Part shown: in pieces, positions 1 through 44,766 of the stretch | Numbering within the stretch: position 1 is the first letter of the stretch | Layout of the letters: each line of letters opens with the position of its first letter | Sequence record: OZ035817.1 | Origin: Vectrevirus DIJ06P1 | Reading direction: 5' to 3' (one strand) | DNA length: 44,766 nucleotides | Made by a program: the position numbers and the translations under genes | Notes under the pieces: generated by a model | What the model was told of the DNA's origin: nothing | Database searches by the model: none | Seen by the model: only the letters and a program-made list of their open reading frames with translations

Positions 1-29
1 TAATAAGTTCAAGATTTGGAGGGAGAAGC

Positions 30-329
30 GTGAGCGTACACAATAAACATGCAGCTACAGAGGATGAGGTTGGCATTCTGCATGGTGCTATTACCAAAAT
101 CTTCAATAAGAAAGCACAGGCAATACTGGACACTATAGAAGAAGACCCTGATGCAGCATTACATTTAGTGTCTGGTAAGGATATTGGTGCGATGTGTAAG
201 TGGGTTCTTGATAACGGCATTACCGCCACACCTGCTGCACAGCAGGAAGAGTCCAAGTTATCTAAGCGCCTCAAGGCTATCCGAGAGGCATCCAGTGGCA
301 AGATTATTCAGTTTACAAAAGAGGAGTGA
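30..329 (+). CDS. putative terminase small subunit (DNA maturase A)
   Basis: 99-aa ORF with GTG start just downstream of GGAGGGAG; lies immediately upstream of the large terminase as T7 gene 18 does. Positional call only, no motif recognised. Confidence 0.4.
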   Translation: MSVHNKHAATEDEVGILHGAITKIFNKKAQAILDTIEEDPDAALHLVSGKDIGAMCKWVLDNGITATPAAQQEESKLSKRLKAIREASSGKIIQFTKEE

Positions 330-330
330 T

Positions 331-774
331 ATGCATAGATGGTGTGAATCTCAAGGTTATACCATCTTACCTTCTGGTGTCATCCTTTCAAAGGGTGGCA
401 CCCCTCTCAAACCATTCAAGGCGGGTAGGGGTTATTTAGCAGTTAAAATTAAAAATAAAGAAGGTAAATGGCGTAATGTCTATGTTCATCAATTAGTGGC
501 TTATAAGTATTTACCTAAAACTAATAATGAAGTAAACCACAAAGACGGCGATAAGCACAACAATGATGTTAGCAACTTGGAGTGGGTAACAAGAAGCGAG
601 AATAACTATTTAAAATGCAATGGAAATGATAGGAGTGCCTTAAATAGCTATTTAGCAAGATTAAAAGATTGCTTCTTGCAAGGTAAGGGTGTAGCAGAAA
701 CCGCTAGACTTACTGGTAAAAGTGAACCAAGAGTTTCTTCTCTCTTTAAGGAGTGGCGAAATGGCAAAGGCTAG
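331..774 (+). CDS. free-standing HNH homing endonuclease
   Basis: ATG at 331 preceded by GAGGAG; HNH core VNHKDGDKHNNDVSNLEWVTRSEN; AT-rich relative to flanks; 3' end overlaps the terminase start by 14 nt. The six-frame ORF 184..774 is an upstream extension of this frame. Confidence 0.7.
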   Translation: MHRWCESQGYTILPSGVILSKGGTPLKPFKAGRGYLAVKIKNKEGKWRNVYVHQLVAYKYLPKTNNEVNHKDGDKHNNDVSNLEWVTRSENNYLKCNGNDRSALNSYLARLKDCFLQGKGVAETARLTGKSEPRVSSLFKEWRNGKG

Positions 775-2659
775 AGAATCACAGGCAGAGGCATTAAAGC
801 GGTGGGAAAACCTTAAAGAACTACAAGACACTTTTAAATATACAGCGGAAGGTTTGCTTCTCTTTGCAGATACAGTTATTCATAACTTAATTGCAGGCAA
901 CCCTCATCTGATTCGTATGCAGGCTGATATCTTGAAGTTCCTATTTTACGGACACAAGTACCGCCTCATCGAAGCGCCTCGTGGTATCGCTAAGACAACA
1001 CTATCAGCAATCTATACGGTATTCCGTATTATTCATGAACCGCATAAGCGTATCATGGTTGTGTCCCAAAACGCCAAGCGAGCAGAGGAAATCGCAGGTT
1101 GGGTAGTTAAAATCTTCCGTGGCTTAGACTTTCTTGAGTTTATGCTGCCGGATATCTACGCTGGGGACCGTGCATCCGTTAAGGCGTTTGAGATTCATTA
1201 CACCCTACGTGGTAGTGATAAGTCTCCTTCTGTATCCTGTTACTCAATCGAAGCAGGTATGCAGGGTGCTCGTGCTGATATTATTCTAGCGGATGACGTA
1301 GAGTCGATGCAGAATGCTCGTACGGCAGCGGGCCGTGCCTTGCTTGAGGAACTGACTAAGGAGTTTGAATCTATCAACCAGTTTGGGGATATCATTTACC
1401 TTGGTACACCTCAGAACGTAAACTCTATCTACAACAACCTACCTGCTCGTGGTTACTCTGTTCGTATCTGGACTGCGCGTTACCCTTCAGTAGAGCAAGA
1501 GCAATGTTATGGCGACTTCCTTGCACCTATGATTGTTCAAGATATGAAGGACAACCCAGCACTTCGCTCAGGGTACGGGTTGGATGGTAATAGTGGTGCA
1601 CCTTGTGCCCCTGAAATGTATGATGATGAAGTCCTAATTGAGAAGGAAATCTCTCAGGGTGCTGCTAAGTTCCAGCTTCAGTTCATGCTTAACACTCGCA
1701 TGATGGATGCTGACAGATACCCATTACGCCTGAACAATCTAATCTTCACCTCGTTTGGTACAGAGGAAGTCCCTGTGATGCCTACGTGGAGTAATGATTC
1801 CATAAACATCATTGGTGATGCACCTAAGTATGGTAACAAGCCTACGGATTTCATGTACAGACCTGTAGCTCGCCCATACGAATGGGGTGCTGTCTCCCGC
1901 AAGATTATGTATATTGACCCTGCGGGTGGTGGTAAGAACGGAGATGAGACGGGTGTAGCCATCGTATTCCTGCACGGCACATTCATTTATGTGTATCAGT
2001 GCTTTGGTGTACCTGGCGGATACCGAGAGTCGTCCCTGAATCGCATTGTGCAGGCCGCACAGCAGGCGGGTGTTAAAGAGGTATTCATTGAGAAGAACTT
2101 TGGTCATGGCGCGTTTGAGGCGGTAATTAAGCCGTACTTTGAACGAGAGTGGCCTGTAACTCTGGAAGAAGATTACGCCACCGGACAGAAAGAATTGCGT
2201 ATCATTGAGACGCTGGAGCCGCTCATGGCAGCCCATAGGCTTATCTTCAATGCAGAGATGGTGAAGTCAGACTTTGAGTCGGTACAGCACTATCCGCTTG
2301 AACTACGCATGTCCTACAGTCTTTTCAATCAAATGTCGAACATAACGATTGAGAAGAACAGCCTCCGGCACGATGACCGCCTAGACGCCCTGTATGGCGC
2401 TATACGGCAATTAACTTCTCAGATAGACTATGACGAGGTTACACGGATTAATCGCCTCAGAGCGCAGGAGATGCGAGATTACATCCATGCTATGAACACA
2501 CCTCATCTACGCAGGGCAATGCTATATGGGGATTACGGTACTGAGCGAAGAGTGACCAACACTTCCGTAGCGATGCAGCAGCGAGTTTACGGGCAGAACT
2601 ACCGAAATAAATCGGCAAGCAGAAATACACTTTCTGCAAGGATTTCAAGGACTTATTAA
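761..2659 (+). CDS. terminase large subunit (T7 gp19-like)
   Basis: ATG at 761 after AAGGAG; segments such as ADIILADDVE, IYLGTPQN, KFQLQFMLN and DRYPLRLNNL match my recollection of T7 gp19. A GTG at 722 is an alternative start. Confidence 0.9.
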   Translation: MAKARESQAEALKRWENLKELQDTFKYTAEGLLLFADTVIHNLIAGNPHLIRMQADILKFLFYGHKYRLIEAPRGIAKTTLSAIYTVFRIIHEPHKRIMVVSQNAKRAEEIAGWVVKIFRGLDFLEFMLPDIYAGDRASVKAFEIHYTLRGSDKSPSVSCYSIEAGMQGARADIILADDVESMQNARTAAGRALLEELTKEFESINQFGDIIYLGTPQNVNSIYNNLPARGYSVRIWTARYPSVEQEQCYGDFLAPMIVQDMKDNPALRSGYGLDGNSGAPCAPEMYDDEVLIEKEISQGAAKFQLQFMLNTRMMDADRYPLRLNNLIFTSFGTEEVPVMPTWSNDSINIIGDAPKYGNKPTDFMYRPVARPYEWGAVSRKIMYIDPAGGGKNGDETGVAIVFLHGTFIYVYQCFGVPGGYRESSLNRIVQAAQQAGVKEVFIEKNFGHGAFEAVIKPYFEREWPVTLEEDYATGQKELRIIETLEPLMAAHRLIFNAEMVKSDFESVQHYPLELRMSYSLFNQMSNITIEKNSLRHDDRLDALYGAIRQLTSQIDYDEVTRINRLRAQEMRDYIHAMNTPHLRRAMLYGDYGTERRVTNTSVAMQQRVYGQNYRNKSASRNTLSARISRTY

Positions 2660-2680
2660 TTACTGGACACTATAGAAGGA
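2656..2680 (+). promoter_or_regulatory. SP6-type phage RNAP promoter
   Basis: ATTACTGGACACTATAGAAGGA just after the terminase stop; matches the consensus repeated across the window. Confidence 0.7.
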
Positions 2681-2824
2681 AGGCCCAGATAATAAGAGAA
2701 AATAATAGGTAATATATAGGTTAACCTAGGTTATATAGGTATGCCTTAGTATGGGTGTACTCCTGTACACCCTATTCATTACTACCTTACTACCTTACTA
2801 TATTTACATAATAGGAGAGATACA

Positions 2825-3103
2825 ATGGCTAATGATTATAGTAGTCAACCATTAACAGGTAAGTCTAAGAGAAAGCAGGTACAACCTGTAAGTGAAGAAC
2901 TAATGCTTCCGGTAATCAAAAAAGAGGAAGCTAGTAAGAAAAGCAATGCTATTAATGATGCCACCAAATCAGGTAAACAGAAAGGGGCCATGGTGTGCCT
3001 TGAAGTGGAAGGTGGTGTATTGAAGATTGCTATCGCGGTTGATGGCAAAGAAGATTCAGAGTGGAAGTTAGTAACAGCGAAACCAACTGTTATCCCAGTT
3101 TAA
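2825..3103 (+). CDS. hypothetical protein (paralog A of tandem pair)
   Basis: 92-aa ORF; shares SGKQKGAMV...IA(I/V)A block with the next ORF. Confidence 0.5.
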   Translation: MANDYSSQPLTGKSKRKQVQPVSEELMLPVIKKEEASKKSNAINDATKSGKQKGAMVCLEVEGGVLKIAIAVDGKEDSEWKLVTAKPTVIPV

Positions 3104-3121
3104 GAGAAGGAGGAAGATTAC

Positions 3122-3415
3122 ATGGCTAAATATGGTACTACAGGTTCTGTTACTGGTCAGGCTTTTCGAGTAAAAGCAGTACAAACTATTGCAACGGCAA
3201 TCCCTATGCCTGTTGTTGCTGAAGCAGACCTTAAGAAGAAAGATCACCCTATCAACATCAAACACCTGTCAGGTAAGCAGAAAGGCGCAATGGTTGCTGT
3301 TGAGAGAGATGACACAACCATGCATATTGCTGTTGCACGTGGTAGTGAACCAACAGACTCTTGGGATGTAACTGGTATGGAAGAGGACGCTGTCACTCCA
3401 GCAGGTGGAGAATAA
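3122..3415 (+). CDS. hypothetical protein (paralog B of tandem pair)
   Basis: 97-aa ORF after GAAGGAGGAAG RBS; same SGKQKGAMV motif as 2825..3103. Confidence 0.5.
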   Translation: MAKYGTTGSVTGQAFRVKAVQTIATAIPMPVVAEADLKKKDHPINIKHLSGKQKGAMVAVERDDTTMHIAVARGSEPTDSWDVTGMEEDAVTPAGGE

Positions 3416-3759
3416 TGCTTAACAAATACTTCAAGCGTCGTGAGTTCGCTTGCCGTTGTGGTTGCGGTACATCCACCGTTGATGCTGAATTACTACAGGT
3501 AGTCACAGATGTGCGTGAGCACTTTGGTTCTCCTGTAGTTATCACTTCGGGGCACCGCTGTGCTAAGCACAATGCTAATGTAGGAGGAGCTAAGAACTCC
3601 ATGCATCTTACTGGTAAGGCTGCTGACATTAAGGTACGAGGCATCTTACCTTCTGATGTACATAAGTATCTTACTGATAAGTACCAAGGCAAATATGGGA
3701 TTGGTAAGTATAACTCCTTTACTCATATTGATGTACGTGACGGGTGTGCACGATGGTAG
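3415..3759 (+). CDS. peptidase M15-type peptidoglycan hydrolase (candidate endolysin)
   Basis: ATG overlaps the upstream stop (TAATG); SGHRCAKHNANVGGAKNSMHLTGKAADI fits the SG(Y/H)R...GG...S.H..G.A.D zinc-peptidase signature as I recall it. Confidence 0.65.
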   Translation: MLNKYFKRREFACRCGCGTSTVDAELLQVVTDVREHFGSPVVITSGHRCAKHNANVGGAKNSMHLTGKAADIKVRGILPSDVHKYLTDKYQGKYGIGKYNSFTHIDVRDGCARW

Positions 3760-3867
3760 GTTGTGTTGCATGGTGTGAACGCATGGTTGCTAAGGCTTCA
3801 GAGGAAGGCAACTATGAAGATTGGCAGAACTACTCAACTTTATTAGCTCAATGGAAAGGGAGATGCA

Positions 3868-4017
3868 ATGAAAAAGCTGTTCAAATCTAAGAAGGTTGTA
3901 GGTGCACTAGTTGCATTGGCAATTGCTCTTGTTTCTGTAGGTCTTGGTGTAGACCTTGGCTCTGGCACGGAATCCTCTGTGACAGACGTGGTCTGCCAAG
4001 TGATCACCTGTGAATAA
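3868..4017 (+). CDS. small membrane protein, 49 aa
   Basis: ATG at 3868; hydrophobic core VVGALVALAIALVSVGLGV; below the ORF-track size cutoff. Confidence 0.3.
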   Translation: MKKLFKSKKVVGALVALAIALVSVGLGVDLGSGTESSVTDVVCQVITCE

Positions 4018-4231
4018 GTTTCTAGAAGTGCTGGCAGGTCTTATTGGCCTGCTTGTCTCTGCTAAGAAGAAACAAGAAGAGAAGGAGGCACAAAGTGAAG
4101 CGAATCATGTTAGTGACAATCCTGCTGATTGGTTCGCTGACCACTTCCGGGTGTCAGCAGGCGTTACCAGAGAAAGCAATGGTGAAACCTCTGAGGCCGA
4201 CGCTGACGGAAGTTTACGAGGTAGACGATAA
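4010..4231 (+). CDS. putative i-spanin (Rz-like), unusually short
   Basis: N-terminal hydrophobic segment FLEVLAGLIGLLVSA then charged region; overlaps a lipoprotein ORF in another frame. Confidence 0.35.
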   Translation: MNKFLEVLAGLIGLLVSAKKKQEEKEAQSEANHVSDNPADWFADHFRVSAGVTRESNGETSEADADGSLRGRR

Positions 4232-4304
4232 GGTCTGCTTTAGTAAGCCTGACGCTACAAAATTAGGTTTGTATATTCTTTCGCTGGAACGCGGATATAA
4301 TTAA
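4095..4304 (+). CDS. putative o-spanin (Rz1-like lipoprotein)
   Basis: GTG at 4095 (or ATG at 4107) after GAAGGAGG; signal peptide plus lipobox LTTSGC; starts inside the 4010..4231 ORF in a different frame. Confidence 0.5.
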   Translation: MKRIMLVTILLIGSLTTSGCQQALPEKAMVKPLRPTLTEVYEVDDKVCFSKPDATKLGLYILSLERGYN

Positions 4305-4333
4305 TACATAGCTTTATGTATCAGTGTCTTACG

Positions 4334-4356
4334 ATTTACTGGACACTATAGAAGAG
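4334..4356 (+). promoter_or_regulatory. SP6-type phage RNAP promoter
   Basis: ATTTACTGGACACTATAGAAGAGG about 80 nt upstream of tailspike 1. Confidence 0.75.
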
Positions 4357-4435
4357 GTAAGATAGCGCCGTTCTTTTGAGCGGCCTATTACTAGCCAATC
4401 TTCATAGGGAGGGTTGGAAAGTAATAGGAGATAGC

Positions 4436-6334
4436 ATGGCTAAATTAACCAAACCTAATACTGAAGGAATCTTGCATAAAGGACAATCTTTGTATGAGTA
4501 CCTTGATGCGAGAGTTTTAACATCAAAGCCGTTTGGTGCTGTAGGTGACGCCACTACTGATGATACGGAGGTTATAGCTGCTTCATTAAACTCTCAGAAA
4601 GCTGTCACAATCTCAGACGGTGTATTCTCTAGCTCTGGTATTAATAGTAATTACTGTAACTTAGACGGTAGAGGTAGTGGGGTGCTAAGTCACCGTTCCA
4701 GTACAGGTAACTACTTAGTATTTAACAATCCACGTACAGGTCGCTTAAGTAATATTACGGTAGAAAGTAATAAGGCGACTGATACAACTCAGGGACAGCA
4801 GGTATCTCTTGCCGGTGGAAGTGATGTTACTGTAAGTGACGTTAACTTCTCAAACGTTAAAGGTACTGGTTTCAGTTTAATCGCATACCCTAATGATGCG
4901 CCACCTGATGGACTTATGATTAAAGGTATTCGAGGTAGCTATTCAGGCTATGCTACTAATAAGGCAGCTGGATGCGTACTTGCTGACTCCTCAGTTAACT
5001 CCCTCATAGATAACGTCATTGCTAAGAACTACCCTCAGTTCGGAGCAGTAGAGTTGAAAGGTACAGCCAGTTACAACATAGTCAGTAATGTTATAGGGGC
5101 AGATTGCCAGCATGTAACTTACAACGGCACTGAAGGGCCAATAGCTCCTTCTAATAACCTTATCAATGGGGTAGTGGCTAATAATCCTAAGTATGCAGCG
5201 GTTGTTGCAGGCAAAGGTAGTACGAACTTAATATCAGATGTGCTCGTAGATTACTCAACCTCTGATGCTAGGCAGGCTCATGGTGTTACAGTAGAGGGTT
5301 CTGATAACGTCATAAATAATGTGCTTATGTCAGGATGTGATGGTACTAACTCTTTAGGACAAGGGCAGACTGCTACAATTGCACGCTTTATAGGTACAGC
5401 TAATAACAACTATGCGTCTGTATTTCCTAGCTACAGTGCTACAGGTGTTATTACTTTCGAATCCGGCTCTACCCGTAACTTCGTAGAGGTAAAGCACCCT
5501 GGCAGGAGAAACGACCTTCTCAGTTCTGCTAGTACTATTGACGGTGCAGCTACTATTGACGGCACTAATAATAGTAACGTAGTGCACGCACCTGCCTTAG
5601 GGCAGTACATAGGTAGTATGTCAGGTAGGTTCGAATGGCGGATTAAGTCCATGTCACTCCCTTCAGGCGTTCTTACTTCTGCTGATAAGTACAGAATGCT
5701 TGGGGATGGTGCTGTATCATTAGCTTTAGGTGGGGGTACTTCTTCTCAAGTTCGCCTATTTACTTCTGATGGTACTTCTCGGACAGTGTCCCTCACCAAC
5801 GGTAACGTGCGTCTTTCTACCAGTAGCACAGGCTATTTGCAGTTAGGTGCTGATGCAATGACCCCAGACAGTACTGGTACATACGCATTAGGTTCCGCCA
5901 GCCGAGCATGGTCTGGCGGTTTTACTCAAGCAGCATTCACTGTTACCTCAGATGCTCGGTGTAAAACAGAACCTCTCACTATCTCAGATGCCTTACTGGA
6001 TGCTTGGTCTGAAGTTGACTTTGTGAAGTTTCAGTATTTGGATCGTGTTGAGGAGAAGGGTGCAGACTCAGCTAGATGGCACTTCGGTATCATCGCTCAG
6101 CGAGCTAAGGAGGCTTTCGAACGTCACGGTATAGATGCACATCGCTATGGCTTTTTGTGCTTCGACAGTTGGGATGATGTATACGAGGAAGATGCAGATG
6201 GCTCTCGTAAACTGATTACACCAGCAGGTTCCCGCTACGGTATTCGTTACGAGGAAGTGCTGATATTAGAGGCTGCGTTGATGCGGAGGACTATTAAGCG
6301 TATGCAGGAAGCACTAGCTTCCCTGCCTAAGTAA
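4436..6334 (+). CDS. tailspike 1, beta-helix with C-terminal intramolecular chaperone (S74-like) domain
   Basis: ATG at 4436 after GGAG; Gly/Ser/Thr/Asn-rich repeats typical of a right-handed beta-helix; C-terminus SDARCK...WHFGIIAQRAKEAF resembles auto-cleaving chaperone domains. The ORF-track start at 4376 is probably too early. Confidence 0.8.
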   Translation: MAKLTKPNTEGILHKGQSLYEYLDARVLTSKPFGAVGDATTDDTEVIAASLNSQKAVTISDGVFSSSGINSNYCNLDGRGSGVLSHRSSTGNYLVFNNPRTGRLSNITVESNKATDTTQGQQVSLAGGSDVTVSDVNFSNVKGTGFSLIAYPNDAPPDGLMIKGIRGSYSGYATNKAAGCVLADSSVNSLIDNVIAKNYPQFGAVELKGTASYNIVSNVIGADCQHVTYNGTEGPIAPSNNLINGVVANNPKYAAVVAGKGSTNLISDVLVDYSTSDARQAHGVTVEGSDNVINNVLMSGCDGTNSLGQGQTATIARFIGTANNNYASVFPSYSATGVITFESGSTRNFVEVKHPGRRNDLLSSASTIDGAATIDGTNNSNVVHAPALGQYIGSMSGRFEWRIKSMSLPSGVLTSADKYRMLGDGAVSLALGGGTSSQVRLFTSDGTSRTVSLTNGNVRLSTSSTGYLQLGADAMTPDSTGTYALGSASRAWSGGFTQAAFTVTSDARCKTEPLTISDALLDAWSEVDFVKFQYLDRVEEKGADSARWHFGIIAQRAKEAFERHGIDAHRYGFLCFDSWDDVYEEDADGSRKLITPAGSRYGIRYEEVLILEAALMRRTIKRMQEALASLPK

Positions 6335-6419
6335 GCAACAGGCAGTGCGTAAGCACTGCTTTTCACGCAACTTTTCTTAAAGGTTATCATGGTGGTAGCC
6401 TTTCAGAAAAGGAGGGTAC

Positions 6420-8471
6420 ATGCTACAAAGATTAGGGGCTTCCATGGTGAAGTTCAAGAGTAAACTCGCTGGTTCCATCGAACGTATACTCTCAGACAAG
6501 TTAATGGATACTGTAAGCGTTAAAGACTTTGGCGCTAAAGGAGATGGTATCACAGATGATACTGCTGCTTTCAAAGCAGCAATAACTTGTGGCGCATCTA
6601 GGGTATTAGTACCTGCAGGCAGGTATGTGATTACTGACACACTTTCTTTGCCATCTGGGGTCTGGTTATTTGGTGAAGGTGTTGACTATTGGGACACCTA
6701 TCGTCCAGACGAGGGTAGGCTTATTAAGTCATGGAGTAAAGGAACGCACCTTGTGTTCACTGGTAGTGGGTCTAAAAACAAGCAATTTCTTAATATCTCT
6801 AATGAACGCCCAACAAAGACAATAAATGGAGTAACTTGCTCTTTTACCGACTTCACTAATAGTGATGCACAAGTAACAGAACCTGCTACACCACGTAGTA
6901 TGAGTATTGCTGTATCAGTACAGGCAGGCAGTGGCTTACGCGATCTTCGTATTATGGTAAACAATGAAGGTATCTCTGGTTACAATGACTTTGTTTCTAC
7001 AAACAAGCTAGGTGACAACTGGGATATTGGGTTGCATGTATATGACAGCTCAGATGCTGTAATTGATAATGTGCAAGTTGTTGGCTATTGGAAGGTTGCA
7101 GGTACACTCTTAACGGAGAACGACGGCTCCATCACAATGCGTGGTAATCCAGAGAAGACACTATTTAATAAGTTCTACACTCAAGGTATCAGAGGTTTAC
7201 TTATTAGGAATAGCCCGCAAGTAGATGTAGTATCTCAAGAGTCAGCAACCAAGTTAACCATTAAAGCGAATGCTACTTCCCGTATATTAGCACAAAATGG
7301 TTTTCGAGTAGCAGGTAGTACTACGATACATAGATGGACTAGTGTTACAAGACAAGGAGACACTTATGTATTAGATGGCATCACACCTGAGTTACCTTCT
7401 GCTTCTGGCCTCGGGGTTGTTCGTTTCCCATCTATGGGTAACAATTGGTCTGGTACAGTGTTCAACAATACTGTTGCTGTGTCCTTTGAGCACTCATCCG
7501 GTAGAACCTCAAGACAACTAGGACTTCCTGTATCTTTTGCTATGGAGATTGATGGCTTCCCTTGTCGTAACCTCAAATTCATAAACTTCAAGGCACAGAC
7601 TTCTTACGATGAAGGAAATACATTGTTTGGTGATATGCGCGATGCCAAGTTTGTGGCTAGCGAGTTCGAGAATGGTAGGCTGATTGCGTATGATTTGTCT
7701 CAGACTCAAGGGTATACTGGTAATATGCGGTCTGCTGTGTCTGACATGCAGTTTCATTCCACTAATATTGAAGGCTTCACACCACGTGATTTCTTCTATG
7801 ACCTAGGACATTTTCCTACTTCTTATACTGATGGTTCTTTTATCATGAAGCATTGGCGAGAAAAGGATTTACAGGTACAATGGTATAATGGTAAAGCATT
7901 CATCCATCTACATGAAGATGATGGCCGTGTAACACTTACCAGTAAAGGCGGTCTAGATTTGTATAACTTTAGTTCTACAAAAGACGTGACGTTCAAGGGT
8001 CGCAACTTTGTATTCAAAAACGATGCAAGTGAAGACGTATTGAAGTGGTTTGGCGGTTCAGGGAATATCTCTACGAAAGGAAACATCTCGCCTATGGTAG
8101 ATGGGGTTGCCTCTCTGGGTACAAATTCCTATCGCTGGGGCGCAGTGCATTCAGTAAATGGGACGTTACAAACCTCTGACGGTAGGCTAAAGGAGATCCA
8201 CGATATTAAACAAGAAGAACTTGATGCGGGGATTGCATTATCAGCAAGTCTAATCAAGTATCGTTGGTATGGAGAAGAAAAGTTCCACTTTGGTTGTATT
8301 GCCCAAGAGGTAATGTTAATCATGGAGAAACATAATCTAGACCCATTACAGTATGGAATGGTGCAGTATGATGAAGAGGCAGACATCTTTAGTGTAAACT
8401 ATGCTGAATTGAACAGCTTCTGCATCGCAGCTCTGTCTAGGAGGTTGAATGCCATTAATCAAATCAGTTAA
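6420..8471 (+). CDS. tailspike 2, pectate-lyase-like beta-helix with C-terminal intramolecular chaperone domain
   Basis: ATG after AAAGGAGGG; VKDFGAKGDGITDDTAAFKAAI is a pectate-lyase-superfamily N-terminal motif; C-terminus SDGRLK...FHFGCIAQEV parallels tailspike 1. Confidence 0.8.
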   Translation: MLQRLGASMVKFKSKLAGSIERILSDKLMDTVSVKDFGAKGDGITDDTAAFKAAITCGASRVLVPAGRYVITDTLSLPSGVWLFGEGVDYWDTYRPDEGRLIKSWSKGTHLVFTGSGSKNKQFLNISNERPTKTINGVTCSFTDFTNSDAQVTEPATPRSMSIAVSVQAGSGLRDLRIMVNNEGISGYNDFVSTNKLGDNWDIGLHVYDSSDAVIDNVQVVGYWKVAGTLLTENDGSITMRGNPEKTLFNKFYTQGIRGLLIRNSPQVDVVSQESATKLTIKANATSRILAQNGFRVAGSTTIHRWTSVTRQGDTYVLDGITPELPSASGLGVVRFPSMGNNWSGTVFNNTVAVSFEHSSGRTSRQLGLPVSFAMEIDGFPCRNLKFINFKAQTSYDEGNTLFGDMRDAKFVASEFENGRLIAYDLSQTQGYTGNMRSAVSDMQFHSTNIEGFTPRDFFYDLGHFPTSYTDGSFIMKHWREKDLQVQWYNGKAFIHLHEDDGRVTLTSKGGLDLYNFSSTKDVTFKGRNFVFKNDASEDVLKWFGGSGNISTKGNISPMVDGVASLGTNSYRWGAVHSVNGTLQTSDGRLKEIHDIKQEELDAGIALSASLIKYRWYGEEKFHFGCIAQEVMLIMEKHNLDPLQYGMVQYDEEADIFSVNYAELNSFCIAALSRRLNAINQIS

Positions 8472-8667
8472 GCAAAGTGCTGTACGCCAGAACACAGAAG
8501 AGCTTATTCAATCAGGACGTGACCCTAAGCAAGCCTATGCGATTGCCAAGGTATACAACGTCGTGCTATGAAGAAACTTTCTGCATCTTCTGCGTAAGCA
8601 GGTTAATATCTTAGTATAAACAAGGGCAGACTTAGGTTTGTCCTTAGTGTATTCCAAAGGAGGTAAC

Positions 8668-8796
8668 ATGCTGAAAGATGGTTGGGTTTCATATGACCCT
8701 ACAGACCCTAAGAATTGGCTACAGGTTATCGCTATAGCTTGTGCAGGTAGCCTATTGGCTGCCCTGATGTATTCATTATGGATGTACACAAAGTAA
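8668..8796 (+). CDS. small membrane protein, 42 aa
   Basis: Strong RBS AAGGAGG 5 nt before ATG; one hydrophobic helix; last ORF before the non-coding terminus region. Confidence 0.3.
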   Translation: MLKDGWVSYDPTDPKNWLQVIAIACAGSLLAALMYSLWMYTK

Positions 8797-9461
8797 CCAA
8801 AGTCAAAATTTTGATGTAGGCGTGTGTCAGCTCTCTCGCCCTCGCCCTCGCCGGGTTGCCCCCATAGGGTGGCCTGAGGGAATCCGTCGAAGACGGGTAG
8901 GGCTGATGTACTCCTTCGCTAGTACAAGGGAGGCGGGGAATGCCTAGGAAGCGCTAGGGCACGCCTTAGTATTGGACAAGGTGATTGCCTTAGTGAAGCC
9001 TCTTAGTACATTCCTGAGGCCATTCAGGGCGTTTATGAGGCATTGACAGGGTGGATGGGTGTGGGCTATCTGTTCGTTTCGCTACGCTTCACTCACTGCT
9101 CCTCACTTCGTTCGTCGCTGCGGTAGCCTGATGTGTACCTTAGGTTATTACTTGATGGATAGCTTAGGTTATAGCTTAGTGACCTACCTTAGTTATAACC
9201 TTAGTGCATAGCTTAGTATCAGCTTAGTAGTGTACCTTAGTAAGTCTTAGTGTCTTCTCTTAGTGATTGCACATGCAAGCATGTAAGATGCCATTAGGTC
9301 GCGGTCGGTAGACCGCTAAAGAAGGAGAGTAGTAATAAGATGCAGTAGGAGGAACACCAGAAGCCTCGCCAACCTAGCCTATCCTAGCTCTGTATCTATT
9401 GCTTTTCCTTAGTCTCACATGATAGACAACCTATCTTATTCCTAGTGATGATAACTTAGTG

Positions 9462-9490
9462 TTGACAAGATAATCTTAGTGTAATACTAT
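9462..9490 (+). promoter_or_regulatory. candidate host sigma70 early promoter
   Basis: TTGACA, 17-nt spacer, TACTAT; upstream of the first early ORF. Confidence 0.45.
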
Positions 9491-9562
9491 GCATCACGTA
9501 GGCGGTGCTGAGGCACCTAGTAGCCAGCTAGTAAGGCATACGAAGAGACTAGCGCTTACATT

Positions 9563-9575
9563 GCTCTTTAACAAT
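9563..9575 (+). repeat. GCTCTTTAACAAT 13-mer, copy 1 of 3
   Basis: Exact 13-mer repeated at 10108 and 10320 in early non-coding leaders. Confidence 0.6.
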
Positions 9576-9633
9576 TTGCTTAGTGTAACCTATGTATGCC
9601 GTGGTTAATTACTTATTGAATGAGGGATTAACT

Positions 9634-9813
9634 ATGACATTAAACAACCGTGAATTATCCGTTCTCTTCACTCTGTTGTGCTACATGATTCGTAACAACG
9701 AATTGCTTACAGATGACGAGTTGGCACTGTATCACCGCTTTCTTAACGAAGGTTGGACCGATACAGTTAATCAATACCGTAACATGATAGATGAGTTGAG
9801 GGAGGGTAAATAA
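9634..9813 (+). CDS. hypothetical early protein
   Basis: ATG at 9634 after GAGGG; the ORF-track start at 9592 has no RBS. Confidence 0.4.
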   Translation: MTLNNRELSVLFTLLCYMIRNNELLTDDELALYHRFLNEGWTDTVNQYRNMIDELREGK

Positions 9814-10037
9814 TGTATCAACATGAGGTATTCTTTGAATCAGCTAGCGAAGCTATTCGCTTCCGTGATGATATGATGCAAGCTGGTGTAGGCGTTGATG
9901 TGTATCACTATTTGATAGATTACGACACTGAATATCACCGAGTTACCTTAGTATCTGAGTATGACAACCAAGTCATTACTGAGTATCTAGGCAGTGAAGA
10001 TTACGATTACGATGAAGTAATCACGACAAATCTCTAA
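9813..10037 (+). CDS. hypothetical acidic early protein
   Basis: ATG after GGAGGG, overlapping the upstream stop; acidic, Tyr-rich. Confidence 0.5.
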   Translation: MYQHEVFFESASEAIRFRDDMMQAGVGVDVYHYLIDYDTEYHRVTLVSEYDNQVITEYLGSEDYDYDEVITTNL

Positions 10038-10045
10038 ATTAACTG

Positions 10046-10074
10046 TTGACAGCCACGGCATACAAGGTTACATT
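10046..10074 (+). promoter_or_regulatory. candidate host sigma70 early promoter
   Basis: TTGACA, 17-nt spacer, TACATT; same architecture as T7 A-type early promoters. Confidence 0.45.
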
Positions 10075-10107
10075 AAGCATCAAGACGGCGACGTCTTTAA
10101 ACATCCC

Positions 10108-10120
10108 GCTCTTTAACAAT
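10108..10120 (+). repeat. GCTCTTTAACAAT 13-mer, copy 2 of 3
   Basis: Exact repeat, about 60 nt downstream of the 10046 promoter. Confidence 0.6.
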
Positions 10121-10319
10121 ACGGTTTGTGTCTTGATAGGCTAACTAACTAACTAAGGTAATTATCATGAAAGGTTTAATTTGTGTAGAACGTATGGTCA
10201 ATGGTAAACTTGAAATATTACCACTGGAAAACCAATCTAGCTTCAAAGAGTGGTATGGCTGTTTCTCACTGATTTAAGGTAAAGGCTGGCACTAGTCAGC
10301 CTATCAAGGCGCAAACCAA

Positions 10320-10332
10320 GCTCTTTAACAAT
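10320..10332 (+). repeat. GCTCTTTAACAAT 13-mer, copy 3 of 3
   Basis: Exact repeat, about 100 nt upstream of ocr. Confidence 0.6.
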
Positions 10333-10428
10333 TTGGATGGTAGCTTCTTAGTCTGGATAGGTTAAACCTAGGAGATTCTCTTGAGTCTCCTATAATGTAA
10401 CCTAACTAACTAAATGAGGATTAATAAC

Positions 10429-10788
10429 ATGGCTATGTCTAATATGACTTACTCTCAGGTTTACAACAACGCTCATGCTGCATTAGTTGAACGTATCTGG
10501 AATGATGCTATTGATTGTATTGATAACGCGCATGATGCAATCCATGATGTGGCGGATAGTGCTGTACCAATCTATTATGCTGACATCTTCTCCGTGATGG
10601 CGAGTGAAGGAATTGATCATTTCTTCGAAGACTCCGGCCTGATGCCAGACACTAAGGATGTAACGGTAGTATTGCAAGCCCGTATCTATGAGCAACTCAC
10701 AATTGATCTATGGGAACGTGTTCAGTATATGATTGTTGAATACATCAACTCCGCCGAATATTTAGAAGAAGAAGAAGAGGAAGAATAA
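10429..10788 (+). CDS. ocr: Ocr-like DNA mimic (anti-restriction, T7 gp0.3 homolog)
   Basis: ATG at 10429 after GAGGA; [42 protein letters not shown] and [15 protein letters not shown] match T7 Ocr as I recall it; poly-Glu C-terminus. Confidence 0.85.
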
Positions 10789-10893
10789 TATGGAAAAGCT
10801 ATACAACTTTATCTTTTCAGACGGTGTAACCCTGAAGTGTTCCCTACGATTCGCACAAATTCGTGAGGAAGTACTAGGCACTACATACAAACT

Positions 10894-10918
10894 ATTTAGC
10901 TGACACTATAAGAGAAGG
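10894..10918 (+). promoter_or_regulatory. variant phage-promoter-like sequence
   Basis: ATTTAGCTGACACTATAAGAGAAGG; position +1 is A rather than G, so function is uncertain. Confidence 0.35.
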
Positions 10919-10979
10919 CTTAACAAGGCGTTGCTACGGTAGCGCCTGATTAAACTTTCACTTACTAGGAGTTAAGACT

Positions 10980-11207
10980 ATGGATTTAGATAGCATCATT
11001 ATGGCATTTGCTCTTATTGGCTTAAGCTGGTGCTCCTATCACCTTTACCGTGAGTTCTTATTTGATAAAGCTAAACGCAAACTAAGAAAGGAAGGCGGTA
11101 ATTACCTTTGTGTAAGAGATGGGCTTGTAGAATACATTGCACCTAACGGCACGGAATGCGCCATTAGCAAAGATGCATTTATAGAAACGTGGCATTACAT
11201 CAAGTAA
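10980..11207 (+). CDS. hypothetical early protein with N-terminal hydrophobic segment
   Basis: ATG after AGGAG; 75 aa. Confidence 0.5.
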   Translation: MDLDSIIMAFALIGLSWCSYHLYREFLFDKAKRKLRKEGGNYLCVRDGLVEYIAPNGTECAISKDAFIETWHYIK

Positions 11208-11241
11208 CTAGCCTATAGCCTACCTGAGTGGGCTATGTGAT

Positions 11242-11264
11242 ATTTACTTACACTATATAAGGTG
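11242..11264 (+). promoter_or_regulatory. variant phage-promoter-like sequence
   Basis: ATTTACTTACACTATATAAGG; degenerate around +1. Confidence 0.3.
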
Positions 11265-11270
11265 ACTATT

Positions 11271-12155
11271 ATGACTACTGAAAACACCCTCCTGTCTGTT
11301 CGTGAAGCTGCAACCGCTGAGATCAAGCAACACTTAGACAATATCGGCACTTCTTACATCAAAGTTGGCGCTTGTCTTAATGAGTTACGCGGTGACTTTG
11401 AAGGTCAAAAAGACTTTTTGGCTTATGTAGAATCAGAATTTGGAATCAAGAAAGCACAATGTTACAAGCTGATGAGTGTAGCCCGTGTCTTTGAAGGCGA
11501 TGATCGCTTTAAAGGCGTGGCGATGCGTGTAATGCTGGCGCTTGTTCCTTTCGCTGATGAAAATATAATCATGGAGAAGGCCGCAGAACTCGCCGCAAAT
11601 GGCAAGCTGGACACTAATGCCGTAAACGCCCTGATTGAACCTAAGAAAGAGTCAAAGGCCGAAACGGTACAATCTAAGGCTGAGACAGTAAAACCGCAGG
11701 AGAACGCGACTGAGTCCGCAGAATTACAGGAAATGCAAGCGCCGCAGGTAGTGCCACCCGCGAGCGAGCAGGAGGCCGACGAATCAGCACCTTGGGAAGA
11801 GGAAAGCAAGCCGGAAGCGCCTAAGGCCGCGCCACTGGATAACACGGCTAACACCGAGAATGCCACTATTGCTGGTCTGCTGGCACAAATTAAAGCACTG
11901 ACCGAGCAATTACAGGTAGCTAATGACCGCATTGCCTCCTTAAGCAGCGCACGCGAAAGCAAGAAAGCAGCCGCACCTATGCTGCCGCAGTTCAAATCTT
12001 CCTGCTTCTACGCTCGCTTAGGCTTGAGCGCTGAGGAGGCAACGAAGAAAACAGCAGTTAACAAGGCACGCCGCGAACTGGTTAAGCTAGGCTATGGTGA
12101 AGGCCATGAAGCATGGGCCTTAATCTCTGAGGCAGTAGAAGAATTAACTAAGTAA
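11271..12155 (+). CDS. hypothetical early protein with Ala/Glu/Lys-rich low-complexity linker
   Basis: ATG at 11271 (GTG at 11262 possible); folded N-terminal part, long low-complexity middle, helical C-terminus; sits where T7 has host-takeover genes but shows no kinase motifs. Confidence 0.55.
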   Translation: MTTENTLLSVREAATAEIKQHLDNIGTSYIKVGACLNELRGDFEGQKDFLAYVESEFGIKKAQCYKLMSVARVFEGDDRFKGVAMRVMLALVPFADENIIMEKAAELAANGKLDTNAVNALIEPKKESKAETVQSKAETVKPQENATESAELQEMQAPQVVPPASEQEADESAPWEEESKPEAPKAAPLDNTANTENATIAGLLAQIKALTEQLQVANDRIASLSSARESKKAAAPMLPQFKSSCFYARLGLSAEEATKKTAVNKARRELVKLGYGEGHEAWALISEAVEELTK

Positions 12156-12218
12156 CCTTATCGGTGGCATCTTCTTAGGTGTCACCTATTAAGGTTTCTT
12201 TCACTAGGAGTAAACAAG

Positions 12219-14846
12219 ATGCAAGACTTACACGCTATTCAACTTCAACTTGAAGAAGAAATGTTTAACGGCGGTATCCGTCGCTTTGAAGCGGACCAAC
12301 AGCGCCAGATTGCATCCGGTAATGAATCAGACACGGCATGGAATCGCCGCTTATTGTCCGAGTTAATTGCGCCAATGGCTGAAGGTATTCAGGCATACAA
12401 GGAAGAGTATGAAGGTAAAAGAGGCCGTGCACCGCGTGCATTAGCTTTCATTAACTGCGTAGAAAATGAAGTGGCAGCGTATATCACGATGAAAATCGTT
12501 ATGGATATGCTGAACACGGATGTAACCTTGCAGGCTATAGCCATGAATGTAGCTGACCGCATTGAGGACCAAGTACGTTTTAGCAAGCTGGAAGGTCACG
12601 CCGCCAAATACTTTGAAAAAGTTAAGAAGTCACTTAAGGCAAGTAAGACTAAATCATATCGCCATGCGCACAACGTAGCGGTAGTGGCTGAGAAGTCAGT
12701 AGCTGACCGTGACGCTGATTTCTCCCGCTGGGAGGCATGGCCTAAAGACACCTTGCTGCAAATTGGGATGACCTTGCTTGAAATCTTAGAGAATAGCGTA
12801 TTCTTCAACGGGCAACCTGTCTTCCTCCGCACCTTGCGCACTAATGGCGGCAAACATGGTGTTTACTACCTACAGACTAGTGAACACGTAGGTGAGTGGA
12901 TAACTGCATTTAAAGAACATGTAGCGCAACTTAGTCCAGCCTATGCACCTTGCGTTATTCCTCCGCGTCCGTGGGTATCACCCTTTAACGGTGGGTTTCA
13001 TACTGAGAAAGTAGCAAGCCGTATTCGTCTGGTAAAAGGCAATCGTGAGCACGTCCGCAAGCTGACCAAAAAGCAAATGCCAGCGGTTTACAAGGCTGTT
13101 AACGCTTTGCAGGCGACTAAGTGGCAGGTTAATAAAGAGGTTTTACAGGTTGTGGAGGACGTTATACGTCTAGACCTCGGCTATGGTGTACCTTCCTTTA
13201 AACCACTCATCGACCGTGAGAACAAGCCAGCTAATCCGGTGCCGTTAGAGTTCCAGCACCTGCGAGGCCGTGAACTGAAAGAAATGCTTACGCCGGAACA
13301 ATGGCAAGCCTTTATCAACTGGAAAGGTGAATGTACTAAGCTGTACACCGCTGAAACTAAGCGCGGAAGCAAATCGGCGGCAACCGTTCGCATGGTCGGT
13401 CAGGCCCGTAAATATAGCCAGTTCGACGCAATCTACTTCGTGTATGCACTGGACAGCCGCAGCCGTGTATACGCGCAATCTAGCACACTCTCACCGCAAT
13501 CAAATGACTTGGGCAAGGCCTTGCTCCGTTTTACCGAAGGGCAGCGTCTTGATAGCGCTGAGGCGCTTAAGTGGTTTTTGGTGAACGGGGCTAATAACTG
13601 GGGTTGGGATAAGAAAACTTTTGACGTGCGCACTGCTAACGTGCTGGATAGTGAATTTCAAGACATGTGCCGCGACATTGCAGCCAACCCGCTGACCTTC
13701 ACTCAATGGGTGAATGCTGATTCCCCTTATGGCTTCCTTGCATGGTGCTTTGAATATGCGCGTTATCTGGATGCACTGGACGAAGGAACGCAAGACCAAT
13801 TCATGACGCACCTACCCGTCCATCAAGATGGTAGTTGCTCTGGTATCCAGCACTATAGCGCGATGTTACGAGATGAAGTAGGTGCGAAAGCAGTAAACCT
13901 TAAGCCTTCTGACTCCCCTCAAGATATTTATGGCGCGGTTGCGCAGGTTGTTATCCAGAAGAATTACGCCTACATGAATGCAGACGACGCAGTGACTTTC
14001 ACATCCGGAAGCGTCACACTTACAGGTGCAGAACTGCGTAGCATGGCTAGTGCGTGGGATATGATAGGAATCACTCGCGGATTGACCAAAAAGCCCGTAA
14101 TGACACTACCTTATGGCAGCACACGTCTAACCTGCCGTGAATCAGTGATTGATTATATCGTTGATTTAGAAGAAAAAGAGGCCCAACGGGCTATTGCGGA
14201 AGGGCGTACCGCCAATCCTGTACACCCTTTTGATAATGACCGTAAAGACAGCCTGACACCTAGCGCAGCTTATAACTATATGACAGCTTTAATCTGGCCT
14301 TCTATTTCGGAAGTGGTTAAAGCTCCTATAGTGGCAATGAAAATGATTCGTCAGCTTGCCCGTTTCGCAGCTAAAAGGAATGAAGGCTTAGAGTATACCC
14401 TGCCTACTGGCTTCATCTTGCAACAAAAGATTATGGCTACTGATATGCTCCGCGTATCTACTTGCTTGATGGGAGAAATCAAGATGAGTCTACAGATTGA
14501 AACGGACGTAGTAGATGAAACGGCAATGATGGGCGCTGCTGCTCCTAACTTTGTGCATGGTCATGATGCCAGTCACCTTATCTTAACGGTCTGCGACCTT
14601 GTTGATAAAGGGATTACATCTATCGCAGTAATTCATGATTCTTTTGGCACTCATGCAGGCCGTACAGCCGATCTACGCAACAGCTTAAGGGCAGAAATGG
14701 TGAAAATGTACCAAGGCCGTAATGCACTGCAAAGCCTGCTAGATGAGCACGAAGAACGCTGGTTAGTTGATACAGGAATCCAAGTACCAGAGCAAGGGGA
14801 GTTTGACCTTAACGAAATCTTAGTTTCAGACTATTGCTTCGCATAA
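12219..14846 (+). CDS. single-subunit DNA-directed RNA polymerase, SP6 type
   Basis: 875 aa; hallmark blocks [24 protein letters not shown] and IHDSFGTH; very close to SP6 RNAP as I recall it, consistent with the SP6-type promoters. Confidence 0.95.
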
Positions 14847-14854
14847 TATTAATA

Positions 14855-14885
14855 GGCCATTCCTTCGGGGGTGGCCTTTCTTTTA
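14855..14885 (+). terminator. intrinsic terminator after the RNAP gene (early terminator analogue)
   Basis: GGCCAUUCC-UUCG-GGGGUGGCC hairpin with UUCG tetraloop, followed by UUUCUUUU. Confidence 0.65.
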
Positions 14886-14919
14886 CCTACTACCTGTAAC
14901 ATTTCATTAACATAAACGT

Positions 14920-14935
14920 GTCTCACACGTGAGAC
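14920..14935. repeat. palindrome GTCTCA-CACG-TGAGAC, copy a
   Basis: One of six copies of GTCTCA-N4-TGAGAC; abuts the promoter at 14938. Confidence 0.7.
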
Positions 14936-14937
14936 TT

Positions 14938-14960
14938 ATTTACCGGACACTATAGGATAA
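14938..14960 (+). promoter_or_regulatory. SP6-type phage RNAP promoter (first of tandem pair)
   Basis: ATTTACCGGACACTATAGGATAA. Confidence 0.7.
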
Positions 14961-15100
14961 CCGTCGGAGACGGAAAGAGAAGGGAAGATAAGGATATAAA
15001 GGAAGTAATAGGTATTAAAGGTTATATAGGTTTACCTAGGAATACCTATTACCTTCTTCCTTCCTCTTATTACTACTTAGAGGAAGGTCAGACCTAAGTT
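14956..15100. other. AT-rich region with purine tract and 11-bp inverted repeat between tandem promoters (putative primary origin or RNA processing site)
   Basis: TAATAGGTATT (15006-15016) and AATACCTATTA (15041-15051) inverted; purine run 14966-15010; placement mirrors the T7 origin downstream of gene 1. Confidence 0.4.
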
Positions 15101-15116
15101 GTCTCACATGTGAGAC
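15101..15116. repeat. palindrome GTCTCA-CATG-TGAGAC, copy b
   Basis: Perfect 16-bp palindrome just before the promoter at 15122. Confidence 0.7.
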
Positions 15117-15121
15117 TTCGT

Positions 15122-15143
15122 ATTTACCGGACAGTATAGATAA
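15122..15143 (+). promoter_or_regulatory. SP6-type phage RNAP promoter, variant (second of tandem pair)
   Basis: ATTTACCGGACAGTATAGATAA; CAGTATAG instead of CACTATAG. Confidence 0.5.
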
Positions 15144-15302
15144 GACTAACTTACTTTGGAGATTTAACCATGCGTAACTTTGAGAAGATGACCCGTAAAG
15201 CTAACCGTTTTGACATGGAAGAAGGGGCAGACGAAAGGCAAGAAGCTGAATAAACCTGTCCGTGACCGTGCATCTAAACGCGCAGCATGGGAGTTCTGAG
15301 TT

Positions 15303-15521
15303 ATGGCTAAATACAGAATCAAGACCTGTTTAAATAGTCACGGGCAAGAGTTCTACGTAGTGCAACGTAAAGTATTAGGCTTAATATGGGTCACTTGTAT
15401 GATGCCTATTGGCTATACTGATACAGAGGCTATCTTCTGCACCGAAAGGGATGCAAAGAAGTTTATCTCTAAGCGTAGAAAAGCTGACTCTTACCAACCT
15501 AGAATTATTAAGGTGAACTAA
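15303..15521 (+). CDS. hypothetical protein
   Basis: 72-aa ORF; stop overlaps the primase-helicase start. Confidence 0.45.
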   Translation: MAKYRIKTCLNSHGQEFYVVQRKVLGLIWVTCMMPIGYTDTEAIFCTERDAKKFISKRRKADSYQPRIIKVN

Positions 15522-17509
15522 TGGCTATTATTAATAACATCCCGTGCCCTGCCTGCCAGAAGAATGGGCACGATAAATCCGGCAATCATCTCATGATATT
15601 TGATGATGGTGCTGGCTATTGTAACCGTGGTCACTTCCATGATAATGGGAAGCCCTATTACCATAAGCCAGAGGGTGGTATCGAGATAACCGAATTGCCT
15701 ATTACTGGCAATATCAAATATACACCTTCTCAATTCAAAGAAATGGAGAAGGAAGGGAAGATAAGCGACCCTAAGCTACGCGCCATCGCTCTTGGTGGTA
15801 TGCGTATGAAAGACCGTTGGGAGGTCATGAATGAGCAAGAAAGGGCAGAGCAAGAAGCAGAGTGGAAACTTGATGTTGAATGGTTCCTCACGCTTAAGCG
15901 TAAGAACCTTGTTTCCAGACACATTCGCGGCGACATTTGCGCATTGTATGATGTACGTGTTGGGCACGATGAAGAGGGTAGAGTCTCACGGCATTACTAT
16001 CCACGCTTCGAAAAAGGTGAGCTAGTAGGCGCTAAGTGTCGTACCTTACCTAAAGATTTCAAGTTTGGACACTTAGGTAAACTCTTTGGTATGCAAGATC
16101 TTTTCGGTATGAATATTTTGTCTCACGTGTTAGACAAGGGAAGACGAAAGGATTGCTTGCTTATTGTGGGTGGGGAACTGGATGCACTAGCAGCGCAGCA
16201 GATGCTCCTTGATTCTGCCAAGGGTACTAAGTGGGAAGGTCAACCTTACCATGTATGGTCTGTTAACAAAGGGGAGTCTTGCCTTGAAGAGATTGTGCAG
16301 AACCGTGAACACATCGCCCAATTCAAGAAGATTATTTGGGGCTTCGATGGGGATGAGGTAGGGCAGAAGCAGAACCAGCAAGCGGCTCGCCTGTTCCCTG
16401 GCAAATCCTATATCCTTGAATATCCCTCTGGTTGCAAAGATGCTAACAAGGCATTGATGGCTGGCAAGGCTAAAGAATTTGTAGATGCATGGTTTAATGC
16501 CAAGTCATCTGATGAAGTCTTTGGTAGCCAGATTAAATCTATCGCATCTCAAAGGGATAAGCTCAAGGCTGCACGTCCAGAGCAAGGACTATCATGGCCT
16601 TGGCCTAAGCTGAACAAGGTAACGCTAGGTATTCGTAAGAACCAGCTTATCATTGTAGGTGCAGGGTCTGGTGTAGGTAAGACTGAGTTCCTTCGTGAAG
16701 TAGTTAAGCACCTCATTGAAGAACACGGTGAATCTGTAGGCATCATTTCTACAGAAGACCCGATGGTCAAGGTGTCCCGTGCTTTTATCGGCAAGTGGAT
16801 TGATAAGCGTATTGAGTTACCGCCAACCAACGACCCGAAAGAAGACGGATACCGTGAGGTGTTCGACTACACCGAGGAAGAAGCTAACGCCGCCATTGAT
16901 TATGTAGCTGATACAGGTAAGCTGTTTGTAGCTGACCTAGAGGGTGACTATTCGATGGAAAAGGTAGAGCAAACTTGCCTAGAGTTTGAGGCTATGGGCA
17001 TTTCTAATATCATCATTGATAACTTAACGGGGATTAAATTAGATGAGCGTGCTTTTGGTGGGAAGGTTGGTGCACTTGATGAATGCGTCAAGCGGATTGG
17101 TACTATCAAAGACCGACACCCGGTTACTATATTCCTTGTATCACACCTTACACGTCCTCCGGCAAACCGTACCCAACACGAAGAAGGTGGCGAAGTTATC
17201 CTTTCTGACTTCCGAGGCTCAGGAGCTATCGGATTCTGGGCATCTTACGCCTTGGGGATTGAGCGTAATACAAGAGCTGAAACGCTTGACGAAAGGACTA
17301 CCACGTACATCTCATGTGTCAAAGACCGCGACCAAGGTATCTACACTGGAACCAAGGTCATGCTTAAGGGTGACATTCAAACCGGACGTTTAATGGAACC
17401 ACAAGCCCGTACTAAGTCATTTGATACAGGTGAAGCAAGGCAACAAGAAGTACCAGATTTACCGGACACTATAGAAGAGACTAACTTCGATGAAGAAAGT
17501 GAGTTCTGA
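15521..17509 (+). CDS. DNA primase/helicase (T7 gp4-like)
   Basis: N-terminal Zn finger CPACQ...CNRGH; Walker A GAGSGVGKTEF; acidic C-terminal tail ending DEESEF. Confidence 0.9.
   Translation: MAIINNIPCPACQKNGHDKSGNHLMIFDDGAGYCNRGHFHDNGKPYYHKPEGGIEITELPITGNIKYTPSQFKEMEKEGKISDPKLRAIALGGMRMKDRWEVMNEQERAEQEAEWKLDVEWFLTLKRKNLVSRHIRGDICALYDVRVGHDEEGRVSRHYYPRFEKGELVGAKCRTLPKDFKFGHLGKLFGMQDLFGMNILSHVLDKGRRKDCLLIVGGELDALAAQQMLLDSAKGTKWEGQPYHVWSVNKGESCLEEIVQNREHIAQFKKIIWGFDGDEVGQKQNQQAARLFPGKSYILEYPSGCKDANKALMAGKAKEFVDAWFNAKSSDEVFGSQIKSIASQRDKLKAARPEQGLSWPWPKLNKVTLGIRKNQLIIVGAGSGVGKTEFLREVVKHLIEEHGESVGIISTEDPMVKVSRAFIGKWIDKRIELPPTNDPKEDGYREVFDYTEEEANAAIDYVADTGKLFVADLEGDYSMEKVEQTCLEFEAMGISNIIIDNLTGIKLDERAFGGKVGALDECVKRIGTIKDRHPVTIFLVSHLTRPPANRTQHEEGGEVILSDFRGSGAIGFWASYALGIERNTRAETLDERTTTYISCVKDRDQGIYTGTKVMLKGDIQTGRLMEPQARTKSFDTGEARQQEVPDLPDTIEETNFDEESEF
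17457..17480 (+). promoter_or_regulatory. SP6-type phage RNAP promoter inside the 3' end of the primase-helicase gene
   Basis: ATTTACCGGACACTATAGAAGAGA, full consensus match. Confidence 0.6.
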
Positions 17510-17530
17510 TTAGTGTATTTATCAGGGCTT

Positions 17531-17546
17531 GTCTCACATGTGAGAC
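17531..17546. repeat. palindrome GTCTCA-CATG-TGAGAC, copy c
   Basis: Flanks extend the stem (CTTGTCTCACATGTGAGACAGG); same extended sequence as copy f. Confidence 0.7.
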
Positions 17547-17585
17547 AGGCTCTTATTAAGTACATTAAATAACTGGAGATTGATT

Positions 17586-18269
17586 ATGTATAACTTAGTG
17601 TTGAATGTAGGTGACTTTGTACGCAACATCAAGAAAGATTCAAGTCGCTATCTTTGCCGTGGTGTTGTAACCTTTGTAGGTGAGAACCTGTATTATGTAG
17701 AATATCGCAGTGGTGTTAAGCAATATTACCACAAGAAGACAGCACATAAATATCTTGAAAAGATTGTAGAGATAAACAATCAATGTAAGTGCATACATGA
17801 TGAGGTTTGCGATAAATGTGCTCGCCAGATGCTTAAGAATTTCCTAGCTCCTCTTTATTATGGTGCTGGTCCTCAAACACTAGCAGAGTACATGGCAGAA
17901 AAGAAAACCACACTCAAGAAAGAGCGTCGCAATGTAATCACTGGTAAGACTCAAAGTGAGATGATTAAGCAATGTGGCACTGCATTAGGTGTTACACAGT
18001 TTAATACTCGTGCATTGGGTAAATCCACAGGACAAGCTATGGTAAAGATTGGAGAAGCCATGATGCATCCAAATGTACCTGTGCGAATCATGGATGTTGA
18101 CCATGCAATCACAGAACAAGGTACGCAACGACGTGTAATTAATAAGCATTTTGCCGACACTATAGAAGGTATTATTCGTAAGCAAGGGTTGAAAGGTCTT
18201 CACATCTTGAATGATGAAGAGTTACTGTACCTCCCTATTGTTACTGAAGAAACCTACGTGAATATCTAA
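17586..18269 (+). CDS. hypothetical protein
   Basis: ATG at 17586 after GGAGAT; 227 aa; AT-rich. Confidence 0.5.
   Translation: MYNLVLNVGDFVRNIKKDSSRYLCRGVVTFVGENLYYVEYRSGVKQYYHKKTAHKYLEKIVEINNQCKCIHDEVCDKCARQMLKNFLAPLYYGAGPQTLAEYMAEKKTTLKKERRNVITGKTQSEMIKQCGTALGVTQFNTRALGKSTGQAMVKIGEAMMHPNVPVRIMDVDHAITEQGTQRRVINKHFADTIEGIIRKQGLKGLHILNDEELLYLPIVTEETYVNI
18148..18170 (+). promoter_or_regulatory. weak phage-promoter-like sequence (intragenic)
   Basis: ATTTTGCCGACACTATAGAAGGT, 14 of 17 upstream positions match consensus. Confidence 0.3.
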
Positions 18270-18279
18270 GGAGTTAATC

Positions 18280-18498
18280 ATGACTAAAGTATTAATTTAT
18301 ATGCGTGGACCTCATAAATGCTATGCAGTTGTAGCACCAAATGGTGTTAAGCCTTATAGTACTTCAAAAGGATTGGCATTAATAGGTGCTAGTAGTAGTG
18401 CAAGTTTCCAAATGGAACTTTTTGGTCATTGGAATGAAAGGCAATTCCGTGAGGATTTTAAAGTCATTGGCAGCTTCATGGTGAAACATGCAGAATAA
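18280..18498 (+). CDS. hypothetical protein
   Basis: 72-aa ORF. Confidence 0.45.
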   Translation: MTKVLIYMRGPHKCYAVVAPNGVKPYSTSKGLALIGASSSASFQMELFGHWNERQFREDFKVIGSFMVKHAE

Positions 18499-18674
18499 AC
18501 ATAGTCTTAAAATGTTCGATGGTCATGAAGACCTGCAAGCCAAGATTACTAACCAAGCCTTCATGTTTGCACAGTTAACTATGGCTGAAGCAAAGAAGAA
18601 TAGCCTGACGCGTGAACAGGTTATCAAGGAAAGTGAAGTGAAACGTAAGATTCGCAGTCGATAAGTCAAGGGTT

Positions 18675-18690
18675 GTCTCACACGTGAGAC
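18675..18690. repeat. palindrome GTCTCA-CACG-TGAGAC, copy d
   Basis: Intergenic, upstream of the DNA polymerase gene. Confidence 0.7.
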
Positions 18691-18815
18691 AGCCTTTCAT
18701 CATATTGATTGGAGGTGCATTATGCCACGTGATTATGATTCTGATTGGGACTATTATGACTCAATGAATCCAAAACCCGAACGTTCAGATGATTACTACG
18801 AAACAGAGGCAATGT

Positions 18816-21362
18816 ATGAAGACTATTGATTGGAAGAAGGAGGCAGAAGGTCGTATCCTCGTGATGGATGCGGAAGCTAAAGGACTCCTTGACGCTATCC
18901 GATATAGACACCGTGAAGATGTGCATATCATTTGCTGCATGGATTTGCTTACTACCGAGGAGTTTCTCTTCTTTGACCCGTATGAGATGCGTGACCCTGA
19001 AGCAAGAGAACGCCTGAAGGAATGGGAAGGTCATCAAGATGGAACCTTGGTTGACGGTGTTAACTTCCTGAAGCACTGTGAGGCTATTGTGTCGCAGAAC
19101 TTCCTAGGGTATGACGGTCTTCTCTTTGAGAAAGCATTCCCTGATATTTGGAAAGGCTTTAACTATACCGAGAAGCGCGGTAAGGGCAGACTCCGTGCTG
19201 ACCTGTGTCCTATCCGTGTTGTAGATACGCTGGTGATGAGTCGTCTGCTAAACCCAGATAGACGCCTTCCTCCGCAAGCATATGCCAAAGGCATGGGTAA
19301 CGTCGCCCCTCACTCAATTGAGGCGCACGGCATCCGTATAGGCCGCTATAAACCAGAGAACGAGGACTGGTCTAAACTAACTGACCACATGGTTCACCGT
19401 GTACGTGAAGACGTGGCAATTGGTCGTGACCTTTTCCTATGGCTTTACAACGGAGAGTGGACGGAGCACAAACGCCGTGGCGTGAATAAACGTACTGGCC
19501 TAGGTATTGAGACAGCCTTCCACATGGAGTCCATTGTGGCGCTGGAGATGAGCCGTCAGGCCGAGCGCGGGTTCCGTCTGGACATCGACAAGGCTTTGGC
19601 CCGATGCGAAGAATTGGACGCTAAAATTGACGAGACAGTCGCAGCGTTCCGCCCTCACATGCCTATGCGTATCAAGTCTAAACCTTTTAAACCGGAAGAA
19701 AAGAATGAAGTATGCCAACGCGCAAATGAGTATGGAGTTAGCAACAATATACCTACTGTCCTTGACCCCTCACACTTTCTTCATGCCGAGAGACGAGGAG
19801 ATCGCAAGACAGTATGGAGTGTCACTACTAAGTCTGGTGATTGGTCGGCTAGTGTCAAGAAAGACTTCCCTCACCTTAGAGGAAACCGTAATGACACGCC
19901 AAGCATCAAGTGGATTGGCGCTTACTCGCCTGTTACTTTCGAAGAGATTCCCTTGGGTAACAGGGATACAGTTAAGCAAGTGCTCTATGATTATGGATGG
20001 AAAGGTGTTGAATTTAACGATACCGAGCAAGCTCATCTCGATGAACACGGAGTGTTACCCAAACCTTGGAGTGGTAAGATAAATGAAAAGTCCCTTACTT
20101 TATGGCAAGAAAGAGCCGCACGTGAAGGTAAAACAGTCCCTGATTGGTGCTTGGGTATCGCTGCATGGTACATACTCGTATCCCGTCGTGGTCAGATACT
20201 CAACCGTGGTGACGTTGAAGCCTTCAACGAGAAGGGAACGTGGCCCTCGCAGGCTGGTGTACGAAAGTGTCGCGGCCTTGTACCTGTAGCATTCAACAAG
20301 GAGCTAGGAATCAATGCGCAGCAATACTACGAGAGGTATGGATATTGGCCTACGTCTGACAAAGATGACGGGGAGTGGCGTGTTCCAGCTGTTGCTATTA
20401 GTATTGGCACTTCTACGTTCCGTATGCGTCATCGTAACGTGGTTAATATTCCTGCCCGTGGCTTGTATCCTTTACGTGATTTATTCATAGCAGGGAAAGG
20501 CAAGCTAATCCTTGGTTGTGACGGTGCAGGTCTTGAACTGCGTGTCCTGTCTCACTTCATGAATGACCCTGAGTACCAAGAGATTGTACTGCACGGTGAT
20601 ATTCATACGCATAACCAGATGAAGGCTGGTCTTCCTAAGCGTGATATGGCGAAGACGTTTATATACGCCTTCCTCTATGGCTCTGGTATAGCCAACCTTG
20701 CAGCAGTATGTGGTGTTACTGAGGCGGAAATGAAGGAAGTTGTGGCAAGATTCGAGATTGAACTGCCGTCTCTTGCACGTCTTCGTGAGAATGTTATCGC
20801 ACAAGGTAACAAGTTTGGCTACCTGCAAGCACCTGATGGGCATTGGGGTCGCATCCGCATGTCTGGTGGTGAACTTAAAGAGCACACGATGCTTAACGTA
20901 TTACTCCAGATGACTGGCTCTTTGTGTATGAAATATGCATTAGTAAAGGCATTTGCAGTAATGCGCAAGGAAGGTGTAGCCTTGGATGCTATGGGAAATC
21001 CTTGTGGTGTGGCTAACGTGCATGATGAAATCCAGATGGAAGTTCCTGAAGAGGAGGTCTTGTATCTTAACTACGACCTACCTTTCACCTTAGATGGGTT
21101 CGAAACAGAGAAGGCTGCCGTGAAAGCAGTGTTCGATGCAGAGGAGAAACGTGTTCATGTGGATTCTGAAGGACGTATGTGGTCTGCTGCAAACCTCGTC
21201 AGTGTTGATGCTGATGCTGGTGTATTGCATTGCCAGCGCCGTTATCACCGTGCAGGGCATATCATTGCCGACGCCATGATTTGGGCTGGTCAGTATCTGA
21301 AGATGCGTTGCCCGATGGCAGGAGAATATAAGATTGGCACAAGTTGGAAGGAAACACACTGA
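18816..21362 (+). CDS. DNA polymerase (T7 gp5-like, family A)
   Basis: ATG at 18816 after AGAGG (ORF-track start 18789 also possible); blocks GLELRVLSHF and KTFIYAFLYGSG match family A motifs A and B. Confidence 0.9.
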   Translation: MKTIDWKKEAEGRILVMDAEAKGLLDAIRYRHREDVHIICCMDLLTTEEFLFFDPYEMRDPEARERLKEWEGHQDGTLVDGVNFLKHCEAIVSQNFLGYDGLLFEKAFPDIWKGFNYTEKRGKGRLRADLCPIRVVDTLVMSRLLNPDRRLPPQAYAKGMGNVAPHSIEAHGIRIGRYKPENEDWSKLTDHMVHRVREDVAIGRDLFLWLYNGEWTEHKRRGVNKRTGLGIETAFHMESIVALEMSRQAERGFRLDIDKALARCEELDAKIDETVAAFRPHMPMRIKSKPFKPEEKNEVCQRANEYGVSNNIPTVLDPSHFLHAERRGDRKTVWSVTTKSGDWSASVKKDFPHLRGNRNDTPSIKWIGAYSPVTFEEIPLGNRDTVKQVLYDYGWKGVEFNDTEQAHLDEHGVLPKPWSGKINEKSLTLWQERAAREGKTVPDWCLGIAAWYILVSRRGQILNRGDVEAFNEKGTWPSQAGVRKCRGLVPVAFNKELGINAQQYYERYGYWPTSDKDDGEWRVPAVAISIGTSTFRMRHRNVVNIPARGLYPLRDLFIAGKGKLILGCDGAGLELRVLSHFMNDPEYQEIVLHGDIHTHNQMKAGLPKRDMAKTFIYAFLYGSGIANLAAVCGVTEAEMKEVVARFEIELPSLARLRENVIAQGNKFGYLQAPDGHWGRIRMSGGELKEHTMLNVLLQMTGSLCMKYALVKAFAVMRKEGVALDAMGNPCGVANVHDEIQMEVPEEEVLYLNYDLPFTLDGFETEKAAVKAVFDAEEKRVHVDSEGRMWSAANLVSVDADAGVLHCQRRYHRAGHIIADAMIWAGQYLKMRCPMAGEYKIGTSWKETH

Positions 21363-21478
21363 TGGATAGGCTTGACATTGTTTGCCTGTTCTTCACTTTC
21401 TTTCTTACACTCCTTATGCTTGCTTGTTATGGGAGTGTGAGACTAGATGTACCTGATGAAGAAGAGGGTTACGACTAA
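21362..21478 (+). CDS. tiny membrane peptide, 38 aa
   Basis: ATG overlaps the polymerase stop (TGATG); hydrophobic core; below the ORF-track cutoff. Confidence 0.25.
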   Translation: MDRLDIVCLFFTFFLTLLMLACYGSVRLDVPDEEEGYD

Positions 21479-21576
21479 TGCAAACTGCTTTTATTATTCT
21501 TGGTATCGTATTATTTATGGTAGTACTCTGGGCCTTCTCTGGCATTGACCCGGATTGTGATGGTAACTACGACTGA
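21478..21576 (+). CDS. tiny membrane peptide, 32 aa
   Basis: ATG overlaps the preceding stop (TAATG); hydrophobic core IILGIVLFMVVLWAF. Confidence 0.25.
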   Translation: MQTAFIILGIVLFMVVLWAFSGIDPDCDGNYD

Positions 21577-21633
21577 GTTATACTCAAGGTCACTTACGAG
21601 TGGCCTTTATGAATAACTTAACTGGAGAGTATT

Positions 21634-21894
21634 ATGATTAAATCACAGAAGTATTTCTCAACTAAAGATCGTAAGGTAGGTTTTGAAATCAAAGTTTGGG
21701 AAGACGGACACATTACTATTATTTACGAAGGTAAAGGTTCTAATGGTATGATGCTACGTAGATGCCGTACATTCACAAAGAAAGAATGTATGCATATGTC
21801 TGAATGCATGTTTCTTTACATCATTGCTGATGATATTAAAGGTATGAAGCTAATTGTATCTCTACCTTTAATACCTAAATCTTTGTTAGGTTGA
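21634..21894 (+). CDS. hypothetical protein
   Basis: 86-aa ORF, AT-rich. Confidence 0.45.
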   Translation: MIKSQKYFSTKDRKVGFEIKVWEDGHITIIYEGKGSNGMMLRRCRTFTKKECMHMSECMFLYIIADDIKGMKLIVSLPLIPKSLLG

Positions 21895-21918
21895 TTTACT
21901 GGACACTATAGAAGGAAA
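21894..21918 (+). promoter_or_regulatory. SP6-type phage RNAP promoter
   Basis: ATTTACTGGACACTATAGAAGGAAAG; followed by a TAGGT-repeat leader. Confidence 0.75.
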
Positions 21919-21980
21919 GCCTAGGTAATCTAGGTTTATAAGGTAGTATGGGTAATTAAGTAAATATAGGAGATATAAAT

Positions 21981-22358
21981 ATGTCAATGGTAACTACTCT
22001 GGTATTTGTAGCTCAATACTTTCGTGGTCTGGCTAATAAGTTCAAATCCAAGGCTATCAAAGCTATTGAGTCTCGCATCGAGGCAGTACAGGCAGAGCAA
22101 GTTAAAGTTGAAGAACATCGTAGTTCTCAAATGATTGACTGTCATAACCGCTACTATGCATCTCGTGATGAACTAAATGCACGTCAAGTCAAAGAGGTAG
22201 AAGATATGCTGGCACGTCACCAGCAAGAGCGTGACAGCCTGAAAGCTGAATTTGAAGAGAACAAGGCATCAATTGCTCTTGTAAATCAAGCTGCATCTGA
22301 CAGCCTGAAGAAAGAGATTGTTATGCTGGAAATAGAACTGGACAACTTGTCTAAATAA
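21981..22358 (+). CDS. hypothetical coiled-coil protein
   Basis: ATG after AGGAG; hydrophobic N-terminus then heptad-like charged region. Confidence 0.5.
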   Translation: MSMVTTLVFVAQYFRGLANKFKSKAIKAIESRIEAVQAEQVKVEEHRSSQMIDCHNRYYASRDELNARQVKEVEDMLARHQQERDSLKAEFEENKASIALVNQAASDSLKKEIVMLEIELDNLSK

Positions 22359-22364
22359 GGGGTT

Positions 22365-22664
22365 ATGATGGAAGAAGTGATTCAAGCTAAACATGTAGGT
22401 ATCATCTTTCGTGATCTAGAGCAGCGTAAAGTTGCAGGTCACACTCGTCTGGCTAAAGAATACGATACAGCAATCACTACTGTGGAACAAGCAGATGCCT
22501 ATCGTGGTCCAGAGTTTACTCAAGGTGAAACTTGTCATCAATTGAGCCTTTCACTTTGTGACACTATGGCTAGTGTAAATGTACAAGAGGTTGAAGATGG
22601 TGAATGTGTTAGTTATGTCTACCCTCTCGACACTATTGCACGTATTAAGGTAGTTCATAAGTAA
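22365..22664 (+). CDS. hypothetical protein
   Basis: 99-aa ORF. Confidence 0.5.
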   Translation: MMEEVIQAKHVGIIFRDLEQRKVAGHTRLAKEYDTAITTVEQADAYRGPEFTQGETCHQLSLSLCDTMASVNVQEVEDGECVSYVYPLDTIARIKVVHK

Positions 22665-22686
22665 TTACTGGACACTATAGAACAAT
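22664..22686 (+). promoter_or_regulatory. SP6-type phage RNAP promoter
   Basis: ATTACTGGACACTATAGAACAATAGG, overlapping the upstream stop codon. Confidence 0.7.
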
Positions 22687-22741
22687 AGGTCGGCTTAGTT
22701 CGGCCTATGATTGTGTAGTGTAACAATAGGAGACTAAATAA

Positions 22742-23548
22742 ATGGCACGTGGTGATTTTGATTTTGGTGCTCAGGTTACTAAAGCTGAAGGTAAAGTATT
22801 TAAGAACCCTGAAGTTGGTGATCATGAAGCAGTAATCTCTGGCATCATTCATGTTGGTTCCTTCCAAGATATCTTTAAGAAAGGTAATACCACTGAAGTT
22901 AAGAAGCCAGCAAACTTTGTTCTTGTTAAGATTATCCTGATGGGTGACGACGATAAGAATGAAGATGATTCTCGCATGGAACAATGGATGGCTGTGCCTC
23001 TGAAGTCTGGTGATAAGGCAACACTGACTAAGTTCCTGAATGCAGTTGACCCTAAAGAGTTGCTGGGTGGCTTCGATGATTTTATCGGTGAATGTCTGAC
23101 TGCAACTATGGTTGGCTCTGGCGACAAGAATGATGATGGTACTTTCAAGTATGTTAACTGGAAAGGCTTTGGCGGTATGCCTGATAAGTTGAAGAAGCTT
23201 GTACTGGCTCAGGTAGAAGAGGAAGGTCTGTCTATGACAGGTCATATCACCTTCGACAAGCTGACCAAAGAAATCCTTGATGACATCCCAGCTAACTTGG
23301 TACGTCAATACTTCCTGAACGAGACACCTCGTGGTAAGAACCTGTCTGTTGCTGGCTCTCACGTAGAAGCTATTATCAAAGCTGCTCGTGAAGAAGACCC
23401 TGAATGGAAGAAGGCTAAGAAGAAAGACGAGGAAGATGCTACCCCAGCTAATCGTAAATCTCTGGATACTGGTGAGTCTGTTCCACAGGAAGTACCTGAA
23501 GCAGAAGATACTCCTGCACCGGAGATGGATGAGGACGCGGAATATTAA
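22742..23548 (+). CDS. acidic protein, possible ssDNA-binding protein
   Basis: ATG after AGGAG; 268 aa; acidic C-terminal tail ending EMDEDAEY, like the T7 gp2.5 tail; fold not verifiable by eye. Confidence 0.35.
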   Translation: MARGDFDFGAQVTKAEGKVFKNPEVGDHEAVISGIIHVGSFQDIFKKGNTTEVKKPANFVLVKIILMGDDDKNEDDSRMEQWMAVPLKSGDKATLTKFLNAVDPKELLGGFDDFIGECLTATMVGSGDKNDDGTFKYVNWKGFGGMPDKLKKLVLAQVEEEGLSMTGHITFDKLTKEILDDIPANLVRQYFLNETPRGKNLSVAGSHVEAIIKAAREEDPEWKKAKKKDEEDATPANRKSLDTGESVPQEVPEAEDTPAPEMDEDAEY

Positions 23549-23557
23549 GGAGAAAGG

Positions 23558-23776
23558 ATGAAAGTACAAATCGTAACCCTGCACTGCAAGAAAGGAATTA
23601 CAACTCTTGGCGGCAACACTTTTCACTCCTTCTCTGAGGGGGGCACATATGCCGACCTGCACTACATCTGGCGCGACGGACAGCACGTGGTGAACTACAG
23701 CGACCCAGCTACGGGGAAACGCCACGGCGTATCGCTTCCGGCGCATGACATTGCTCAGGTGAACACAGTTTTATAA
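23558..23776 (+). CDS. hypothetical protein, GC-rich compositional outlier
   Basis: 72-aa ORF after AAGGAG; noticeably GC-richer with GCG/CGC/GGC codons unlike its neighbours. Confidence 0.45.
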   Translation: MKVQIVTLHCKKGITTLGGNTFHSFSEGGTYADLHYIWRDGQHVVNYSDPATGKRHGVSLPAHDIAQVNTVL

Positions 23777-23777
23777 A

Positions 23778-23793
23778 GTCTCACGTGTGAGAC
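23778..23793. repeat. palindrome GTCTCA-CGTG-TGAGAC, copy e
   Basis: Reverse-orientation version of copies a and d; 16 nt upstream of the promoter at 23809. Confidence 0.7.
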
Positions 23794-23808
23794 AAATCGG
23801 TGTCCGGT

Positions 23809-23832
23809 ATTTACTGGACACTATAGAAGAGA
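23809..23832 (+). promoter_or_regulatory. SP6-type phage RNAP promoter
   Basis: ATTTACTGGACACTATAGAAGAGAAG. Confidence 0.75.
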
Positions 23833-23881
23833 AGAATTTTAATCGGCGATAATGCCATAACCAACAAAAGGAGAATTTAAT

Positions 23882-24253
23882 ATGTTCAAGATTGAAACTA
23901 TCGTAAACCGTGTTGTTAAAGGTGCTGCTCTGGTATCCGTTGAGTCTTTCATTATCGTCGATGAAGCTGATCAACTGGTAGCTGGTACTAAGGCTTACGA
24001 TACCCGTGAAGAAGCTCAGGCTAAGATTGACAGCATGGGTAACTTCGCTGCTGGTCTGGAGTTCGCTCGTGCTTGCTTCCCTGAGCAGGCTGACAAAGCC
24101 CAGATCGGTAAGGCTAACATCGTAGCTGAATATCTGGATTGGATTGCTGCTGGTAAACCAGTGAAAGAAGTTAAAGCTGCTGAAGAAGCTGAAGCTCCGG
24201 CAGTAGAAGAAACCAAAGCAGAAGAAGTACTGTCTGCTGAAGAAGAATTTTAA
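23882..24253 (+). CDS. small acidic protein in a promoter-terminator cassette (function unknown)
   Basis: ATG after AAAGGAG; 123 aa; strongly biased codons; C-terminus ends SAEEEF; followed directly by a terminator. Confidence 0.6.
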   Translation: MFKIETIVNRVVKGAALVSVESFIIVDEADQLVAGTKAYDTREEAQAKIDSMGNFAAGLEFARACFPEQADKAQIGKANIVAEYLDWIAAGKPVKEVKAAEEAEAPAVEETKAEEVLSAEEEF

Positions 24254-24259
24254 TTGATG

Positions 24260-24293
24260 CCCTGTCTGCCTTAGTGTAGGCAGGGTCTTTTGC
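24260..24293 (+). terminator. intrinsic terminator
   Basis: CCCTGTCTGC - loop - GTAGGCAGGG followed by TCTTTTG; sequence-related to the terminator after the capsid gene. Confidence 0.6.
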
Positions 24294-24317
24294 GTAATAG
24301 TTATTGGAGAATGAATT

Positions 24318-24590
24318 ATGCCGACTATTGAATCTCGAATTACAATGGACATTAGCTACAATGCAATCACCAGACAATACATTGGGGTGGCCTATGATTA
24401 CAAAACTGGTGAGAAGCTAGTGGAGGTGAGACAATGGGATGACTATTGGTTAAGACAGAACCTCCATGATGCGGTGTCCTCCTTCTTGAAGGAGTGGCCT
24501 ACATGCGACCAAACTTCGACTTCGGAGCTACAGTATCGGAAGACAATAATCTCATCCTGTGGCCAACTGAAGGTAATAGAATCGCTTTAA
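24318..24590 (+). CDS. hypothetical protein (3' end overlaps exonuclease gene)
   Basis: ATG after GGAG; the last 88 nt overlap the exonuclease ORF in another frame. Confidence 0.3.
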   Translation: MPTIESRITMDISYNAITRQYIGVAYDYKTGEKLVEVRQWDDYWLRQNLHDAVSSFLKEWPTCDQTSTSELQYRKTIISSCGQLKVIESL

Positions 24591-25531
24591 TAGATGCTGA
24601 TATGCTACCCTACATCGTAGCTTATACAATCAGTGACATGACTTATGTGCGAGCCACAACTCGTGTTAAGTCAGGACAAGTCCCATCAATCAAAGATACA
24701 CCTGAGTGTAAGCAAGCGTGTGACCGTGTGAACTCCTTGCTTAACTCTTGGGTATACGCAGCAGAGTGCGATGCAGCTAAGTTATTCATGACGAAATCAG
24801 AAGCTAACTTCCGTGTTCGCCTAGCCTTCACCAAGCCTTATAAGGGTCAACGTAAGACCGAGAAGCCTCCGTTCTTCTGTGAATTGCGAGAGCATCTCTT
24901 AGAGGTTCATGGTGCAATCTTGGCAGATGGAGAAGAGGCTGATGACCTCATGAGCATTGCACAATGGGACAGCCACCGCCGCTTCCAGCAAGATACAGGT
25001 AACGAGTTCCCTATCGGTAGTCCAGAGCATAAAGCATTCTCTGATACTTGCATCGTTTCCTTAGATAAGGATTTGATGATTGTTCCCGGTTGGCATCTTC
25101 AGCCGGGTCAAGAGAAGAAATGGGTAGAGCCTATGGGTTGGCTTGAGTTACGCCGTAAGGCTAATGGTCAGGTTAAAGACCTTAAAGGTGCTGGCCTCAT
25201 GTTTCATTATGCACAGATGATTATCGGTGATGATATTGATAACTATGCTGGCATACCTGGACGTGGTGCTAAATACGCCTATGATCTTCTCAAAGATTGT
25301 AAGACAGAGAAAGAGTTGTACATGGCAGTGCTTGGTGCTTACAAGGCTAAGTTCGGACATGGACAAGTTAAGATTAAGAATTACCGAGGTGGTTATCGTA
25401 TCGGCAAGGCTTTTGACCTGATGCTCGAATGTGGTCGCCTAGCTCACATGGCAAGATTCAAAGGTGATATATGGCGAGCCGATAAGAACCCAATCTTGTG
25501 GGGAGATGATGCGGAATGGTTAGCAAATTAA
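24503..25531 (+). CDS. 5'-3' exonuclease (T7 gp6-like, FEN family)
   Basis: ATG at 24503 after GAAGGAG (GTG at 24494 possible); N-terminal IALIDADMLPYIVAY and central acidic clusters typical of FEN-type nucleases. Confidence 0.8.
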   Translation: MRPNFDFGATVSEDNNLILWPTEGNRIALIDADMLPYIVAYTISDMTYVRATTRVKSGQVPSIKDTPECKQACDRVNSLLNSWVYAAECDAAKLFMTKSEANFRVRLAFTKPYKGQRKTEKPPFFCELREHLLEVHGAILADGEEADDLMSIAQWDSHRRFQQDTGNEFPIGSPEHKAFSDTCIVSLDKDLMIVPGWHLQPGQEKKWVEPMGWLELRRKANGQVKDLKGAGLMFHYAQMIIGDDIDNYAGIPGRGAKYAYDLLKDCKTEKELYMAVLGAYKAKFGHGQVKIKNYRGGYRIGKAFDLMLECGRLAHMARFKGDIWRADKNPILWGDDAEWLAN

Positions 25532-25926
25532 AATCATCGGAGGTAGCAGCTTATAAGAGGGAATTGCTAGAGAAGCAAGGGTGGAAGTGCCCACTATGTG
25601 GCGGCAGTCTCAAGGCTGTTACTCCTATAAACCGTGTACTTGACCATGACCATGAGACAGGATTCTGCCGTGCTGTTGTATGCCGAGGCTGCAATGGTGC
25701 AGAAGGAAAGATTAAGGGTGTTATCTCTGGTTACGGTAAGGCTGGTAACAACCGTTACTTCCAGCTTCAATGGTTAGAGCGACTATATGAATACTGGAAG
25801 TTACATAGTACGCCTCAGACAGATAAGTTATATCACAAACATCAAACGGAGGCAGAGAAGCGCGAGGCTAAGAACCGTAAGGTACGCCTTGCTTATGCAA
25901 GAAAGAAGGAGGTTAAAGTTGGGTAA
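25516..25926 (+). CDS. endonuclease VII-like junction-resolving nuclease
   Basis: CPLCG...LDHDHETG...CRGCNGAEG matches the Zn-binding and H-N-H-like core of T4 endonuclease VII as I recall it. Confidence 0.75.
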   Translation: MVSKLKSSEVAAYKRELLEKQGWKCPLCGGSLKAVTPINRVLDHDHETGFCRAVVCRGCNGAEGKIKGVISGYGKAGNNRYFQLQWLERLYEYWKLHSTPQTDKLYHKHQTEAEKREAKNRKVRLAYARKKEVKVG

Positions 25927-26926
25927 GCTTCGCAGCTTGTACAAAGACTCCGAGGTACTTGATGCAATCGAGCAAGCTACCGACGAGAAAGGTAATGTTA
26001 ATTACAATGAGATGGCACGTGTATTATCGTGTCACCCTGTGGGTAAGAAGATTACCCGCCAGTTGGCTCGATACTGGCATGGTCAATTCAAGAAGACCAA
26101 GAAGAATGGTGATTATTACCAGACCCTTCTGCAAGAAGATAAGCGTATCAAAGAAGAGCGTAAGCTCAGGACTCCTGACCGCTACGAGGATTTGGCTATT
26201 GTTCCATTGCCTGACTCGCCTCATCGAAGTGTACTGGTGATACCTGATACTCATGCACCTTATGAGCACCCAGATACCCTAGAGTTCCTTGCAGCCGTGG
26301 CAGCACGTTACCGTCCAGACACAGTGGTACACCTAGGAGATGAGGCAGACAAACATGCCTTGTCATTCCACGATTCGGACCCAAATCTGGATAGTGCTGG
26401 CATGGAGTTGGAGAAGGCTCGTATCTTCATGCACAAATTGCACAAGATGTTCCCTGTGATGCGCCTGTGTCACTCCAACCACGGCTCTATGCACTTCCGT
26501 AAGGCAAGCGCCAAGGGCATCCCTGTGCAATACCTGCGCACCTACCGTGAAGTTTTCTTCCCGCAGGGAGGTGGCGACCAGTGGGATTGGCAGCATACGC
26601 ACGTCCTTGAGTTGCCGAATGGTGAACAAGTGGCATTCAAGCATCAACCTGCTGGCTCTGTCCTAGCAGATGCAGCGCATGAGCGTATGAACCTGGTGTG
26701 TGGTCACTTGCACGGTAAGATGTCTGTGGAGTACGCACGTAATACACATGAACAGTATTGGGCTGTGCAGGGTGGCTGCTTAATTGATGAGTCATCCCGT
26801 GCATTTGCCTATGGGCGTGAGTCTAAATACAAGCCAGCATTAGGTTGTGTGGTTATTCTGGAAGGTGTGCCTCATATTGTCCCGATGCAAACCAATAGCG
26901 ACAACCGTTGGATTGGCAAGATTTAG
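25919..26926 (+). CDS. calcineurin-like metallophosphoesterase
   Basis: Probable TTG start 6 nt after AAGGAGG; motifs IPDTHAP, HLGDEAD, SNHG, CGHLHG match the phosphoesterase metal-binding series. The ORF-track start at 25787 is an upstream extension. Confidence 0.65.
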   Translation: MGKLRSLYKDSEVLDAIEQATDEKGNVNYNEMARVLSCHPVGKKITRQLARYWHGQFKKTKKNGDYYQTLLQEDKRIKEERKLRTPDRYEDLAIVPLPDSPHRSVLVIPDTHAPYEHPDTLEFLAAVAARYRPDTVVHLGDEADKHALSFHDSDPNLDSAGMELEKARIFMHKLHKMFPVMRLCHSNHGSMHFRKASAKGIPVQYLRTYREVFFPQGGGDQWDWQHTHVLELPNGEQVAFKHQPAGSVLADAAHERMNLVCGHLHGKMSVEYARNTHEQYWAVQGGCLIDESSRAFAYGRESKYKPALGCVVILEGVPHIVPMQTNSDNRWIGKI

Positions 26927-26945
26927 TTGACACTATAGAACAAAG
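26921..26945 (+). promoter_or_regulatory. SP6-type phage RNAP promoter
   Basis: ATTTAGTTGACACTATAGAACAAAGGG; closest to the canonical SP6 sequence; overlaps the upstream stop codon. Confidence 0.7.
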
Positions 26946-27026
26946 GGCTAGGTAAGACTTTATCGGCTGGCGTATCCAAATGATATTGCACTAGCCCTTG
27001 ATTGTATAGTGAATGGAGGATTCAAT

Positions 27027-27530
27027 ATGTCACACTATGAATGTAAGAAGTGTCATAAGCGTTATGATTACTGTACTTGTGGTCAAGAGAAAACATCTTT
27101 TAAAGTTGGAGACAAGGTATTTCGTAATGAAAAAGATTCTATTCCTTGGAATCAATACTGCAAAGAAGCTGGTATTGACCCTGATAGCCCTGTAACCATA
27201 GATGATATTGATGGCATTAACTTGTGCTTTCGTGAGGTGAGGGGTACAGGTTGGGATTCCAAAAAATTCAAACTTGCATCTGATAAGTTAGACAACAATA
27301 TGGTAACTCAGCCTAAGCACTACGAGTTCTTTGATGGTGTAGAGGCAATCACTATCATTGCCCGCAGTATGACTGAAAAGCAATTCGCTGGGTACTGCAT
27401 GGGTAATGCCCTTAAGTATCGCCTGCGTGCAGGTAAGAAGTTCAATACTGAAGAAGACTTGAAGAAGGCAGACTATTATAAAGAGTTATTCCAGAAGCAT
27501 CGTCACGAATGTATTGATGAGGATATTTAA
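27027..27530 (+). CDS. Zn-ribbon protein with DUF3310-like C-terminal domain
   Basis: ATG at 27027 after GGAGG; N-terminal CKKCHKRYDYCTC; C-terminal PKHYEF...GNALKYRLRAGKK...EDLKKADYY pattern; AT-rich gene. Confidence 0.5.
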   Translation: MSHYECKKCHKRYDYCTCGQEKTSFKVGDKVFRNEKDSIPWNQYCKEAGIDPDSPVTIDDIDGINLCFREVRGTGWDSKKFKLASDKLDNNMVTQPKHYEFFDGVEAITIIARSMTEKQFAGYCMGNALKYRLRAGKKFNTEEDLKKADYYKELFQKHRHECIDEDI

Positions 27531-27531
27531 T

Positions 27532-27705
27532 ATGGAAGGTAAACTGTATAGAGGGTACTTCGGTAACTTATATAAAGTAAGCTCTCGCGGTTTTGTATTG
27601 ACCTCTGATGATGAAGGTGCAATGTGGCACATAAGTGCATATGGTTCTAACTTAGCACACTTTAAAGAGGCAATAGTCAAAGGTGTGATGAAGGAGGTGA
27701 AATGA
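27532..27705 (+). CDS. hypothetical small protein
   Basis: ATG at 27532; 57 aa; stop overlaps the ligase start. Confidence 0.35.
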   Translation: MEGKLYRGYFGNLYKVSSRGFVLTSDDEGAMWHISAYGSNLAHFKEAIVKGVMKEVK

Positions 27706-28649
27706 ACATCTTCCAATTCCTAGGTCTTCCAGAAGACCACCGCAATCATCCATTCATGCTGGTGAAGCATCGCGGTGAAGTTCCTGAGAAGAAACTTACT
27801 TTTCCATGTTATGCACAGGTGAAACGAGATGGAATATTCAGTGCTGTTGTGGTGCGCAATGATGGTGCTGTTGCCGTCTTTGGTCGTACTGGTAAGAAGC
27901 TCGCAAATGTTGAAGCCTTGGAAAAGACATTTAGTGTATTTCCTGTCGGGTTGTATCTTGGTGAGTTGCAATCTATGGCTGTTGATGTTTATCTTGAAGC
28001 TCTGTCAGGAGTGGTAAACCCTAATCGTACAGAGCCACTTAACTTCATAGGCCAGCAGATTAAAGACAACCTGTATATCGACTTCTTCGATATGTTAACT
28101 ATTAAGGCATTCCATGATGGATTCACTGATGTTTCTTATCTCAAACGTTACGATGCTTTACATCGTCGTATCGGCACTCATCTTAGCGGGTGCAACGCTA
28201 TCCTTCCTATCACTCCTTGCCATAATGAGCGAGAAGTTGAAGCGTTTGCGCAAGAGCAAATAGATGCAGGACGTGAGGGTGCCGTATTCAAACTGGACTG
28301 CGATTATGAAGCAGGACACAAAGGTTATCGTCAGACTAAAGAAGTCCGTAAGGTAACTTATGACCTTACTTGTATTGGCTTTGAAGAAGGTAAAGGTAAA
28401 TACAAAGGTAAGGTAGCTAACCTCATTTTCAAGTGGAAAGGGGGCAAGACAATCAAAGCTATGCTCGGTAAAGGGTGGACTCATGCAGATGCAGAACAGA
28501 TGTTCCACGACATTAAACATGGTGGACGATTGAATGTCATTGGTAAAATCTTTGAAGTCAAAGGTCTTCAGGATTCAAGCAAGGGCAACATTCGTCTGCC
28601 CAAAGCGGGAGAATTAAGACATGACAAAGATGAACCAGATTTCTTTTGA
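27702..28649 (+). CDS. ATP-dependent DNA ligase
   Basis: ATG after GAAGGAGG; adenylation motif KRDG in AQVKRDGIFSAVV; size about 315 aa. Confidence 0.8.
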   Translation: MNIFQFLGLPEDHRNHPFMLVKHRGEVPEKKLTFPCYAQVKRDGIFSAVVVRNDGAVAVFGRTGKKLANVEALEKTFSVFPVGLYLGELQSMAVDVYLEALSGVVNPNRTEPLNFIGQQIKDNLYIDFFDMLTIKAFHDGFTDVSYLKRYDALHRRIGTHLSGCNAILPITPCHNEREVEAFAQEQIDAGREGAVFKLDCDYEAGHKGYRQTKEVRKVTYDLTCIGFEEGKGKYKGKVANLIFKWKGGKTIKAMLGKGWTHADAEQMFHDIKHGGRLNVIGKIFEVKGLQDSSKGNIRLPKAGELRHDKDEPDFF

Positions 28650-28836
28650 TAGCATGAAGGCAACTCGTGCAGTTGAGGTAGCAGAAGCTATCTTTGAAAC
28701 TTTATCCTGTGGCATGGAAGTGCCATATACTTTACTTGCTGATGCAGAAGAACTTGGTCTTTCTGTAGAAGCTATCCAAGAGAAGGTTGACGAATTATAT
28801 GGTACAGACGAAGAAGAAACCGACGATTTCATTTGA
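28621..28836 (+). CDS. hypothetical acidic protein
   Basis: 71-aa ORF; acidic C-terminus. Confidence 0.4.
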   Translation: MTKMNQISFDSMKATRAVEVAEAIFETLSCGMEVPYTLLADAEELGLSVEAIQEKVDELYGTDEEETDDFI

Positions 28837-28840
28837 AGGA

Positions 28841-28969
28841 ATGGAGATGCTTGAGATGATTCTCAAGCCTTCTTCTCCTAAGGTGACTAAGACTCATGAA
28901 GAGTTAATCGTTGATGAAGTTAAGCGTTACATCATGGATTGTGTCAGAGCACAACTGGTGGTCCAATGA
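28841..28969 (+). CDS. hypothetical small protein, 42 aa
   Basis: ATG at 28841 after AAGGA; fills the gap before the acetyltransferase gene. Confidence 0.25.
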   Translation: MEMLEMILKPSSPKVTKTHEELIVDEVKRYIMDCVRAQLVVQ

Positions 28970-29427
28970 TACGTCCAGCTTCCTTCCTAGATATTCCTGA
29001 GATTATAAACCTTGGGAATAAATATGTGGAAGAGGAAGTCAAGGTTGTAGCCCACCACTCAGCCTCATGGAATGCAGAACAAAGTGCACATAACCTTTGT
29101 GCATCTCTTAGTAGAGAAGATTTATTCCTATGGGTTGCTGTAGATGAAGGGCAGATTGTAGGGTTCCTGTGGGCTGGCTATCACGAGTTGGCCCCTTGGA
29201 CACCTGTAAGAGTTGCCTCTGACATTCTCTTTTATATTATACCAGAGAGGCGAGGAACCCTACTTGGTATGCGTCTCATCAAAGCCCTAAAGCAATGGGC
29301 TAGTGATAATGAATGCTCTGAGGTTCGCCTGTCTATCGCCTCTGGTATTAATGAAGAACGTGTCGGACGTATGTATAAGCGACTTGGCTTTGAACCGTTT
29401 GGCACTGTGTATAACCTGAAGTTCTAA
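28966..29427 (+). CDS. GNAT-family N-acetyltransferase
   Basis: ATG at 28966; acetyl-CoA-binding motif RRGTLLGMRL and C-terminal YKRLGFEP are typical of GNAT enzymes. Confidence 0.7.
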   Translation: MIRPASFLDIPEIINLGNKYVEEEVKVVAHHSASWNAEQSAHNLCASLSREDLFLWVAVDEGQIVGFLWAGYHELAPWTPVRVASDILFYIIPERRGTLLGMRLIKALKQWASDNECSEVRLSIASGINEERVGRMYKRLGFEPFGTVYNLKF

Positions 29428-29436
29428 GGAGATAAC

Positions 29437-29646
29437 ATGGGTGTTGTAAAGAAAGCATTTAAGGCTATCGGTCTTGCTCAAGATGCACCACGTATTGAAG
29501 CCAAAGTCCCAGCACAGCAGCTTGAGCGTAAGCCTGAGACTGAAGCTGAAGATATTCAAATTGGTGCAGGTGGTGATGATGCGACTGCATCTGCAAAAGG
29601 TAAGCGCGGCCTTGTCCGTCCGGTAGCTTCTAGCTTGAAGGTGTAA
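29437..29646 (+). CDS. small basic/acidic virion-associated protein (gp6.7-like by position)
   Basis: 69-aa ORF immediately upstream of the portal gene. Confidence 0.4.
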   Translation: MGVVKKAFKAIGLAQDAPRIEAKVPAQQLERKPETEAEDIQIGAGGDDATASAKGKRGLVRPVASSLKV

Positions 29647-29647
29647 T

Positions 29648-31198
29648 ATGAAACAGAGCACAGATTTGGAGTATGGAGGTAAGCGGTCTAAGATACCTAA
29701 GCTATGGGAGAAGTTCTCCACTAAACGTAGCTCTTTCCTTGATAGGGCGAAGCATTACTCCAAATTAACCTTGCCCTATCTGATGAATGACAAAGGTGAT
29801 AACGAGACTTCGCAGAATGGATGGCAAGGTGTAGGTGCTCAGGCAACTAATCATCTAGCCAACAAGCTAGCGCAAGTACTATTCCCTGCACAGCGTTCCT
29901 TCTTCCGTGTAGACTTAACTGCACAAGGTGAGAAGGTTCTTAATCAGCGTGGCCTGAAGAAGACAGAGCTAGCTACCATCTTCGCTCAAGTGGAAACACG
30001 GGCAATGAAAGAGTTAGAGCAACGTCAATTCCGGCCTGCTGTAGTGGAAGCATTCAAGCATCTTATTGTTGCTGGTAGCTGTATACTATACAAGCCGAGC
30101 AAAGGTGCAATCAGTGCTATCCCAATGCATCACTACGTAGTTAACCGTGATACCAATGGCGACCTGTTAGACATTATCTTGCTACAAGAGAAAGCCTTAC
30201 GTACCTTTGACCCAGCTACACGTGCTGTAGTAGAGGTTGGCCTGAAAGGTAAGAAGTGCAAGGAAGATGACAGCGTTAAGCTGTACACACATGCTAAGTA
30301 TCTTGGTGATGGATTTTGGGAACTCAAGCAATCTGCTGATGATATTCCTGTAGGTAAGGTTAGTAAGATCAAATCAGAAAAGCTACCTTTCATCCCATTA
30401 ACTTGGAAGAGAAGCTATGGTGAGGATTGGGGTCGCCCTCTTGCAGAGGATTACTCAGGTGACTTATTCGTTATCCAATTCTTATCTGAAGCAGTTGCCC
30501 GTGGTGCTGCACTGATGGCAGATATTAAGTACCTGATTCGTCCGGGTGCTCAAACTGATGTTGACCACTTTGTTAACTCTGGCACTGGTGAAGTTGTCAC
30601 TGGTGTAGAAGAAGATATCCATATTGTACAGTTAGGTAAGTATGCAGACCTCACACCTATTAGCGCGGTTCTAGAGGTGTACACTCGCCGTATCGGTGTT
30701 GTCTTCATGATGGAGACAATGACACGCCGTGACGCCGAACGTGTTACTGCTGTAGAAATCCAGCGAGATGCGTTAGAGATTGAGCAGAACATGGGTGGGG
30801 TATACTCCCTCTTTGCTACTACTATGCAATCGCCAGTAGCGATGTGGGGTCTGCTGGAGGCAGGGGAGTCCTTCACTAGTGACTTAGTGGACCCTGTGAT
30901 TATCACAGGTATTGAAGCTTTAGGACGCATGGCTGAGTTGGATAAACTGGCTAACTTTGCTCAGTATATGTCACTGCCATTACAATGGCCTGAGCCTGTC
31001 CTAGCTGCTGTGAAATGGCCTGACTATATGGATTGGGTGCGTGGTCAAATCTCTGCTGAACTGCCGTTCCTTAAATCAGCTGAAGAGATGGCACAAGAAC
31101 AGGAAGCACAGATGCAAGCACAGCAAGCACAGATGCTTGAAGAAGGTGTGGCTAAGGCCGTGCCGGGTGTAATTCAACAAGAACTTAAGGAGGCGTAA
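29648..31198 (+). CDS. portal (head-to-tail connector) protein
   Basis: 516 aa; WQGVGAQATNHLANKLAQVLFP matches the conserved N-terminal block of T7 gp8 as I recall it. Confidence 0.9.
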   Translation: MKQSTDLEYGGKRSKIPKLWEKFSTKRSSFLDRAKHYSKLTLPYLMNDKGDNETSQNGWQGVGAQATNHLANKLAQVLFPAQRSFFRVDLTAQGEKVLNQRGLKKTELATIFAQVETRAMKELEQRQFRPAVVEAFKHLIVAGSCILYKPSKGAISAIPMHHYVVNRDTNGDLLDIILLQEKALRTFDPATRAVVEVGLKGKKCKEDDSVKLYTHAKYLGDGFWELKQSADDIPVGKVSKIKSEKLPFIPLTWKRSYGEDWGRPLAEDYSGDLFVIQFLSEAVARGAALMADIKYLIRPGAQTDVDHFVNSGTGEVVTGVEEDIHIVQLGKYADLTPISAVLEVYTRRIGVVFMMETMTRRDAERVTAVEIQRDALEIEQNMGGVYSLFATTMQSPVAMWGLLEAGESFTSDLVDPVIITGIEALGRMAELDKLANFAQYMSLPLQWPEPVLAAVKWPDYMDWVRGQISAELPFLKSAEEMAQEQEAQMQAQQAQMLEEGVAKAVPGVIQQELKEA

Positions 31199-32118
31199 TG
31201 TCTTTCTCATTTACTGAACCGTCAACCACTCACCCTACTGCTGAAGAGGGTCCGGTAGAAACCAAGGAGGTAACAACTGATGCTGCTACTACTGATACTC
31301 CTGCTGACGCTGGCACTGCTGTACAAGATGACAATGCTGGTGCACAACCTACTGAAGACACCGGAGGAGAAGCTTCTGGACAGCCTTCAGAAAAAGGAGA
31401 CAATGGCGGAGAGAATGGTGAACCTAAGCCAGATGATACCGCGACCGACACTGAGGAAGTGCAATACTTCTTCGGAGAACATGAAGTAACAGTAGACATC
31501 CCACAGGATGTAACTGACAGCCTTAAAGAGAAAGGCATTGATGCCAAGCAGGTTGCCAAGGAACTCTATTCCAAAGGTGGCAAGTTTGAACTGTCAGATG
31601 CAACCAAGCAGAAATTGTATGATGCTTTTGGCAAGTTTGCGGTAGATGCTTACCTGTCAGGTCTAAAGGCTCAAAATGAAGCCTTCTTCCTGAAAGAAGC
31701 CAACGCAGCTAAAGAGTTGGAAGCAGCTAACACCCAACGCTTCTCTGATGTTTCTAAGGAAATTGGTGGCGAAGAAGGTTGGTCCCGTCTTGAGGAGTGG
31801 GCACTTGAAGCGCTGTCTGATGACGAACTAATGGCATTCAATGCGGTGATGGAATCTGGCAACCAGTACCTCCAGCAGTACGCTGTGCGTGAACTGGAGA
31901 GCCGCCGTAAGGCTGCACAGGGTGATGATAAGCCATCCCTGATTGAGCCATCAGCACCTGCTAAGGTTAATGAAGAGAATGGCCCACTGACGCGAGATCA
32001 GTACGTTCAAGCAATCGCAACTCTTAGCCAGAAGTACGGCAATGACCGTAAAGCTATGGCAGAAGCTCAGGCTAAACTGGACGCCCGTCGCCGTGCTGGC
32101 ATGGCTCGCGGTATCTAA
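31198..32118 (+). CDS. capsid assembly scaffolding protein
   Basis: Acidic 306-aa protein between portal and capsid; ATG overlaps the portal stop. Confidence 0.7.
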   Translation: MSFSFTEPSTTHPTAEEGPVETKEVTTDAATTDTPADAGTAVQDDNAGAQPTEDTGGEASGQPSEKGDNGGENGEPKPDDTATDTEEVQYFFGEHEVTVDIPQDVTDSLKEKGIDAKQVAKELYSKGGKFELSDATKQKLYDAFGKFAVDAYLSGLKAQNEAFFLKEANAAKELEAANTQRFSDVSKEIGGEEGWSRLEEWALEALSDDELMAFNAVMESGNQYLQQYAVRELESRRKAAQGDDKPSLIEPSAPAKVNEENGPLTRDQYVQAIATLSQKYGNDRKAMAEAQAKLDARRRAGMARGI

Positions 32119-32124
32119 TTCAGT

Positions 32125-32148
32125 ATTTACCGGACACTATAGAAGGGA
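32125..32148 (+). promoter_or_regulatory. SP6-type phage RNAP promoter driving the capsid gene
   Basis: ATTTACCGGACACTATAGAAGGGAG, 50 nt upstream of the capsid start. Confidence 0.8.
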
Positions 32149-32197
32149 GAAAAGTTCTCCCTAGTTATCAATTTGATTTATAAGGAGATTATAATAC

Positions 32198-33409
32198 ATG
32201 TCTACACCGAATACTCTGACTAACGTTGCTGTATCTGCATCCGGTGAGGTTGACAGCCTTCTCATTGAGAAGTTTAATGGTAAGGTCAATGAGCAGTACC
32301 TGAAAGGTGAGAACATTCTGTCCTACTTTGATGTACAAACTGTTACTGGCACTAACACAGTGAGCAACAAATATTTGGGCGAAACTGAGTTGCAGGTGCT
32401 AGCACCGGGTCAGTCTCCTAATGCCACCCCTACTCAGGCAGATAAAAACCAGTTGGTAATTGATACCACTGTCATTGCTCGTAACACTGTGGCTCACATC
32501 CACGATGTACAAGGTGACATCGATAGCCTGAAACCAAAACTGGCTATGAACCAAGCCAAGCAACTGAAACGTCTGGAAGACCAGATGGCAATTCAGCAGA
32601 TGCTGTTAGGCGGTATTGCTAACACCAAGGCCAAACGTAACAAGCCGCGTGTTAAAGGGCATGGCTTCTCTATCAACGTTAACGTAACTGAGAGTGAAGC
32701 ACTGGCTAACCCTCAGTATGTTATGGCTGCGGTAGAGTATGCTCTGGAGCAACAGCTTGAGCAGGAAGTGGACATCTCTGATGTAGCTATCATGATGCCG
32801 TGGAAGTTCTTCAATGCTCTGCGTGATGCAGACCGAATTGTAGATAAGACTTACACTATCAGCCAGTCTGGTGCAACCATTAATGGCTTCGTTCTCTCTT
32901 CTTATAACTGCCCTGTGATCCCGTCTAACCGATTCCCTACCTTCGCTCAGAATCAGGCTCACCACCTGTTGTCTAATGAAGATAACGGCTATCGTTATGA
33001 CCCTATCGCAGAGATGAATGGTGCAGTTGCTGTTCTGTTCACTGCCGACGCACTGCTGGTGGGTCGTACCATTGAAGTGACTGGTGACATCTTCTATGAG
33101 AAGAAAGAGAAGACTTATTACATTGACACCTTCATGGCTGAGGGTGCAATCCCTGACCGTTGGGAAGCAGTGTCTGTAGTTACCACTAAACGTAATGCAA
33201 CTACTGGTGTTGCTGAAGGTTCTGGTGGTGATGATCACGCAACCGTACTGGCTCGTGCACAGCGTAAGGCTGTATATGTCAAAACCGAAGGTGCTGCGGC
33301 TGCATTCTCTGCTGCCCCAGCAGGTATCCAAGCGGAAGACCTTGTAGCGGCGGTACGTGCTGTAATGGCAAATGACATCAAGCCGACTGCAATGAAACCT
33401 GCTGAGTAA
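32198..33409 (+). CDS. major capsid protein
   Basis: 403 aa; own promoter upstream and terminator downstream; position between scaffold and tail tube genes. Confidence 0.85.
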   Translation: MSTPNTLTNVAVSASGEVDSLLIEKFNGKVNEQYLKGENILSYFDVQTVTGTNTVSNKYLGETELQVLAPGQSPNATPTQADKNQLVIDTTVIARNTVAHIHDVQGDIDSLKPKLAMNQAKQLKRLEDQMAIQQMLLGGIANTKAKRNKPRVKGHGFSINVNVTESEALANPQYVMAAVEYALEQQLEQEVDISDVAIMMPWKFFNALRDADRIVDKTYTISQSGATINGFVLSSYNCPVIPSNRFPTFAQNQAHHLLSNEDNGYRYDPIAEMNGAVAVLFTADALLVGRTIEVTGDIFYEKKEKTYYIDTFMAEGAIPDRWEAVSVVTTKRNATTGVAEGSGGDDHATVLARAQRKAVYVKTEGAAAAFSAAPAGIQAEDLVAAVRAVMANDIKPTAMKPAE

Positions 33410-33416
33410 TACCTAT

Positions 33417-33451
33417 GCCCTATCTACCTTGCGTAGGTAGGGTTCTTTTTG
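33417..33451 (+). terminator. intrinsic terminator after the capsid gene (T-phi analogue)
   Basis: CCCTATCTACC - loop - GTAGGTAGGG followed by TTCTTTTTG; 10-bp stem. Confidence 0.7.
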
Positions 33452-33463
33452 TTAGGAGGATTC

Positions 33464-34201
33464 ATGCCTGTTATTAAACAACAAAGTTACACTGGCTATA
33501 CTGTCTCAGATGTAGCCTTTCAAGTGATTGATAGTAAGCTGGAGGCTGTTAACCTTTGTATGCGAGCCATTGGTCGTGAGGGTGTGGATTCTCTCGACTC
33601 AGGCGACCTTGATGCTGAAGATGCTAGCAAAATGATTGATATCGTCTCCCAACGTTTCCAATACAACAAAGGAGGTGGTTGGTGGTTTAACCGTGAGCCT
33701 AACTGGCAGCTTGCACCAGATACTAATGGTGAGGTTAACTTACCTAATAACTGCCTAGCAGTATTGCAGTGTTATGCTTTAGGTGAAAAGAAAGTACCTA
33801 TGACTATGCGAGCAGGTAAGCTCTACTCTACATGGAGTCATACCTTTGATATGCGTAAGCATGTGAATGCTAATGGTATGATTCGTCTTACCTTACTCAC
33901 CTTACTACCCTACGAGCATTTACCTACAAGTGTAATGCAGGCTATTGCCTATCAAGCTGCTGTAGAGTTTATTGTGTCTAAGGATGCAGATCAGACTAAG
34001 CTAGCCACTGCGCAGCAGATAGCCACTCAGCTTCTTATGGATGTACAATCTGAGCAAATGTCACAGAAGCGATTAAACATGCTGGTACATAACCCCACTC
34101 AGCGTCAGTTTGGTATCATGGCTGGTGGCTCTCAGAATGTGCCTGCTTACTCTCATTCACCTTATGAGAGTTGGGCGCTCCGTCCGTGGGAGGATCGTTA
34201 A
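33464..34201 (+). CDS. tail tubular protein A (gp11-like)
   Basis: ATG at 33464 after AGGAGGA; position and size as in T7. Confidence 0.8.
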   Translation: MPVIKQQSYTGYTVSDVAFQVIDSKLEAVNLCMRAIGREGVDSLDSGDLDAEDASKMIDIVSQRFQYNKGGGWWFNREPNWQLAPDTNGEVNLPNNCLAVLQCYALGEKKVPMTMRAGKLYSTWSHTFDMRKHVNANGMIRLTLLTLLPYEHLPTSVMQAIAYQAAVEFIVSKDADQTKLATAQQIATQLLMDVQSEQMSQKRLNMLVHNPTQRQFGIMAGGSQNVPAYSHSPYESWALRPWEDR

Positions 34202-36603
34202 TGGAAGTACAAGGTTCATTAGGTAGACAAATCCAAGGGATTAGCCAGCAGCCGCCAGCGGTACGCTTGGATGGTCAGTGCACAGCTATGGTTAATATGA
34301 TACCTGATGTAGTGAATGGTACTCAATCACGCATGGGTACAACTCATATTGCAAAGATACTTGATGCTGGGACTGATGACATGGCTATTCATCATTATCG
34401 CAGAGGTGATGGTGATGAAGAGTATTTCTTCACGTTGAAGAAAGGACAAGTTCCTGAGATATTTGATAAGTATGGGCGCAAATGTAATGTGACTTCACAA
34501 GATGCACCTATGACCTACCTCTCTGAGGTTGTTAATCCAAGGGAAGATGTACAATTCATGACGATAGCTGATGTTACTTTCATGCTTAATCGTAGGAAAG
34601 TAGTTAAAGCTAGTAACAGGAAGTCACCTAAAGTTGGAAACAAAGCCATTGTGTTTTGTGCGTATGGTCAATATGGTACATCTTATTCCATTGTAATTAA
34701 TGGGACCAACGCTGCTAGTTTTAAAACACCGGATGGTGGAAGTGCAGACCATGTTGAACAAATTCGAACTGAACGTATCACTTCTGAATTGTACTCTAAG
34801 TTGCAGCAATGGAGCGGTGTGAGTGACTATGAAATACAAAGAGACGGTACTAGTATATTTATCGAGAGACGGGATGGTGCTAGCTTTACAATAACAACCA
34901 CCGATGGTGCAAAAGGTAAGGACTTAGTGGCTATCAAGAATAAAGTTAGCTCTACTGACCTACTCCCTTCTCGTGCGCCTGCTGGTTATAAAGTACAAGT
35001 GTGGCCTACTGGCAGCAAACCTGAGTCTCGTTACTGGCTGCAAGCTGAGCCTAAAGAGGGAAACCTTGTGTCTTGGAAAGAAACAATAGCTGCTGATGTA
35101 TTACTTGGGTTTGATAAAGGCACAATGCCTTACATTATTGAACGTACAGATATCATCAACGGCATAGCTCAATTCAAGATAAGACAAGGTGATTGGGAAG
35201 ATCGTAAAGTAGGGGATGACTTGACTAACCCTATGCCCTCTTTTATTGATGAGGAGGTACCCCAGACAATAGGTGGAATGTTCATGGTGCAGAACCGCCT
35301 ATGCTTTACAGCAGGTGAAGCGGTTATTGCTTCTCGTACATCATACTTCTTCGATTTCTTTCGTTATACGGTTATCTCTGCATTGGCAACTGACCCATTT
35401 GATATTTTCTCAGATGCTAGTGAAGTCTACCAGCTAAAACATGCAGTGACCTTAGATGGCGCTACCGTGTTGTTCTCTGATAAGTCACAATTCATACTGC
35501 CAGGCGATAAGCCTTTAGAGAAGTCAAATGCACTGCTTAAGCCTGTTACAACATTTGAAGTGAACAATAAAGTGAAGCCAGTAGTAACTGGTGAATCGGT
35601 AATGTTTGCCACTAATGATGGTTCTTACTCTGGTGTACGAGAGTTCTATACAGACTCTTATAGTGACACTAAGAAGGCACAAGCAATCACAAGTCATGTG
35701 AATAAACTCATCGAAGGTAACATTACCAACATGGCAGCAAGCACCAATGTCAACAGGTTACTTGTCACTACCGATAAGTATCGTAACATAATCTACTGCT
35801 ACGATTGGTTATGGCAAGGAACAGACCGTGTACAATCGGCATGGCATGTATGGAAGTGGCCTATAGGTACAAAGGTGCGAGGTATGTTTTATTCTGGTGA
35901 ATTACTTTACCTGCTCCTTGAGCGAGGAGATGGCGTATATCTGGAGAAGATGGATATGGGTGATGCACTAACCTACGGTTTGAATGACCGCATCAGAATG
36001 GATAGGCAAGCAGAGTTAGTCTTCAAGCATTTTAAAGCAGAAGATGAATGGGTGTCTGAACCTCTTCCTTGGACCCCTACTAACCCAGAGCTTTTGGATT
36101 GCATCTTAATAGAAGGATGGGATTCATATATTGGTGGCTCTTTCCTATTCAAATACAACCCCGGTGATAACACCTTGTCTACAACCTTTGATATGCATGA
36201 TGATAGCCACGTAAAAGCGAAGGTTATTGTTGGTCAGATTTACCCTCAAGAGTTTGAACCAACACCTGTAGTTATCAGAGATAGGCAAGACCGTGTATCC
36301 TATATTGATGTACCTGTTGTGGGATTAGTTCACCTTAATCTTGATATGTATCCTGATTTCTCCGTGGAGGTTAAGAATGTGAAGAGTGGTAAAGTACGCA
36401 GGGTGCTAGCGTCAAACCGTATAGGTGGTGCTCTCAACAATACAGTAGGTTATGTTGAACCAAGAGAGGGTGTCTTCAGATTCCCACTGAGGGCTAAGAG
36501 TACGGATGCTGTTTATCGTATTATTGTAGAATCACCTCACACATTCCAGCTCCGCGATATTGAGTGGGAAGGGAGCTACAATCCAACCAAAAGGAGGGTC
36601 TAA
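34201..36603 (+). CDS. tail tubular protein B (gp12-like)
   Basis: ATG overlaps the upstream stop; N-terminal GISQQP matches the conserved start of T7 gp12 as I recall it. Confidence 0.85.
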   Translation: MEVQGSLGRQIQGISQQPPAVRLDGQCTAMVNMIPDVVNGTQSRMGTTHIAKILDAGTDDMAIHHYRRGDGDEEYFFTLKKGQVPEIFDKYGRKCNVTSQDAPMTYLSEVVNPREDVQFMTIADVTFMLNRRKVVKASNRKSPKVGNKAIVFCAYGQYGTSYSIVINGTNAASFKTPDGGSADHVEQIRTERITSELYSKLQQWSGVSDYEIQRDGTSIFIERRDGASFTITTTDGAKGKDLVAIKNKVSSTDLLPSRAPAGYKVQVWPTGSKPESRYWLQAEPKEGNLVSWKETIAADVLLGFDKGTMPYIIERTDIINGIAQFKIRQGDWEDRKVGDDLTNPMPSFIDEEVPQTIGGMFMVQNRLCFTAGEAVIASRTSYFFDFFRYTVISALATDPFDIFSDASEVYQLKHAVTLDGATVLFSDKSQFILPGDKPLEKSNALLKPVTTFEVNNKVKPVVTGESVMFATNDGSYSGVREFYTDSYSDTKKAQAITSHVNKLIEGNITNMAASTNVNRLLVTTDKYRNIIYCYDWLWQGTDRVQSAWHVWKWPIGTKVRGMFYSGELLYLLLERGDGVYLEKMDMGDALTYGLNDRIRMDRQAELVFKHFKAEDEWVSEPLPWTPTNPELLDCILIEGWDSYIGGSFLFKYNPGDNTLSTTFDMHDDSHVKAKVIVGQIYPQEFEPTPVVIRDRQDRVSYIDVPVVGLVHLNLDMYPDFSVEVKNVKSGKVRRVLASNRIGGALNNTVGYVEPREGVFRFPLRAKSTDAVYRIIVESPHTFQLRDIEWEGSYNPTKRRV

Positions 36604-37325
36604 TGGCTATAGGTTCTGCCGTTATGGCTGGTATGTCTTCTATTGGTAGTATGTTTACAGGCAGCGGTGCAGCAGCCGCTGCTGGAGGTGCTGCCGCAGG
36701 TGGCGGAGGCTTGCTAGGTTCTCTAGGTGGCTTCCTAAGCGGCTCTACTGCTGGCTTCTCTAATGCTGGGCTTCTTGGTGCTGGCCTTCAAGGTTTAGGC
36801 TTGATTGGTGATCTCTTTGGTGGAAGTGATGAAGCCAAGGCAATGAAGAAAGCACAAGAAGAACAGTGGCGGCAGCAACTTATTGCTACACAAGAAGCAT
36901 ACAAAACAGTAGCAGATGCAGAGCGTTCTGCTGCTAAACAATATCATGCAGATGCAATAAGCAATCAGGCTTCACTACTACAGCAGCGAGCACAGGTTGC
37001 ATTACTAGCAGGTGCTACTGGTACTGGTGGTAACTCTGTATCTTCTATGCTGAATGACTTAGCAGCAGAGGGCGGGAGGAACCAGAGTACAATTATTGAT
37101 AACTATGAGAATCAGAAGATTAACTTCACCAATCAGCTTAAGTCTATCCAGCGAGGTGGACAGATGCAGATGCGTGAGTTTAAGAAGCCTTCTGCCGTGA
37201 GCACCTTGGTGCAAGGTATACCGAGTCTGGCATCTGCCTATGTAACAGGTAGTAAGTCCGGCATGGCTTTAGGTAAAGCTTTAACTGATTCTCGTACATA
37301 TTCATCTGGAACAAGAGGTATTTAA
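36603..37325 (+). CDS. internal virion protein (Gly/Ala-rich)
   Basis: ATG overlaps the upstream stop; Gly/Ala-rich N-terminus then Gln-rich region. Confidence 0.65.
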   Translation: MAIGSAVMAGMSSIGSMFTGSGAAAAAGGAAAGGGGLLGSLGGFLSGSTAGFSNAGLLGAGLQGLGLIGDLFGGSDEAKAMKKAQEEQWRQQLIATQEAYKTVADAERSAAKQYHADAISNQASLLQQRAQVALLAGATGTGGNSVSSMLNDLAAEGGRNQSTIIDNYENQKINFTNQLKSIQRGGQMQMREFKKPSAVSTLVQGIPSLASAYVTGSKSGMALGKALTDSRTYSSGTRGI

Positions 37326-40273
37326 TGGCAATTGAGCGACAAGCAGTACAAGGTCTGCCACAAGTGCAGGCCACTTCTCCTAATGTCATGACCTTTGCAC
37401 CTCAGCGAGTTGGAGGTGTGGAGGCTGGCGTAGCTTCTACCTCCGGTAGTCGATTTATCGAAGACCTTATTCGAGCAGCCAGTAGTGTAGCTGATGTAAC
37501 CACTGGTATCCTTAATCAAAAGATTGAGGAAGATAAGGTTGTTCAAATGGAACGGGCATATAACGGATTAATGCCTTCTGAGGATGCAACTCGTGGTGGC
37601 GCTCGTGCTAACATGCTTGTCAAAGCTCAACTGCTAGCTAATGATGAAGCAGCACGAATGAAAGACATGGCTACTCGTTTCCAAGGGACGGATGACGAGT
37701 GGACACAACTTATGGTTGACTCTCGTAATGAGATGCAGAATAAGCTGTTCCAGCAATACCCTGAGTTGCAAGGTGACAAAGATACTATGCGTATGGTCAC
37801 TAATGTCTTCCAAGAACAGCAGCCTCAGATTTGGGCGACACGAACCCAGCATAAACTTGACCGTGAACAAGCAGACCGTGAGGATATCTTTGACGGGCGA
37901 GTGGCTTCTACTTGGGATTCTAATATTGACCCTGAAGCATCTGGCTATGCTTTACAGGAACGAATCCGCGAAGGTCTTACTCAAGGATTACTACCTGAAC
38001 AGATGCACAAGAAGTTAGTCCAGCGAGCAATTTCACTTGCACAAGGCGGTGATGTTAGCATGGCTGAAGCCCTGAAGTATGTGAAGGACGATAAGGGTGT
38101 TTCTGTTTATGCTAAGAATCCACAGCTTATCACAGCCATCACTAGTGGTAATGCAGTTTGGGCTAGGAATAATGTAGCTGATGTAACTCGTATGTCTTTC
38201 GAAGTTAAAGAATCCTACCTTGCAGGTGATTTAACTGATGAAGAATTGTTGGAACGAGCACAGCACATTAATAATCTGACAGGTAACTCTGTCTTCTCTA
38301 ATCCAGAGCTAGAGGCACTGATGCGCCAACGGGCTAAGCAGAATGCAGAGCTAGGTGCAATGCAGGATATGCGACGTGAGCTTTACTCCGACCGCCTGAC
38401 TGGCTTCCAAGGTAAGACTGATAAAGAGAAGAAGGCTTACATTGATGTTATCAAACAGGATAGCCAACTTTATGCAGACCAGCAAATCAAACAACGTGGC
38501 TTGGACCCTTACAGTCAAGAGGCTGAAGCTATTCGTGGTGCAGTGGAAGTGCAGCGCCTGCAATTCATGAACTCCAAAGGCTTAGTGGATGATACCTTTG
38601 AGTCTCGTATCAAAGCCATGGAATCTATGCTATCGCCTGAGCACTTTGCCAAGGGCGAACCACAGGAGTTGATGACTATTCGCCAGTTGTGGGAACAGTT
38701 GCCAGAAGAGAGCCGAGGTGTCTTTGGTGACACGGTGAATGGCTACATGGATAACTACAACACTGCACTACAAATGGGAGAGACACCTTTGCAGGCTGCA
38801 AGGTTTGCGCGTGAAGCACAGCAGAAATTCTCTCGTACTGAGAAGGAAACCAAGAAGTTCAACTCAGCTATTGGAGATGCACTGGATGAGGTATCTGGTG
38901 CTGGCTGGTTTGATGGTAAAACCGAAGTGTCAGACTTAGGTAAAGCTATTGCGGAAGAAGAGTTACGAGCTAAGGCCAATATGTTGTGGTCTAGTGGTAT
39001 GCGTAACATGGATTCTATCAAGAAGGCTTTAATTACTTGGGGCAATAAACGCTACACTCAAACAGAGGATGCAAAGACTTCCGGTGGCTATTTCATTAAA
39101 GGTGATTACACTTCTGCATCTGATATGCTTATGTCAGTTGGGAAAGGCGTAAACCCTACCGATGTACCTCTGGCGCTTGGTAGGTATGTAGAAACACAGA
39201 TGCCAGAATTGAAGAAGGAGCTTCAAGAGTGGGAAACTAAAGATGATATATACATTGATTACAATGAACAGAAAGGTACTTTCGTGATTCGTGCTGGTGC
39301 AGCAGGTCGCCCTCTTTCTGGAGTAATCCCTGTAACCTCTTTAGATACCACTTCACTACTAGATTCTGCCTATCAGAAGAAAGTAGAGGAACGAGATAAA
39401 GGCGAGTATGTTCACCCTTATCGTACAGATATTGGTGCACAAGAGCCTATGCCAGCTAAACCAACTGCCAAAGATATTGGTAAATTTGGACTAGCTAACT
39501 TCCTCATGTCTTCTGCTTTTGCTTCTGGTGAGAATCTGCCTTCTAACTTCGAGATTAACTATCGAGGTAATATGCAACAATTCTATGACAAGCTAGCTAT
39601 GGATGAGAATAAAGATAAAGTTGGCTTTAATAAGGCAACTGGAACCTTTACTCCATATAAAGATGCTCACGGTGAGTCTATCGGTTACGGTCATTTCTTA
39701 ACGGAAGAAGAGAAGCGAAACGGGTATATTAAGATTGGTGATGAACTAGTTCCCTATCGAGGGTCTATGTCTCAGCTTACAGAGAGCAAGGCTCGCGCTC
39801 TTATGGAGCAAGATGCCAAGAAGCATGTGCCTTCTACTCGTGACTGGAAGATTCCGTTTGACCAGATGCATCCTGCACAGCAACGTGGCTTGATGGATTT
39901 AACCTACAATTTAGGTAAAGGTGGAATCCAGAACTCACCGCGTGCTCTTGCTGCATTCAAAGCTGGTAAGCTTACGGAAGGCTTTATCGAAATGCTGGGC
40001 ACTGCATCAAGTGAAGGTAAGCGTATCCCTGGTCTACTGAAGCGACGCGCTGAGGCATACAATATGGCATCTGCTGGTGGTGTGCCTAAGATTACCGAAG
40101 TGGAGACTCGTGAAGATGGCTCCATGTGGGTTAGGTTTGGTGGACCTATGCCAGCAGGTTCTGTCTCGGCATGGACTCATAAACGTATTGGCGCGGATGG
40201 TTGGTATCAGGTTTATGAGGCTGCACCTACCAAGTTAGCTAAAGGTTCTAAGGTAGGTAAATTTAAGTTGTAG
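37325..40273 (+). CDS. internal virion protein with C-terminal lysozyme-like domain
   Basis: 982 aa; C-terminal segment DENKDKVGFNKATGTFTPYKDAHGESIGYGHFL parallels the T4 lysozyme catalytic region. Confidence 0.8.
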   Translation: MAIERQAVQGLPQVQATSPNVMTFAPQRVGGVEAGVASTSGSRFIEDLIRAASSVADVTTGILNQKIEEDKVVQMERAYNGLMPSEDATRGGARANMLVKAQLLANDEAARMKDMATRFQGTDDEWTQLMVDSRNEMQNKLFQQYPELQGDKDTMRMVTNVFQEQQPQIWATRTQHKLDREQADREDIFDGRVASTWDSNIDPEASGYALQERIREGLTQGLLPEQMHKKLVQRAISLAQGGDVSMAEALKYVKDDKGVSVYAKNPQLITAITSGNAVWARNNVADVTRMSFEVKESYLAGDLTDEELLERAQHINNLTGNSVFSNPELEALMRQRAKQNAELGAMQDMRRELYSDRLTGFQGKTDKEKKAYIDVIKQDSQLYADQQIKQRGLDPYSQEAEAIRGAVEVQRLQFMNSKGLVDDTFESRIKAMESMLSPEHFAKGEPQELMTIRQLWEQLPEESRGVFGDTVNGYMDNYNTALQMGETPLQAARFAREAQQKFSRTEKETKKFNSAIGDALDEVSGAGWFDGKTEVSDLGKAIAEEELRAKANMLWSSGMRNMDSIKKALITWGNKRYTQTEDAKTSGGYFIKGDYTSASDMLMSVGKGVNPTDVPLALGRYVETQMPELKKELQEWETKDDIYIDYNEQKGTFVIRAGAAGRPLSGVIPVTSLDTTSLLDSAYQKKVEERDKGEYVHPYRTDIGAQEPMPAKPTAKDIGKFGLANFLMSSAFASGENLPSNFEINYRGNMQQFYDKLAMDENKDKVGFNKATGTFTPYKDAHGESIGYGHFLTEEEKRNGYIKIGDELVPYRGSMSQLTESKARALMEQDAKKHVPSTRDWKIPFDQMHPAQQRGLMDLTYNLGKGGIQNSPRALAAFKAGKLTEGFIEMLGTASSEGKRIPGLLKRRAEAYNMASAGGVPKITEVETREDGSMWVRFGGPMPAGSVSAWTHKRIGADGWYQVYEAAPTKLAKGSKVGKFKL

Positions 40274-40290
40274 TATCTAACTCAAGGCTT

Positions 40291-40306
40291 GTCTCACATG
40301 TGAGAC
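40291..40306. repeat. palindrome GTCTCA-CATG-TGAGAC, copy f
   Basis: Extended context GGCTTGTCTCACATGTGAGACAGG identical to copy c. Confidence 0.7.
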
Positions 40307-40337
40307 AGGTCTTTATGATAGGCACTATGGAGGAATT

Positions 40338-43300
40338 ATGGAACAAGACATTAAGACTAATTGGGCTGGATATGTCCAGTCTACTCCTGAGCCGTTTTCT
40401 ATTGAGGCGGCTCCGGTATCGGCTCCTACGATACGCCAGCGTAATGAGTTACAAGAGCAAGTTCTTGAAGCTAAAGCTGATGCTGATATCTTAGGTGCTG
40501 TAGGTGCTGCCTTCCAGAATGAGTGGTTGGCATTCGGAGGCAAGCGGTGGTATGACCGTGCCACTGCTGATTTCACACCTCAACCAGACTTCGAGATACA
40601 ACCTGAGCAACGTGAAGCACTACGTTTCAAATATGGTACAGATATGATGCAGACAATCACTGAGGGTGTTCGTTCTGAGGATGAATTGAACTTCCGTATT
40701 CAGAATGCTGATGAAGACCTTGAGCGCAATAAGCGCATTGCTCAGGCTGGCTGGGTTGGCTCTGTGGCGACGATTGGCGCTGCTGTGCTTGACCCTGTGG
40801 GATGGGTTGCCTCTATTCCAACCGGTGGTGCCGCTAAAGTTGGACTCGTAGGCCGTGCTGTGCGTGGCGCTATCGCCGCTGGCGTAAGTAATGCCGCTAT
40901 TGAATCCGTATTGGTCCAAGGTGACATGACTCGTGATTTAGATGACATTATGGTAGCACTAGGCTCCGGTATGGCTATGGGTGGCGTTATTGGAGCTGTA
41001 GCGCGTGGTAAGGCCACTAAGCTCAGTGAGCAAGGAGATGACAGGGCTGCGAGCATTGTGCGCAGTGCAGACGCAGGGGACCGCTATGTGCGTGCTGTTG
41101 CTGATGATAGTATCGGTGCGATGCGTGTTAAGGGTGAAGAGGTACTCACTGAGGGTGCATTTGATATCTCTAGCAAAGGTGAAGATTTGCTGAAAACCCT
41201 ACAGCGGGAAGGTAATGCAATTGATATGACCCCTCGCCGCTGGGCCGGAACTCTGTCTGCCCTTGGTACTGTCGTACATTCCTCTCAGGATGCAAGTGTA
41301 CGCGGCCTTGGTGCTCGCCTGTTTGAGTCCCCCCAAGGCTTAGGTATGCAGAAGGCATCTGCTAGTCTCATGCAGAATACTAACTTGAACCGTCTGAAAT
41401 CTGCTGATATGAATCGTTTCAACGATGGGTTCGATTTATGGCTCAAAGAGAATAATATCAACCCGGTTGCAGGTCATACTAACTCTCACTATGTGCAGCA
41501 ATATAATGAGAAGGTATGGGAAGCTGTACGCATCGGTATGGACGAGTCTACGCCTAAGTCTATCCGTATGGCAGCAGAGGGGCAGCAAGCTATGTATCGT
41601 GAAGCATTAGCATTACGTCAACGCTCTGGTGAAGCTGGGTTTGAAAAGGTTAAAGCAGATGATAAGTACATGCCTGATATTTTTGACAGTATGAAGGCTC
41701 GTCGTCAATTCAGTATGCACGATAAAGAGGACATCATTGAGTTATTCTCTCGTGCATACCAGAATGGTTCTCGTAAGGTTCCAAAGGAAGTGGCTGATGA
41801 TATTGCACGAGCACAAGTAAACCGCGTTGCTGATGCCACCTTGACCGGACAGCTTAGCTTTGAAAAGGCTATGTCTGGTCAAACCAAAGCAGAATATGAA
41901 GCACTCATGCGCAAAGCAGGCTTTAGTGATGAAGAGATTGAAAAGATGGTAGAAGCTCTGGATAATAAAGAAACTAGAGATAATATCTCTAACCGAGCTA
42001 AGATGAGTTTAGGCTTAGATGTTACTCAAGAGTACAATGGTATTCGTATGCGTGACTTTATGAACACTAACGTGGAAGAGTTAACAGATAACTACATGAA
42101 GGAAGCGGCAGGTGGTGCTGCCTTGGCTCGTCAAGGTTTCTCTACCTATCAGGCTGCACTTAATGCAATTGATCTTGTAGAGCGAAATGCACGAAATGCA
42201 GCTAAAGATACAAAAGCACACGCACAATTTGAAGCGGAGTCGGCTAAGATCCGTCAATCAGAGCCTGATTACAAGAAGGCACAAGAGAAGATTGAAGAGT
42301 TAAAGAAGCGACTTAAATTGAAAGAGAAAGATGAAGCAGCAGGTCTGGCTATTGATGAAGAAATCCGTCAGATGCGAGAGGGGCTTCGCTTGATTATGGG
42401 TAAATCTATCGATTCAAACCCACAAGATTTGTCTACTAAAATGCTGCGTCGTGGGCGTGACATTACAGGTGTACTTCGCTTAGGTCAGATGGGCTTCGCA
42501 CAGCTAGGTGAACTTGCTAACTTCATGGGTGAGTTTGGTATTGCTGCCACCACTATGGCTTTAGGTAAGCAATTCCGCTTCACCTCTAAGGCGTTGCGTA
42601 ATGGCGATGGCTTCTTTCGAGATAAGAATTTAGCTGAGGTTGAGCGAATGGTAGGTTACATTGGTGAAGACAACTGGCTGACAACTAAGGGTGCGCGTCC
42701 CGATGAGTTTGGTGATGTAACCACAGTGCGAGGTATGATGGCCCATTTTGACCAGTCCATGAACTCTATACGACGTGCTCAGACAAACCTATCCCTCTTC
42801 CGCATGGCACAGGGTTCTCTGGAGCGAATGACCAATAGGCAAATAGCTTTGTCTTTCATTGACCACCTTGAAGGCAAGAAGATTATTCCTCAGAAGAAAC
42901 TGGAGGAACTTGGTCTTACTCAGGAGTTCATGACTAACCTACAGAAGCACTATGATGCTAACTCTAAAGGTTCTGGCTTGCTTGGCTTTGATACAATGCC
43001 TTATGCCATGGGTGAAACTTTAGCTAATGCTATTCGTCGTAAGTCAGGTCTAATTATCCAACGTAACTTCATTGGTGATGAAGGTATCTGGATGAACAAA
43101 GCACTAGGTAAGACATTTGCACAGCTTAAGTCATTCTCTCTTGTATCTGGTGAGAAGCAATTTGGTCGAGGGATTCGCCACGATAAAATTGGTCTTGCTA
43201 AGAAGACAGCTTATGGTTTTGCTTTGGGTTCAATAGTGTATGCGGCAAAAGCCTATGTGAACTCTATTGGTCGAGAAGATCAAGATGAATATTTGGAAGA

Positions 43301-43646
43301 GAAGTTATCGCCTAAAGGGTTGGCCTTTGGTGCAATGGGTATGATGAGTACAACTGCTGTATTTAGTCTAGGTGGAGATTTCTTAGGTGGCCTAGGTGTT
43401 CTACCTTCTGAGTTAGTACAATCCCGTTATGAGGCTGGCTTTCAGACTAAGGGTTTGATAGACCAAATACCACTAGTAGGTGTTGGTCAAGATGCATATC
43501 GTTTAGCAGATTCTATAACTAAATACGCAGAGGGTGATACAGAAGGTGTAGATGTGGCACGTAGGGCTTTACGCTTAGTGCCTCTAGCTAATGTAATAGG
43601 AATCCAGAACGCATTGCGTTATGGCTTAGATGAACTGGAGGATTAA
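40338..43646 (+). CDS. internal core protein (gp16-like)
   Basis: 1102-aa ORF last in the internal-protein series before the tail adaptor. Confidence 0.8.
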   Translation: MEQDIKTNWAGYVQSTPEPFSIEAAPVSAPTIRQRNELQEQVLEAKADADILGAVGAAFQNEWLAFGGKRWYDRATADFTPQPDFEIQPEQREALRFKYGTDMMQTITEGVRSEDELNFRIQNADEDLERNKRIAQAGWVGSVATIGAAVLDPVGWVASIPTGGAAKVGLVGRAVRGAIAAGVSNAAIESVLVQGDMTRDLDDIMVALGSGMAMGGVIGAVARGKATKLSEQGDDRAASIVRSADAGDRYVRAVADDSIGAMRVKGEEVLTEGAFDISSKGEDLLKTLQREGNAIDMTPRRWAGTLSALGTVVHSSQDASVRGLGARLFESPQGLGMQKASASLMQNTNLNRLKSADMNRFNDGFDLWLKENNINPVAGHTNSHYVQQYNEKVWEAVRIGMDESTPKSIRMAAEGQQAMYREALALRQRSGEAGFEKVKADDKYMPDIFDSMKARRQFSMHDKEDIIELFSRAYQNGSRKVPKEVADDIARAQVNRVADATLTGQLSFEKAMSGQTKAEYEALMRKAGFSDEEIEKMVEALDNKETRDNISNRAKMSLGLDVTQEYNGIRMRDFMNTNVEELTDNYMKEAAGGAALARQGFSTYQAALNAIDLVERNARNAAKDTKAHAQFEAESAKIRQSEPDYKKAQEKIEELKKRLKLKEKDEAAGLAIDEEIRQMREGLRLIMGKSIDSNPQDLSTKMLRRGRDITGVLRLGQMGFAQLGELANFMGEFGIAATTMALGKQFRFTSKALRNGDGFFRDKNLAEVERMVGYIGEDNWLTTKGARPDEFGDVTTVRGMMAHFDQSMNSIRRAQTNLSLFRMAQGSLERMTNRQIALSFIDHLEGKKIIPQKKLEELGLTQEFMTNLQKHYDANSKGSGLLGFDTMPYAMGETLANAIRRKSGLIIQRNFIGDEGIWMNKALGKTFAQLKSFSLVSGEKQFGRGIRHDKIGLAKKTAYGFALGSIVYAAKAYVNSIGREDQDEYLEEKLSPKGLAFGAMGMMSTTAVFSLGGDFLGGLGVLPSELVQSRYEAGFQTKGLIDQIPLVGVGQDAYRLADSITKYAEGDTEGVDVARRALRLVPLANVIGIQNALRYGLDELED

Positions 43647-44608
43647 TGAGTTATACTTTCACAGAACATATAGCCAACGGTACGCAAGTAACCTATCCCT
43701 TTAGCTTTGCTGGTAGGGATAAAGGTTATCTTCGTGCCTCAGATGTGATAGTGGAGTCTCTTCAAGGTAACACTTGGATTGAGGTTACATCTGGCTGGCA
43801 ACTAACTGGCACGCACCAGATTACTTTTGATGTAGCACCAGTTGCAGGTTTGAAGTTCCGTATTAGAAGGGAAGTACAAAAGGAGTATCCATACGCTGAG
43901 TTTGACCGTGGTGTTACCTTGGATATGAAGTCTTTAAATGGTTCTTTCATTCATATACTGGAGATTACACAGGAGTTACTTGACGGGTTTTATCCAGAAG
44001 GATACTTCATTAAACAGGATGTAAGCTGGGGCGGCAATAAGATTACTGATTTGGCTGATGGCACAAATCCTGGAGATGCAGTAAATAAAGGGCAGCTTGA
44101 TGCCATCGACAAGAAGCATACAGATTGGAACGCCAAACAGGACATTGAGATTGCTGGCCTTAAGGCTGGTATGACTTCTGGTATTGCGCACAGAACTGTT
44201 CCTTGGTACACGATAGCCCAAGGTGGTGAGATTTCCGTAAAACCACCTTATGAATTTCAAGATGCACTAGTTTTCCTTAATGGGGTGTTGCAGCACCAAA
44301 TTGTAGGCGCATACTCTATAAGCAACAACACTATCACTTTCGCAGAGCCGCTTGTGGCTGGTACAGAGGTGTATGTGCTGATTGGTAGTCGTGTGGCTAC
44401 ATCTGAACCTAATATTCAGTTAGAGTTGAACTTTGACTTAGTAGAAGGCCAACAAGTAGTACAGATTGGCTCTGCATTTAAGTACATTGAGGTCTACCTT
44501 GATGGATTATTACAACCTAAACTTGCTTATCAGGTAGACGGTGACATTGTTACTTTCTCAGAGGGAGTGCCAGAATGCCGGATGACTGCTAAGATTATCA
44601 CAGCATAA
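43646..44608 (+). CDS. tail fiber adaptor protein (gp17 N-terminal-domain-like)
   Basis: 320 aa; ATG overlaps the upstream stop; short protein suited to docking the separately encoded tailspikes. Confidence 0.7.
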   Translation: MSYTFTEHIANGTQVTYPFSFAGRDKGYLRASDVIVESLQGNTWIEVTSGWQLTGTHQITFDVAPVAGLKFRIRREVQKEYPYAEFDRGVTLDMKSLNGSFIHILEITQELLDGFYPEGYFIKQDVSWGGNKITDLADGTNPGDAVNKGQLDAIDKKHTDWNAKQDIEIAGLKAGMTSGIAHRTVPWYTIAQGGEISVKPPYEFQDALVFLNGVLQHQIVGAYSISNNTITFAEPLVAGTEVYVLIGSRVATSEPNIQLELNFDLVEGQQVVQIGSAFKYIEVYLDGLLQPKLAYQVDGDIVTFSEGVPECRMTAKIITA

Positions 44609-44617
44609 GGAGGTAGG

Positions 44618-44766
44618 ATGATTAACTCCGAACTGGTAGATAGTGGTGTGAAGCTTGCGCCACCTGCACTCGTATCAGGTGGGTACTTCCTCGGTATCAG
44701 TTGGGATAATTGGGTGTTAATAGCAACATTCATTTATACCGTGTTGCAAATTGGGGACTGGTTTTA
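44618..44766 (+). CDS. class II holin (T7 gp17.5-like), truncated by the window end
   Basis: ATG after AGGAGGTAGG; hydrophobic core LAPPALVSGGYFLGISWDNWVLIATFIYTVLQIG resembles T7 holin; the frame continues without a stop to the last base. Confidence 0.6.
   Translation, partial: MINSELVDSGVKLAPPALVSGGYFLGISWDNWVLIATFIYTVLQIGDWF

Follow-up and report, generated by a model that had tools for sequence, protein, structure and literature searches.

The window analyzed here, that is, the whole 44,766-nucleotide stretch of Vectrevirus DIJ06P1 DNA (OZ035817.1), carries at positions 331 to 774 of its plus strand, between the genes for the small and large terminase subunits (terS and terL), what its sequence and predicted fold indicate is an intact I-HmuI-like HNH endonuclease gene under purifying selection. 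Taking the protein together with its distribution and its flanks in related phages, we consider it likely that this is a free-standing homing endonuclease gene that spreads by break repair with co-conversion of the neighboring DNA.

Results

A predicted I-HmuI-like endonuclease encoded between the terminase genes

The window opens within the late packaging module of a podophage from the T7 supergroup. The terS gene (30 to 329, plus strand; 99 amino acids, stop codon TGA at 327 to 329) matches Pfam DNA_Packaging_2 with E=3.6e-16, and records of VEc3, K1-5, and other phages label its counterpart terminase small subunit. A single spacer base, T330, separates its stop codon from the HNH gene (ATG at 331, TAG at 772 to 774; 147 amino acids), which in turn overlaps the uninterrupted terL gene (761 to 2659, plus strand, ATG at 761; 632 amino acids; Pfam Terminase-T7_RNaseH-like, E=2.2e-35) by 14 nt at 761 to 774. 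The ORF coordinates agree with the first-pass annotation of this DNA, which had placed the start 1 nt past the terS stop and had noted the 14-nt overlap with terL. It had also called the gene low in GC relative to its flanks, and indeed its GC content is 38.1%, against 45.0% in terS, 47.1% in terL, and 44.9% in the genome. Only 3.2% of 444-nt windows are this low in GC, and the value is about 1.8 SD under the mean, so that the GC dip is real but modest. The low GC extends into the first 85 nt of terL (40.0%, compared with 51.8% in the same stretch of K1-5). The ORFs in the other low-GC stretches of the window yielded only ocr and no nuclease, and tblastn found no second HNH_3 paralogue in the window.

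Several lines of evidence speak to the nature of the encoded protein. It matches the Pfam family HNH_3 (PF13392) over profile positions 1 to 45 of 46 with E=2.6e-11 and 43.4 bits, where the curated cut-off is 24.8 bits, and it matches PHROG 59 and 959 (both “HNH endonuclease”) with E=1e-29 and 3e-26. A phmmer comparison with I-HmuI of Bacillus phage SPO1 (1U3E) gave E=5.4e-6. The HNH (beta-beta-alpha-metal) nuclease core spans residues 50 to 92 (478 to 606, plus strand) and contains H53, N69-H70, D72, G73, N77, N78, N82, and N91. Alignments with 30 to 31 homologues, taken from a large protein collection, show 13 invariant columns, and at each of them the window protein conforms to the family (Y35, H53, N69, H70, D72, G73, N77, N78, N82, L83, E84, W85, and N91). 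In the alignment with I-HmuI, N69-H70 corresponds to D74-H75 and N91 to N96, where we take H75 and N96 to be the general base and a metal ligand; at the column of the I-HmuI metal ligand D74 the window protein has an Asn, which is invariant across its subfamily.

An AF2 model built from the homologue alignment (mean pLDDT 93.6, pTM 0.78) consists of an N-terminal sheet, a beta-beta-alpha core at approximately residues 67 to 96, a long helix, and two helices at the C-terminus. When searched against the PDB with Foldseek, this model had 1U3E (1u3e_M) as its sole significant match (E=8.9e-7, probability 1.00; 29% identity over 115 columns), all other hits having E>0.2. The resemblance to I-HmuI comprises both the order of parts, from N-terminal DNA-contacting strands through the HNH core and helices to what in the window protein is a presumed C-terminal helix-turn-helix, and the motif itself, which reads VNHKDG...NN...NLEW...N in the window protein and VDHKDG...NN...NLRW...N in I-HmuI. 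The two differ in that I-HmuI has 174 amino acids instead of 147, has Asp74 in place of the Asn, and is encoded by a group I intron in a DNA polymerase gene, whereas the window gene is free-standing at a terminase junction. The presumed DNA-binding helix-turn-helix covers approximately residues 121 to 143 (691 to 759, plus strand), with modeled helices at 121 to 128 and 132 to 143. Pfam HTH_23 matches this region weakly in the window protein (E=0.045, under the cut-off) and better in a homologue described below (contig L017; E=8e-4), and in phage mutPK1A2, where the C-terminal part is a separate ORF, this ORF matches helix-turn-helix PHROGs.

Among the three alleles found in the genus (those of the window, AAPEc6, and PhiNW-E1), dS is 0.12 to 0.37 and dN/dS 0.12 to 0.16. 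Given this constraint and the confidence of the model, the HNH ORF is no chance reading frame. The profile match, the invariant residues, the structural match, and the dN/dS values together point to an intact I-HmuI-like endonuclease under purifying selection, and the first-pass designation as a gene of the HNH homing type holds, with all catalytic and family-invariant residues kept on alignment. Among enzymes of the I-HmuI family, those that have been characterized are homing enzymes that nick DNA with site and strand specificity (PMC3428280).

The HNH gene is polymorphic among close relatives

A megablast search against phage genomes placed the window in the genus Vectrevirus (K1-5/K1E group, SP6-like, Molineuxvirinae, Autographiviridae), with window positions 1 to 2700 being 99.6% identical to VEc3. 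The HNH gene is present at the terS/terL junction in 17 records, which represent 12 named phages (VEc3, LI10P3, 101101UKE1, KMB47, T145P2 [OZ035747], AAPEc6, EC120, T147P9, LI10P5, Mt1B1_P10, PDP21P6, and PhiNW-E1), and is missing from about 60 of 77 related Vectrevirus records, among them K1-5, LL11, KMB14, Sem1-4, T147P1, PDP21P3, and a second T145P2 assembly. In the records without the gene, the query matches as two pieces that span 2268 bases instead of the 2700 bases of the window, and the stop codon of terS overlaps the start codon of terL in the sequence TGATG. Alignments with K1-5, LL11, KMB14, and others define a net insertion of 432 nt at 330 to 761 (plus strand), which settles the insertion site by comparison with insert-free relatives, as the first-pass annotation had proposed. 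KMB14 is without exactly these 432 nt; its 2 kb on the left side and the remainder of its terL are both 99.8% identical to the window.

The presence of the gene does not track relatedness. Across the whole genome, identity to the window is 96.3% for KMB14 and 95.8% for K1-5, both of which lack the gene, compared with 92.3 to 93.4% for the HNH-positive phages T147P9, PDP21P6, and Mt1B1_P10, and the two T145P2 assemblies, which bear one species name, differ in whether they have the gene. Its presence in all relatives, which would have spoken against a mobile element, is thus excluded, and the proposed insertion of a mobile-type element between terS and terL is borne out by a precise presence/absence polymorphism among close relatives. 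Several GenBank records of sister phages already annotate proteins identical to the window HNH protein, by homology, as “HNH (homing) endonuclease”. We found no literature that describes or analyzes the Vectrevirus HNH gene, and the AAPEc6 genome announcement is silent on it.

The mobile unit extends into both terminase genes

Judged by these alignments, the mobile unit is larger than the HNH ORF and comprises approximately positions 299 to 845. Over this block, T147P9 and PDP21P6 are identical to the window at 547 of 547 positions and Mt1B1_P10 at 545 of 547, whereas the rest of terL is only 93.7% (T147P9) and 91.8% (PDP21P6) identical. The converse is seen in AAPEc6, whose cassette is 96.2% identical on a backbone that is 99% identical, and a further allele, 90.7% identical to the window cassette, is carried by PhiNW-E1. 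Since identical cassettes occur on diverged backbones and a diverged cassette on a near-identical one, cassette and backbone have separate histories.

Relative to HNH-less phages that are otherwise near-identical, substitutions are confined to two segments. The left one (299 to 326, plus strand), which we interpret as a co-converted flank, covers the last 10 terS codons with seven marker substitutions, six synonymous and one, at 326, causing D99E. The right one (766 to 841, plus strand) is a recoded 5' segment of terL that is always linked to the HNH gene, and we propose that it represents a cleavage-resistant (“immune”) allele and an obligatory co-conversion tract. Codons 1 to 28 of terL differ from K1-5 by 29 substitutions (18 synonymous, 11 non-synonymous), with the TerL changes A13K, M17N, Q19K, Q23D, and P26K from K1-5 to the window, as against only nine substitutions in codons 29 to 632.

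The two flanks behave differently across the genus. In an alignment of window positions 31 to 1300 from 13 HNH-positive and 10 HNH-negative phages, 22 sites have no allele shared between the two groups, namely position 326 and 21 positions within 766 to 837, and no such site occurs elsewhere. The left markers at 299 to 320 are found in graded combinations among HNH-positive phages, with only 326 being fixed: Mt1B1_P10 and VEc3 have the K1-5-type state at 299 and 305, AAPEc6 has it at 299, 305, and 311, and the left flank of PhiNW-E1 is of the K1-5 type through 320. Conversely, the HNH-less phage ULINTec4 has window-type states at 299 to 314. The complete recoded terL segment, by contrast, is present in every one of the 13 HNH-positive phages aligned; PhiNW-E1 has five differences from the window in it, all synonymous and leaving the N-terminal TerL sequence unchanged. 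The same picture emerged when residues 1 to 60 of TerL were used as a tblastn query: 17 records, each HNH-positive, reached at least 99% identity, 60 lay at 90 to 95%, and none fell between. In a search for the donor of the cassette and for HNH-less carriers of the recoded terL 5' end, distant blastn and tblastn with the TerL N-terminus returned only these 17 HNH-positive records. Exact-pattern scans for it found a single IMG/VR contig and nothing in metagenome contigs, and a search of IMG/VR for related loci added only that same contig plus three distant HNH genes.

A right-hand recombination junction zone at 842 to 889 (plus strand) is visible in T147P9, PDP21P6, and Mt1B1_P10, whose terL backbones are unlike that of the window. 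Here, identity to the window stops at the first backbone markers, 871 or 880 and then 889, and these junctions lie about 30 to 40 nt past the point where the HNH-positive and HNH-negative alleles realign.

The asymmetry between the flanks bears on the possibility that the gene is an inactive or no longer homing passenger, in other words an old insertion whose donor flanks have been shuffled by ordinary homologous recombination without involvement of its own nuclease. Vectrevirus genomes are mosaic in every region, and therefore general recombination alone could move the cassette; decayed copies exist in mutPK1A2 and contig L021 (see below), and our literature search returned no report of cleavage, nicking, or biased inheritance for this HNH protein or a close relative. 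However, neutral shuffling predicts no asymmetry, whereas the right flank was never parted from the gene in 13 phages and 17 records while the left one recombines freely. Moreover, the dN/dS values given above and the retention of all invariant residues across alleles with dS of about 0.3 are signs that the protein is under selection, and we regard an inert passenger as unlikely.

A possible role of the gene in DNA packaging

The location of the gene between terS and terL raises the question of whether the protein might instead work with the terminase as a packaging accessory of the HK97 gp74 type, to which the recoded TerL N-terminus would be co-adapted. HK97 gp74 is likewise an HNH-motif protein encoded beside terminase genes, both readings are possible for terminase-adjacent HNH genes (PMC10448857), and the TerL N-terminal variant with its five replaced residues occurs always and only together with the HNH gene. 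Against this stands the absence of the gene from about 60 of the 77 related records, including phages that are 99.8% identical in both flanks; HK97 gp74-type genes differ from the window gene in this respect, since the latter is not conserved in its relatives. TerL has a T7-type RNaseH-like nuclease domain of its own. It is established how SP6/T7-like phages package their DNA, and these genomes end in direct terminal repeats and not in cos ends, a 267-bp repeat being annotated in the HNH-positive phage Mt1B1_P10. Finally, the combination of an HNH_3/I-HmuI-like core with a presumed helix-turn-helix domain is the architecture of a site-specific homing enzyme and belongs to another HNH subfamily than the packaging HNH proteins of cos phages. 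The packaging role that the first-pass annotation had suggested for such proteins is consequently not upheld for a gene that is dispensable in near-isogenic relatives, and we consider it very unlikely, the linkage with the TerL variant leaving it a small probability.

It is tempting to speculate about a related scenario, in which the HNH protein functions as a co-adapted partner of the recoded TerL N-terminus (K13, N17, K19, D23, and K26) and the gene is a facultative packaging accessory that is not purely selfish. The nuclease would then act with or on the terminase, for instance by nicking concatemer junctions or by modulating the initiation of packaging. We judge this to be very unlikely. 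In a weaker version, a homing element may simply force five amino acid replacements in an essential motor protein for the sake of self-immunity.

Expression signals of the cassette

The consensus of a phage RNA polymerase promoter, CTGGACACTATAGAAG, is matched exactly within terS at 126 to 141 (plus strand), upstream of both the HNH gene and terL. This consensus occurs in eight copies in the window, compared with zero expected by chance, and the copy in terS probably works as a promoter from which the HNH gene is transcribed. A scan of positions 1 to 3000 for sigma-70 promoters and terminators gave nothing above shuffled sequence, and no candidate above background fell in the cassette.

For translation, a Shine-Dalgarno motif GAGGAG lies in the end of terS at 321 to 326 (plus strand), 4 nt before the HNH start codon, and it is the fixed substitution at 326 (GAT to GAG) that creates it. 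A second motif, AAGGAG, lies within the 3' coding end of the HNH gene at 748 to 753 (plus strand), 7 nt before the terL start codon, and stands in for the AAGGAGG found at the end of terS in HNH-less phages. With its own ribosome binding site at the end of terS and a new one for terL supplied by its 3' end, the insertion should leave terminase expression undisturbed. From these signals we infer that the HNH gene forms a cassette that has no promoter of its own and belongs to the late packaging operon.

The element is old in the group

Homologues at the same junction extend beyond the alleles described above, which within the genus are 96% and 91% identical to the window gene. A homologue with 59% identity sits at the terS/terL junction of a more distant SP6-like 45-kb contig (L017), from a phage whose TerL N-terminus is K1-5-like. 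In mutPK1A2, a homologue of about 41% identity at the same junction is split into a 110-amino-acid HNH ORF and a 37-amino-acid helix-turn-helix ORF, and is flanked by window-type sequence on the left and K1-5-type sequence on the right. A short metagenomic contig (L021) contains a frameshifted HNH copy fused to terS, where the frameshift could reflect decay or an assembly error.

These observations split the earlier suggestion of a recent acquisition into two parts. For individual genomes it stands, given that an identical cassette occurs on diverged backbones; for the group it does not, given the diverged alleles, the 59%-identical homologue, and the split and frameshifted copies. By this comparison, the HNH element has long been associated with the terS/terL junction and is not new to the group. 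Because the element is old in the group, its low GC is more plausibly attributed to the AT-richness common in genes of this kind, or to that of the original donor, than to its age. Invasion, spread, and decay at one site make up the usual life cycle of a homing endonuclease gene.

Discussion

How the HNH gene may spread

In the homing scenario that we favor, an HNH-positive phage co-infects a cell together with a related HNH-less Vectrevirus, and the enzyme would nick or cut the HNH-less genome in or beside the first approximately 28 codons of terL. The break would be resected and then repaired from the HNH-positive genome, so that the recipient would acquire the recoded terL 5' end (766 to 841) together with the HNH gene and a stretch of the terS 3' end that varies in length. 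The recoded terL 5' end would make carriers resistant to, or poor substrates for, their own enzyme, and individual HNH copies would decay later, as the split and frameshifted copies suggest.

This scenario offers an account of both flanks. The right junctions would lie just past approximately 845 because strand invasion can start only where homology resumes, and everything from the cut to the endonuclease gene would always be copied, while the left junctions would scatter because the alleles become homologous again within the terS 3' end, where they differ at few sites. The target is thus probably located within the first approximately 28 codons of HNH-less terL, in a segment that corresponds to window positions of approximately 784 to 841, giving a candidate target of about 60 bp. 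Among HNH-less phages, this candidate is not unusually conserved (pi 0.042, compared with 0.044 to 0.052 nearby). The 21 fixed differences in terL codons 2 to 26 suggest that carriers may be resistant. Such resistance is not guaranteed in the I-HmuI family, since I-HmuI cleaves intron-plus and intron-minus DNA alike (PMC3428280), and the recoded terL 5' end could also be a leftover of the original donor's terL and not a selected resistance allele.

Precedents for this mode of spread are found in phage T4, whose free-standing HNH and GIY-YIG genes undergo “intronless homing” with co-conversion of their flanks, often as promoterless cassettes, and for whose seg and mob genes the model includes marker exclusion and nicking by the HNH members (PMC2988022). 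As in the window, MobA, MobE, SegF, and SegG are encoded by intergenic promoterless cassettes between conserved essential genes and display presence/absence polymorphism, flank co-conversion, and exclusion of the flanking allele (PMC2988022). The window element differs from them in residing in an SP6-like member of the Autographiviridae and in a putative cleavage site located less than about 100 bp from the insertion point. Many of the free-standing T4 enzymes cut hundreds of bp away.

Marker exclusion by the T4 enzymes favors the phage markers that flank them (PMC2988022), and co-opted functions of homing endonuclease genes have been reported (PMC13096335; PMC10448857). One might hence regard the HNH protein as a weapon, or as otherwise beneficial to the phage, by cutting competitor phages or satellites or by stimulating recombination, with its spread being a side effect. 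Nothing in the sequence separates such a role from plain homing, though, most relatives lack the gene, and decayed copies occur, so that we find this reading very unlikely indeed.

Relation to other mobile endonuclease genes

Outside the genus, the best full-length phage matches are T5-like HNH_3 proteins (“DNA endonuclease I-HmuI” and “HNH endonuclease IV”), which share about 35% identity over 95% of the protein; this identity is low, and their genomic context is a different one. The T5 F-Tfl enzymes of this kind are characterized nicking homing endonucleases.

Within the genus, a second mobile endonuclease element is known from the same gene: a group I intron in terL of K1E with gp40.5. It is intron-borne, lies about 1.1 kb into terL, and has an ORF that is weakly GIY-YIG/NUMOD-like and not HNH_3, in all of which it differs from the window gene. 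An intron-encoded status of the window HNH gene was considered and rejected: the window contains no group I intron, no other RNA family (Rfam), and no tRNA, and the same search does find the terL intron in K1E, PhiNW-E1, and a contig with a homologous locus (L018). PhiNW-E1 has both the intron and the junction HNH gene, and L018 has the intron alongside a homologue 59% identical to that gene.

Implications for Vectrevirus biology

By its profile match, motif residues, and predicted fold, the protein has the properties of an HNH_3/I-HmuI-like enzyme, and on comparative grounds the locus has all those of a free-standing homing gene. Homing endonuclease genes cluster beside terminase genes in many phages (PMC10448857), and the HNH gene is an uncharacterized example of this well-known kind of mobile gene that leaves the overall picture unchanged. 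Its practical value is that near-isogenic pairs with and without the gene (such as the window phage and KMB14), three cassette alleles, a sharp co-conversion tract, and the candidate target of about 60 bp are at hand, so that homing and marker exclusion would be convenient to measure here for therapeutic coliphages of the SP6/T7-like type. It also reveals the Vectrevirus terminase region as a hotspot for mobile endonuclease genes, which matters for the use of terL and terS as phylogenetic markers and for cocktails in which related Vectrevirus phages are propagated together.

Diverged and disrupted copies at the terS-terL junction

Several relatives carry altered versions of the free-standing HNH_3 gene that lies between terS and terL in the window (331-774), or of the flanking sequence that forms a cassette with it. 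In mutPK1A2, a homologue with approximately 41% identity occupies the same junction (833-1263) and is present in two pieces, a 110-aa HNH ORF and a 37-aa HTH ORF. Its flanks are mixed, with terS 3′ markers of the window type and a terL 5′ end of the K1-5 type found in relatives that lack the HNH gene, and this homologue probably represents an allele that is decaying or has a different target. A disrupted copy of the cassette is found at 4001-4743 of contig L021 (Logan ERR4564195), where the N-terminus of the HNH protein is joined in frame to terS and a second frameshift, located within an A-rich stretch, reduces the HNH ORF to a remnant of 92 aa; the recoded TerL N-terminus is retained. The disruptions in L021 could represent either real decay or an assembly error. 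Window-type markers are also found in the HNH-less phage ULINTec4, whose terS 3′ end, aligned to window positions 299-326, carries them at 299-314 and is longer by 3 nt. This terS end could be a vestige of an earlier loss of the HNH gene or, alternatively, of recombination with an HNH-containing phage.

Other features of the window

The terS coding sequence contains an exact match to the phage RNA polymerase promoter consensus, CTGGACACTATAGAAG, at 126-141. The window contains eight of these sites in total, with the remaining seven at 2663, 4339, 17462, 21899, 22668, 23814, and 32130. Using 444-nt windows, we found further regions with a GC content of ≤38% at 2541-3135, 9781-10585, 17351-18605, and 21361-22275; the gene for the DNA mimic Ocr (10414-10788) falls in one of them, and the ORFs of the other listed regions gave no Pfam match. 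Separately, a 123-nt indel is located at 42167-42367 (approximately −2600 to −2400 from position 1 if the window is taken as circular), inside the gene for a 1102-aa internal virion protein (40338-43646). The window shares this segment with T147P9, KMB14, and AAPEc6; K1-5, LI10P3, PDP21P6, and PhiNW-E1 lack it.

Further endonuclease genes and a group I intron in relatives

In some relatives, as in Mt1B1_P10 (38540-38896) and Proteus phage PM 93 (4001-4414), a second endonuclease gene of the HNH_3 type lies between those for the RNA polymerase and the primase/helicase. No second HNH_3 gene was found in the window, whose equivalent position (15303-15521) holds just a 72-aa ORF, which does not match any Pfam family. 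In ACG-C91, another gene annotated as a “putative HNH endonuclease” (1-259) lies directly upstream of terS, in the position taken by the holin gene in other members.

Within terL itself, a group I intron (Rfam RF00028; 61 to 65 bits versus a gathering score of 50) splits the gene approximately 1.1 kb in, in K1E (1748-1955), contig L018 (2664-2873), and PhiNW-E1 (1826-2074). The intron is adjoined by a 177-aa ORF (gp40.5 of K1E), for which the GIY-YIG and I-HmuI NUMOD-like matches are weak. PhiNW-E1 harbors both the intron and the junction HNH gene, and in L018 the intron occurs alongside a homologue of that gene (59% identity); terL of the window contains no group I intron. Within the genus Vectrevirus, mobile endonuclease elements have a hotspot in terL.

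Follow-up and report, generated by a model that had tools for sequence, protein, structure and literature searches.

The closest described elements are the replication origins of T7, where replication begins at phi1.1A/phi1.1B, with phiOR and phi6.5 among the secondary origins that can also be used (PMC8373140). For SP6, a bidirectional origin has been placed at gene 14, the DNA polymerase gene, according to the part of PMC4837284 that relays Dobbins et al. The T7 origin model needs a promoter and AT-rich DNA only, and a conserved, periodic, lineage-specific unit is not predicted by it. A primase site is present in the T7 origin. T7-like phages are believed to do without an initiator, and we know of no initiator protein for them. 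Among repeats that are read by proteins, classical iterons have 17-22 bp units at ~22 bp spacing, and tandem units of 7-8 bp are read by ribbon-helix-helix proteins, omega and MetJ among them.

The window analysed here (the whole stretch of DNA, 44,766 bp) is a rotated Vectrevirus genome of the K1-5-like type (a K1-5/SP6-type phage). Twelve matches to the phage promoter were found in the window (0.94 expected), and TAGGT-type repeat arrays followed only three of them (+1 at 2675, 14955 and 21911), with GGACACTATAG cores at 2665-2675, 14945-14955 and 21901-21911, all on the + strand. The observation of the original prediction, that TAGGT-type leader modules stand after three promoters, holds, and the arrays are always in the sense strand and always downstream of the promoter. 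Module 1 follows the large terminase gene (722-2659, annotated as terminase in K1-5), module 2 follows the RNA polymerase gene (12219-14846), and module 3 falls in the interval from the DNA polymerase gene (18789-21362) to the exonuclease gene. The features of the three modules are as follows.

2653-2675, + strand: module 1 promoter TTAATTACTGGACACTATAG, +1 G at 2675, adjoining the 3' end of the large terminase gene
2687-2746, + strand: module 1 array, 73% AT, with four TAGGT units at 2706, 2717, 2727 and 2736
2748-2776, + strand: conserved hairpin of module 1, with a GGGTGTAC-TCCT-GTACACCC core at 2753-2772, extendable to 12 bp
2779-2807, + strand: pyrimidine arm of module 1, TTAC/CCTTAC units with a period of 8-9 nt, including the CTACCTTACTA repeat
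14920-14935, + strand: 16-nt palindrome GTCTCACACGTGAGAC immediately upstream of promoter A, representing the RNase III-like family in minimal form
14933-14955, + strand: promoter A of module 2, +1 G at 14955; the RNA polymerase gene with its terminator-like hairpin precedes it
14961-14973, + strand: 5' hairpin CCGTC-GGA-GACGG of module 2, predicted from folding and relatives
14975-15040, + strand: module 2 array, purine-rich and nearly C-free, with seven AGG units 9-10 nt apart
14999-15058, + strand: long hairpin of 17 bp, array units (AAGGAAGTAATAGGTATT) with a CCT-rich arm (AATACCTATTACCTTCTT)
15059-15087, + strand: second hairpin, CCTTCCTCT / AGAGGAAGG, predicted from folding
15101-15116, + strand: palindrome GTCTCACATGTGAGAC just 5' of promoter B
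15117-15139, + strand: promoter B of module 2, with the variant sequence GGACAGTATAG and +1 at 15139; the gene 1.1 homologue lies downstream
21889-21911, + strand: promoter of module 3, with +1 G at 21911; the DNA polymerase gene and one small ORF lie upstream
21920-21980, + strand: module 3 array, four units with an exact 9-nt period at 21922, 21931, 21940 (AAGGT) and 21949 (TGGGT)

The repeated unit was (T/A)AGG(T/A), spaced 9-11 nt, with 4, 7 and 4 units in modules 1, 2 and 3 respectively. In module 2, AGG was found at 14981, 14991, 15000, 15010, 15019, 15028 and 15038 (spacings of 10, 9, 10, 9, 9 and 10 nt), most units were GGT (63%), and the + strand had no C at all between 14972 and 15031. 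The longer strings that had been proposed as common to the three leaders do recur, but each was present in two of the three: ATATAGGT at 2714, 2733 and 15024 (its only three + strand copies in the window), AATAGGTA starting at 2704 and 15007, and CCTAGGT starting at 2725 and 21920, module 2 carrying CCTAGGA at 15035 instead. Clusters of TAGGT (at least three within 45 nt) were observed four times, against 0.08 in dinucleotide shuffles of the whole genome. The AT content of the modules was 68-73%, against 55% genome-wide, and a motif frequency no higher than expected for AT-rich DNA would have spoken against the arrays; this was not what was found, because WAGGT (10 copies in the three modules vs. 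~2.9 expected, P = 0.0002, dinucleotide shuffles of the modules) and the periodic AGG chains (summed length of 14, reached in 0 of 5000 module shuffles) were in excess even against shuffles of the AT-rich modules themselves.

Duplex stability was calculated from nearest-neighbour energies in 60-bp windows across the 44,766 bp. The three least stable segments of the genome started at 21922, 2689 and 14984, corresponding, in this order, to modules 3 (one C in 60 nt), 1 and 2. The same calculation for T7, used as a control, gave four least stable segments starting at 417, 5931, 18561 and 39248, directly after phiOL (405), phi1.1B (5923), phi6.5 (18545) and phiOR (39229) respectively; a promoter that leads into the genome's stability minimum is a simple origin predictor, and it recovers the known origins of T7. 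In SP6 (L114), the segments of modules 3, 1 and 2 (12570, 37892 and 6156) were within the five least stable, and the least stable segment was the post-terminase one in Vibrio phage VEN and the post-RNA-polymerase one in Pseudomonas phage Nerthus. The T7 stability-minimum regions are also 5' UTRs. The original prediction had missed that the arrays are the least stable DNA of the genome, as well as their positional match to T7 origins.

In module 2, as in the T7 primary origin, two phage promoters stand in tandem in the interval from the RNA polymerase gene to gene 1.1 (homologue at 15170, Pfam Phage_1_1, E 8e-16, with the N-terminal start MRNFEKMT common to T7 gp1.1), a promoter leads directly into an extreme stability minimum, and a hairpin of the RNase III type immediately precedes the second promoter, the palindrome at 15101-15116 having the same position relative to promoter B as the T7 RNase III site R1.1 to phi1.1B. 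Module 2 differs in that its AT-rich element lies between the promoters, whereas that of T7 lies after the second, and in being an element of ~175 nt with seven regular AGG units and then a complementary CCT arm, whereas the T7 primary origin shows a loose TTAAG recurrence only. The large terminase gene precedes module 1, just as gene 19 precedes phiOR, and both phiOR and phi6.5 consist, like the modules, of a promoter and then a stability minimum; module 1 is ~6.8 kb from the right end of the genome, against ~0.7 kb for phiOR, because the tailspike genes follow. Module 3 resembles phi6.5 loosely: phi6.5 comes after the exonuclease gene, whereas module 3 comes before it. Unlike the arrays, the T7 secondary origins are without a periodic unit.

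The arrays are genuine, are conserved and periodic, come with promoters, have minimal duplex stability and occupy the gene order of T7 origins. Transcription from a phage promoter into the element (the three + strand cores), an easily melted AT-rich segment directly downstream and, for modules 2 and 1, the T7 gene order were all found, and our tentative reading, to which we give somewhat less than an even chance, is that the arrays are T7-type origins, a promoter plus an unwinding region in the version of the SP6/K1-5 group. The phage RNA polymerase would initiate at the promoter and transcribe into the AT-rich, C-poor, easily melted array, where the transcript or the open bubble would be passed to the phage DNA polymerase and primase-helicase, so that DNA synthesis would start at the arrays. 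Module 2 would be the counterpart of the T7 primary origin (phi1.1A/phi1.1B) and module 1 that of the secondary origin phiOR, with module 3 as a further secondary origin. Two observations lend this reading weak support: module 3 sits 0.4 kb downstream of gene 14, the reported place of the SP6 origin, and the detrended purine-excess minimum of SP6 (12506) is beside its module 3 promoter (12549). GC skew in the window was positive throughout, with no turning point, and, both in SP6 and in the window, the detrended cumulative GC minimum fell 0.4-0.8 kb beyond module 2. The skew evidence was counted as weak because these methods fail on the T7 control (GC-skew minimum at 9.5 kb, not at 5.9 kb).

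Two further marks of origins were considered, and both told against the origin reading. The SP6 primase reportedly recognizes 5'-GCA-3' (attributed to Tseng, Frick and Richardson 2000; this applies to the SP6 primase only); GCA was found in the three modules 0 times on the + strand and once on the - strand, vs. ~8 expected per strand from the genome-wide rate, and the idea that the arrays are primase sites was rejected on the lack of GCA in the + strand. R-loop propensity, the RNA:DNA energy minus the DNA:DNA energy (RNA:DNA hybrid parameters said to be those of Sugimoto 1995), placed the module 2 region second in the genome for the advantage of the hybrid over the DNA duplex, but was dropped as a general origin mark because the known T7 origins do not score.

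Low duplex stability is also expected of a long unstructured 5' UTR; this counts against the origin reading, as do the inexact gene order of module 3 and the periodic unit that the T7 origin model does not predict. The arrays may instead act in RNA as 5' UTR elements, tandem degenerate copies of the ribosome-binding context (ATAGG followed by AG), a possibility that we consider real though rather unlikely; they could serve ribosomes as standby sites, act as enhancers or, with the CCU-rich arms, determine how the leader folds and how stable the mRNA is. The sense-strand location downstream of promoters fits such a role, and so do several coincidences with translation signals: the true ribosome-binding unit ATAGGAGAT shares the 9-nt register of the module 3 repeats, TGGAGAT of VEN is in register with its TAGAGCTAC units, 8 of 43 genes use TAGGAG as their ribosome-binding core and genes standing first after a promoter use A(A/T)TAGGAGA, and the T7 origin leader repeats TTAAG, the context upstream of T7's own ribosome-binding sites. 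The post-RNA-polymerase array of VEN, like that of Nerthus, directly precedes a small ORF as its leader. The T7 gene 10 leader enhancer (epsilon, TTAACTTTA) and Shine-Dalgarno-like standby sites are comparable in being short motifs upstream of ribosome-binding sites in several leaders, and the array unit shares ATAGG with the ATAGGAG ribosome-binding sites of the phage; the arrays differ from them in having 4-8 tandem copies, in being present at module 2 without a ribosome-binding site and in being absent from the late genes with the highest expression. The position expected of a standby site, directly upstream of a ribosome-binding site, is occupied in modules 1 and 3 but not in module 2, and AGGU gives 16S rRNA a match of 4 nt only.

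Conserved hairpins also fit a function in RNA. The GTGTAC-TCCT-GTACAC hairpin proposed for module 1 was confirmed, with compensatory changes in two relatives (L014 and L015), and so was the direct repeat CTACCTTACTA near it (copies at 2782 and 2790, 0.01 expected per strand). The pyrimidine arm of module 1 has complementarity both to the AGG units and to GAAGGAAGG at the transcript's 5' end, which can pair with the CCUUAC arm; 3 sequences had changed both sides at one pair. The third stem pair of the CCGTC-GGA-GACGG hairpin was G:C, A:T, T:A or C:G among relatives, a hairpin comparable to that at 14999-15058 formed in 25 of 25 distinct relatives despite sequence change, and the first two units of module 3 form an 8-bp 5' hairpin (21917-21937). 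The proposal of conserved 5' UTR structures was not supported in the form given: the RNA fold was better than that of shuffles only in module 2 (z -2.2), being no better in module 1 (z +0.2) and unremarkable in module 3 (z -1.2), which tells against the 5' UTR role. In 25 relatives, the fold energy of module 2 was usually, though not always, a few kcal/mol better for the + than for the - strand, a difference too weak for the structure to be assigned to RNA. A scan of the whole window against Rfam gave 0 matches at the gathering score.

A role in translation is difficult to reconcile with module 2. In the K1-5 and SP6 groups, this module is without its own ORF or ribosome-binding site, and hairpins, a palindrome and a second promoter intervene between it and gene 1.1; therefore, a role in translation in cis cannot explain it. 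The leader of the major capsid gene is without an array, so the arrays do not track high expression. The units YAGTAGC of Nerthus and TAGAGC of VEN cannot pair with the anti-Shine-Dalgarno sequence, and the anti-Shine-Dalgarno as reader was rejected on this misfit of the Vibrio and Pseudomonas phage units. CsrA/RsmA is a host protein that gamma-proteobacteria have in common, and its target leaders bear several GGA motifs, mostly within hairpin loops. A CsrA/RsmA-binding leader was also rejected: the units are mostly GGT, and those of the Vibrio and Pseudomonas phages are without GGA.

Comparison with other phages bears on the origin reading and on further alternatives. Arrays were kept in 50 of 50 related loci reaching the leaders, SP6 included, with spacing peaks at 9-10 nt. 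The unit was TAGGT in all enterobacterial Molineuxvirinae. In more distant phages, arrays again stood at two of these places in the gene order, built from another unit specific to the lineage: YAGTAGC in Nerthus (arrays at 2 of 9 promoters, at these two places), TAGAG(C) in VEN, and TAAGC and ATAGTAAGCT elsewhere. For the GenBank records among the matches listed, annotation of the stretch that matches module 2 was limited to genes, ribosome-binding sites or a terminator, and no origin or repeat was marked at the arrays. A full-text literature search covering sources other than the Scholl 2004 and Dobbins 2004 genome papers, which may mention module 2 as a probable origin, returned no description of the arrays or of the origin of SP6-like phages.

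Repeats of this kind could be minisatellites generated by slippage, without a function of their own and tolerated in long non-coding leaders. Copy number among relatives varied from 4 to 8 units, one relative (L065) had six perfect ATAGTAAGCT copies, and the (GA)n and (TA)n tracts of the array-bearing leaders varied in length, all of which favours slippage. Arrays were nonetheless present in every relative examined, and their positions were constant across two subfamilies whose RNA polymerase C-termini are 35-49% identical; module 3 was ~95% identical across relatives though the sequence upstream of its promoter is unrelated between them. Moreover, distant arrays of one genome share the unit, which independent slippage would not yield. 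We regard slippage as improbable.

The uniform unit within each genome, differing between lineages, would also be expected if the arrays were short iterons bound by a sequence-specific protein of the phage that regulates promoters or transcripts independently of replication, for example as a roadblock or timing switch at the three promoters or their transcripts. T7 and K1-5 share one host and have different units, so the reader would not be a host factor, and the TAGG cores of module 1 were more conserved than the spacers (94% vs. 81%, 12 relatives). Against this, cores and spacers of module 3 were equally conserved, and promoter specificity shifts within the TAGGT group while the unit stays constant, which argues against the promoter-reading elements of the polymerase as the reader. 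The resemblance of TATAGG to promoter positions -4 to +2 had suggested a promoter decoy, which was rejected as TAGGT is kept where promoter specificity differs. No candidate protein was found: sequence searches with the flanking genes gave no DNA-binding or Rep-like Pfam/PHROG assignment and no PDB relatives. The earlier proposal of protein-binding sites is thus borne out as to a real, conserved and regularly spaced motif, and not as to a binding protein. The iteron proposal agrees with the regular, conserved layout of at least three direct repeats but not with the unit size, a 5-nt core in a unit of 9-10 nt rather than 17-22 bp with a cognate initiator gene. Plasmid and lambdoid iterons and oriC 13-mers similarly are regular, lineage-specific direct repeats in or beside the easiest-melting DNA of the replicon; TAGGT arrays differ from them in being strongly strand-biased and transcribed. 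Regulation by such a protein, apart from replication, seems unlikely.

RNase III might also process the transcripts at the arrays, as it does at the promoter-adjacent R sites of T7, a reading that we consider very improbable. T7 R1.1 (coordinates attributed to Dunn and Studier 1983) lies between phi1.1A and phi1.1B, the 17-bp helix of module 2 has a comparable hairpin in all relatives, and the T7 sites (R0.3 to R18.5) are likewise conserved, non-coding, promoter-adjacent leader elements containing AAGG and CCTT. Modules 1 and 3, however, have no long duplex (local hairpins of 8-12 bp), the 17-bp helix of module 2 being the only one, and an irregular two-turn hairpin with an internal loop was not found in the arrays. 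The T7 consensus flanks (CTCAAGG...CTTTATGAT) and the two-stem architecture belong to a separate family of palindromes of the GTCTCACATGTGAGAC type, whose elements at 17531, 18675 and 40291 had fold z-scores of -3.7 to -7.2; the flanks CTCAAGG ... CCTTTATGAT were present at these three places and absent from the arrays. The R1.1 position 5' of promoter B is itself held by a minimal palindrome copy and not by the array. On flanks and fold, the RNase III reading was reassigned from the arrays to the palindrome family.

Within the origin reading, the unit itself may carry information. Since it is uniform within a genome and differs between lineages, a co-evolving reader is suspected, and the 9-10 nt units could be a lineage-specific origin code that licenses transcription-started replication at 2-3 of the ~12 promoters, although we consider this unlikely. 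The reader might be a small phage protein, or else the RNA polymerase or primase-helicase through a surface that does not read the promoter.

The SP6/K1-5 group is the source of SP6 RNA polymerase and of several therapeutic capsule-specific phages. Initiation has been mapped in T7, no such mapping for the SP6/K1-5 group was found in the literature searched, and three precise candidate origins are now supplied. Should the periodic units prove unimportant, the arrays would remain a conserved leader feature, currently unmarked by annotators. If the units do matter, they would help to explain why only some promoters act as origins, would be a sequence marker of origins across two subfamilies of Autographiviridae, and could provide parts for orthogonal replicons built on phage replisomes. 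An origin code, if true, would explain the uniform unit of each genome and its differences among Molineuxvirinae, Colwellvirinae and T7, and would be an initiator-like layer of origin specificity in T7-like phages.

The window holds the genome of a K1-5-like Vectrevirus (Autographiviridae, Molineuxvirinae) in circularly rotated form. It shares 95-97% identity with K1-5 and the relatives of that phage; K1-5 position 37335 corresponds to position 2400, and every large ORF is read from the + strand. When up to one mismatch was allowed, the promoter core GGACACTATAG was found 12 times (0.94 expected), on the + strand every time. Two promoter-like variants were also seen: CGACACTATAG (18155-18165), within ORF 17586-18269 and beside a stability minimum at about 18262, and TGACACTATAG (26928-26938), upstream of the ORF at 27027. 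The core opens three modules, each a promoter with an AT-rich leader that carries an array of short units:

Promoters and unit arrays of the three modules
2675, + strand: +1 of the module 1 promoter, core GGACACTATAG
2706, 2717, 2727 and 2736, + strand: the four module 1 units
14955, + strand: +1 of module 2 promoter A, core GGACACTATAG
14981 to 15038, + strand: seven AGG units of module 2, spaced 10, 9, 10, 9, 9 and 10 nt
21911, + strand: +1 of the module 3 promoter, core GGACACTATAG
21922 to 21949, + strand: four module 3 units at an exact 9-nt spacing

The original prediction, that the same motifs recur in all three leaders, was right as to recurrence, but each string is present in only two of the three: ATATAGGT (2714, 2733, 15024) and AATAGGTA (2704, 15007) are common to modules 1 and 2, and CCTAGGT (2725, 21920) to modules 1 and 3. 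The element common to all three is a (T/A)AGG(T/A) unit recurring each 9-11 nt. The hairpin (GGGTGTAC-TCCT-GTACACCC, 2753-2772) and the direct repeat (CTACCTTACTA at 2782 and 2790) that had been proposed for the module 1 leader were both confirmed.

Clusters of at least three TAGGT within 45 nt numbered 4, against 0.08 in whole-genome dinucleotide shuffles. When each AT-rich module was shuffled separately with dinucleotides preserved, the motif count in the modules was 10 vs. about 2.9 expected (P = 0.0002), and none of 5000 shuffles reached the modules' summed length of periodic chains (14). The motif is more frequent than AT-rich composition predicts, and its enrichment is not a composition effect. 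An unbiased scan (any 4-mer, at least 4 copies, spacing of 8-11 nt) returned, besides one coding site, module 1 alone (the TAGG/AGGT array and a TTAC pyrimidine arm). A periodic run of four TGGC copies, 8-11 nt apart (40748-40778), and a three-TAGGT cluster (43369-43397), both in a 1102-codon ORF (40338-43646), are probably coding-sequence effects.

Nearest-neighbour duplex energies, calculated in 60-bp windows over the whole genome, placed the three least stable segments at the three arrays (starting at 21922, 2689 and 14984). The same calculation in T7 gave segments starting at 417, 5931, 18561 and 39248, directly 3' of phiOL, phi1.1B, phi6.5 and phiOR, respectively. Dunn and Studier (1983) reportedly classed phiOL as a replication promoter. 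T7 replication starts at phi1.1A/phi1.1B, and phiOR and phi6.5 are usable as secondary origins (PMC8373140). All three modules are within the top five least stable segments of SP6, and the first-ranking segment is post-polymerase in Pseudomonas phage Nerthus and post-terminase in Vibrio phage VEN. The two sense-strand 60-nt windows poorest in C (0 and 1 residues) likewise belong to modules 2 and 3, respectively.

By analogy with T7, the best-supported reading, held tentatively and at somewhat under an even chance, is that the modules are candidate T7-type replication origins: a phage-polymerase promoter would be joined to a region for unwinding and primer transfer, with module 2 as the counterpart of the T7 primary origin. 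Like module 2, that origin occupies the gene 1/gene 1.1 interval and has tandem promoters; phiOR, like module 1, lies downstream of the large terminase gene. No part of module 2 is coding; it comprises, in order, the polymerase gene terminator, a 16-nt palindrome, promoter A, a 5-bp 5' hairpin (third pair G:C, A:T, T:A or C:G across relatives), the array, a 17-bp helix, a second hairpin, a second palindrome and promoter B (+1 at 15139), followed by the gene 1.1 homologue (Pfam Phage_1_1, E 8e-16), which begins like T7 gp1.1 (MRNFEKMT). The helix pairs array units with a CCT-rich arm, and a comparable hairpin is present in every relative despite sequence change. The homologue itself (MRNFEKMTRK..., 15170-15253) has only 27 codons, owing to one extra G in GAAGGGGCAG (about 15221-15224), which is a true frameshift or else a sequencing error in the homopolymer; relatives have GAAGGGCAG and an ORF of 42 codons.

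Confidence in the origin reading is limited because the same properties fit long 5' UTRs and because the T7 model does not demand a conserved periodic unit. That the arrays function as 5' UTR elements is a possible though doubtful alternative, in keeping with their sense-strand orientation, with the likeness between the unit and the ATAGGAG context of the phage's own ribosome-binding sites and with the T7 origin leader, which similarly repeats T7's own TTAAG context. Repeats and ribosome-binding site also share one register: module 3 consists of the promoter, an 8-bp 5' hairpin (units 1-2), two further units and a ribosome-binding site in the 9-nt register of the units. Module 1 runs from promoter and array through a conserved hairpin with compensatory changes and a CCTTAC arm to the gp41 ribosome-binding site; module 2, however, has no ribosome-binding site, and there the 5' UTR reading fails. 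In T7, TTAAG/TTAAAG recurs about 9-13 nt apart in the primary-origin and phiOL leaders (5931-6005 and 405-480) and also just 5' of late-gene ribosome-binding sites (ACTTTAAGGAG); this motif may correspond loosely to the arrays.

The palindrome GTCTCACATGTGAGAC occurs 8 times in the window (0.23 expected), with minimal copies immediately 5' of promoters A and B:

Copies of the 16-nt palindrome
17531-17546, 18675-18690 and 40291-40306: full copies
14920, 15101 and 23778: minimal copies
9412 and 16120: copies with 2 mismatches

The flanks of the copies at 17531, 18675 and 40291 agree with the consensus of T7 RNase III sites (CTCAAGG...CTTTATGAT), and these copies fold into a 13-bp upper stem and an 8-10 bp lower stem separated by an internal loop (z -3.7 to -7.2); they are probably RNase III sites of the phage. 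That the arrays themselves are such sites is hardly credible, since the consensus flanks and two-stem fold surround the palindrome instead. In SP6-group relatives GTCCAACGTGTTGGAC stands at the corresponding positions; Nerthus and VEN carry GTCTCACACTGTGAGAC. The degenerate copy at 9412 lies where the physical genome ends are expected from the K1-5 alignment offset (about 9200-9450).

Among relatives drawn from IMG/VR by way of flanking proteins, modules 1 and 3 were present in 13/13 loci reaching that far (SP6 among them for module 3), and module 2 in 24/24 SP6-like loci reaching it. At the RNA polymerase C-terminus these 24 share 71-100% identity, and several of them differ in promoter specificity. 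Unit copy number and spacers vary, with a sharp 9-10 nt spacing peak in all three modules; conservation in module 1 is higher in the TAGG cores than in the spacers (94% vs. 81%). The module 3 promoter and leader are about 95% identical along their whole length, and the sequence upstream (21634-21894; 260 nt in L016-L028) is variable and in some relatives unrelated; the module thus marks a recombination boundary. The (GA)n tract holding the gp41 ribosome-binding site (2811-2824) varies in length among relatives (AGGAGAGAGAGAGAGAATG; loci L013:1480-1503, L010:1485-1503 and L009:1420-1440), and L009 has an additional (TA)n expansion within the array. Module 1 leaders are slippage-prone and the arrays clearly dynamic, but they are kept everywhere, and neutral slippage is a very improbable explanation of them.

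Other measures bearing on the origin reading were negative or equivocal. GC skew has no turning point in the window; detrended skews gave a point close to modules 2 and 3 in SP6, and their T7 control failed. T7 origins were not marked by high hybrid-stability advantage, the + strand of the modules carries no SP6 primase site, and an Rfam scan of the window gave no match.

Arrays likewise follow the polymerase gene in Colwellvirinae and metagenomic relatives that share 35-49% identity at the polymerase C-terminus, with the period unchanged and the unit different (TAGAGC, TAAGAG, YAGTAGC, TAGGA, TAAGC, ATAGTAAGCT). One distant relative (L065:2609-2675) has six perfect tandem ATAGTAAGCT copies 3' of the RNA polymerase gene, then a CT-rich arm, and is a recently expanded form of the same kind of array. 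Two complete distant genomes were inspected. Nerthus has YAGTAGC arrays after both the polymerase and terminase genes, which hold 9 of the genome's 16 + strand YAGTAGC copies and are preceded by 2 of its 9 promoters; VEN has TAGAG(C) arrays at both places, the post-terminase one followed by a complementary CTCTA arm. Each genome therefore has one unit throughout, and different lineages have different ones; K1-5 and T7 have a host in common but not a unit. PHROGs, Pfam and PDB sequence searches found no informative family or structural relatives for the neighbouring proteins, and no reader of the unit was identified; protein-binding repeats with regulation as their sole role are improbable.

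T7-type origins are already known. The array region is unannotated in the GenBank records of the matching genomes checked, and no description of periodic lineage-specific arrays in such elements was found in the literature searched; Scholl et al. 2004 and Dobbins et al. 2004, outside the search, may already have suggested, by analogy, an origin at module 2. Arrays within T7-type origin-like elements are conserved across Molineuxvirinae and Colwellvirinae, and a unit constant per genome and varying by lineage points to a reader that co-evolves with it or, at a minimum, to selection acting on the unit itself.

Follow-up and report, generated by a model that had tools for sequence, protein, structure and literature searches.

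The adaptor gene and the two adjacent tailspike genes of Vectrevirus DIJ06P1 very probably make up the receptor-recognition module of a K1-5-like Vectrevirus, in which a K5 lyase and a second beta-helix spike, both with self-cleaving chaperone domains, share one adaptor and in which the gene in the second slot has been exchanged as a cassette. Positions are those of the window, i.e., the whole stretch of 44,766 nucleotides that was analysed (OZ035817.1). The window is a circularly permuted genome that is collinear with phage K1-5 and 95% identical to it at the DNA level across 41.8 kb (blastn, window versus K1-5); the one large replacement lies inside the second spike gene (Table 1). Since the right end of K1-5 falls on position 9068 and its left end on 8836, the window represents a permuted assembly, and the two spike genes are indeed, as the initial annotation had it, at the end of the genome, with no further large gene between them and its physical end. 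That annotation had further proposed two tailspikes, each with a beta-helix followed by a C-terminal intramolecular chaperone domain, and an adaptor encoded separately; all of this was borne out, including the gene coordinates given, with an S74 domain and its Ser-Lys dyad found after the beta-helix in both spikes. The dual specificity that it had suggested by analogy with K1-5-type phages also stands, refined to K5 plus another glycan instead of K5 plus K1. We found no evidence contradicting the proposed two-spike model as a whole; two-spike architecture, chaperone mechanism and cassette swapping have all been published already.

Table 1. Features of the receptor-recognition module in the window of Vectrevirus DIJ06P1.
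Feature	Position	Strand	Remarks
SP6/K1-5-type phage RNA polymerase promoter upstream of spike 1	4334..4356	+	ATTTACTGGACACTATAGAAGAG; 7 copies within 3 mismatches in window
Spike 1, K5 capsule (heparosan) lyase tailspike, 632 aa	4436..6334	+	Orthologue of K1-5 gp46 / KflA; 620/632 identical to K1-5 gp46
Slot-1 anchor heptapeptide MAKLTKP	4436..4456	+	Identical to K1-5 gp46 N-terminus; binds adaptor middle (role per PMC6872550)
Spike 1 C-terminal intramolecular chaperone / self-cleaving domain (predicted), S505-K632, 128 aa	5948..6334	+	Pfam PF13884; dyad S505/K510, R490, HFGIIAQ at 549
85-nt spacer between spikes	6335..6419	+	Two strong hairpins, then spike 2 ribosome-binding site; left cassette boundary; nearly identical to K1-5 gp46-gp47 85-nt spacer
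Spike 2, 683-aa tailspike in slot of K1-5 endosialidase	6420..8471	+	Pfam PF12708 + PF13884
Slot-2 anchor undecapeptide MLQRLGASMVK	6420..6452	+	8/11 vs K1-5 gp47 MIQRLGSSLVK; binds adaptor C-terminal part (role per PMC6872550)
Spike 2 right-handed parallel beta-helix, ~aa 32-470	6513..7829	+	Presumed glycan-binding/-cutting domain
Exchanged cassette, ~codon 44 to codon 675 of spike 2	6550..8445	+	No DNA homology to K1-5; blastn breaks at 6549, resumes 8446
Spike 2 C-terminal intramolecular chaperone domain (predicted), S586-S683, 98 aa	8175..8471	+	PF13884; dyad S586/K591, R572, HFGCIAQ at 623, terminal helix 661-682
gp48 homologue	8449..8571	+	Start overlaps last 23 nt of spike 2; right cassette boundary; K1-5 homology resumes at gp48 start
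Adaptor protein, 320 aa	43646..44608	+	K1-5 gp37 orthologue; 317/320 identical; predicted to join both spikes to tail

Adaptor, docking peptides and the K5 lyase

The adaptor matches Pfam family PF03906 (T7 tail-fibre N-terminal domain) over residues 3-153 as well as PHROG 2710 (E 3.8e-148) and, as is characteristic of dual-tailspike phages, it is a short separate protein with a T7 gp17-like N-terminus that lacks a receptor-binding domain of its own. By homology, it would form a trimer seated on the tail via this N-terminus and offer two docking sites, one per spike, so that each of the trimeric spikes would be present six times per virion. The slot-specific anchors have been defined as MAKLTKP and MIQRLGSSLVK, the undecapeptide being assigned to the C-terminal part of the adaptor (PMC6872550) and the heptapeptide to its middle (PMC6872550, citing Leiman et al. 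2007). Spike 1 of DIJ06P1 is thus predicted, again by homology, to dock by its N-terminal heptapeptide and spike 2 by its undecapeptide, which is conserved in KMB14 too. The strongly differing N-terminal parts of the two spikes had initially been taken for swappable receptor modules. We find the opposite, i.e., short slot-specific anchors that are conserved across the genus (exactly in slot 1, at 8 of 11 positions in slot 2); exchange does exist, but the part that is swapped lies downstream of about codon 44 and includes the chaperone domain.

K1E-type phages carry a vestigial protein in one slot, and by the same token only one of the two DIJ06P1 spikes might be functional or incorporated. We regard this as very unlikely, as nothing particular to the window points to it: both genes are intact, full-length and preceded by good ribosome-binding sites, conservation extends to both anchor peptides and to the adaptor, which has its two docking regions and shares 99% identity with the K1-5 protein, and independent contigs contain this pair of genes with 99% identical proteins.

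By its near-identity to a solved and characterised enzyme, spike 1 is the known K5 lyase, which has already been crystallised. Residues 1-505 match the PDB entry 2X3H ("K5 lyase," KflA of coliphage K5A) at about 98% identity (Phmmer E=0, 1071 bits), residues 31-631 match 9VVR (Phmmer E=0), and the full length matches PHROG 14895, tail spike. Only 12 substitutions separate it from K1-5 gp46. The program-made open reading frame begins at a TTG at 4376, whereas the ATG at 4436 is the start used in K1-5 gp46 and in 2X3H. As a beta-helix enzyme, spike 1 would cleave the heparosan capsule of E. coli K5 by beta-elimination, an activity to which its 98% identity with KflA points. The differences from 2X3H are a few substitutions and the 128-residue chaperone domain, which is added by the gene and missing from the crystal. 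Promoter copies with up to three mismatches, of which one lies upstream of spike 1, are all on the + strand of the window, and none was expected from shuffles.

The second spike and the exchanged cassette

Spike 2 has the right-handed parallel beta-helix found in tailspike depolymerases of the pectate-lyase superfamily. The initial annotation had called for structure prediction and comparison with known depolymerases, which, run for spike 2, returned a beta-helix (pLDDT 86.4) whose top structure neighbours are mostly enzymes. We rejected an identity as endosialidase: Pfam families PF12217, PF12218 and PF12219 are lacking and only PF12708 and PF13884 are present, and a global alignment with K1-5 gp47 (910 columns) has just 188 identities, all of them in the N-terminal anchor or the chaperone domain. 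Whereas slot 2 of K1-5 thus holds a beta-propeller endosialidase, that of DIJ06P1 encodes a pectate-lyase-fold spike, which would be a different beta-helix enzyme of this superfamily, the fold being shown and the activity presumed. Its most likely role is to bind and cut a further surface polysaccharide of E. coli (an O-antigen or a capsule), and the phage would thereby gain a second host range to replace K1. With the endosialidase replaced by a stretch lacking DNA homology to K1-5, K1 strains are probably not hosts of DIJ06P1.

The case for catalysis comes from conserved acidic residues, D202, E376, D408 and E417 being invariant in 48 sequences, since the structure neighbours are a mixture of hydrolases, lyases and the non-enzymatic adhesin PfbA. 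Neither sequence nor structure searches found a relative with a known substrate or a mapped active site, and the best matches in phage databases are unannotated or bear generic names. A reading of spike 2 as a glycan-binding adhesin devoid of enzymatic activity, which merely holds the phage on the polysaccharide and leaves the K5 lyase as sole depolymerase, seems improbable to us, given that tailspike depolymerases, epimerase/lyases and glycosidases dominate its top structure neighbours and that the 48 sequences, ranging from 28 to 99% identity, show little or no variation at D199, D202, E233, E376, D408 and E417. The beta-helix core is moreover the best-conserved part of the spike 2 family and, together with the acidic residues, suggests a conserved active site.

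Comparison with K1-5 shows the slot-2 gene as an exchanged cassette that brought along its own chaperone domain. Both of its boundaries are conserved, the left one being formed by the hairpin spacer and the first ~43 codons, the right one by the overlapping start of gp48. The spacer RNA folds at -37.9 kcal/mol (z = -7.0; none of 200 shuffles was as stable), with a hairpin at 6342..6359. The gp48 gene itself is frameshifted in the window by a one-base deletion relative to K1-5, Escherichia phage NTNC80A and three metagenome contigs, yielding 40 instead of 49 amino acids. The same spike 2 module is found at 87% identity fused to a P22-type head-binding N-terminus, and relatives at 45-54% identity bear PF18668, PF03906 or PF12571 anchors.

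C-terminal chaperone domains

Both spikes match Peptidase_S74 (PF13884, "chaperone of endosialidase"; gathering cut-off 22 bits), spike 1 over residues 505-565 (E 3.8e-14, 53.2 bits) and spike 2 over residues 586-639 (E 5.6e-06, 27.0 bits, just 5 bits above the cut-off). Significant sequence matches to solved MEROPS S74 domains were obtained for spike 1 with the GA-1 neck appendage (3GUD, 3.8e-22), endoNF of K1F (3GW6, 1.1e-19) and T5 pb1 (4UW8, 5.9e-10), and for spike 2 with Kp7 gp51 (7Y5S, 7.2e-13 for the C-terminal stretch) and T5 pb1 (7.9e-10). The C-termini of the two spikes also align with each other (30% identity, E 1e-08). The motifs SDARCK and SDGRLK noted in the initial annotation do start at residues 505 and 586, respectively, and place a Ser-x4-Lys dyad in both spikes (S505-DARC-K510 and S586-DGRL-K591). 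The (H/F)FG(I/C)IAQ block described alongside them is likewise present, but it reads HFG in both, following W or F. Conservation reaches at least 90% at S586, D587 and K591 in 48 sequences, and 47 relatives of spike 2 show hardly any variation in TSD...K.

In endoNF the dyad is S911/K916 with R897 upstream (PMC8326128), and the equivalents in T5 pb1 are S1264/K1269 and R1250 (PMC4690869); this Arg, located in the preceding triple-beta-helix ~14 residues upstream, switches cleavage on only once the trimer has folded (PMC8326128, PMC4690869). Candidate equivalents, matched by sequence position only, are R490 in spike 1 (LGSASRAW, 15 residues upstream of the Ser) and R572 in spike 2 (LGTNSYRW, 14 upstream), so that the dyad and upstream Arg of the S74 domains recur in both spikes. 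The terminal helix of these domains, which can form a trimeric coiled coil, appears to be shared as well, with a helix at 661-682 in the monomer model of spike 2 and spike 1 aligning with the chaperone domains of 3GUD and 3GW6 right through to their ends.

As the conserved residues and the homology to solved domains suggest, each spike would be made as a precursor whose C-terminal chaperone domain forms a trimer via the terminal helix and serves as a nucleus on which the intertwined stalk ahead of it folds. When the trimer is correct, the Arg of a neighbouring chain (R490 or R572) would help the Ser-Lys dyad to cut at the Ser; the chaperone would then come off, leaving the mature spike, which would be kinetically stable. 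For spike 1 alone, an indirect pointer to such cleavage and release is the near-identical 2X3H, whose deposited mature chain stops at the Ser corresponding to S505 (motif FTVTS-DARCK).

Efficient self-cleavage can be predicted with less confidence for spike 2 than for spike 1, because the spike 2 domain is truncated and scores so close to the Pfam cut-off. With 98 residues, compared with 101-205, it has the shortest chaperone span among 47 aligned relatives (P0058, which is without the domain, being the exception) and represents a minimal S74 version in which the segment from HFGxIAQ to the terminal helix is much shorter than in spike 1. The stalk before the cleavage site (aa 560-585) has pLDDT values below 50 in the monomer prediction. 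This short span, the marginal score and the loss of the long beta-hairpin segment that spike 1 has would fit a chaperone that aids folding and then stays uncleaved on the mature spike. Yet the residues implicated in cleavage (S586, K591 and R572) are all there and correctly spaced, and a comparably short domain has been kept at 54% identity in CC2, another Vectrevirus spike, and at 81% in the P22-type fusion, which makes an uncleaved chaperone unlikely.

Related phages and implications

The closest characterised system is Escherichia phage K1-5 (Vectrevirus K15), of the same genus, with gp37 as adaptor, gp46 as K5 lyase and gp47 as K1 endosialidase; adaptor, K5 lyase, spacer, anchor peptides and gp48 overlap are all shared with DIJ06P1. 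The same spike 2 occurs in NTNC80A (94% identity over aa 412-683, as that record begins inside the gene and misses the first 411 codons) and, at 99% over its full length, in metagenomic Vectrevirus contigs (cluster P0001, ~44.6 kb). Both have the same neighbours, with the K5 lyase upstream and gp48 downstream, an arrangement present in three independent metagenome contigs; unlike in DIJ06P1, gp48 is intact in NTNC80A and in the contigs. Salmonella phage SP6 (gp46 and gp47 on a gp37-type adaptor) resembles DIJ06P1, by description, in its two-spike adaptor design and its hepta- and undecapeptide anchors (PMC6872550), but differs in host genus and receptor-binding modules.

The spikes of DIJ06P1 do not change current understanding and represent an ordinary arrangement with a swapped second spike. 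Tailspike cassettes decide which E. coli strains a therapeutic phage kills, and spikes are also used as anti-capsule enzymes; the window offers a clean natural slot-2 exchange in a K1-5 chassis with defined recombination boundaries, and therefore a template for host-range engineering, while the very short chaperone of spike 2 could help define the minimal needs of chaperone-assisted trimer folding. We tentatively propose, with somewhat less than even confidence, that spike 2 depolymerises an O-antigen or capsule type of E. coli that lacks a characterised phage enzyme, that it folds via its minimal 98-residue chaperone, and that the module is portable between lytic Vectreviruses and P22-type phages. 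If so, it would contain the smallest functional self-cleaving S74 module and, as it circulates between these two phage groups, would constitute a ready-made portable specificity cassette.

Two tailspikes in a K1-5-type genome

The complete genome of K1-5 aligns with the window over 41.8 kb, in collinear order and at a mean DNA identity of 95% (blastn), and the closest database records all belong to Vectrevirus (Autographiviridae, Molineuxvirinae). Position 9068 corresponds to the right end of K1-5 (44385) and position 8836 to its left end (1); the window is therefore a circularly permuted assembly of the complete genome, in which a direct terminal repeat of ~233 bp is present as a single copy. 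With these ends mapped, both spike genes do lie close to the physical right end, as the initial annotation had it in calling them end-of-genome tailspikes, and in both genomes they are the last large genes ahead of it. The two adjacent tailspikes proposed for 4436-8471 correspond to two plus-strand ORFs (see table). Their assignment to the K1-5 type agrees with the collinearity, with an adaptor identical to K1-5 gp37 at 317 of 320 residues and with a first spike identical to K1-5 gp46 (annotated “K5 lyase”) at 620 of 632. A perfect consensus copy of the phage promoter, ATTTACTGGACACTATAGAAGAG, is located 80 nt 5′ of spike 1; the window has seven such sites, where chance alone would give none.

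Coordinates of the tailspike genes and other features (window positions)
Feature	Position	Strand	Length	Remark
Spike 1 ORF	4436..6334	+	632 aa	counted from ATG; slot 1
Spike 2 ORF	6420..8471	+	683 aa	slot 2
Adaptor gene	43646..44608	+		T7 tail-fibre N-terminal domain (Pfam)
Phage promoter	4334..4356			perfect consensus copy
Spacer	6335..6419		85 nt	between the spike genes
Flagged hairpin	6342..6359	+		only four U after it
gp48 homologue	8449..8571	+	40 aa	overlaps end of spike 2
HNH homing endonuclease gene	328..774	+	148 aa	HNH_3, E 2.6e-11 (Pfam); PHROG 59, E 9.3e-30
Insertion with HNH gene	331..760		~430 bp	absent from K1-5
gp36 homologue	40338..43646	+	1102 aa	internal virion protein; 1061 aa in K1-5

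Elsewhere in the genome, the HNH gene sits in an insertion flanked by the gp39 homologue and the large terminase gene. In the gp36 homologue the blastn alignment is interrupted at 42210..42343 (K1-5 32934..32944), which points to ~120 nt inserted relative to K1-5.

Anchor peptides and chaperone domains

A separate adaptor gene had been proposed at 43646, and its T7 tail-fibre domain together with its near identity to gp37 bears this out. In K1-5, according to the review PMC6872550 (after Leiman et al., 2007), the heptapeptide MAKLTKP of gp46 binds the middle of gp37 and the undecapeptide MIQRLGSSLVK of gp47 its C-terminal part. Spike 1 begins with exactly MAKLTKP, and spike 2 with MLQRLGASMVK (8 of 11 residues identical), its similarity to gp47 and to the slot-2 spike of KMB14 extending as far as VSVKDFGAKGDG at the start of the beta-helix. 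The N-termini of the two spikes thus differ as strongly as had been noted, but they were taken for swappable modules, and this part of the reading does not stand: since both the anchor peptides and the adaptor are conserved relative to K1-5, the difference reflects two conserved, slot-specific anchors. The apparently single spike of the Vectrevirus Escherichia phage vB_EcoP-CC2 (507 aa, at 2592..4115 of its record) has a hybrid N-terminus, MAKLT of the slot-1 type followed by slot-2-type sequence.

The chaperone-like C-terminus ascribed to each spike was recovered in both as a C-terminal Peptidase_S74 domain (labelled “chaperone of endosialidase” in Pfam) above the curated 22-bit cut-off, at residues 505-565 of spike 1 (E 3.8e-14) and 586-639 of spike 2 (E 5.6e-06). 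The motifs quoted for them are also found, SDARCK starting at residue 505 and HFGIIAQ at 549 in spike 1, SDGRLK at 586 and HFGCIAQ at 623 in spike 2, and the two C-termini share 30% identity (E 1e-08). Solved chaperone domains matched by residues 505-632 of spike 1 are those of the GA-1 neck appendage (3GUD, 3.8e-22), the K1F endosialidase endoNF (3GW6, 1.1e-19) and T5 pb1 (4UW8, 5.9e-10).

In endoNF and T5 pb1, cleavage depends on a Ser-Lys dyad (S911/K916 and S1264/K1269, respectively), and an Arg of the neighbouring chain ~14 residues upstream (R897 and R1250, respectively) ties it to correct folding of the trimer (PMC8326128; PMC4690869). All three key residues are kept in both spikes, as S505/K510/R490 in spike 1 and S586/K591/R572 in spike 2. 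In T5 pb1 the cut falls N-terminal to the Ser, and the Ser departs with the chaperone (PMC4690869), whereas the deposited 2X3H chain of the “K5 lyase” of coliphage K5A terminates in ...FTVTS, its final Ser being that of the SDARCK motif; we therefore give the predicted cleavage as at S505 and S586, leaving the side unfixed.

The chaperone domain spans 98 residues in spike 2 versus 128 in spike 1, the segment from the HFGxIAQ block to the terminal helix being much shorter in the former. This span is the shortest among 47 aligned relatives (101-205 residues in the others), setting aside one relative that has no such domain (P0058). CC2 has a comparably short chaperone domain at the end of its single spike: it shares 54% identity with the spike 2 domain, and the middle of the CC2 protein is unrelated. 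The chaperone domain itself is therefore somewhat mosaic too.

Fold and specificity of the two spikes

Residues 1-505 of spike 1 are ~98% identical to PDB 2X3H, and K5 lyases are among the four protein families in which the chaperone domain was first described (PMC8326128). From this identity and that to gp46, spike 1 is a protein already known, the K5 lyase.

Spike 2 has a pectate-lyase-like domain (PF12708, Pfam) at residues 32-222. We considered it as a diverged endosialidase, but Pfam detects no endosialidase domains in it and its homology to gp47 is confined to the anchor and the chaperone domain, and it is accordingly not the K1 endosialidase. In an AlphaFold2 model built from 48 aligned relatives (mean pLDDT 86.4), the long body at residues ~32-470 is rich in beta structure and is followed by another beta domain (~480-555); a linker modelled at low confidence (560-585) then leads to a small alpha/beta domain with a terminal 22-residue helix (661-682). 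Hydrolases, lyases and epimerases occur among the structural neighbours of spike 2 alongside one adhesin, so the fold does not reveal its chemistry. Four acidic residues, D202, E376, D408 and E417, are invariant in the 48-sequence alignment, and three more (D199, E233 and D397) are almost so. R263 is also invariant; with D202 and E233 it makes up a series spaced ~30 residues apart and adjoining successive strands of the model, a pattern that would suit residues lined up on one side of a beta-helix.

No characterised relative of spike 2 was detected among 50,697 phage records (tblastn), the best full-length match being a protein of phage SD2 (52%) annotated as “head binding protein”; a search of 5.8 billion proteins returned generic names only, and BFVD no informative one. 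Prophage copies were also considered as a guide to host serotype, but in 5,426 complete Escherichia coli genomes only prophage tailspikes of ~67-68% DNA identity and <50% query coverage were found (blastn “distant” search), from which specificity is not transferable, and this route was dropped. In the literature searched, NTNC80A is named only in a taxonomy summary and an RNA polymerase paper, neither of which gives its host range. Sequence, structure and literature searches together gave no glycan target for spike 2.

Exchange of the slot-2 cassette

DNA homology to K1-5 ends at 6549 (~codon 44 of spike 2) and returns at 8446, where the overlapping gene gp48 begins (blastn). The left boundary of the cassette thus comprises the spacer (nearly identical in K1-5) and the first ~43 codons of spike 2, and the right boundary the final ~25 nt of spike 2, including the gp48 start. 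The folded spacer contains two strong hairpins (-37.9 kcal/mol, z -7.0), the first followed by UUUU and the second ending just 5′ of the spike 2 ribosome-binding site. A canonical intrinsic terminator was rejected, as the sole hairpin flagged in a terminator scan has just four U after it on the + strand (see table); this is a structured spacer, for which we claim no specific function. Compared with K1-5, NTNC80A and three metagenome contigs of 99% identity, the gp48 homologue lacks one base near 8552, a deletion that shortens the product from 49 to 40 aa and alters its C-terminus; the cause may be a genuine mutation or an error in sequencing.

Three independent metagenome contigs of ~44.6 kb carry the spike 2 module at 99% identity, with a K5 lyase upstream and gp48 downstream; NTNC80A has it at 94%, in a record truncated within the gene. 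In one relative (P0003, 87%) it is joined to a P22-type head-binding domain, and distant relatives (45-54% identity) carry PF18668, PF03906, PF12571 or PF09008 at their N-termini. The beta-helix core is best conserved among relatives, the stalk and chaperone domain diverging faster.

The initial annotation was right in both observation and interpretation: the two-spike system is already known, a textbook case. Many Vectrevirus records share the slot-1 K5 lyase at 90% or more but cover just 53-60% of a query spanning both spike genes, which makes slot 2 the variable position in Vectrevirus, a genus whose RBP genes have already been described as hotspots of variability (bioRxiv 10.1101/2023.11.22.567924).

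Follow-up and report, generated by a model that had tools for sequence, protein, structure and literature searches.

A predicted collapsed terminal repeat and one-strand short-repeat array at the concatemer junction of a K1-5-like Vectrevirus genome

Introduction

Where, in a permuted phage record, do the two physical ends of the genome lie, and which sequences at those ends are likely to matter for cutting and packaging? In T7-like phages, short-read assembly loses one copy of the direct terminal repeat (DTR), and the remaining repeat ends up mid-contig (PMC10438801). The record of Vectrevirus DIJ06P1 (OZ035817.1), analysed here over its full 44,766 nt (hereafter the window), raises this question at a single gap between two genes. 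A first-pass annotation, made from the sequence alone, had proposed that the genome ends and a collapsed terminal repeat lie in this gap, and had suggested aligning it to the termini of SP6 and K1-5. Here, we locate the ends by homology and examine the short repeats, hairpins and pause-like signal that surround them.

Results

Both ends of K1-5 align to one non-coding interval

The window is collinear over its whole length with K1-5 (AY370674), and all of its genes lie on the + strand. Its termini interrupt the homolog of gp38, indicating that a circle was opened at an arbitrary point to give the linear record, and the window itself has no terminal overlap or duplicated end. The non-coding stretch, put at about 800 bp in the first-pass annotation, measures 8797–9633, between the stop of the K1-5 gp49 homolog (8796) and the start of the gp1 homolog (9634). 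From the K1-5 annotation and the alignment, the upstream gene (8668–8796, + strand) is the last gene of the right end, a homolog of K1-5 gene 49 (42 aa; 43984–44112 in K1-5), and the downstream gene (9634–9813, + strand) is the first early gene, a homolog of K1-5 gene 1 (781–960 in K1-5). The neighbouring tailspike gene of the window differs from that of K1-5.

Both ends of K1-5 find their partners at this gap. The K1-5 right end (43761–44385) aligns to 8446–9068 and the left end (1–2102) to 8836–10982, and 8836–9068 matches both K1-5 termini (1–234 and 44152–44385), which form an exact DTR of 234 bp in the K1-5 record. Across the junction interval, Vectrevirus phages are 90–93% identical to the window, and alignment to the SP6 and K1-5 termini found the boundary contexts of both intact. 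Because the window keeps both the left and the right boundary context, we predict a single collapsed DTR copy of 233 bp at 8836–9068, with its left end at 8832–8836. The placement of the genome ends and of a collapsed repeat in this gap is thus borne out by homology. Judged in this way, the interval very probably holds the concatemer junction of a podovirus akin to K1-5 and SP6 (Autographiviridae, Molineuxvirinae, Vectrevirus), its ends being placed by homology, and the window is, on the same alignments, a circularly collapsed, K1-5-like Vectrevirus genome whose two predicted physical ends have been merged into one repeat copy.

The small terminase subunit gene lies at 30–329 and the large subunit gene at 761–2659. 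The large subunit matches PHROG terminase families, and the segment 761–6549, which contains its gene, shares 95.9% DNA identity with the matching region of K1-5; the two observations together assign the enzyme to the short-DTR packaging class. The junction also falls at internal positions in 11 related IMG/VR contigs, but these uncurated contigs place it arbitrarily and are uninformative as a guide to physical ends.

The block at 8820–9130, described earlier as GC-rich, has a GC content of 57.9% compared with 44.9% for the window and is the GC maximum (0 of 1779 sampled 311-nt windows were as high). It contains the motif GTTGCCCCCATAGGGTGGCC (8855–8874), whose resemblance to the T7 left end had been put forward at first pass and is upheld by the T7 record (NC_001604). 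T7 carries CCCCCATAGGGGG at 26–38 of its 160-bp repeat, and the window carries the palindrome CCCCCATAGGG (8859–8869) 24–34 nt from the predicted left end at 8836. T7 thus has this palindrome equally far from its left end, and the subfamily conserves it. It occurs once in the window, as does CCCCATAGGG even when one mismatch is allowed.

Short repeats on one strand lie before, inside and after the predicted terminal repeat

The first-pass annotation had counted about 18 irregularly spaced CTTAGT motifs following the GC-rich block. We found 15 exact copies in 8797–9590, confined to the + strand with no copy on the − strand, compared with 0.31 expected from the motif's frequency elsewhere in the genome (Poisson p ~1e-20); two CTTAGG bring the total to 17, close to the original count. 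Window-wide, CTTAGT occurs 51 times, compared with 32 ± 5.5 in shuffles. The location and spacing of the motifs needed correction. Three CTTAGT (8965, 8989 and 9002; 8965–9007, + strand) lie inside the GC-rich block and inside the predicted terminal repeat, and three further copies (CTTAGT at 8610, CTTAGG at 8631 and CTTAGT at 8643; 8610–8648, + strand) lie to the left of the repeat, placed like the right-end array of T7 (SRR). Past the repeat, a core array of ten (TAC)CTTAG(T/G)(G) units (9139–9264, + strand), placed like the T7 left-end array (SRL), is regular, with a period of about 12 nt (10–13 nt, with one 24-nt gap; successive spacings 24, 12, 13, 12, 12, 11, 13, 10 and 13 nt). Four scattered CTTAGT follow (9408, 9455, 9475 and 9579; 9408–9584, + strand), at offsets similar to those in relatives. 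The extended consensus of the repeats is TACCTTAGTG. Between terminal repeat and core array lies a pyrimidine-rich, unstructured spacer (9069–9138, + strand) that varies in length among relatives through indels in the alignment; the DNA fold of 9040–9125 is less stable than that of shuffled sequences (z = +1.56).

The same arrangement recurs in other phages. Three copies lie within 250 nt before the DTR in each of K1-5, SP6 and K1E, and T7 has three xTAAAG there; inside the repeat, K1-5 and K1E have three copies and SP6 has one, and T7 has three CTAAAG. Counted before, inside and after the repeat, the copies number 3/3/12–15 in the window, K1-5 and K1E (with a ~12-nt period) and 3/1/12 in SP6, and the T7 motif, also confined to a single strand, numbers 3, 3 and 13 with a 13-nt period. 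The analogy drawn at first pass to the CCTAAAG repeats of T7 is therefore sound for layout: as in SRL/SRR, a one-strand motif stands on both sides of and within the terminal repeat, with an array of 12–13-nt period after it. The motifs themselves, (C)ACCTAAAG in T7 and (TAC)CTTAGT(G) in the window, share only ACCT..AG, and CCTAAAG itself does not describe the window's repeats, so the window array is a counterpart of T7 SRL/SRR and not the same element. The window differs from T7 in having a 50–75-nt pyrimidine-rich spacer between repeat and array, and we found no equivalent of the T7 phage promoter phiOL near the window array. Beyond these shared motifs, T7 has no alignable DNA similarity to the window.

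Among closer relatives, the array layout is the same in K1-5, K1E, SP6, UAB_Phi78, Mt1B1_P10, Kenya-K31, Proteus phage PM116 and Klebsiella phage VR702. In all Escherichia, Salmonella and Proteus relatives examined, as well as VR702, the array lies 50–75 nt past the repeat, with 6–10 copies at an 11–13-nt period. Klebsiella phage cp4 has CTTATG at an exact 12-nt period, and the Klebsiella phages VLCpiA2a, FBKp16 and K22PH164C1 have ACCATAGTG and ACCTAGG at the corresponding place. Layout is thus preserved across four genera and motif sequence varies by lineage. In an alignment of eight phages, mean pairwise identity was 84% in motif columns and 50% in spacer columns, and 33 of 60 motif columns were invariant compared with 9 of 66 spacer columns (Fisher p = 1.3e-6), a contrast that is inflated by the tendency of the aligner to anchor on the motifs. 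Outside the original genome papers on SP6 and K1-5 (Dobbins 2004; Scholl 2004), our literature search found no description of these repeats in SP6-like phages.

Conserved layout and polarity with a sequence that changes by lineage are what a protein-binding array should show, and fit one that would co-evolve with its partner. With low confidence, we propose the small terminase (30–329) as that partner. Small-terminase binding sites are repeated at the cos and pac regions of other phages, for instance the R sites of lambda cosB. Those sites likewise comprise several short repeats in the same orientation beside a terminase cut site, an analogy of function only; the window motifs are shorter and more numerous, and binding in the window's group is putative. 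More broadly, we tentatively suggest, as a possibility we would not favor strongly, that the one-strand repeats (ACCTTAGT in the window; in Klebsiella relatives ACCATAGTG, ACCTAGG or CCTTATG; and in T7 ACCTAAAG), perhaps along with the hairpins at 9271–9316 described below, form an ancient junction recognition platform that co-evolves within lineages. An oligomeric packaging protein, most plausibly a small-terminase ring, might wrap ~120 bp there with one motif per ~12 bp. If true, a function would thereby be given to the SRL/SRR arrays of T7, for which, to our knowledge, none has been agreed since their first description.

The repeats could instead serve transcription, as sites for a host or phage regulator of the early promoters or as elements that affect the passage of RNA polymerase. 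A strong sigma-70-like early promoter, TTGACA-17-TACTAT, is predicted at 9462–9490 (+ strand), on the basis of 10 of 12 consensus matches only; in Proteus phage PM116, a promoter is annotated at the matching offset, and a second host-type promoter is predicted at 10046–10074. Host-type early promoters follow the repeat array in T7 as well. The CTTAGT copies at 9455 and 9475 lie just upstream of the 9462–9490 promoter and inside its spacer, and all copies are on the transcribed strand, as a role in transcription would have it. Yet 13 of the 20 copies (in the repeat, left of it and in the array at 9139–9264) lie upstream of any early promoter, the array follows the repeat boundary at 50–75 nt in every lineage, and we know of no regulator that binds such repeats at early promoters. 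We therefore regard a transcriptional role as unlikely to be the main one, although transcription and packaging are not mutually exclusive.

The edges of the predicted repeat are conserved and its middle is not

Exact DTRs computed from the records measure 174 bp in SP6, 234 bp in K1-5 and 288 bp in K1E. Despite these lengths, the right boundary, GTGGGCTA followed directly by TCTGTTC, is identical in the three phages, and no more than 4 nt separates their left boundaries, which lie inside GTGTGTCAGCTCTCTCGCC, in the context GTGTGTCAGC(TC)(TC)TCGCC. These DTRs are homologous to the predicted one of the window (~90% for K1-5), with the same boundaries, the same flanking genes and CTTAGT repeats equally placed; the window differs by substitutions and indels in the middle of the repeat, giving the predicted 233 bp, and by holding one copy where the three records hold two.

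An alignment of five repeats showed that the left ~40 nt (TCGCCCTCGCCCTCGCCGG..CCCCATAGGG) and the right ~25 nt (TTGACAG.GTG...GTGGGCTA) are conserved and that the middle is rich in indels. From its conservation, the left-boundary block (8803–8875; consensus CAAAATTTTGATrTAGGCGTGTGTCAGsTCTCTCGsCCTCGsCCTCGCC.GGTTGyCCCCATAGGG) is a candidate region for recognition and cleavage of the left end. Distant Klebsiella Molineuxvirinae phages, which are otherwise unalignable, match the interval only in this block, which includes ~30 nt of unique sequence before the repeat; it is also present in the 11 IMG/VR contigs. The right-boundary block, TTGACAGGGTG...GTGGGCTA (9043–9068), likewise delimited by conservation, closes at the predicted right genome end; TTGACAG.GTG and GTGGGCTA are invariant in the window, K1-5, K1E, Mt1B1_P10 and SP6. 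Conserved edges around a free middle are the pattern expected if the edges act as recognition and cutting sites. Hairpin searches at the left end of the repeat and at its right boundary gave no significant fold.

The TTGACA at 9043 is conserved, but it has a poor −10 partner, failed the promoter scan and was rejected as a promoter. A host promoter has recently been reported at the T7 concatemer junction; we rejected a counterpart here, as the T7 TGn and −10 element (TGTTACAGT) is missing from the window, which reads TGTTCGTTT.

The ends of one SP6-like phage, UAB_Phi78, have been mapped by Bal31 digestion and run-off sequencing or sequencing drop-off (PMC4837284), and they raise a different placement. 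The DTR annotated in that record (1–180) is shifted 10–16 nt to the left at both edges, with its start 16 nt ahead of the left end of SP6 type and its last base 10 nt short of GGGCTA. Transferred to the window, such boundaries would lie at ~8817 on the left (TAGGCGTG...) and ~9058 on the right, 10–19 nt left of the SP6/K1-5/K1E positions. Experimental mapping speaks for this placement. Against it, GGGCTA closes the exact repeats of SP6, K1-5 and K1E alike and their starts agree to within 4 nt, the window is far nearer to K1-5 (~90% identity here) than to UAB_Phi78, and several further records begin at positions equivalent to 8834–8836, though these may have been trimmed by homology. The UAB_Phi78 placement is thus improbable for the window, and we retain 8836–9068, with an uncertainty from this offset of roughly 20 nt on the left and 10 nt on the right.

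A putative class II pause signal straddles the right boundary of the predicted repeat

The sequence TATCTGTT (9067–9074, + strand) straddles the right boundary and matches the core of the class II pause/termination signal to which T7 RNA polymerase responds. Read on the non-template strand, the signal consists of ATCTGTT with A, C or T in front; it works without a hairpin, and the concatemer junction of T7 is a natural site of it (bioRxiv 10.64898/2026.02.12.705533, 10.1101/2021.01.11.426313, PMC11617373). In the window, ATCTGTT is preceded by T on the + strand, and HATCTGTT is found on that strand of the 44.8-kb window only here. ATCTGTT also stands at the corresponding place in T7, K1-5, SP6 and K1E. 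The seven-base core, the preceding T, the lack of a hairpin and the position at the right edge of the repeat are all as at the T7 concatemer junction, with a difference of 1 nt: in T7, ATCTGTT begins directly after the repeat, whereas its A is the last base of the predicted repeat here. The window further differs from T7 in having an SP6/K1-5-type polymerase and a short T-run, and several Klebsiella relatives have ATCTGTC at the corresponding site. Termination, unlike pausing, calls for a U-run downstream; the sequence after ATCTGTT is CGTTTCG, with a longest T-run of three, suggesting a pause at most; the T7 junction also has no long T-run.

The transcribed strand is strongly depleted in the six-base core. 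The window has two ATCTGT on its + strand compared with 14.7 expected (Poisson probability of two or fewer, ~5e-5), and 20 on the − strand compared with 14.8 expected; K1-5 has two on the + strand and 19 on the other. In SP6, Kenya-K31 and cp4, the strand contrast is weak, since the − strand (7–9 compared with 13–15 expected) is below expectation as well as the + strand (4–6 compared with 12–13 expected). That the window and K1-5 avoid the core on one strand suggests a response of the phage polymerase to the signal. As a lead for further work, all five genomes examined retain the pause core at the junction, and the window and K1-5 avoid it on the transcribed strand, suggesting that SP6/K1-5-type polymerases may use T7-like junction pausing.

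TATCTGTT lies at the right edge of the predicted terminal repeat, in a T7-like position, and the nearest phage-type promoter upstream of it, which could feed it, is at 4337 on the same strand. We found no phage-polymerase promoter between 4337 and 10897 and, in a scan of 8300–10400, no intrinsic terminator; late transcripts of the concatemer would consequently reach the junction unless stopped in 4351–8300, upstream of the scan. Pausing at the T7 junction has reportedly been proposed, by Zhang and Studier in 2004 and by Lyakhov and colleagues, to help concatemer processing.

The promoter map also bears on whether the repeat array could be a replication origin, its repeats being iterons to which an initiator protein binds. 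Direct repeats regularly arrayed in non-coding DNA that is partly AT-rich would suit an origin, and T7 has a secondary origin, phiOL, just past its left array. T7-type origins, however, depend on a phage-polymerase promoter, and 4337–10897 has none; copies on the far side of the repeat and inside it fit a junction element better, and we know of no iteron-binding initiator in the T7/SP6 group. An origin is accordingly very unlikely, and a junction element remains our preferred reading of the array.

Small open reading frames and conserved hairpins in the gap

Two conserved hairpins or palindromes, ACATGC-AA-GCATGT (9271–9284) and GCGGTC-GGTA-GACCGC (9301–9316), follow the core array on the + strand and are joined by the invariant linker TAAGATGCnATTAGGT. 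Across eight relatives, RNAalifold predicted 14 pairs, six of which had two-sided compensatory changes, with no pair broken in the two stems, and the DNA fold has a z of −2.9. An RNase III-type leader was considered at the CTCTTTAACAAT boxes (9566 and 10109), whose T7 counterpart lies upstream of gene 0.3, and was rejected: the boxes fold like shuffled sequences (z = −0.8 and −0.5). An Rfam scan of 8300–10400 (E <= 1) returned a chance snoRNA-like match only.

Small ORFs in the gap do not keep their frame or length in K1-5, K1E, SP6 and Mt1B1_P10, with the exception of 9489–9608. We rejected 8822–8947 and 9059–9211 as genes for this reason; the former would in addition straddle the physical end.

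Discussion

Terminal-repeat and concatemer-junction architecture of this type is an already known kind of feature: T7 likewise has a short exact repeat (160 bp) with the palindrome CCCCCATAGGG ~25 nt from its left end. The remaining interest of the interval lies in the short-repeat arrays, the hairpins and the strand-specific avoidance of the pause signal. That the phage has no fixed ends, and that headful packaging of circularly permuted DNA leaves the interval as a regulatory spacer, would agree with a permuted record lacking a duplicated end but is extremely improbable, given a terminase region ~96% identical to that of K1-5, whose record has an exact repeat at both ends, boundary sequences that are conserved across genera, and the fact that permuted single-repeat contigs are the usual assembly result for this type of phage.

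Taking fixed ends with a short terminal repeat as the preferred reading, the parts of the interval can be assembled into a model. The virion DNA would be linear, with the same ~233-bp sequence at each end, and the assembler would have merged the two copies. By analogy to T7, replicated genomes would join head to tail through their repeats, leaving one repeat per junction. Late transcripts from the promoter at 4337 would enter the junction and come upon TATCTGTT at its right boundary, where a paused polymerase might mark or open the site for processing, as proposed for T7. Terminase (30–329 and 761–2659) would cut at the left boundary (8832–8836) and at the right boundary (9068), and DNA synthesis would duplicate the repeat to give two copies per packaged genome. 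Our best guess is that the CTTAGT arrays would bind a phage packaging protein, most likely an oligomer of the small terminase. A host-type promoter in the early leader (~9400–9633) would drive the first genes after entry of the left end into a new cell.

If the placement is right, the predicted left end indicates the position of base 1 of the genome, and the assembled record is short of one ~233-bp repeat copy, so that virion DNA of ~45.0 kb is expected. It also bears on annotation, as the small ORFs that some pipelines call in the interval are probably spurious. Close relatives carry an identical copy of the 39-aa ORF at 9489–9608, which K1E and SP6 lack and whose ATG overlaps the early promoter's −10 box.

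Depletion of the pause-signal core from the transcribed strand

Across the whole window, ATCTGT, the core hexamer of the T7 RNA polymerase class II pause signal, is depleted from the transcribed strand (2 copies observed versus 14.7 expected), whereas the other strand carries 20 copies against an expectation of 14.8. K1-5 has a like contrast between strands, with 2 copies on the transcribed strand and 19 on the other. For SP6, Kenya-K31 and cp4, we counted 4–6 copies where 12–13 were expected, and in these phages the other strand also fell below expectation (7–9). The copy at the concatemer junction was kept in every genome compared (the window, K1-5, SP6, Kenya-K31 and cp4).

Boundaries of the terminal repeat in related phages

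A TTGACA motif (window 9043–9048) lies a constant 20 nt ahead of the right end of the direct terminal repeat (DTR) in all five aligned phages. Because this motif has no good -10 partner, it may be part of a terminase site and not of a promoter. For UAB_Phi78 (L009, 1–190), the annotated DTR was mapped experimentally to 1–180; compared with the boundaries of SP6, K1-5 and K1E, it starts 16 nt further left and ends 10 nt further left, an offset that may reflect either a real difference or imprecise mapping.

Four Klebsiella relatives, cp4 (L013), VLCpiA2a, FBKp16 and K22PH164C1 (L018–L020), retain the boundary blocks and the layout of the repeat array with different repeat motifs, the substitutes being CTTATG, or ACCATAGTG and ACCTAGG. 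The right boundary in these four phages reads ATCTGTC rather than ATCTGTT.

Paired stems beyond the repeat array

Directly beyond the repeat array are two hairpins or palindromes (window 9271–9316), ACATGC-AA-GCATGT and GCGGTC-GGTA-GACCGC. The linker between them, TAAGATGCnATTAGGT, is invariant. Among the eight phages compared, including Proteus PM116, 6 of the 14 base pairs show compensatory changes. Neither a T-run nor promoter geometry accompanies these hairpins. For T7, Chung, Nardone and Hinkle reportedly proposed in 1990 that a 'hairpin end' of the fold-back kind, located past the repeat, takes part in processing.

A repeated box and a small ORF in the early region

The box CTCTTTAACAAT occurs twice (window 9566–9577 and 10109–10120), each copy lying 3' of a strong host-type promoter and 5' of an early gene. 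Inspection of the T7 sequence revealed that the same box is likewise present in the leader ahead of gene 0.3. An RNase III site at these copies is only a guess, as the RNA folds around the two boxes are not significant (z = -0.8 and -0.5, respectively).

A 39-aa ORF (MHHVGGAEAPSS..., window 9489–9608) is identical in K1-5 and Mt1B1_P10, whereas K1E and SP6 lack it. The start codon (ATG) of this ORF overlaps the -10 box of the 9462–9490 promoter. The ORF probably does not represent a gene, and its identity in these relatives simply reflects very conserved DNA.

Record ends and gene content

A gp38 homolog (64 aa) spans the end and start of the window (44618–44766 joined to 1–46), and the record ends are therefore assembly artefacts. 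Near the start, an HNH endonuclease gene (331–774; PHROG 59/959, E = 1e-29) separates the small from the large terminase gene; K1-5 has nothing at this position, and the gene is probably a homing endonuclease insertion. The 683-aa tailspike (6420–8471) matches tailspike families, yet its DNA match to the K1-5 endosialidase is confined to the first ~130 nt, a sequence difference suggesting that the receptor specificity of this phage differs from that of K1-5.

Follow-up and report, generated by a model that had tools for sequence, protein, structure and literature searches.

Copies of an rrn-type boxA abut gene-bracketing long-range RNA helices in the early region of a Vectrevirus

Results

A 13-mer in the early leaders of the phage Vectrevirus DIJ06P1 is, judged by its sequence, an rrn-type boxA, i.e. 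a putative RNA site for NusB-NusE(S10). It occurs three times, and the first two copies each border directly on the 5' arm of a long-range RNA helix which shows covariation and has early genes between its arms. With boxA copies and abutting, gene-bracketing helices the early transcript is thus laid out like a miniature pre-ribosomal RNA.

Three boxA copies in the early leaders

The window analysed here is the whole 44.8-kb stretch of phage DNA (44,766 nucleotides, OZ035817.1). A first-pass annotation had described an exact 13-mer repeated three times in non-coding sequence upstream of early genes, two of the copies downstream of a TTGACA-type promoter. All of this was borne out. The 13-mer, GCTCTTTAACAAT, is located at 9563-9575 (copy 1), 10108-10120 (copy 2) and 10320-10332 (copy 3), always on the + strand and in intergenic leaders ahead of early genes. 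TTGACA-type promoters begin 101 nt upstream of copy 1 and 62 nt upstream of copy 2. The end of copy 1 is separated by 59 nt from gene 1 (ATG at 9634), that of copy 2 by 47 nt from a 36-codon ORF at 10167 and that of copy 3 by 97 nt from ocr (ATG at 10429). In this phage, a member of the K1E/K1-5/SP6 group, the host transcribes the early region, and every copy there has the sense orientation. A fourth copy was absent from the window even when two mismatches were allowed. The expectation for the exact 13-mer is 0.01 per shuffled window, and three copies were reached in 0 of 100 shuffles. Except for the shortness of the motif nothing speaks for chance repetition; it is refuted by the shuffle control and by the conservation of the motif in all relatives examined, and its probability is negligible.

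All 13 nt agree with the boxA in the rrn leader of E. coli. There, boxA is the NusB-S10 loading site of the rRNA antitermination complex, which speeds up RNA polymerase and makes it resistant to termination. The 13-mer is part of a 44-nt rrn leader segment that was present in all of 5426 E. coli genomes, with a median of 7 places per genome; in rrn it comes after promoter P2 and boxB, some 130-140 nt ahead of 16S. The functional boxA consensus is GYTCTTTAANA (PMC5725501), and in the 44.8-kb window nothing but the three copies matches it perfectly. The BoxA of rrnG is bound by NusB:NusE with a Kd of 5-8 nM (PMC2800207). As expected of a boxA, the copies run on the + strand together with the early genes and predicted host promoters are located upstream.

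The promoters are consensus predictions. P1 (TTGACA-17-TACTAT, 9462-9490, + strand) matched at 10 of 12 positions with a predicted start at about 9496-9498; P2 (TTGACA-17-TACATT) is at 10046-10074, + strand. The same consensus scan predicted no promoter ahead of copy 3. The first-pass annotation had offered three options for the 13-mer: a transcript 5' end, an RNA processing site or a protein-binding site. The first finds no support: the copies are located about 27-66 nt past the predicted starts, with copy 3 far from any promoter. A protein-binding site fits best, but on RNA, as the 13-mer matches the rrn boxA. RNA processing is taken up below.

Hairpins precede the boxA copies by 10-45 nt on the + strand. 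Folding placed GGUGC-UGAG-GCACC at 9504-9517 upstream of boxA-1 and AAGACG-GCGA-CGUCUU at 10082-10097, 10 nt upstream of boxA-2, both at a place comparable to that of boxB in rrn leaders; a further local hairpin at 10283-10302 is found upstream of boxA-3. None has similarity to rrn boxB. A boxC (UCUGUGUGGG), expected 18-19 nt after boxA, was absent near all three copies with up to two mismatches allowed. Because boxC is missing there and the hairpins are unlike rrn boxB, only boxA and the geometry are common with rrn.

The genes behind the boxes are read from the + strand. Copy 1 is followed by two ORFs of 59 amino acids (9634-9813) and 74 amino acids (9813-10037), which are also annotated in K1-5 and K1E and match phrog_9275 and phrog_6403. 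Copy 2 is followed by the 36-codon ORF (10167-10277), an ORF call without a family match. The first gene past the last boxA is ocr (10429-10788; phrog_2568, E 9e-47), an anti-restriction DNA mimic. Gene calls in the early region agree with the K1-5 and K1E records. An Rfam search of 8800-12300 in evalue mode yielded no family and weak chance matches only, among them mir-5879 on a hairpin at 10903-10974.

Long-range helices begin at boxA

The 27-31 nt which follow boxA-1 and boxA-2 pair with sequences 130-440 nt downstream. In helix 1 a gap of 1 nt lies between boxA-1 and the 5' arm, A1 (9577-9606, + strand; inverted repeats I10 and I16), and the 3' arm, B1 (10051-10079, + strand), ends 28 nt before boxA-2; the spacer and -10 of P2 overlap arm B1. 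In helix 2 the 5' arm, A2 (10123-10151, core 10123-10142, + strand), corresponds to the top inverted repeat, I1, and lies 2 nt after boxA-2; the 3' arm, B2 (10287-10317, core 10298-10317, + strand), ends 2 nt before boxA-3. Between the arms of each helix there are thus one or two small early genes, and the 3' arm stops 2-28 nt ahead of the next boxA. Arm A1 was also considered as an inverted promoter; this was rejected since the minus strand has no adjoining -35.

Helix 1 comprises 29 bp at -48.1 kcal/mol (RNAduplex) and helix 2 20-27 bp at -39.8 kcal/mol, compared with -24.8 +/- 3.9 kcal/mol for random probes and about -10 for non-cognate arms. Both appeared in the unconstrained minimum free energy and centroid structures of the 944-nt transcript with probabilities of 0.94 (helix 1) and 0.99 (helix 2). 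The hairpin at 10283-10302 overlaps the 5' part of arm B2 and competes with the outer pairs of helix 2. A sliding scan found energies rivalling that of helix 2 at 8932 (-39.4, a local hairpin) and at 11740 (-39.0, inside a gene). Duplex energy alone was therefore rejected as proof of helix 2, and its support is position and covariation.

This support came from a comparison across phages, in which 39 unique boxA-helix modules were collected. In these, a gap of 1-2 nt separates boxA from the 5' arm, and for most 3' arms the distance to the next boxA is 0-28 nt. Two further loci, L088 and L115, have a boxA and a marginal helix of about -36; they resemble nut regions of lambdoid phages and were left out of the module count. 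In class I (the helix 1 type) 92.1% of the cells were paired, compared with 22-42% when the arms were slid against each other; nine pairs had double changes, and covariation was 0.265 versus 0.134, a value reached in 0 of 500 shuffles. In class II (the helix 2 type) 90.8% were paired (94.7% in the main helix) versus 20-41% when slid; five pairs had double changes, again with 0 of 500 shuffles. As the aligned phages are related, these shuffle controls overstate independence. Across modules the arms contained 79 G.U pairs versus 9 A/C mismatches, an excess that points to RNA, and the + strand was the more stable one in 31 of the 39 modules.

Could the repeat instead be an element of the DNA, i.e. 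a protein site, a remnant of recombination or duplication of promoter-leader modules, or a stretch of homology for exchange with host rrn? The class I 3' arms do coincide with promoter DNA: they overlap the promoter spacer and -10, and TTGACA precedes the arm in nearly all class I modules, which places an extra DNA-level constraint on that arm. Further, the early regions are mosaic and pieces of the query match separately. Yet every copy in every phage examined is in the sense orientation, the balance of G.U over A/C in the arms is an RNA signature, and homologous recombination needs more than 13 bases. Since the sequences flanking the three copies bear no relation to one another, a recent duplication is excluded. 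We regard a DNA-level role as highly improbable.

For the arm that follows copy 3 the search gave no long-range partner (best -23). Instead, copy 3 precedes by about 11 nt a local, interrupted hairpin in front of ocr (10344-10419, + strand; -32.1 kcal/mol, z -3.4), as in T7, a candidate RNase III site of the T7 R0.3 type. The duplex length of helices 1 and 2 is sufficient for RNase III, and on the predicted structures both, together with the copy-3 hairpin, are plausible candidate substrates of this enzyme.

Processing, the option named first in the first-pass annotation, could have the 13-mer itself as the determinant for RNase III, RNase E or another nuclease, with no part for Nus factors. 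The 13-mer always adjoins duplexes long enough for RNase III, and in T3 it is about 29 nt ahead of the annotated R0.3; only by adjacency, therefore, is a link to processing plausible. For the motif itself it is not. RNase III needs duplex RNA, whereas the 13-mer is not part of the paired arms and should, by prediction, be single-stranded: over the full 944-nt transcript the boxA copies had unpaired probabilities of 0.65-0.74, compared with a mean of 0.38 for the whole RNA, and 0.76-0.84 was predicted in nascent RNA. Moreover, base for base it is the rrn boxA, for which nanomolar NusB:NusE affinity was measured with rrnG, and an Aeromonas phage carries the variant of the Aeromonas rrn-type leader (see below), as expected of a site for host Nus factors. 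A processing signal in the motif proper is thus very unlikely.

boxA is conserved across phages and appears to follow the host

The first-pass annotation had suggested a conservation check in related phages; its outcome was strongly positive. All of the 8 relatives first examined have 1-3 boxA copies, each on the sense strand, and so have 12 further phages. Searching for relatives with the RNA polymerase returned close relatives only; diversity was obtained by sensitive blastn and a pattern scan. Upstream of the boxA copies the sequences carry almost no information across phages, and in the most distant phages the match was confined to boxA-2 and its arm. In T7 the identical 13-mer is situated between promoter A3 and gene 0.3, in T3 and phiYeO3-12 ahead of R0.3. 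boxA is unannotated in the records of T7, T3, phiYeO3-12, K1E, K1-5 and SP6.

The boxA of the Aeromonas phage Tola is GTTCTTTAACAAT, a variant which is also present in an Aeromonas rrn-type P1/P2 leader. In phages with enterobacterial hosts the motif reads GCTC..., in agreement with E. coli rrn, and in Tola it reads GTTC..., in agreement with the Aeromonas leader. On these sequences the boxA variant tracks the rrn boxA of the host itself, with one variant switch as the basis.

Discussion

Comparison with rrn operons

In E. coli rrn operons our scan found that the 16S leader-trailer helix begins at the end of boxA (-49.8 kcal/mol) and that a second boxA follows the 16S trailer. RNase III cleaves helices of this leader-trailer type, and a model in which boxA acts as a tether has been published (PMC10250234; PMC4807359). 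The phage arrangement is alike in that boxA comes after a strong sigma-70 promoter and an upstream hairpin, and in that a helix of about 25-30 bp has its 5' arm directly after boxA and its 3' arm past the payload, whereupon a further boxA follows. It differs in the payload, which is one or two small protein-coding genes with 130-440 nt between the arms instead of a 1.5-kb rRNA. Furthermore, the phage lacks boxC and the boxB sequence of rrn, the arm sequences are unrelated and one 3' arm is promoter DNA. As the payloads are small protein genes and not rRNA, the phage helices would work like a leader-trailer helix but stand outside that family.

Comparison with other phages and with cellular boxA targets

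The first anti-restriction gene of T7, T3 and phiYeO3-12 has the identical 13-mer in the same place ahead of it. Copy 3 corresponds in position to the one boxA that T7 and T3 have before gene 0.3; together with its local hairpin and ocr it is the direct counterpart of the boxA/R0.3/gene 0.3 layout of the T7 group. In T7 and T3 a single boxA stands downstream of the three A promoters, and the RNase III hairpins are local throughout, whereas the subfamily of DIJ06P1 has two or three boxA copies, each followed by a long-range helix except the final one ahead of ocr or of the gene in its place. A strong partner was also seen for the last boxA detected in SP6, Kpp-61, Peggy and CB5. The boxA of T7 and of T3 has no long-range helix (best -22 to -26), hence the coupling of boxA and helix is not obligatory.

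This bears on the alternative that boxA is solely a Nus-dependent signal for speed and against Rho, and that the helices are independent RNase III or stability elements whose adjacency is meaningless, with no tether, chaperone or reloading. It would accommodate the boxA without a long-range helix in T7, T3 and Tola. BoxA alone was enough for antitermination in reporters and CRISPR arrays (PMC4807359; PMC7665894), and insertions of 6-12 nt after the rrn boxA had modest effects only (PMC10250234). However, if the elements were unrelated the tight, maintained spacing of boxA and arm in 39 modules would be unexpected, and the 16S helix of E. coli shares the geometry. We consider this alternative rather unlikely, yet it is the one to be taken most seriously.

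A phage-borne boxA on an early transcript is reminiscent of nutL and nutR of lambda, where boxA recruits NusB-S10. In the lambda N leader an RNase III site follows nutL. The lambda boxA is a weaker form, CGCUCUUA, and it needs the phage N protein on boxB; that of DIJ06P1 is the full rrn form, and an N-type boxB is not evident. The NusB:NusE affinity of the nutR BoxA-spacer is lower, with an entry that begins at 90 nM compared with 5-8 nM for rrnG (PMC2800207). The suhB 5' UTR and the CRISPR leaders likewise have a consensus boxA upstream of a non-rRNA transcript (PMC5725501; PMC7665894). Those are single sites without an abutting helix, which serve repression or the protection of untranslated RNA against Rho.

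Repression as in suhB, i.e. Nus-dependent occlusion of the ribosome binding site of the next gene, might be invoked for the phage copies too. Such control works with a boxA within about 50 nt of the start codon and also farther away (PMC5725501), and copies 2 and 1 end 47 and 59 nt before a start codon. At copy 3 the distance to ocr is 97 nt with a large hairpin in between. A lytic phage would hardly gain from repressing its earliest anti-restriction genes, and the helices and the T7/T3 arrangement would be left unexplained. A repressor function is therefore scarcely credible.

A proposed mechanism

The reading we prefer, and hold to be probable as a whole, combines an rrn-type boxA on the early RNA with Nus loading, RNase III excision, tethering and reloading. 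boxA would be read on the nascent early RNA made by the host RNA polymerase. NusB-S10 would bind each copy and nucleate a Nus/SuhB complex, with NusA and NusG recruited as well, on elongating RNA polymerase. With Nus factors loaded, early transcription would be rapid and would resist Rho across the extended leaders and very short ORFs, and little time would be lost before it reached ocr and the gene for the phage RNA polymerase. The helices would be substrates for RNase III, and the enclosed cistrons might be excised as pre-16S rRNA is. While tethered to the polymerase, boxA may hold the 5' arm at the RNA exit channel until transcription has produced the 3' arm. Cleavage would break this tether, which is why another boxA would be needed past each 3' arm, as after the 16S trailer. 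This scheme of tethering and reloading would explain the number of copies, three, as well as their placement. Two points count against this reading. We know of no report of Nus dependence of T7-group growth. For rRNA antitermination in vivo, moreover, the Nus factors were found to be largely dispensable (PMC4807359).

Significance

The boxA motif as such is already known; the architecture of boxA-helix cassettes appears to be undescribed. The boxA of the T7 group has been remarked on in the T7 literature. Our literature search met no paper linking boxA to T7- or SP6-group phages, and an earlier mention is possible. Should the proposed mechanism be true, a large group of lytic phages would draw on the host's machinery for rRNA transcription within seconds of infection, with a bearing on the speed at which ocr and the phage RNA polymerase are produced. 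In T7, host transcription helps to draw the genome into the cell; by analogy, recruitment through boxA may also affect the rate of genome entry.

The cassettes are a small, non-essential and easily mutated model for a question of ribosome biogenesis, namely whether boxA tethering by Nus/SuhB promotes formation of long-range helices and RNase III processing (PMC10250234, PMC4807359). The readout would be mRNAs of 200-450 nt in place of an essential rRNA. In practice, annotations of phage genomes should include boxA with its arms, and the cassettes are possible parts for Rho-proof, self-excising expression units.

Tentatively, and with somewhat more doubt than confidence, the notion may be extended to the early operons of SP6/K1-5-like phages in general as mimics of pre-rRNA, in which anti-Rho action and speed are joined with an RNA chaperone, RNase III excision and reloading of boxA. 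The order within such a cassette would be boxA, 5' arm, small genes and 3' arm, and cleavage by RNase III would yield end-paired mRNAs. It would be the first use of the chaperone or looping function of the rrnTAC on messenger RNAs. A 99-kb contig, L050, is possibly a further phage with cassettes of this kind.

The repeated 13-mer is identical to the E. coli rRNA-leader boxA

The first-pass annotation had described three copies of a 13-mer in the early leaders. This was accurate with regard to positions, leaders and promoters. GCTCTTTAACAAT matched exactly three times in the window (9563, 10108 and 10320; copies 1 to 3), always on the + strand, and a search of the window tolerating up to two mismatches returned no further copies. 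Repetition by chance was considered: 100 dinucleotide-preserving shuffles contained a mean of 0.01 exact copies, and three copies were reached in 0/100. Each copy resides in an intergenic leader of the host-transcribed early region. Two predicted TTGACA promoters, P1 and P2, precede copies 1 and 2, their -35 hexamers 101 and 62 nt upstream. Copy 3 is without a promoter of its own; ocr, the anti-restriction gene, follows 97 nt downstream.

At the sequence level the 13-mer equals boxA in the rrn leader of E. coli. A search for a 44-nt stretch of rrn leader that includes the 13-mer found it in 5426 of 5426 complete E. coli genomes, with a median of 7 sites. In the one rrn copy examined, the motif is situated about 130-140 nt upstream of 16S rRNA, with the rrn promoter P2 and the boxB hairpin preceding it. 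The functional boxA consensus is GYTCTTTAANA (PMC5725501). Copies 1-3 are its only perfect matches in the 44.8-kb window; one-mismatch matches were no more frequent than expected by chance and lay on the opposite strand. The rrnG BoxA is bound by NusB:NusE with a Kd of 5-8 nM, far tighter than the lambda nut boxA (PMC2800207), and, as described in PMC10250234, BoxA is both required and enough for the rRNA antitermination complex to assemble.

boxA is conserved in related phages

The phage belongs to Vectrevirus, in the SP6/K1-5/K1E group of the Autographiviridae. The window probably is a circularly permuted complete genome (44,766 bp versus 43.7-45.3 kb in close relatives). Phages EEc4, 6948 and AAPEc6 share 94-95% identity with its early region, and the product of the RNA polymerase gene (12219-14846) is 98.5% identical to its K1E counterpart.

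Conservation in relatives, proposed at first pass as a check, was observed. In T7 the only copy of the identical 13-mer (813-825) lies downstream of promoter A3 and ahead of gene 0.3; T3 and phiYeO3-12 have one copy each, about 29 nt upstream of the annotated RNase III site R0.3. That the 13-mer itself is a nuclease determinant was considered as a rival reading and held unlikely. SP6 has two copies and K1E, K1-5, mutPK1A2, F5M1D, K22PH164C1 and phD2B three each; several Klebsiella, Salmonella, Citrobacter and Proteus phages have two, Cronobacter phage Peggy and Pectobacterium phage CB5 one. DNA-level roles were also considered; in the phages examined, every copy is on the sense strand.

Among 39 unique boxA contexts the 13-mer plus the following N-T-G was essentially invariant (TG at +15/+16 nearly so), and the upstream flank was nearly information-free. 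The continuation AATCTGG of T7, T3, phiYeO3-12 and many other phage copies is shared with the E. coli rrn spacer boxA. Aeromonas phage Tola has the variant GTTCTTTAACAAT, which is also found after rrn-type tandem promoters at a contig end of Aeromonas eucrenophila. This single variant switch would be the behaviour expected of a host Nus-factor site.

Long-range helices lie between consecutive boxA copies

The sequences directly 3' of boxA-1 and boxA-2 (copies 1 and 2) are complementary to sequences just 5' of the next boxA. Helix 1 pairs 9577-9606 with 10051-10079 (29 bp, one bulge, two G.U pairs, -48.1 kcal/mol) and encloses the genes 9634-9813 and 9813-10037. Helix 2 pairs 10123-10151 with 10287-10317 (20-bp core, -39.8 kcal/mol) around the ORF 10167-10277. 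The best partners of random 34-mers reached -24.8 ± 3.9 kcal/mol, non-cognate arms about -10. In a sliding scan of 8900-12200 helix 1 was clearly top-ranked; two candidates equaled helix 2 in energy, a local hairpin at 8932 and a site within a gene at 11740. Therefore, helix 2 is supported by position and covariation, not by energy. When the 944-nt transcript 9497-10440 was folded without constraints, both helices were present in the MFE and centroid structures (z -6.8). Ensemble probabilities were 0.94 for helix 1 and 0.99 for helix 2, and the three boxA copies were mostly unpaired. In order, the early layout starts with a promoter and a hairpin; next come boxA with its 5' arm, the genes and the 3' arm, then a second boxA with 5' arm, one gene and 3' arm, and lastly the third boxA, a local hairpin and ocr.

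P2 and helix 1 share DNA (10046-10079), the promoter's spacer and -10 coinciding with the helix's 3' arm; because of this the segment is under promoter and RNA-pairing constraint. RNAs initiated at P2 lack this arm.

Further elements were noted nearby. Ahead of the early region, close to the presumed genome end, the sliding scan gave a stable local hairpin (8928-9000, -39 kcal/mol). Upstream of P1, at 9120-9290, short repeats containing CTTAG(G)T (ACCTTAGGTTA, AGCTTAGT and similar) form a dense array, which resembles the arrays that T7-like genomes carry beside their left-end terminal repeat. The interval between the genes for 37 aa (10790-10903) and 75 aa (10980-11207) holds a strong local hairpin of some 70 nt (10903-10974, z-score -5.8), which looks like a T7-type local RNase III site; an Rfam match to mir-5879, weak and on both strands, was judged spurious. 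An intrinsic-terminator-like hairpin with T-run (11214-11237) directly follows the 75-aa gene, before gene 6 and the RNA polymerase gene.

The helices covary in other phages

The identical unbiased partner scan was run on 20 other phage genomes. Apart from the final boxA upstream of ocr or its positional counterpart, each boxA had a partner of -35 to -53 kcal/mol; for the last boxA found, a strong partner was also seen in SP6, Kpp-61, Peggy and CB5. The scan returned no such long-range partner in T7, T3 and Tola. With sensitive blastn, the sole match of distant phages was to 10106-10170 of the window, i.e. boxA-2 and the arm after it.

After adding a pattern scan of viral contigs, 39 unique modules (boxA, 5' arm, enclosed genes, 3' arm) were collected, in two arm classes resembling helix 1 (class I) and helix 2 (class II). 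Alignments were not fitted to structure. In class I (21 sequences) 92.1% of cells were standard-paired versus 22-42% in slid register, with double-sided changes in 9 pairs (42 cells); the covariation score was 0.265 versus 0.134 shuffled, reached in 0/500 shuffles. In class II (11 sequences) 90.8% were paired (main helix 94.7%) versus 20-41% slid, with double-sided changes in 5 pairs and a score again reached in 0/500 shuffles. In both classes the shuffle controls overstate independence because the aligned phages are related. The duplexes contained 79 G.U pairs versus 9 A/C 1x1 mismatches, and the + strand was more stable in 31/39 modules. Therefore, pairing is selected in the sense RNA, not in DNA.

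Antitermination only, with a coincidental adjacency of boxA and helix, was considered as well. In the phage modules a gap of 1-2 nt separates boxA from the 5' arm, and between the end of the 3' arm and the next boxA there are usually 0-28 nt. The class I 3' arm also is spacer and -10 of the next early promoter, and almost every class I module has TTGACA ahead of this arm. In K1E, two class II modules lie in tandem (1663-2237), and both 5' arms can pair with one 3' arm (2192-2237), which makes alternative or competing helices possible in some relatives.

Comparison with the rrn operon and a possible mechanism

In an E. coli rrn operon the identical scan recovered the 16S leader-trailer helix (-49.8 kcal/mol), its 5' arm starting at the end of boxA and its 3' arm 15 nt past the 16S 3' end. 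Beyond the trailer and the tRNA, ahead of the 23S leader arm, comes a second boxA, GCTCTTTAAAAATCTGGAT; this 16S-23S spacer boxA continues with AATCTGGAT. The layout logic is the same, yet the phage payloads are small protein-coding genes, the hairpins upstream of boxA are unlike rrn boxB, the arms are unrelated to rrn arms, and no boxC, with up to two mismatches allowed, was found near the three phage copies. The double use of the class I 3' arm as promoter spacer and -10 also limits the parallel.

The rrn leader-trailer helices are cleaved by RNase III, and in a published model the polymerase holds boxA through NusB-S10, and the 5' arm thereby waits at the RNA exit channel for the trailer to emerge (PMC10250234; PMC4807359). 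By analogy, NusB-S10 and the Nus/SuhB complex would likely load at each phage boxA and let host polymerase cross leaders and very short ORFs quickly and with resistance to Rho. Helices 1 and 2 and the hairpin 10344-10419 are fairly likely RNase III sites. More tentatively, a tethered boxA might promote helix closure, and each boxA behind a helix might reload the complex after cleavage.

The boxA motif itself is well known. A single boxA in the T7 group had been noted before; the curated records of T7, T3 and phiYeO3-12 carry no boxA annotation. A literature search, with the original SP6 and K1-5 genome papers outside its scope, returned no description of multi-copy boxA with covarying long-range helices bracketing phage early genes. 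This coupling appears to be new; every functional step of the mechanism above is so far inferred. Established non-rRNA cellular targets of boxA are suhB (PMC5725501) and CRISPR arrays (PMC7665894); translational repression as in suhB was considered for the phage leaders as a further rival reading and held unlikely.

boxA on other viral contigs

Beside cI-like repressor genes, two IMG/VR contigs (L088, L115) carry a consensus boxA after a terminator-like hairpin. Lambdoid nut sites using the full rrn-type boxA are the probable explanation; nearby 'helices' had background-level energies and were rejected as modules. An apparently unrelated large phage contig of 99 kb with tRNA genes (IMGVR_UViG_3300035492_000062, 2973-3911) has three sense-strand boxA copies directly after a TTGACA-17-TATTAT promoter. 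Downstream of the copy at 3208, an arm (3221-3252) pairs with 3753-3785 (-38.9 kcal/mol) around a 156-aa ORF. Because of these copies and the paired arm, boxA-plus-helix cassettes may extend beyond the Autographiviridae.

Follow-up and report, generated by a model that had tools for sequence, protein, structure and literature searches.

The predicted 119-aa product of positions 10429-10788 in the genome of Vectrevirus DIJ06P1 (record OZ035817.1, of which all 44,766 nucleotides were analysed and are here called the window) is very probably a functional anti-restriction DNA mimic of the Ocr family. The gene is of the T7/SP6 type and is carried in the early region of a genome whose backbone belongs to the relatives of SP6. 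An exchange of this module between T7-like and SP6-like lineages, as suggested in the initial annotation, is upheld by an Ocr phylogeny that is incongruent with the backbone, but the exchange is old and recurrent and not peculiar to DIJ06P1.

The ocr gene and its similarity to T7 gene 0.3

The ocr ORF is intact, starting with ATG at 10429 and ending with TAA at 10786-10788, and after a gap of 1 nt the TAA is followed by the ATG of the next ORF, of 37 aa (Table 1). A longer ORF from an ATG at 10414 was rejected as the start of ocr because it overlaps the Shine-Dalgarno sequence, and a 70-aa minus-strand ORF with a TTG start located entirely within ocr (10483-10695) was treated as spurious.

The product had been described at the outset as nearly collinear with T7 Ocr, with low identity in a real alignment named as the outcome that would speak against this. 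Aligned to T7 gp0.3 (PDB 1S7Z; PF08684), residues 1-117 pair with residues 1-117 gap-free and 76 of the 117 are identical, which at 65% is not low; across residues 1-96 the ungapped identity is 72%. The two proteins are 119 and 117 aa long and have no internal gaps relative to each other. The quoted protein motifs were all found in place, MAMSNMTY at 1-8, a 13-residue block at 51-63, LMPDTKDV at 71-78 and a 15-residue block at 82-96, as was the acidic tail, which consists of seven Glu. Two central blocks of 25 and 15 residues are identical to T7 Ocr and the acidic C-terminal tail is common to both, whereas the window protein has diverged in helix 1 (residues 9-35) and in the C-terminal helix (97-112). 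A phmmer search against the PDB chain sequences gave the T7 gene 0.3 protein/Ocr 1s7z_A with an E-value of 9.3e-41, T7 gene 0.3/Ocr sequences being the sole matches among all PDB chains. The Pfam family PF08684 'DNA mimic ocr' was matched with 140.1 bits against a cut-off of 25 (residues 3-99 on profile positions 1-97 of 101) and PHROG 2568 'ocr-like anti-restriction' with an E-value of 9e-47. By these matches the predicted product is an Ocr-family protein, with a similarity far above chance. At the nucleotide level ocr is 66-71% identical to its T7 counterpart, and the DNA match to T7 covers 10426-10716, with none outside the ocr ORF. A single-sequence AlphaFold2 model of the window Ocr was helical throughout and of low confidence (pLDDT 53, pTM 0.30). 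Because this model is unreliable the fold assignment leans on the 65% identity to the solved 1S7Z, from which we infer an all-alpha Ocr fold resembling bent B-DNA.

Acidic residues and dimer interface

The window Ocr contains 26 Asp/Glu and 4 Lys/Arg residues and has a net charge of -22, compared with 34 acidic and 6 basic residues and a net charge of -28 in T7 Ocr, a difference of eight acidic residues. Of the 34 acidic positions in T7, 22 are kept in the window Ocr and 12 are lost, while two new ones are gained. Fifteen Ocr homologues, which represent nine genera or unclassified lineages, were aligned and a column was considered conserved when acidic in at least 13 of them; the window Ocr keeps 15 of the 17 columns so defined. 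The conserved acidic residues, whose absence had been put forward as the other way in which the assignment could fail, are thus largely present. Roberts et al. found that about 16 carboxylates per monomer had to be neutralised before the binding to M.EcoKI dropped to the level of DNA, and put the acidic residues conserved in Ocr homologues at only about 15 (PMC3439906). Judged from its composition, the acidity of the window Ocr is well inside this published envelope of about 15-16 residues. The residues F54, A58 and L82 are likewise identical in the window Ocr; in T7 Ocr F54 and L82 are located at the dimer interface (PMC10802264), and interface roles are described for all three (PMC10802264, PMC7261183).

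Genomic backbone and position of ocr

By protein and nucleotide identity the backbone of DIJ06P1 is that of a Vectrevirus (K1-5/K1E-like phages, relatives of SP6; Autographiviridae, Molineuxvirinae). The 4-kb neighbourhood of ocr is 92-96% identical to many Vectrevirus genomes (EEc4, 6948, AAPEc6, K1-5), and the core proteins are 79-93% identical to those of SP6 and 25-36% to those of T7 or K1F. The RNA polymerase, encoded downstream of ocr at 12219-14846, is 86% identical to that of SP6 and 36% to that of T7, and about 13 promoters of SP6/K1-5 type (ATTTAnnnGACACTATAGAAG; also written CACTATAGAAG-type) occur on the + strand of the window, in agreement with the SP6-type polymerase and promoters reported initially.

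The assembly covers a complete genome, about 44.7 kb in size, in circularly permuted form, with position 1 of K1-5 aligning to 8836. This puts ocr about 1.6 kb inside the physical left end, as in K1-5 (1575) and SP6 (1637), and the late and tailspike genes at 1-8500 really represent the right end of the genome. A pair of tailspike genes is found there on the + strand, the first (4436-6334) encoding 632 aa with a Peptidase_S74 chaperone domain and the second (6420-8471) encoding 683 aa with a pectate-lyase-like domain and S74. At megablast level the 4.5-kb tailspike region is covered to at most 62% by any phage record, so that the two receptor-binding genes seem to be newly combined. Directly 5′ of the large terminase gene is an HNH endonuclease ORF (PF13392; 147 aa, 331-774, + strand), a counterpart of which is absent from SP6, T7 and K1F.

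Host promoters and elements of the early leader

Ocr had been placed behind candidate sigma-70 promoters, and two such sites with a perfect TTGACA and a 17-nt spacer, identical in K1-5 and with positional counterparts in SP6, were indeed found 5′ of the gene (Table 1). Around the second of them, 10035-10083 stands out as an island of 86% identity to SP6 1475-1524, which occupies the syntenic site 5′ of the SP6 ocr. The annotated T7 promoters A1, A2 and A3 were recovered by the same scan used as a control. Because the number of sigma-70-like sites in the region, 8 against 7.1 in shuffled sequences, is not above chance, the support for the promoters is their positional conservation together with the A1-A3 control. 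No phage-type promoter occurs between the left end at 8836 and 10894, and no terminator-like site occurs between the sigma-70 candidates and ocr. Since ocr is located 5′ of the first phage-type promoter it is read as a host-transcribed early gene; by position it is a class I (early) gene of the leading end, predicted to be transcribed by the host RNA polymerase and located 5′ of the phage RNA polymerase gene. With T7 gene 0.3 it has in common that it is the first early gene of any size to follow the host promoters and a BoxA.

Table 1. Coordinates of ocr and of the sequence elements surrounding it in the window
Feature	Position	Strand	Remarks
Candidate sigma-70 early promoter, TTGACA-17-TACTAT	9462..9490	+	Identical in K1-5 at 609; SP6 positional counterpart at 576
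BoxA copy 1 (GCTCTTTAACAA)	9563..9574	+	Perfect consensus match
Candidate sigma-70 early promoter, TTGACA-17-TACATT, nearest 5′ of ocr	10046..10074	+	Identical in K1-5 at 1193
BoxA copy 2 (GCTCTTTAACAA)	10108..10119	+	Perfect consensus match
BoxA copy 3 (GCTCTTTAACAA), about 100 nt 5′ of ocr	10320..10331	+	Perfect consensus match
RNA hairpin with internal loops, then CTAACTAACTAA (stops in all three frames) and Shine-Dalgarno	10348..10412	+	Conserved fold
Shine-Dalgarno GAGGA, 8 nt 5′ of the ocr start codon	10416..10420	+	
ocr CDS, T7/SP6-type ('type 1') Ocr allele, 119 aa	10429..10788	+	Homology, composition, conserved residues
37-aa ORF, K1-5 gene 4 homologue (phrog_11746); right homology arm of the ocr cassette	10790..10903	+	About 96-100% identity to K1-5
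First phage-RNAP (SP6/K1-5-type) promoter after the left end, ATTTAGCTGACACTATAAGAGAAG; 3′ of ocr	10894..10917	+	

The leader contains three copies of BoxA, for which the gamma-proteobacterial (rrn-type) consensus is GYTCTTTAANA (PMC5725501). All three are on the + strand, and no further copy of GCTCTTTAACAA occurs in the 44.7 kb beyond the early leader. T7 has the same BoxA at 813 in its leader, 3′ of promoter A3 and about 110 nt 5′ of gene 0.3, and the box is found as well in K1F (669), in SP6 (656, 926 and a variant at 1536) and in three copies in K1-5. This distribution suggests that BoxA serves Nus-factor antitermination of early host-polymerase transcripts in both subfamilies.

The hairpin 5′ of ocr was more stable than all 200 shuffled sequences (z = -3.76), and its RNAalifold consensus structure in seven Vectrevirus/Zindervirus leaders has 26 pairs, of which four are changed on both sides. 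With the Proteus PM116 and Klebsiella leaders added, the sequences were misaligned and RNAalifold gave no structure. By analogy with T7 R0.3 the hairpin may be an RNase III-type processing site, and it constitutes the left homology arm of the ocr cassette. The leader part at 10036-10170 has no significant fold of its own (z +0.88). An Rfam search of 8500-12300 in E-value mode returned only two sub-threshold matches to miRNA families (10903-10974), which were taken as chance. The combination of CTAACTAACTAA and Shine-Dalgarno is itself repeated, at 10141-10158 and 10402-10419. A 25-nt inverted repeat with 88% complementarity (10123-10147 and 10293-10317), whose arms could pair at long range in the early RNA, brackets a tiny ORF of 36 aa (10167-10277) without a PHROG match.

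Ocr types and their exchange between subfamilies

The identities of Ocr and of the RNA polymerase do not rank the phages in the same order. Between the window and T7 the identity is 65% for Ocr against 36% for the polymerase, between the window and SP6 60% against 86%, between SP6 and T7 77% against 36%, and between T7 and K1F 50% against 64%. For K1-5 and K1F the Ocr identity is 82%, set beside a polymerase identity between the subfamilies of about 35% that was taken from the window-K1F and SP6-K1F pairs and not from the K1-5 polymerase. Ocr is the most T7-like protein of the window (70% over a 100-aa tblastn alignment). Second is a DUF3310 protein (27027-27530, + strand) corresponding to SP6 gp24 and to the C-terminal part of T7 gp1.7, with 64% identity to T7 over 73 aa and 63% to SP6; all other proteins shared with T7 are at most 35% identical. 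The DUF3310 protein may itself be an exchanged or a highly constrained module, since it is the only other protein with a similarity to T7 far above that of the backbone.

Three Ocr types, each with members from both Studiervirinae and Molineuxvirinae, were obtained in a neighbour-joining tree of 15 Ocr proteins with bootstraps of 82-100. Type 1 unites T7 and SP6 (bootstrap 98) with the window and K1E KY435490 (100 for this pair), the whole clade being supported by 82. Type 2 comprises K1F, EcoDS1, Przondovirus and Berlinvirus together with K1-5, K1E AM084415 and CrRp3, and type 3 comprises KpnP_VR702, PST_H2 and PRF-SP3 (bootstrap 100). SP6 gp5 (Zindervirus) is syntenic with the window ocr, has the same BoxA/hairpin/Shine-Dalgarno leader and is a type 1 Ocr of 119 aa beginning with MAMSNMTY; it is only 60% identical to the window Ocr despite the 79-93% of the backbone, and is closer to T7 Ocr. 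The gp3 proteins of K1-5 and K1E (AM084415) and the gp0.3 of K1F are of type 2 (MERNANAYY...EALYNDV), acidic and of the same Pfam family, and share with the window the core FxVMAxxGID...DxGLxPDTKDV...LQARIYE. Type 2 is 50% identical to the window Ocr and 82-86% to Ocr of the T7-like Kayfunavirus, while in K1-5 and K1E gp3 occupies the same slot as the window ocr between flanks that are about 100% identical. Type 3, common to a Zindervirus, an unclassified Molineuxvirinae phage and a Kayfunavirus, resembles an intragenic chimera with a type 2 N-terminal half (MERNANAYY, HEIFTVMAADGID) and a T7-type (type 1) C-terminal half marked by a 13-residue block and EY.

The boundaries of the exchanged segment are sharp. 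The DNA of the window and K1-5 is about 100% identical over 9736-10424 and again from 10771, and 30-70% (about 55%) identical across the ocr ORF; the left junction falls directly after the Shine-Dalgarno sequence (GAGGATTAA) and the right junction in the shared poly-Glu codons before the stop. The same clean swap of ocr separates two genomes both named 'Vectrevirus T147P1' and also two K1E records. A second ORF-sized swap relative to K1-5 is seen in gene 5 (10980-11207, + strand; 75 aa, phrog_21597, function unassigned), with 37-52% identity inside the ORF and 87-100% in the flanks. At conserved Ocr residues 51% of the codons are identical between the window and T7, compared with 47% for the polymerase between the window and SP6 and a baseline of 39% for the polymerase between the window and T7. 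On this measure the synonymous sites of ocr are close to saturation between the window and T7, and an exchange with T7 is not recent. The comparisons would make the ocr slot an exchange hot spot, at which enterobacterial phages of the T7-like and SP6-like groups trade at least three deeply diverged types in the form of ORF-sized cassettes, the flanks being conserved; direction and timing of the transfers are deduced. A classical example of cassette replacement at the 0.3 locus is that of T3, a relative of T7 in which the same slot is occupied by the gp0.3 SAM lyase, which also counters type I restriction and BREX. The T3 protein is not homologous to Ocr and acts enzymatically, not by DNA mimicry.

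Distribution and annotation of ocr

By tblastn against 50,697 phage records Ocr was found in 571 records. The window allele occurs in 45 of the records with 89-97% identity, all of them Vectrevirus-type genomes of 43.6-45.9 kb, and among the 50,697 records no identities fell between 89% and the approximately 67-70% of T7 and of Yersinia and Salmonella relatives. No close T7-like donor of the allele, above about 70% and outside Vectrevirus, was present in the same set. Vectrevirus phages with the same allele include K1E KY435490, EC120, 6948, Sem1-4, EEc4, AAPEc6, VEc3, LL11 and ACG-C91 among others; in position and flanks they agree with the window, and they differ from it only by a few substitutions and in the poly-Glu tail, whose length and composition vary. 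In the 90% cluster that includes the window Ocr there are 145 members, encoded on contigs of about 43-45 kb, and an identical 119-aa protein is present at NCBI under WP_048901937.1 and HDT3156466.1, both labelled 'hypothetical protein'.

The window ocr is an already known gene, an annotated ocr being carried by dozens of K1-5/K1E/SP6-type phages. In many carriers of the allele the gene bears the label 'protein Ocr', 'ocr-like anti-restriction' or 'Overcome classical restriction gp0.3', SP6 gp5 and K1-5 gp3 are annotated as ocr-like in RefSeq, and ocr is annotated at the corresponding position in SP6 and in essentially all Vectrevirus/Zindervirus genomes. Because of this prior annotation across the K1-5/K1E/SP6-type phages the finding of ocr in DIJ06P1 is correct but ordinary. 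SP6 gp5 is named as a putative anti-restriction protein by Scholl et al. 2004 as cited in PMC4837284, and the distribution of Ocr is credited to the same authors as cited in PMC2731889. In several GenBank records (for example KMB14, CrRp3, PST_H2 and mutPK1A2) ocr is mis-annotated as 'protein kinase', a label that probably stems from T7 deletion strains with a fusion of genes 0.3 and 0.7 such as that described in PMC7261183.

Discussion

In the mechanism proposed, ocr would be among the first genes to enter the cell and be transcribed by the host RNA polymerase from the sigma-70 promoters near 9462 and 10046. The three BoxA elements on this transcript would probably recruit Nus factors against Rho termination, and RNase III might process it at the hairpin just 5′ of ocr. 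By homology to T7 gp0.3 the acidic, all-helical Ocr should dimerise through the F54/A58/L82 interface, and the dimer would mimic about 24 bp of bent B-DNA and competitively fill the DNA groove of type I R-M enzymes. The affinity of T7 Ocr for M.EcoKI is about 50-fold above that of DNA (PMC3439906), and T7 Ocr inhibits type I R-M as well as BrxX/PglX of BREX (PMC3439906, PMC7261183, PMC11317158). From T7 Ocr an inhibition of type I R-M by the window Ocr can be inferred, and BrxX/PglX of BREX is probably blocked as well. Ocr is also detectable by sensors such as PARIS, which represents a cost to the phage (PMC10802264).

A homologue of Ocr whose main role lies outside anti-restriction, for instance in inhibiting the host RNA polymerase or another DNA-binding defence, with restriction evasion being secondary, is considered unlikely. 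T7 Ocr does bind E. coli RNA polymerase, the T7 Ocr sequence occurs in PDB entries 6r9b and 6r9g, and the interaction is the subject of Ye et al. 2020 as cited in PMC13005862; DNA mimics are promiscuous, as is seen from the inhibition of BREX by Ocr (PMC7261183), and 12 of the acidic positions of T7 are lost in the window allele. Against such a role, the dimer interface is kept, as are 15 of the 17 acidic columns conserved in the family, and a total of 26 acidic residues is well above the approximately 15-16 suggested by mutagenesis (PMC3439906). SP6 gp5 was moreover proposed to explain growth irrespective of the type I systems of the host (Scholl 2004, as cited in PMC4837284).

The origin of the allele admits two further readings. 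Inheritance by descent only, with Ocr ancestral to T7-like and SP6-like phages and its similarity to T7 maintained by strong purifying selection without exchange, appears very improbable. It would account for an ocr in the same early-leader slot 5′ of the polymerase gene in T7, K1F, SP6, K1-5 and the window, for a BoxA common to all leaders compared and for the near saturation of synonymous sites, but not readily for alleles of 50% identity between flanks of about 100% identity within one genus and even within same-named species. It is further at odds with a window-SP6 Ocr identity far below that of the backbone when SP6 and T7 share 77%, and with tree groups that cross the subfamilies with high bootstrap, the small tree being already incongruent with the backbone. 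Ocr tolerates many mutations (PMC3439906), and extreme constraint is therefore unlikely. That DIJ06P1 itself took gene 0.3 directly and recently from a T7-like phage, which would make it a fresh and unusual recombinant, is given almost no credence: the N-terminal MAMSNMTY and the long central blocks match T7 residue for residue and the DNA similarity stops at the ORF, but the identity to T7 is just 65% for the protein and 66-71% for the DNA, the allele is present at 89% identity or more in 45 records of Vectrevirus size with a gap down to about 67-70%, and the 145 members of the 90% cluster are encoded on contigs of about 43-45 kb.

A more far-reaching reading, put forward tentatively and with considerable doubt, is that the ocr slot of Vectrevirus holds a long-lived polymorphism of functionally different Ocr types 1 and 2 (with type 3 in other genera), shuffled between the subfamilies as ORF-exact cassettes and kept by heterogeneous host defences. 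The BoxA/hairpin/Shine-Dalgarno leader on one side and the poly-Glu tail and gene 4 on the other would act as homology arms; type I R-M families and BREX would be the targets, and PARIS-like sensors of Ocr would exert counter-selection. The polymorphism and the boundaries of the cassettes are seen directly in the genomes compared, and the types may differ in function, as is proposed here.

For DIJ06P1 the standard early anti-restriction gene of the genus is confirmed, which is of use for annotation and, in phage therapy, for predicting the host range where strains carry type I R-M or BREX. More generally ocr is a clean case of ORF-exact allele replacement, both between near-identical genomes and across subfamilies. 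The two T147P1 genomes, like the window and K1-5, form a natural isogenic pair with which the Ocr types could be compared in the defences they defeat or trigger. If the polymorphism is indeed one of function, the Ocr allele of a phage would predict which defences are overcome and which are triggered.

Follow-up and report, generated by a model that had tools for sequence, protein, structure and literature searches.

In bacteriophage T7, the slot before the RNA polymerase (RNAP) gene is occupied by gene 0.7. The SP6/K1-5-like phages, which are widely used in phage therapy and biotechnology and whose takeover of the host is poorly understood, carry no gp0.7 gene at this slot. Among viruses, J-domain proteins are known from the polyomavirus T antigens and from Rki of phage RB43, and the HPD motif of a J-domain is needed for stimulation of the Hsp70 ATPase. 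KorB, ParB, SopB and Spo0J are partition or repressor proteins. The early protein described below occupies the T7 gp0.7 slot and is predicted to resemble the latter two groups in its domains.

The window analysed here is the whole 44,766-nt sequence of Vectrevirus DIJ06P1 (OZ035817.1). An earlier note on this DNA had placed a 294-aa early protein at 11271-12155, just upstream of RNAP where T7 encodes gp0.7. Its coordinates are exact, the gene is conserved and the position is as described: 63 nt separate the end of the ORF from the next gene (12219-14846), which encodes a T7-type single-subunit RNAP (PF00940, E=2.7e-90, plus PF14700). The start codon ATG 11271 follows the Shine-Dalgarno-region sequence AAGGTGA. 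It was preferred over GTG 11262, at which the mechanical ORF list opens the frame, because this GTG falls inside the Shine-Dalgarno sequence and because a length of 294 aa is shared by nearly all of the 120 homologues among the matches listed. The ORF is a genuine gene, being present at full length in 213 of 50,697 phage records (tblastn) and matching PHROG 4571 (E=3.5e-131, labelled "unknown function"). Its nucleotide identity to Vectrevirus phages, K1E among them, is 93-97% (K1-5, 94.9%; LF31P3, 97.3%), and the K1-5, K1E and LF31P3 records name it "gene 6 / gp6, hypothetical protein". The SP6 orthologue is gene 6 too, with 65% amino acid identity and an equivalent genomic place. Based on these nucleotide identities and the position of the SP6 orthologue, the window is a circularly permuted K1-5-like (Vectrevirus, K1-5/K1E-like) genome, and the ORF product is assigned as the orthologue of K1E/K1-5/SP6 gp6 of the SP6 supergroup. 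The anti-restriction protein Ocr is encoded separately in the window at 10414-10788.

Searched alone against Pfam, NCBIfam, PADLOC and PDB sequences, gp6 gave nothing significant, and only the family-level analysis succeeded. An AlphaFold2 (AF2) model of gp6 was built with a 130-sequence family alignment (mean pLDDT 83). The resulting features of the gene are as follows.

11271-12155, + strand: gp6 coding sequence, 294 aa, stop codon included (ATG 11271, stop 12153-12155)
11298-11636, + strand: N-terminal six-helix domain, residues 10-122, DUF3102-type, with the predicted fold of a ParB/KorB DNA-binding domain
11406-11492, + strand: putative helix-turn-helix, helices 46-57 and 61-74 (AF2 helix boundaries)
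11643-11846, + strand: predicted intrinsically disordered acidic linker, residues 125-192 (AF2 pLDDT 46-56)
11778-11807, + strand: short linear motif DESAPWEEES, an acidic run followed by P-[F/W]-[D/E] (from shuffle enrichment)
11847-11972, + strand: long amphipathic heptad-repeat helix, residues 193-234 (a single helix in AF2)
11973-12152, + strand: C-terminal domain, residues 235-294, P-x-L-P-Q-F followed by a three-helix J-like domain
12093-12101, + strand: Y275-G276-E277 at the HPD position (hmmsearch and hhalign column mapping)

This layout agrees with the folded N-terminal part, the Ala/Glu/Lys/Pro-rich linker and the helical C-terminus that the earlier note had read from the sequence: residues 10-122 are modelled as confident helices (pLDDT >95), the linker is composed of 21% E, 16% A, 12% P and 10% K, and helix 193-234 together with the confidently helical residues 239-293 makes up the C-terminal part. 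Nor did the domain searches clearly match gp6 to any structural or replication protein, the outcome that the note had named as evidence against its reading. The HMM and structure searches it had proposed led at family level to DUF3102, a ParB/KorB-type fold and the J-like C-domain. The product gp6 is best described as a predicted non-enzymatic modular protein, in which a DUF3102/HTH-fold domain is followed by an acidic linker with its motif, a heptad helix and a J-like domain.

Kinase motifs are lacking, as the note had also stated. No kinase model of Pfam or NCBIfam matched, T7 gp0.7 compared with gp6 by BLASTP gave E=29, and the gp6 family profile compared with gp0.7 by hhalign gave a probability of 1.6%; a kinase identity was therefore rejected. 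The genome paper of Vibrio phage AS51 equates the ORF between its gp6 homologue and RNAP with T7 gene 0.7. This ORF (locus L009, 1988-2884), although labelled "protein kinase", matched nothing in Pfam at E<=0.1.

The homologues detected by tblastn come from phages of Escherichia, Klebsiella, Salmonella, Proteus, Erwinia, Pectobacterium, Vibrio, Pseudomonas, Aeromonas, Shewanella, Marinomonas and other hosts. The records inspected fall in Molineuxvirinae, Colwellvirinae, Gajwadongvirus and one unassigned Autographiviridae phage, and among 1.84 billion cluster representatives, scanned exhaustively with HMMER, only 132 related clusters were found. The gp6 family is confined to non-T7 Autographiviridae. 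Synteny was inspected in K1E, SP6, Vibrio VEN, Vibrio AS51, Pseudomonas Njord, E. coli ECBP5, Aeromonas AerP_220 and a 45-kb metagenomic phage contig whose family member is 30% identical to gp6. At every one of these loci, the RNAP gene lies 0-2 small ORFs downstream of the gp6 homologue. A place kept across subfamilies and from Vibrio to Pseudomonas hosts fits a core function, in regulation or takeover, that is directed at a conserved target, and it is unlike the pattern of a typical variable or accessory anti-defence gene. Thus the broad conservation and fixed position of gp6 favour a conserved target and disfavour a typical accessory anti-defence gene.

In about 60% of the family representatives (P0129-P0235), the DUF3102 domain is preceded by 60-220 additional residues, an extension missing from the Vectrevirus and SP6 proteins. 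Two family members weakly match AbiJ_NTD5. Several homologues bear odd GenBank names, namely "andolysin/endolysin", "late transcription factor VLTF-4" and "periplasmatic protein" (KY295891-93, NC_047806/7, KY295893, ON624112, OQ729741). No domain match backs any of these labels, and we rejected them and attribute them to low-complexity matches. The literature searched on DUF3102, phage J-domain proteins, SP6-like early proteins and gp6 contained no functional study and gave neither a function nor a domain composition for gp6; for DUF3102, it yielded nothing beyond proteomics tables. The genome papers of phiA318/AS51 and UAB_Phi78 list the gp6-family protein as unknown.

The transcriptional setting of gp6 was also analysed. 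The phage promoter core ACACTATA occurs 13 times in the window against 1.85 expected, always on the + strand, and the consensus of the 13 copies is ATTTACTGGACACTATAGAAG. The elements concerned are listed below.

130, 2667, 4343, 10903, 11250, 14947, 17466, 18157, 21903, 22672, 23818, 26930 and 32134, + strand: ACACTATA promoter cores
10893-10915, + strand: variant phage promoter-like element upstream of gene 5
11214-11237, + strand: hairpin between gene 5 and gp6, 10-bp stem and 4-nt loop (from a scan for terminator-like structures)
11240-11262, + strand: variant phage-RNAP promoter-like element ATATTTACTTACACTATATAAGG directly upstream of gp6

Both variant elements deviate at -9/-8 and carry A or T, not G, at the predicted +1, so that the promoters before genes 5 and 6 may have a lower strength or a different timing. 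The element at 11240-11262 is identical in K1E and degenerate in SP6, where the gene 5 copy is retained. The hairpin keeps its position in K1E and SP6 and might serve RNA processing or act as a weak terminator. Sigma-70-like promoters (TTGACA) are located at 9462 and 10046. Given these and the phage promoter-like elements upstream, gp6 and the RNAP gene are probably transcribed first by the host RNAP from the 9462 and 10046 promoters and then by the phage enzyme.

Other repeats were also observed. The sequence GCTCTTTAACAA, the boxA antitermination sequence of rrn operons, occurs in three exact copies in the early region (9563-9574, 10108-10119 and 10320-10331). Two of these copies follow the sigma-70-like promoters at 9462 and 10046 at a distance of 60-80 nt. 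Phages K1E (3 copies), SP6 (2), Vibrio VEN (2), Pseudomonas Njord (2), AS51 (1) and T7 (1, at 813, just after promoter A3) also have this 12-mer in their early regions. These copies suggest host-RNAP antitermination on early transcripts across the T7 supergroup. A dense array of the pentamer CTTAG spans 8965-9260 and extends to about 9580, with units such as ACCTTAGT and AGCTTAGT. In 650 bp, 17 copies were counted where about 0.9 would be expected, and the array adjoins the presumed left end of the genome. K1E has 19 and SP6 17 copies of CTTAG in the first 1.5 kb, and T7 instead has 11 copies of CCTAAAG. Finally, the leaders of gene 5 (10949-10982) and of the RNAP gene (12188-12221) are 34 nt long and 74% identical. 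Their common pattern is ATTAA..TTTC..T.ACTAGGAGT.AA.A..ATG, a translation-initiation region that both genes have.

Our preferred reading, held tentatively, is that gp6 is a dimeric DNA-tethered adaptor or regulator that acts in the early-to-middle transition and docks a conserved protein partner. In this scheme, gp6 would dimerise through a leucine zipper, the dimer would sit on DNA via the helix-turn-helix, and the J-like domain and linker motif would serve as docking surfaces for the conserved partner during the switch from host-RNAP to phage-RNAP transcription. The role is deduced from these three predicted properties, namely the zipper dimer, the HTH on DNA and the docking surfaces.

The N-terminal domain belongs to a recognisable family. 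DUF3102 (PF11300) was matched by 41 of 130 family representatives on the equivalent N-terminal region (best E=9.1e-10), and the distant member P0250, linked to gp6 by phmmer (E=8e-4), reached 28.4 bits against a gathering score of 24.4. The gp6 sequence itself has no match to DUF3102 in Pfam, and the DUF3102 and DnaJ assignments of gp6 are accordingly drawn from family profiles and the predicted structure. An N-domain profile gave no meaningful match to PDB sequences, and only 6 near-identical fragments in a 5.8-billion-protein index.

Fold comparison was more informative. The N-domain model matched KorB (scores 7.1 and 6.6), Spo0J (6.0), ParB (5.9), SopB (5.3 and 5.2), P1 ParB (4.8) and VirB (4.6). 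These are 8 of the top 15 fold matches, and the full-length model yielded the same ones; their scores are only moderate, with a similar value for Raf1 (Rubisco accumulation factor). The model has the fold of the central HTH DNA-binding domain of ParB/KorB, and from this match the candidate recognition helix of gp6 would be KKAQCYKLMSVARVF. Within it, K61 is present in 119 of 126 family sequences, and Q63, Y65, K/R66 and K69 are conserved family-wide. The exposed residues K61, Q63, K66 and K69 are kept across phages of very different hosts. The net charge of the domain is -5 in gp6 (family median, -3), a mild acidity that is unusual for a DNA-binding domain. Taking the predicted fold into account, DNA binding by the N-domain is plausible. 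The CTP-binding ParB/Srx domain is absent, as no Pfam match was found and only nine residues precede the HTH domain; gp6 was therefore not filed as a ParB family member.

These results bear on the possibility that gp6 is a KorB-like repressor or autoregulator, whose HTH dimer would bind early-phage operators or host promoters and shut off host-RNAP transcription once the phage RNAP has been made. It would then replace T7 gp0.7/gp2 functionally, and the J-like domain would merely be an oligomerisation or partner module. The best structural matches being KorB, a global repressor, and VirB agrees with such a role, and so does a gene immediately before the RNAP gene where no gp0.7-type kinase is present. 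However, palindromes searched for between 8400 and 12300 comprised only promoter, boxA and terminal-array repeats, with no candidate operator or parS/OB-type site and no repeated palindromic operator in the early region. Moreover, the recognition helix is almost invariant despite widely differing promoters and hosts, unlike the usual co-evolving pairs of operator and repressor, and the N-domain is acidic. We consider a KorB-like repressor unlikely, and a DNA-tethered adaptor remains our preferred reading.

The C-domain starts with a near-invariant P-x-L-P-Q-F, after which come three helices but no helix IV. Helices I-III, with II and III forming an antiparallel hairpin, are superposable on solved J-domains, so the model has the J-domain fold. 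At the sequence level, 13 of 130 family members matched PF00226 (DnaJ) at E<=0.01; gp6 itself had no match, and none of the 130 members searched reached the gathering score (best 26.0 bits against 27.8). When a profile of 76 family C-domains was run against all PDB sequences by hmmsearch, the matches were mostly J-domain chains, with a best E-value of 2.4e-4. An hhalign comparison of the family with a small hand-typed J-domain alignment, counted as supporting only, gave 96.1% (E=3.6e-9, 49 columns). Together they indicate profile-level sequence homology of the gp6 C-domain to J-domains.

The catalytic motif is a different matter. At the HPD position gp6 has Y275-G276-E277, which sits within the clade-specific loop GYGEGHEA, and its II-III loop is 6 residues shorter than that of DnaJ. 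HPD is absent from 75 of the 76 aligned family C-domains, and one aligned member (P0145) has NPD. Because this defining feature was tested for and is lacking, the domain is named "J-like" and gp6 was not filed as a J-protein. The helix-II signature A-[YF]-R-x-L is kept, with R268 near-invariant (at least 90% conserved across phages of very different hosts). A distant homologue outside the 76-sequence alignment, P0249, has a canonical FHPDK (TSTFHPDKV). It is a 276-aa protein on a 1.5-kb Logan contig (locus L008) with the same DUF3102-zipper-J layout as gp6. P0249 may represent the ancestral, functional J-protein state, and its FHPDK suggests that the gp6 lineage descended from a functional J-protein and then lost the catalytic motif.

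A genuine co-chaperone, in which the J-like domain would dock host DnaK and bring it to DNA-bound complexes or a client, has parallels in polyomavirus T antigen, E. coli CbpA and phage RB43 Rki. The supported J-domain homology and fold, the retained helix-II signature with its near-invariant arginine, and the FHPDK of P0249 and NPD of P0145, which suggest functional J-protein ancestry, all fit this idea. Against it stand the change of HPD to YGE in gp6 and its absence in nearly all aligned members, the shortened II-III loop, the missing helix IV and the sub-threshold PF00226 scores. As HPD is absent, canonical activation of the DnaK ATPase by gp6 is unlikely, and a true co-chaperone appears quite doubtful. 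A J-like module repurposed as a protein-binding domain, by analogy with Tim16/Pam16, seems more likely. It is improbable, in our estimate, that the N-domain does not bind DNA at all and that gp6 is instead a protein-protein scaffold on host RNAP, phage RNAP or the replisome, with the DUF3102 fold as its protein-binding surface.

Between the two folded domains, the linker and the long helix would supply a second docking surface and the dimer interface of the adaptor. Family linkers are not conserved in sequence and are conserved in length, mostly 65-110 aa. The motif DESAPWEEES contains the sole aromatic residue of the gp6 linker, its W. Acidic-P-[F/W]-[D/E] is found in 42 of 126 family linkers, whereas composition-preserving shuffles gave 4.2 on average and 11 at most, an enrichment of about ten-fold; a strict form is found in 38 of 126 (1.2 expected from shuffles). 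It is a genuine short linear motif limited to part of the family, as two-thirds of the members are without it. Variants in several homologues read EDEDDIPFD, DEDDSVPFD and DEEDDTPFD, which we take to resemble the tip of E. coli SSB (DDDIPF). Many homologues contain PFDTGA, which is D-T-G-A-like and raised the idea of an aspartic protease. This idea was rejected because the segment around the motif is disordered, is not conserved and has no folded domain, and because gp6 itself reads PWEEES. In the same window, the primase-helicase (15521-17509) has an acidic C-terminal tail, EETNFDEESEF, whose last residue is Phe, as in the T7 gp4 tail. That the P-W-E-E motif of gp6 could compete for the basic docking site of a primase-helicase-type tail is pure speculation.

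In helix 193-234, nine of the 12 a/d positions of the heptad register are L, I, A or V, and bZIP and other coiled-coil Pfam models match homologues in this region. The helix is thus a probable dimerising leucine zipper, and dimerisation of gp6 is deduced from the heptad pattern only.

The acidic linker is the basis of another alternative, namely that the linker or its motif imitates DNA, or else the acidic tail of a protein (e.g. the C-terminus of SSB), and sequesters a host nuclease, repair factor or immune sensor. The linker is strongly acidic indeed (net charge -9; family median about -10 per 100 residues), the homologue motifs look SSB-tip-like, and the gene is early and adjoins ocr. But the SSB tip uses its free C-terminal carboxylate, and the gp6 motif is internal and the family mostly lacks it. 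PADLOC, a library of defence and not of anti-defence proteins, had no family matching gp6 at E<=10, and the gene is conserved and syntenic across subfamilies as typical accessory anti-defence genes are not. We regard such a decoy as rather improbable, and the label of host-shutoff or anti-defence factor attached to gp6 by the earlier note is a guess. It is likewise a long shot that gp6 represents a new class of takeover protein, a DNA-tethered HPD-less J-domain decoy that captures or misdirects host DnaK/DnaJ or another conserved hub (e.g. readers of SSB-tail-like acidic motifs) on the nucleoid or the incoming phage genome, as the SP6-supergroup substitute for T7 gp0.7/gp2.

For the DNA-tethered adaptor we count the confident AF2 domains, DUF3102 in the family, YGE in place of HPD, the clear zipper register, the enriched motif, conservation of K61, Q63, K66, K69 and R268, conservation in 213 records, synteny with the RNAP gene and the upstream promoters. 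Counted against it are the missing candidate operator, the net charge of -5 of the N-domain, the lack of any Pfam match of gp6 itself and the presence of the motif in one-third of the family only.

Although annotated merely as hypothetical, gp6 is among the few early genes conserved across several Autographiviridae subfamilies. A domain assignment would improve the annotation of at least 213 matching phage records. The ParB/KorB-type HTH and degenerate J-domain predicted here turn a former ORFan into a protein with a testable domain architecture.

Compared with known systems, gp6 differs from each of its relatives. KorB, ParB, SopB and Spo0J share only 10-16% sequence identity with the gp6 N-domain; gp6, whose fold starts at residue 10, is without their N-terminal ParB/Srx CTPase domain, and it is located on a virulent T7-supergroup phage and not at a partition locus. 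DUF3102 covers the same N-terminal region in the family members that match it, with gp6 alone unmatched, and since DUF3102 has no known function, membership explains nothing mechanistically. Relative to DnaJ/Hsp40, gp6 has YGE for HPD, a shorter II-III loop, no helix IV and sub-threshold Pfam scores. The J-domain is N-terminal in DnaJ, CbpA and T antigen, whereas the order is reversed in gp6, where the J-like domain is C-terminal. With Tim16/Pam16 and other HPD-less J-like domains, gp6 has only the general J fold in common, and their cellular context is wholly different. T7 gp0.7, a protein kinase with a role in host transcription shut-off, occupies the same slot as the last early gene before RNAP, but it has no detectable sequence or profile similarity to gp6, which has no kinase domain, and the two folds are unrelated. 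The building blocks of gp6 are known domain types, while their combination, and a degenerate J-domain in a virulent phage, is as far as we found undescribed in the literature searched. With these predicted domains, gp6 would add a bacterial-virus case of the DNA-binding-plus-J-domain design known from the polyomavirus T antigens.
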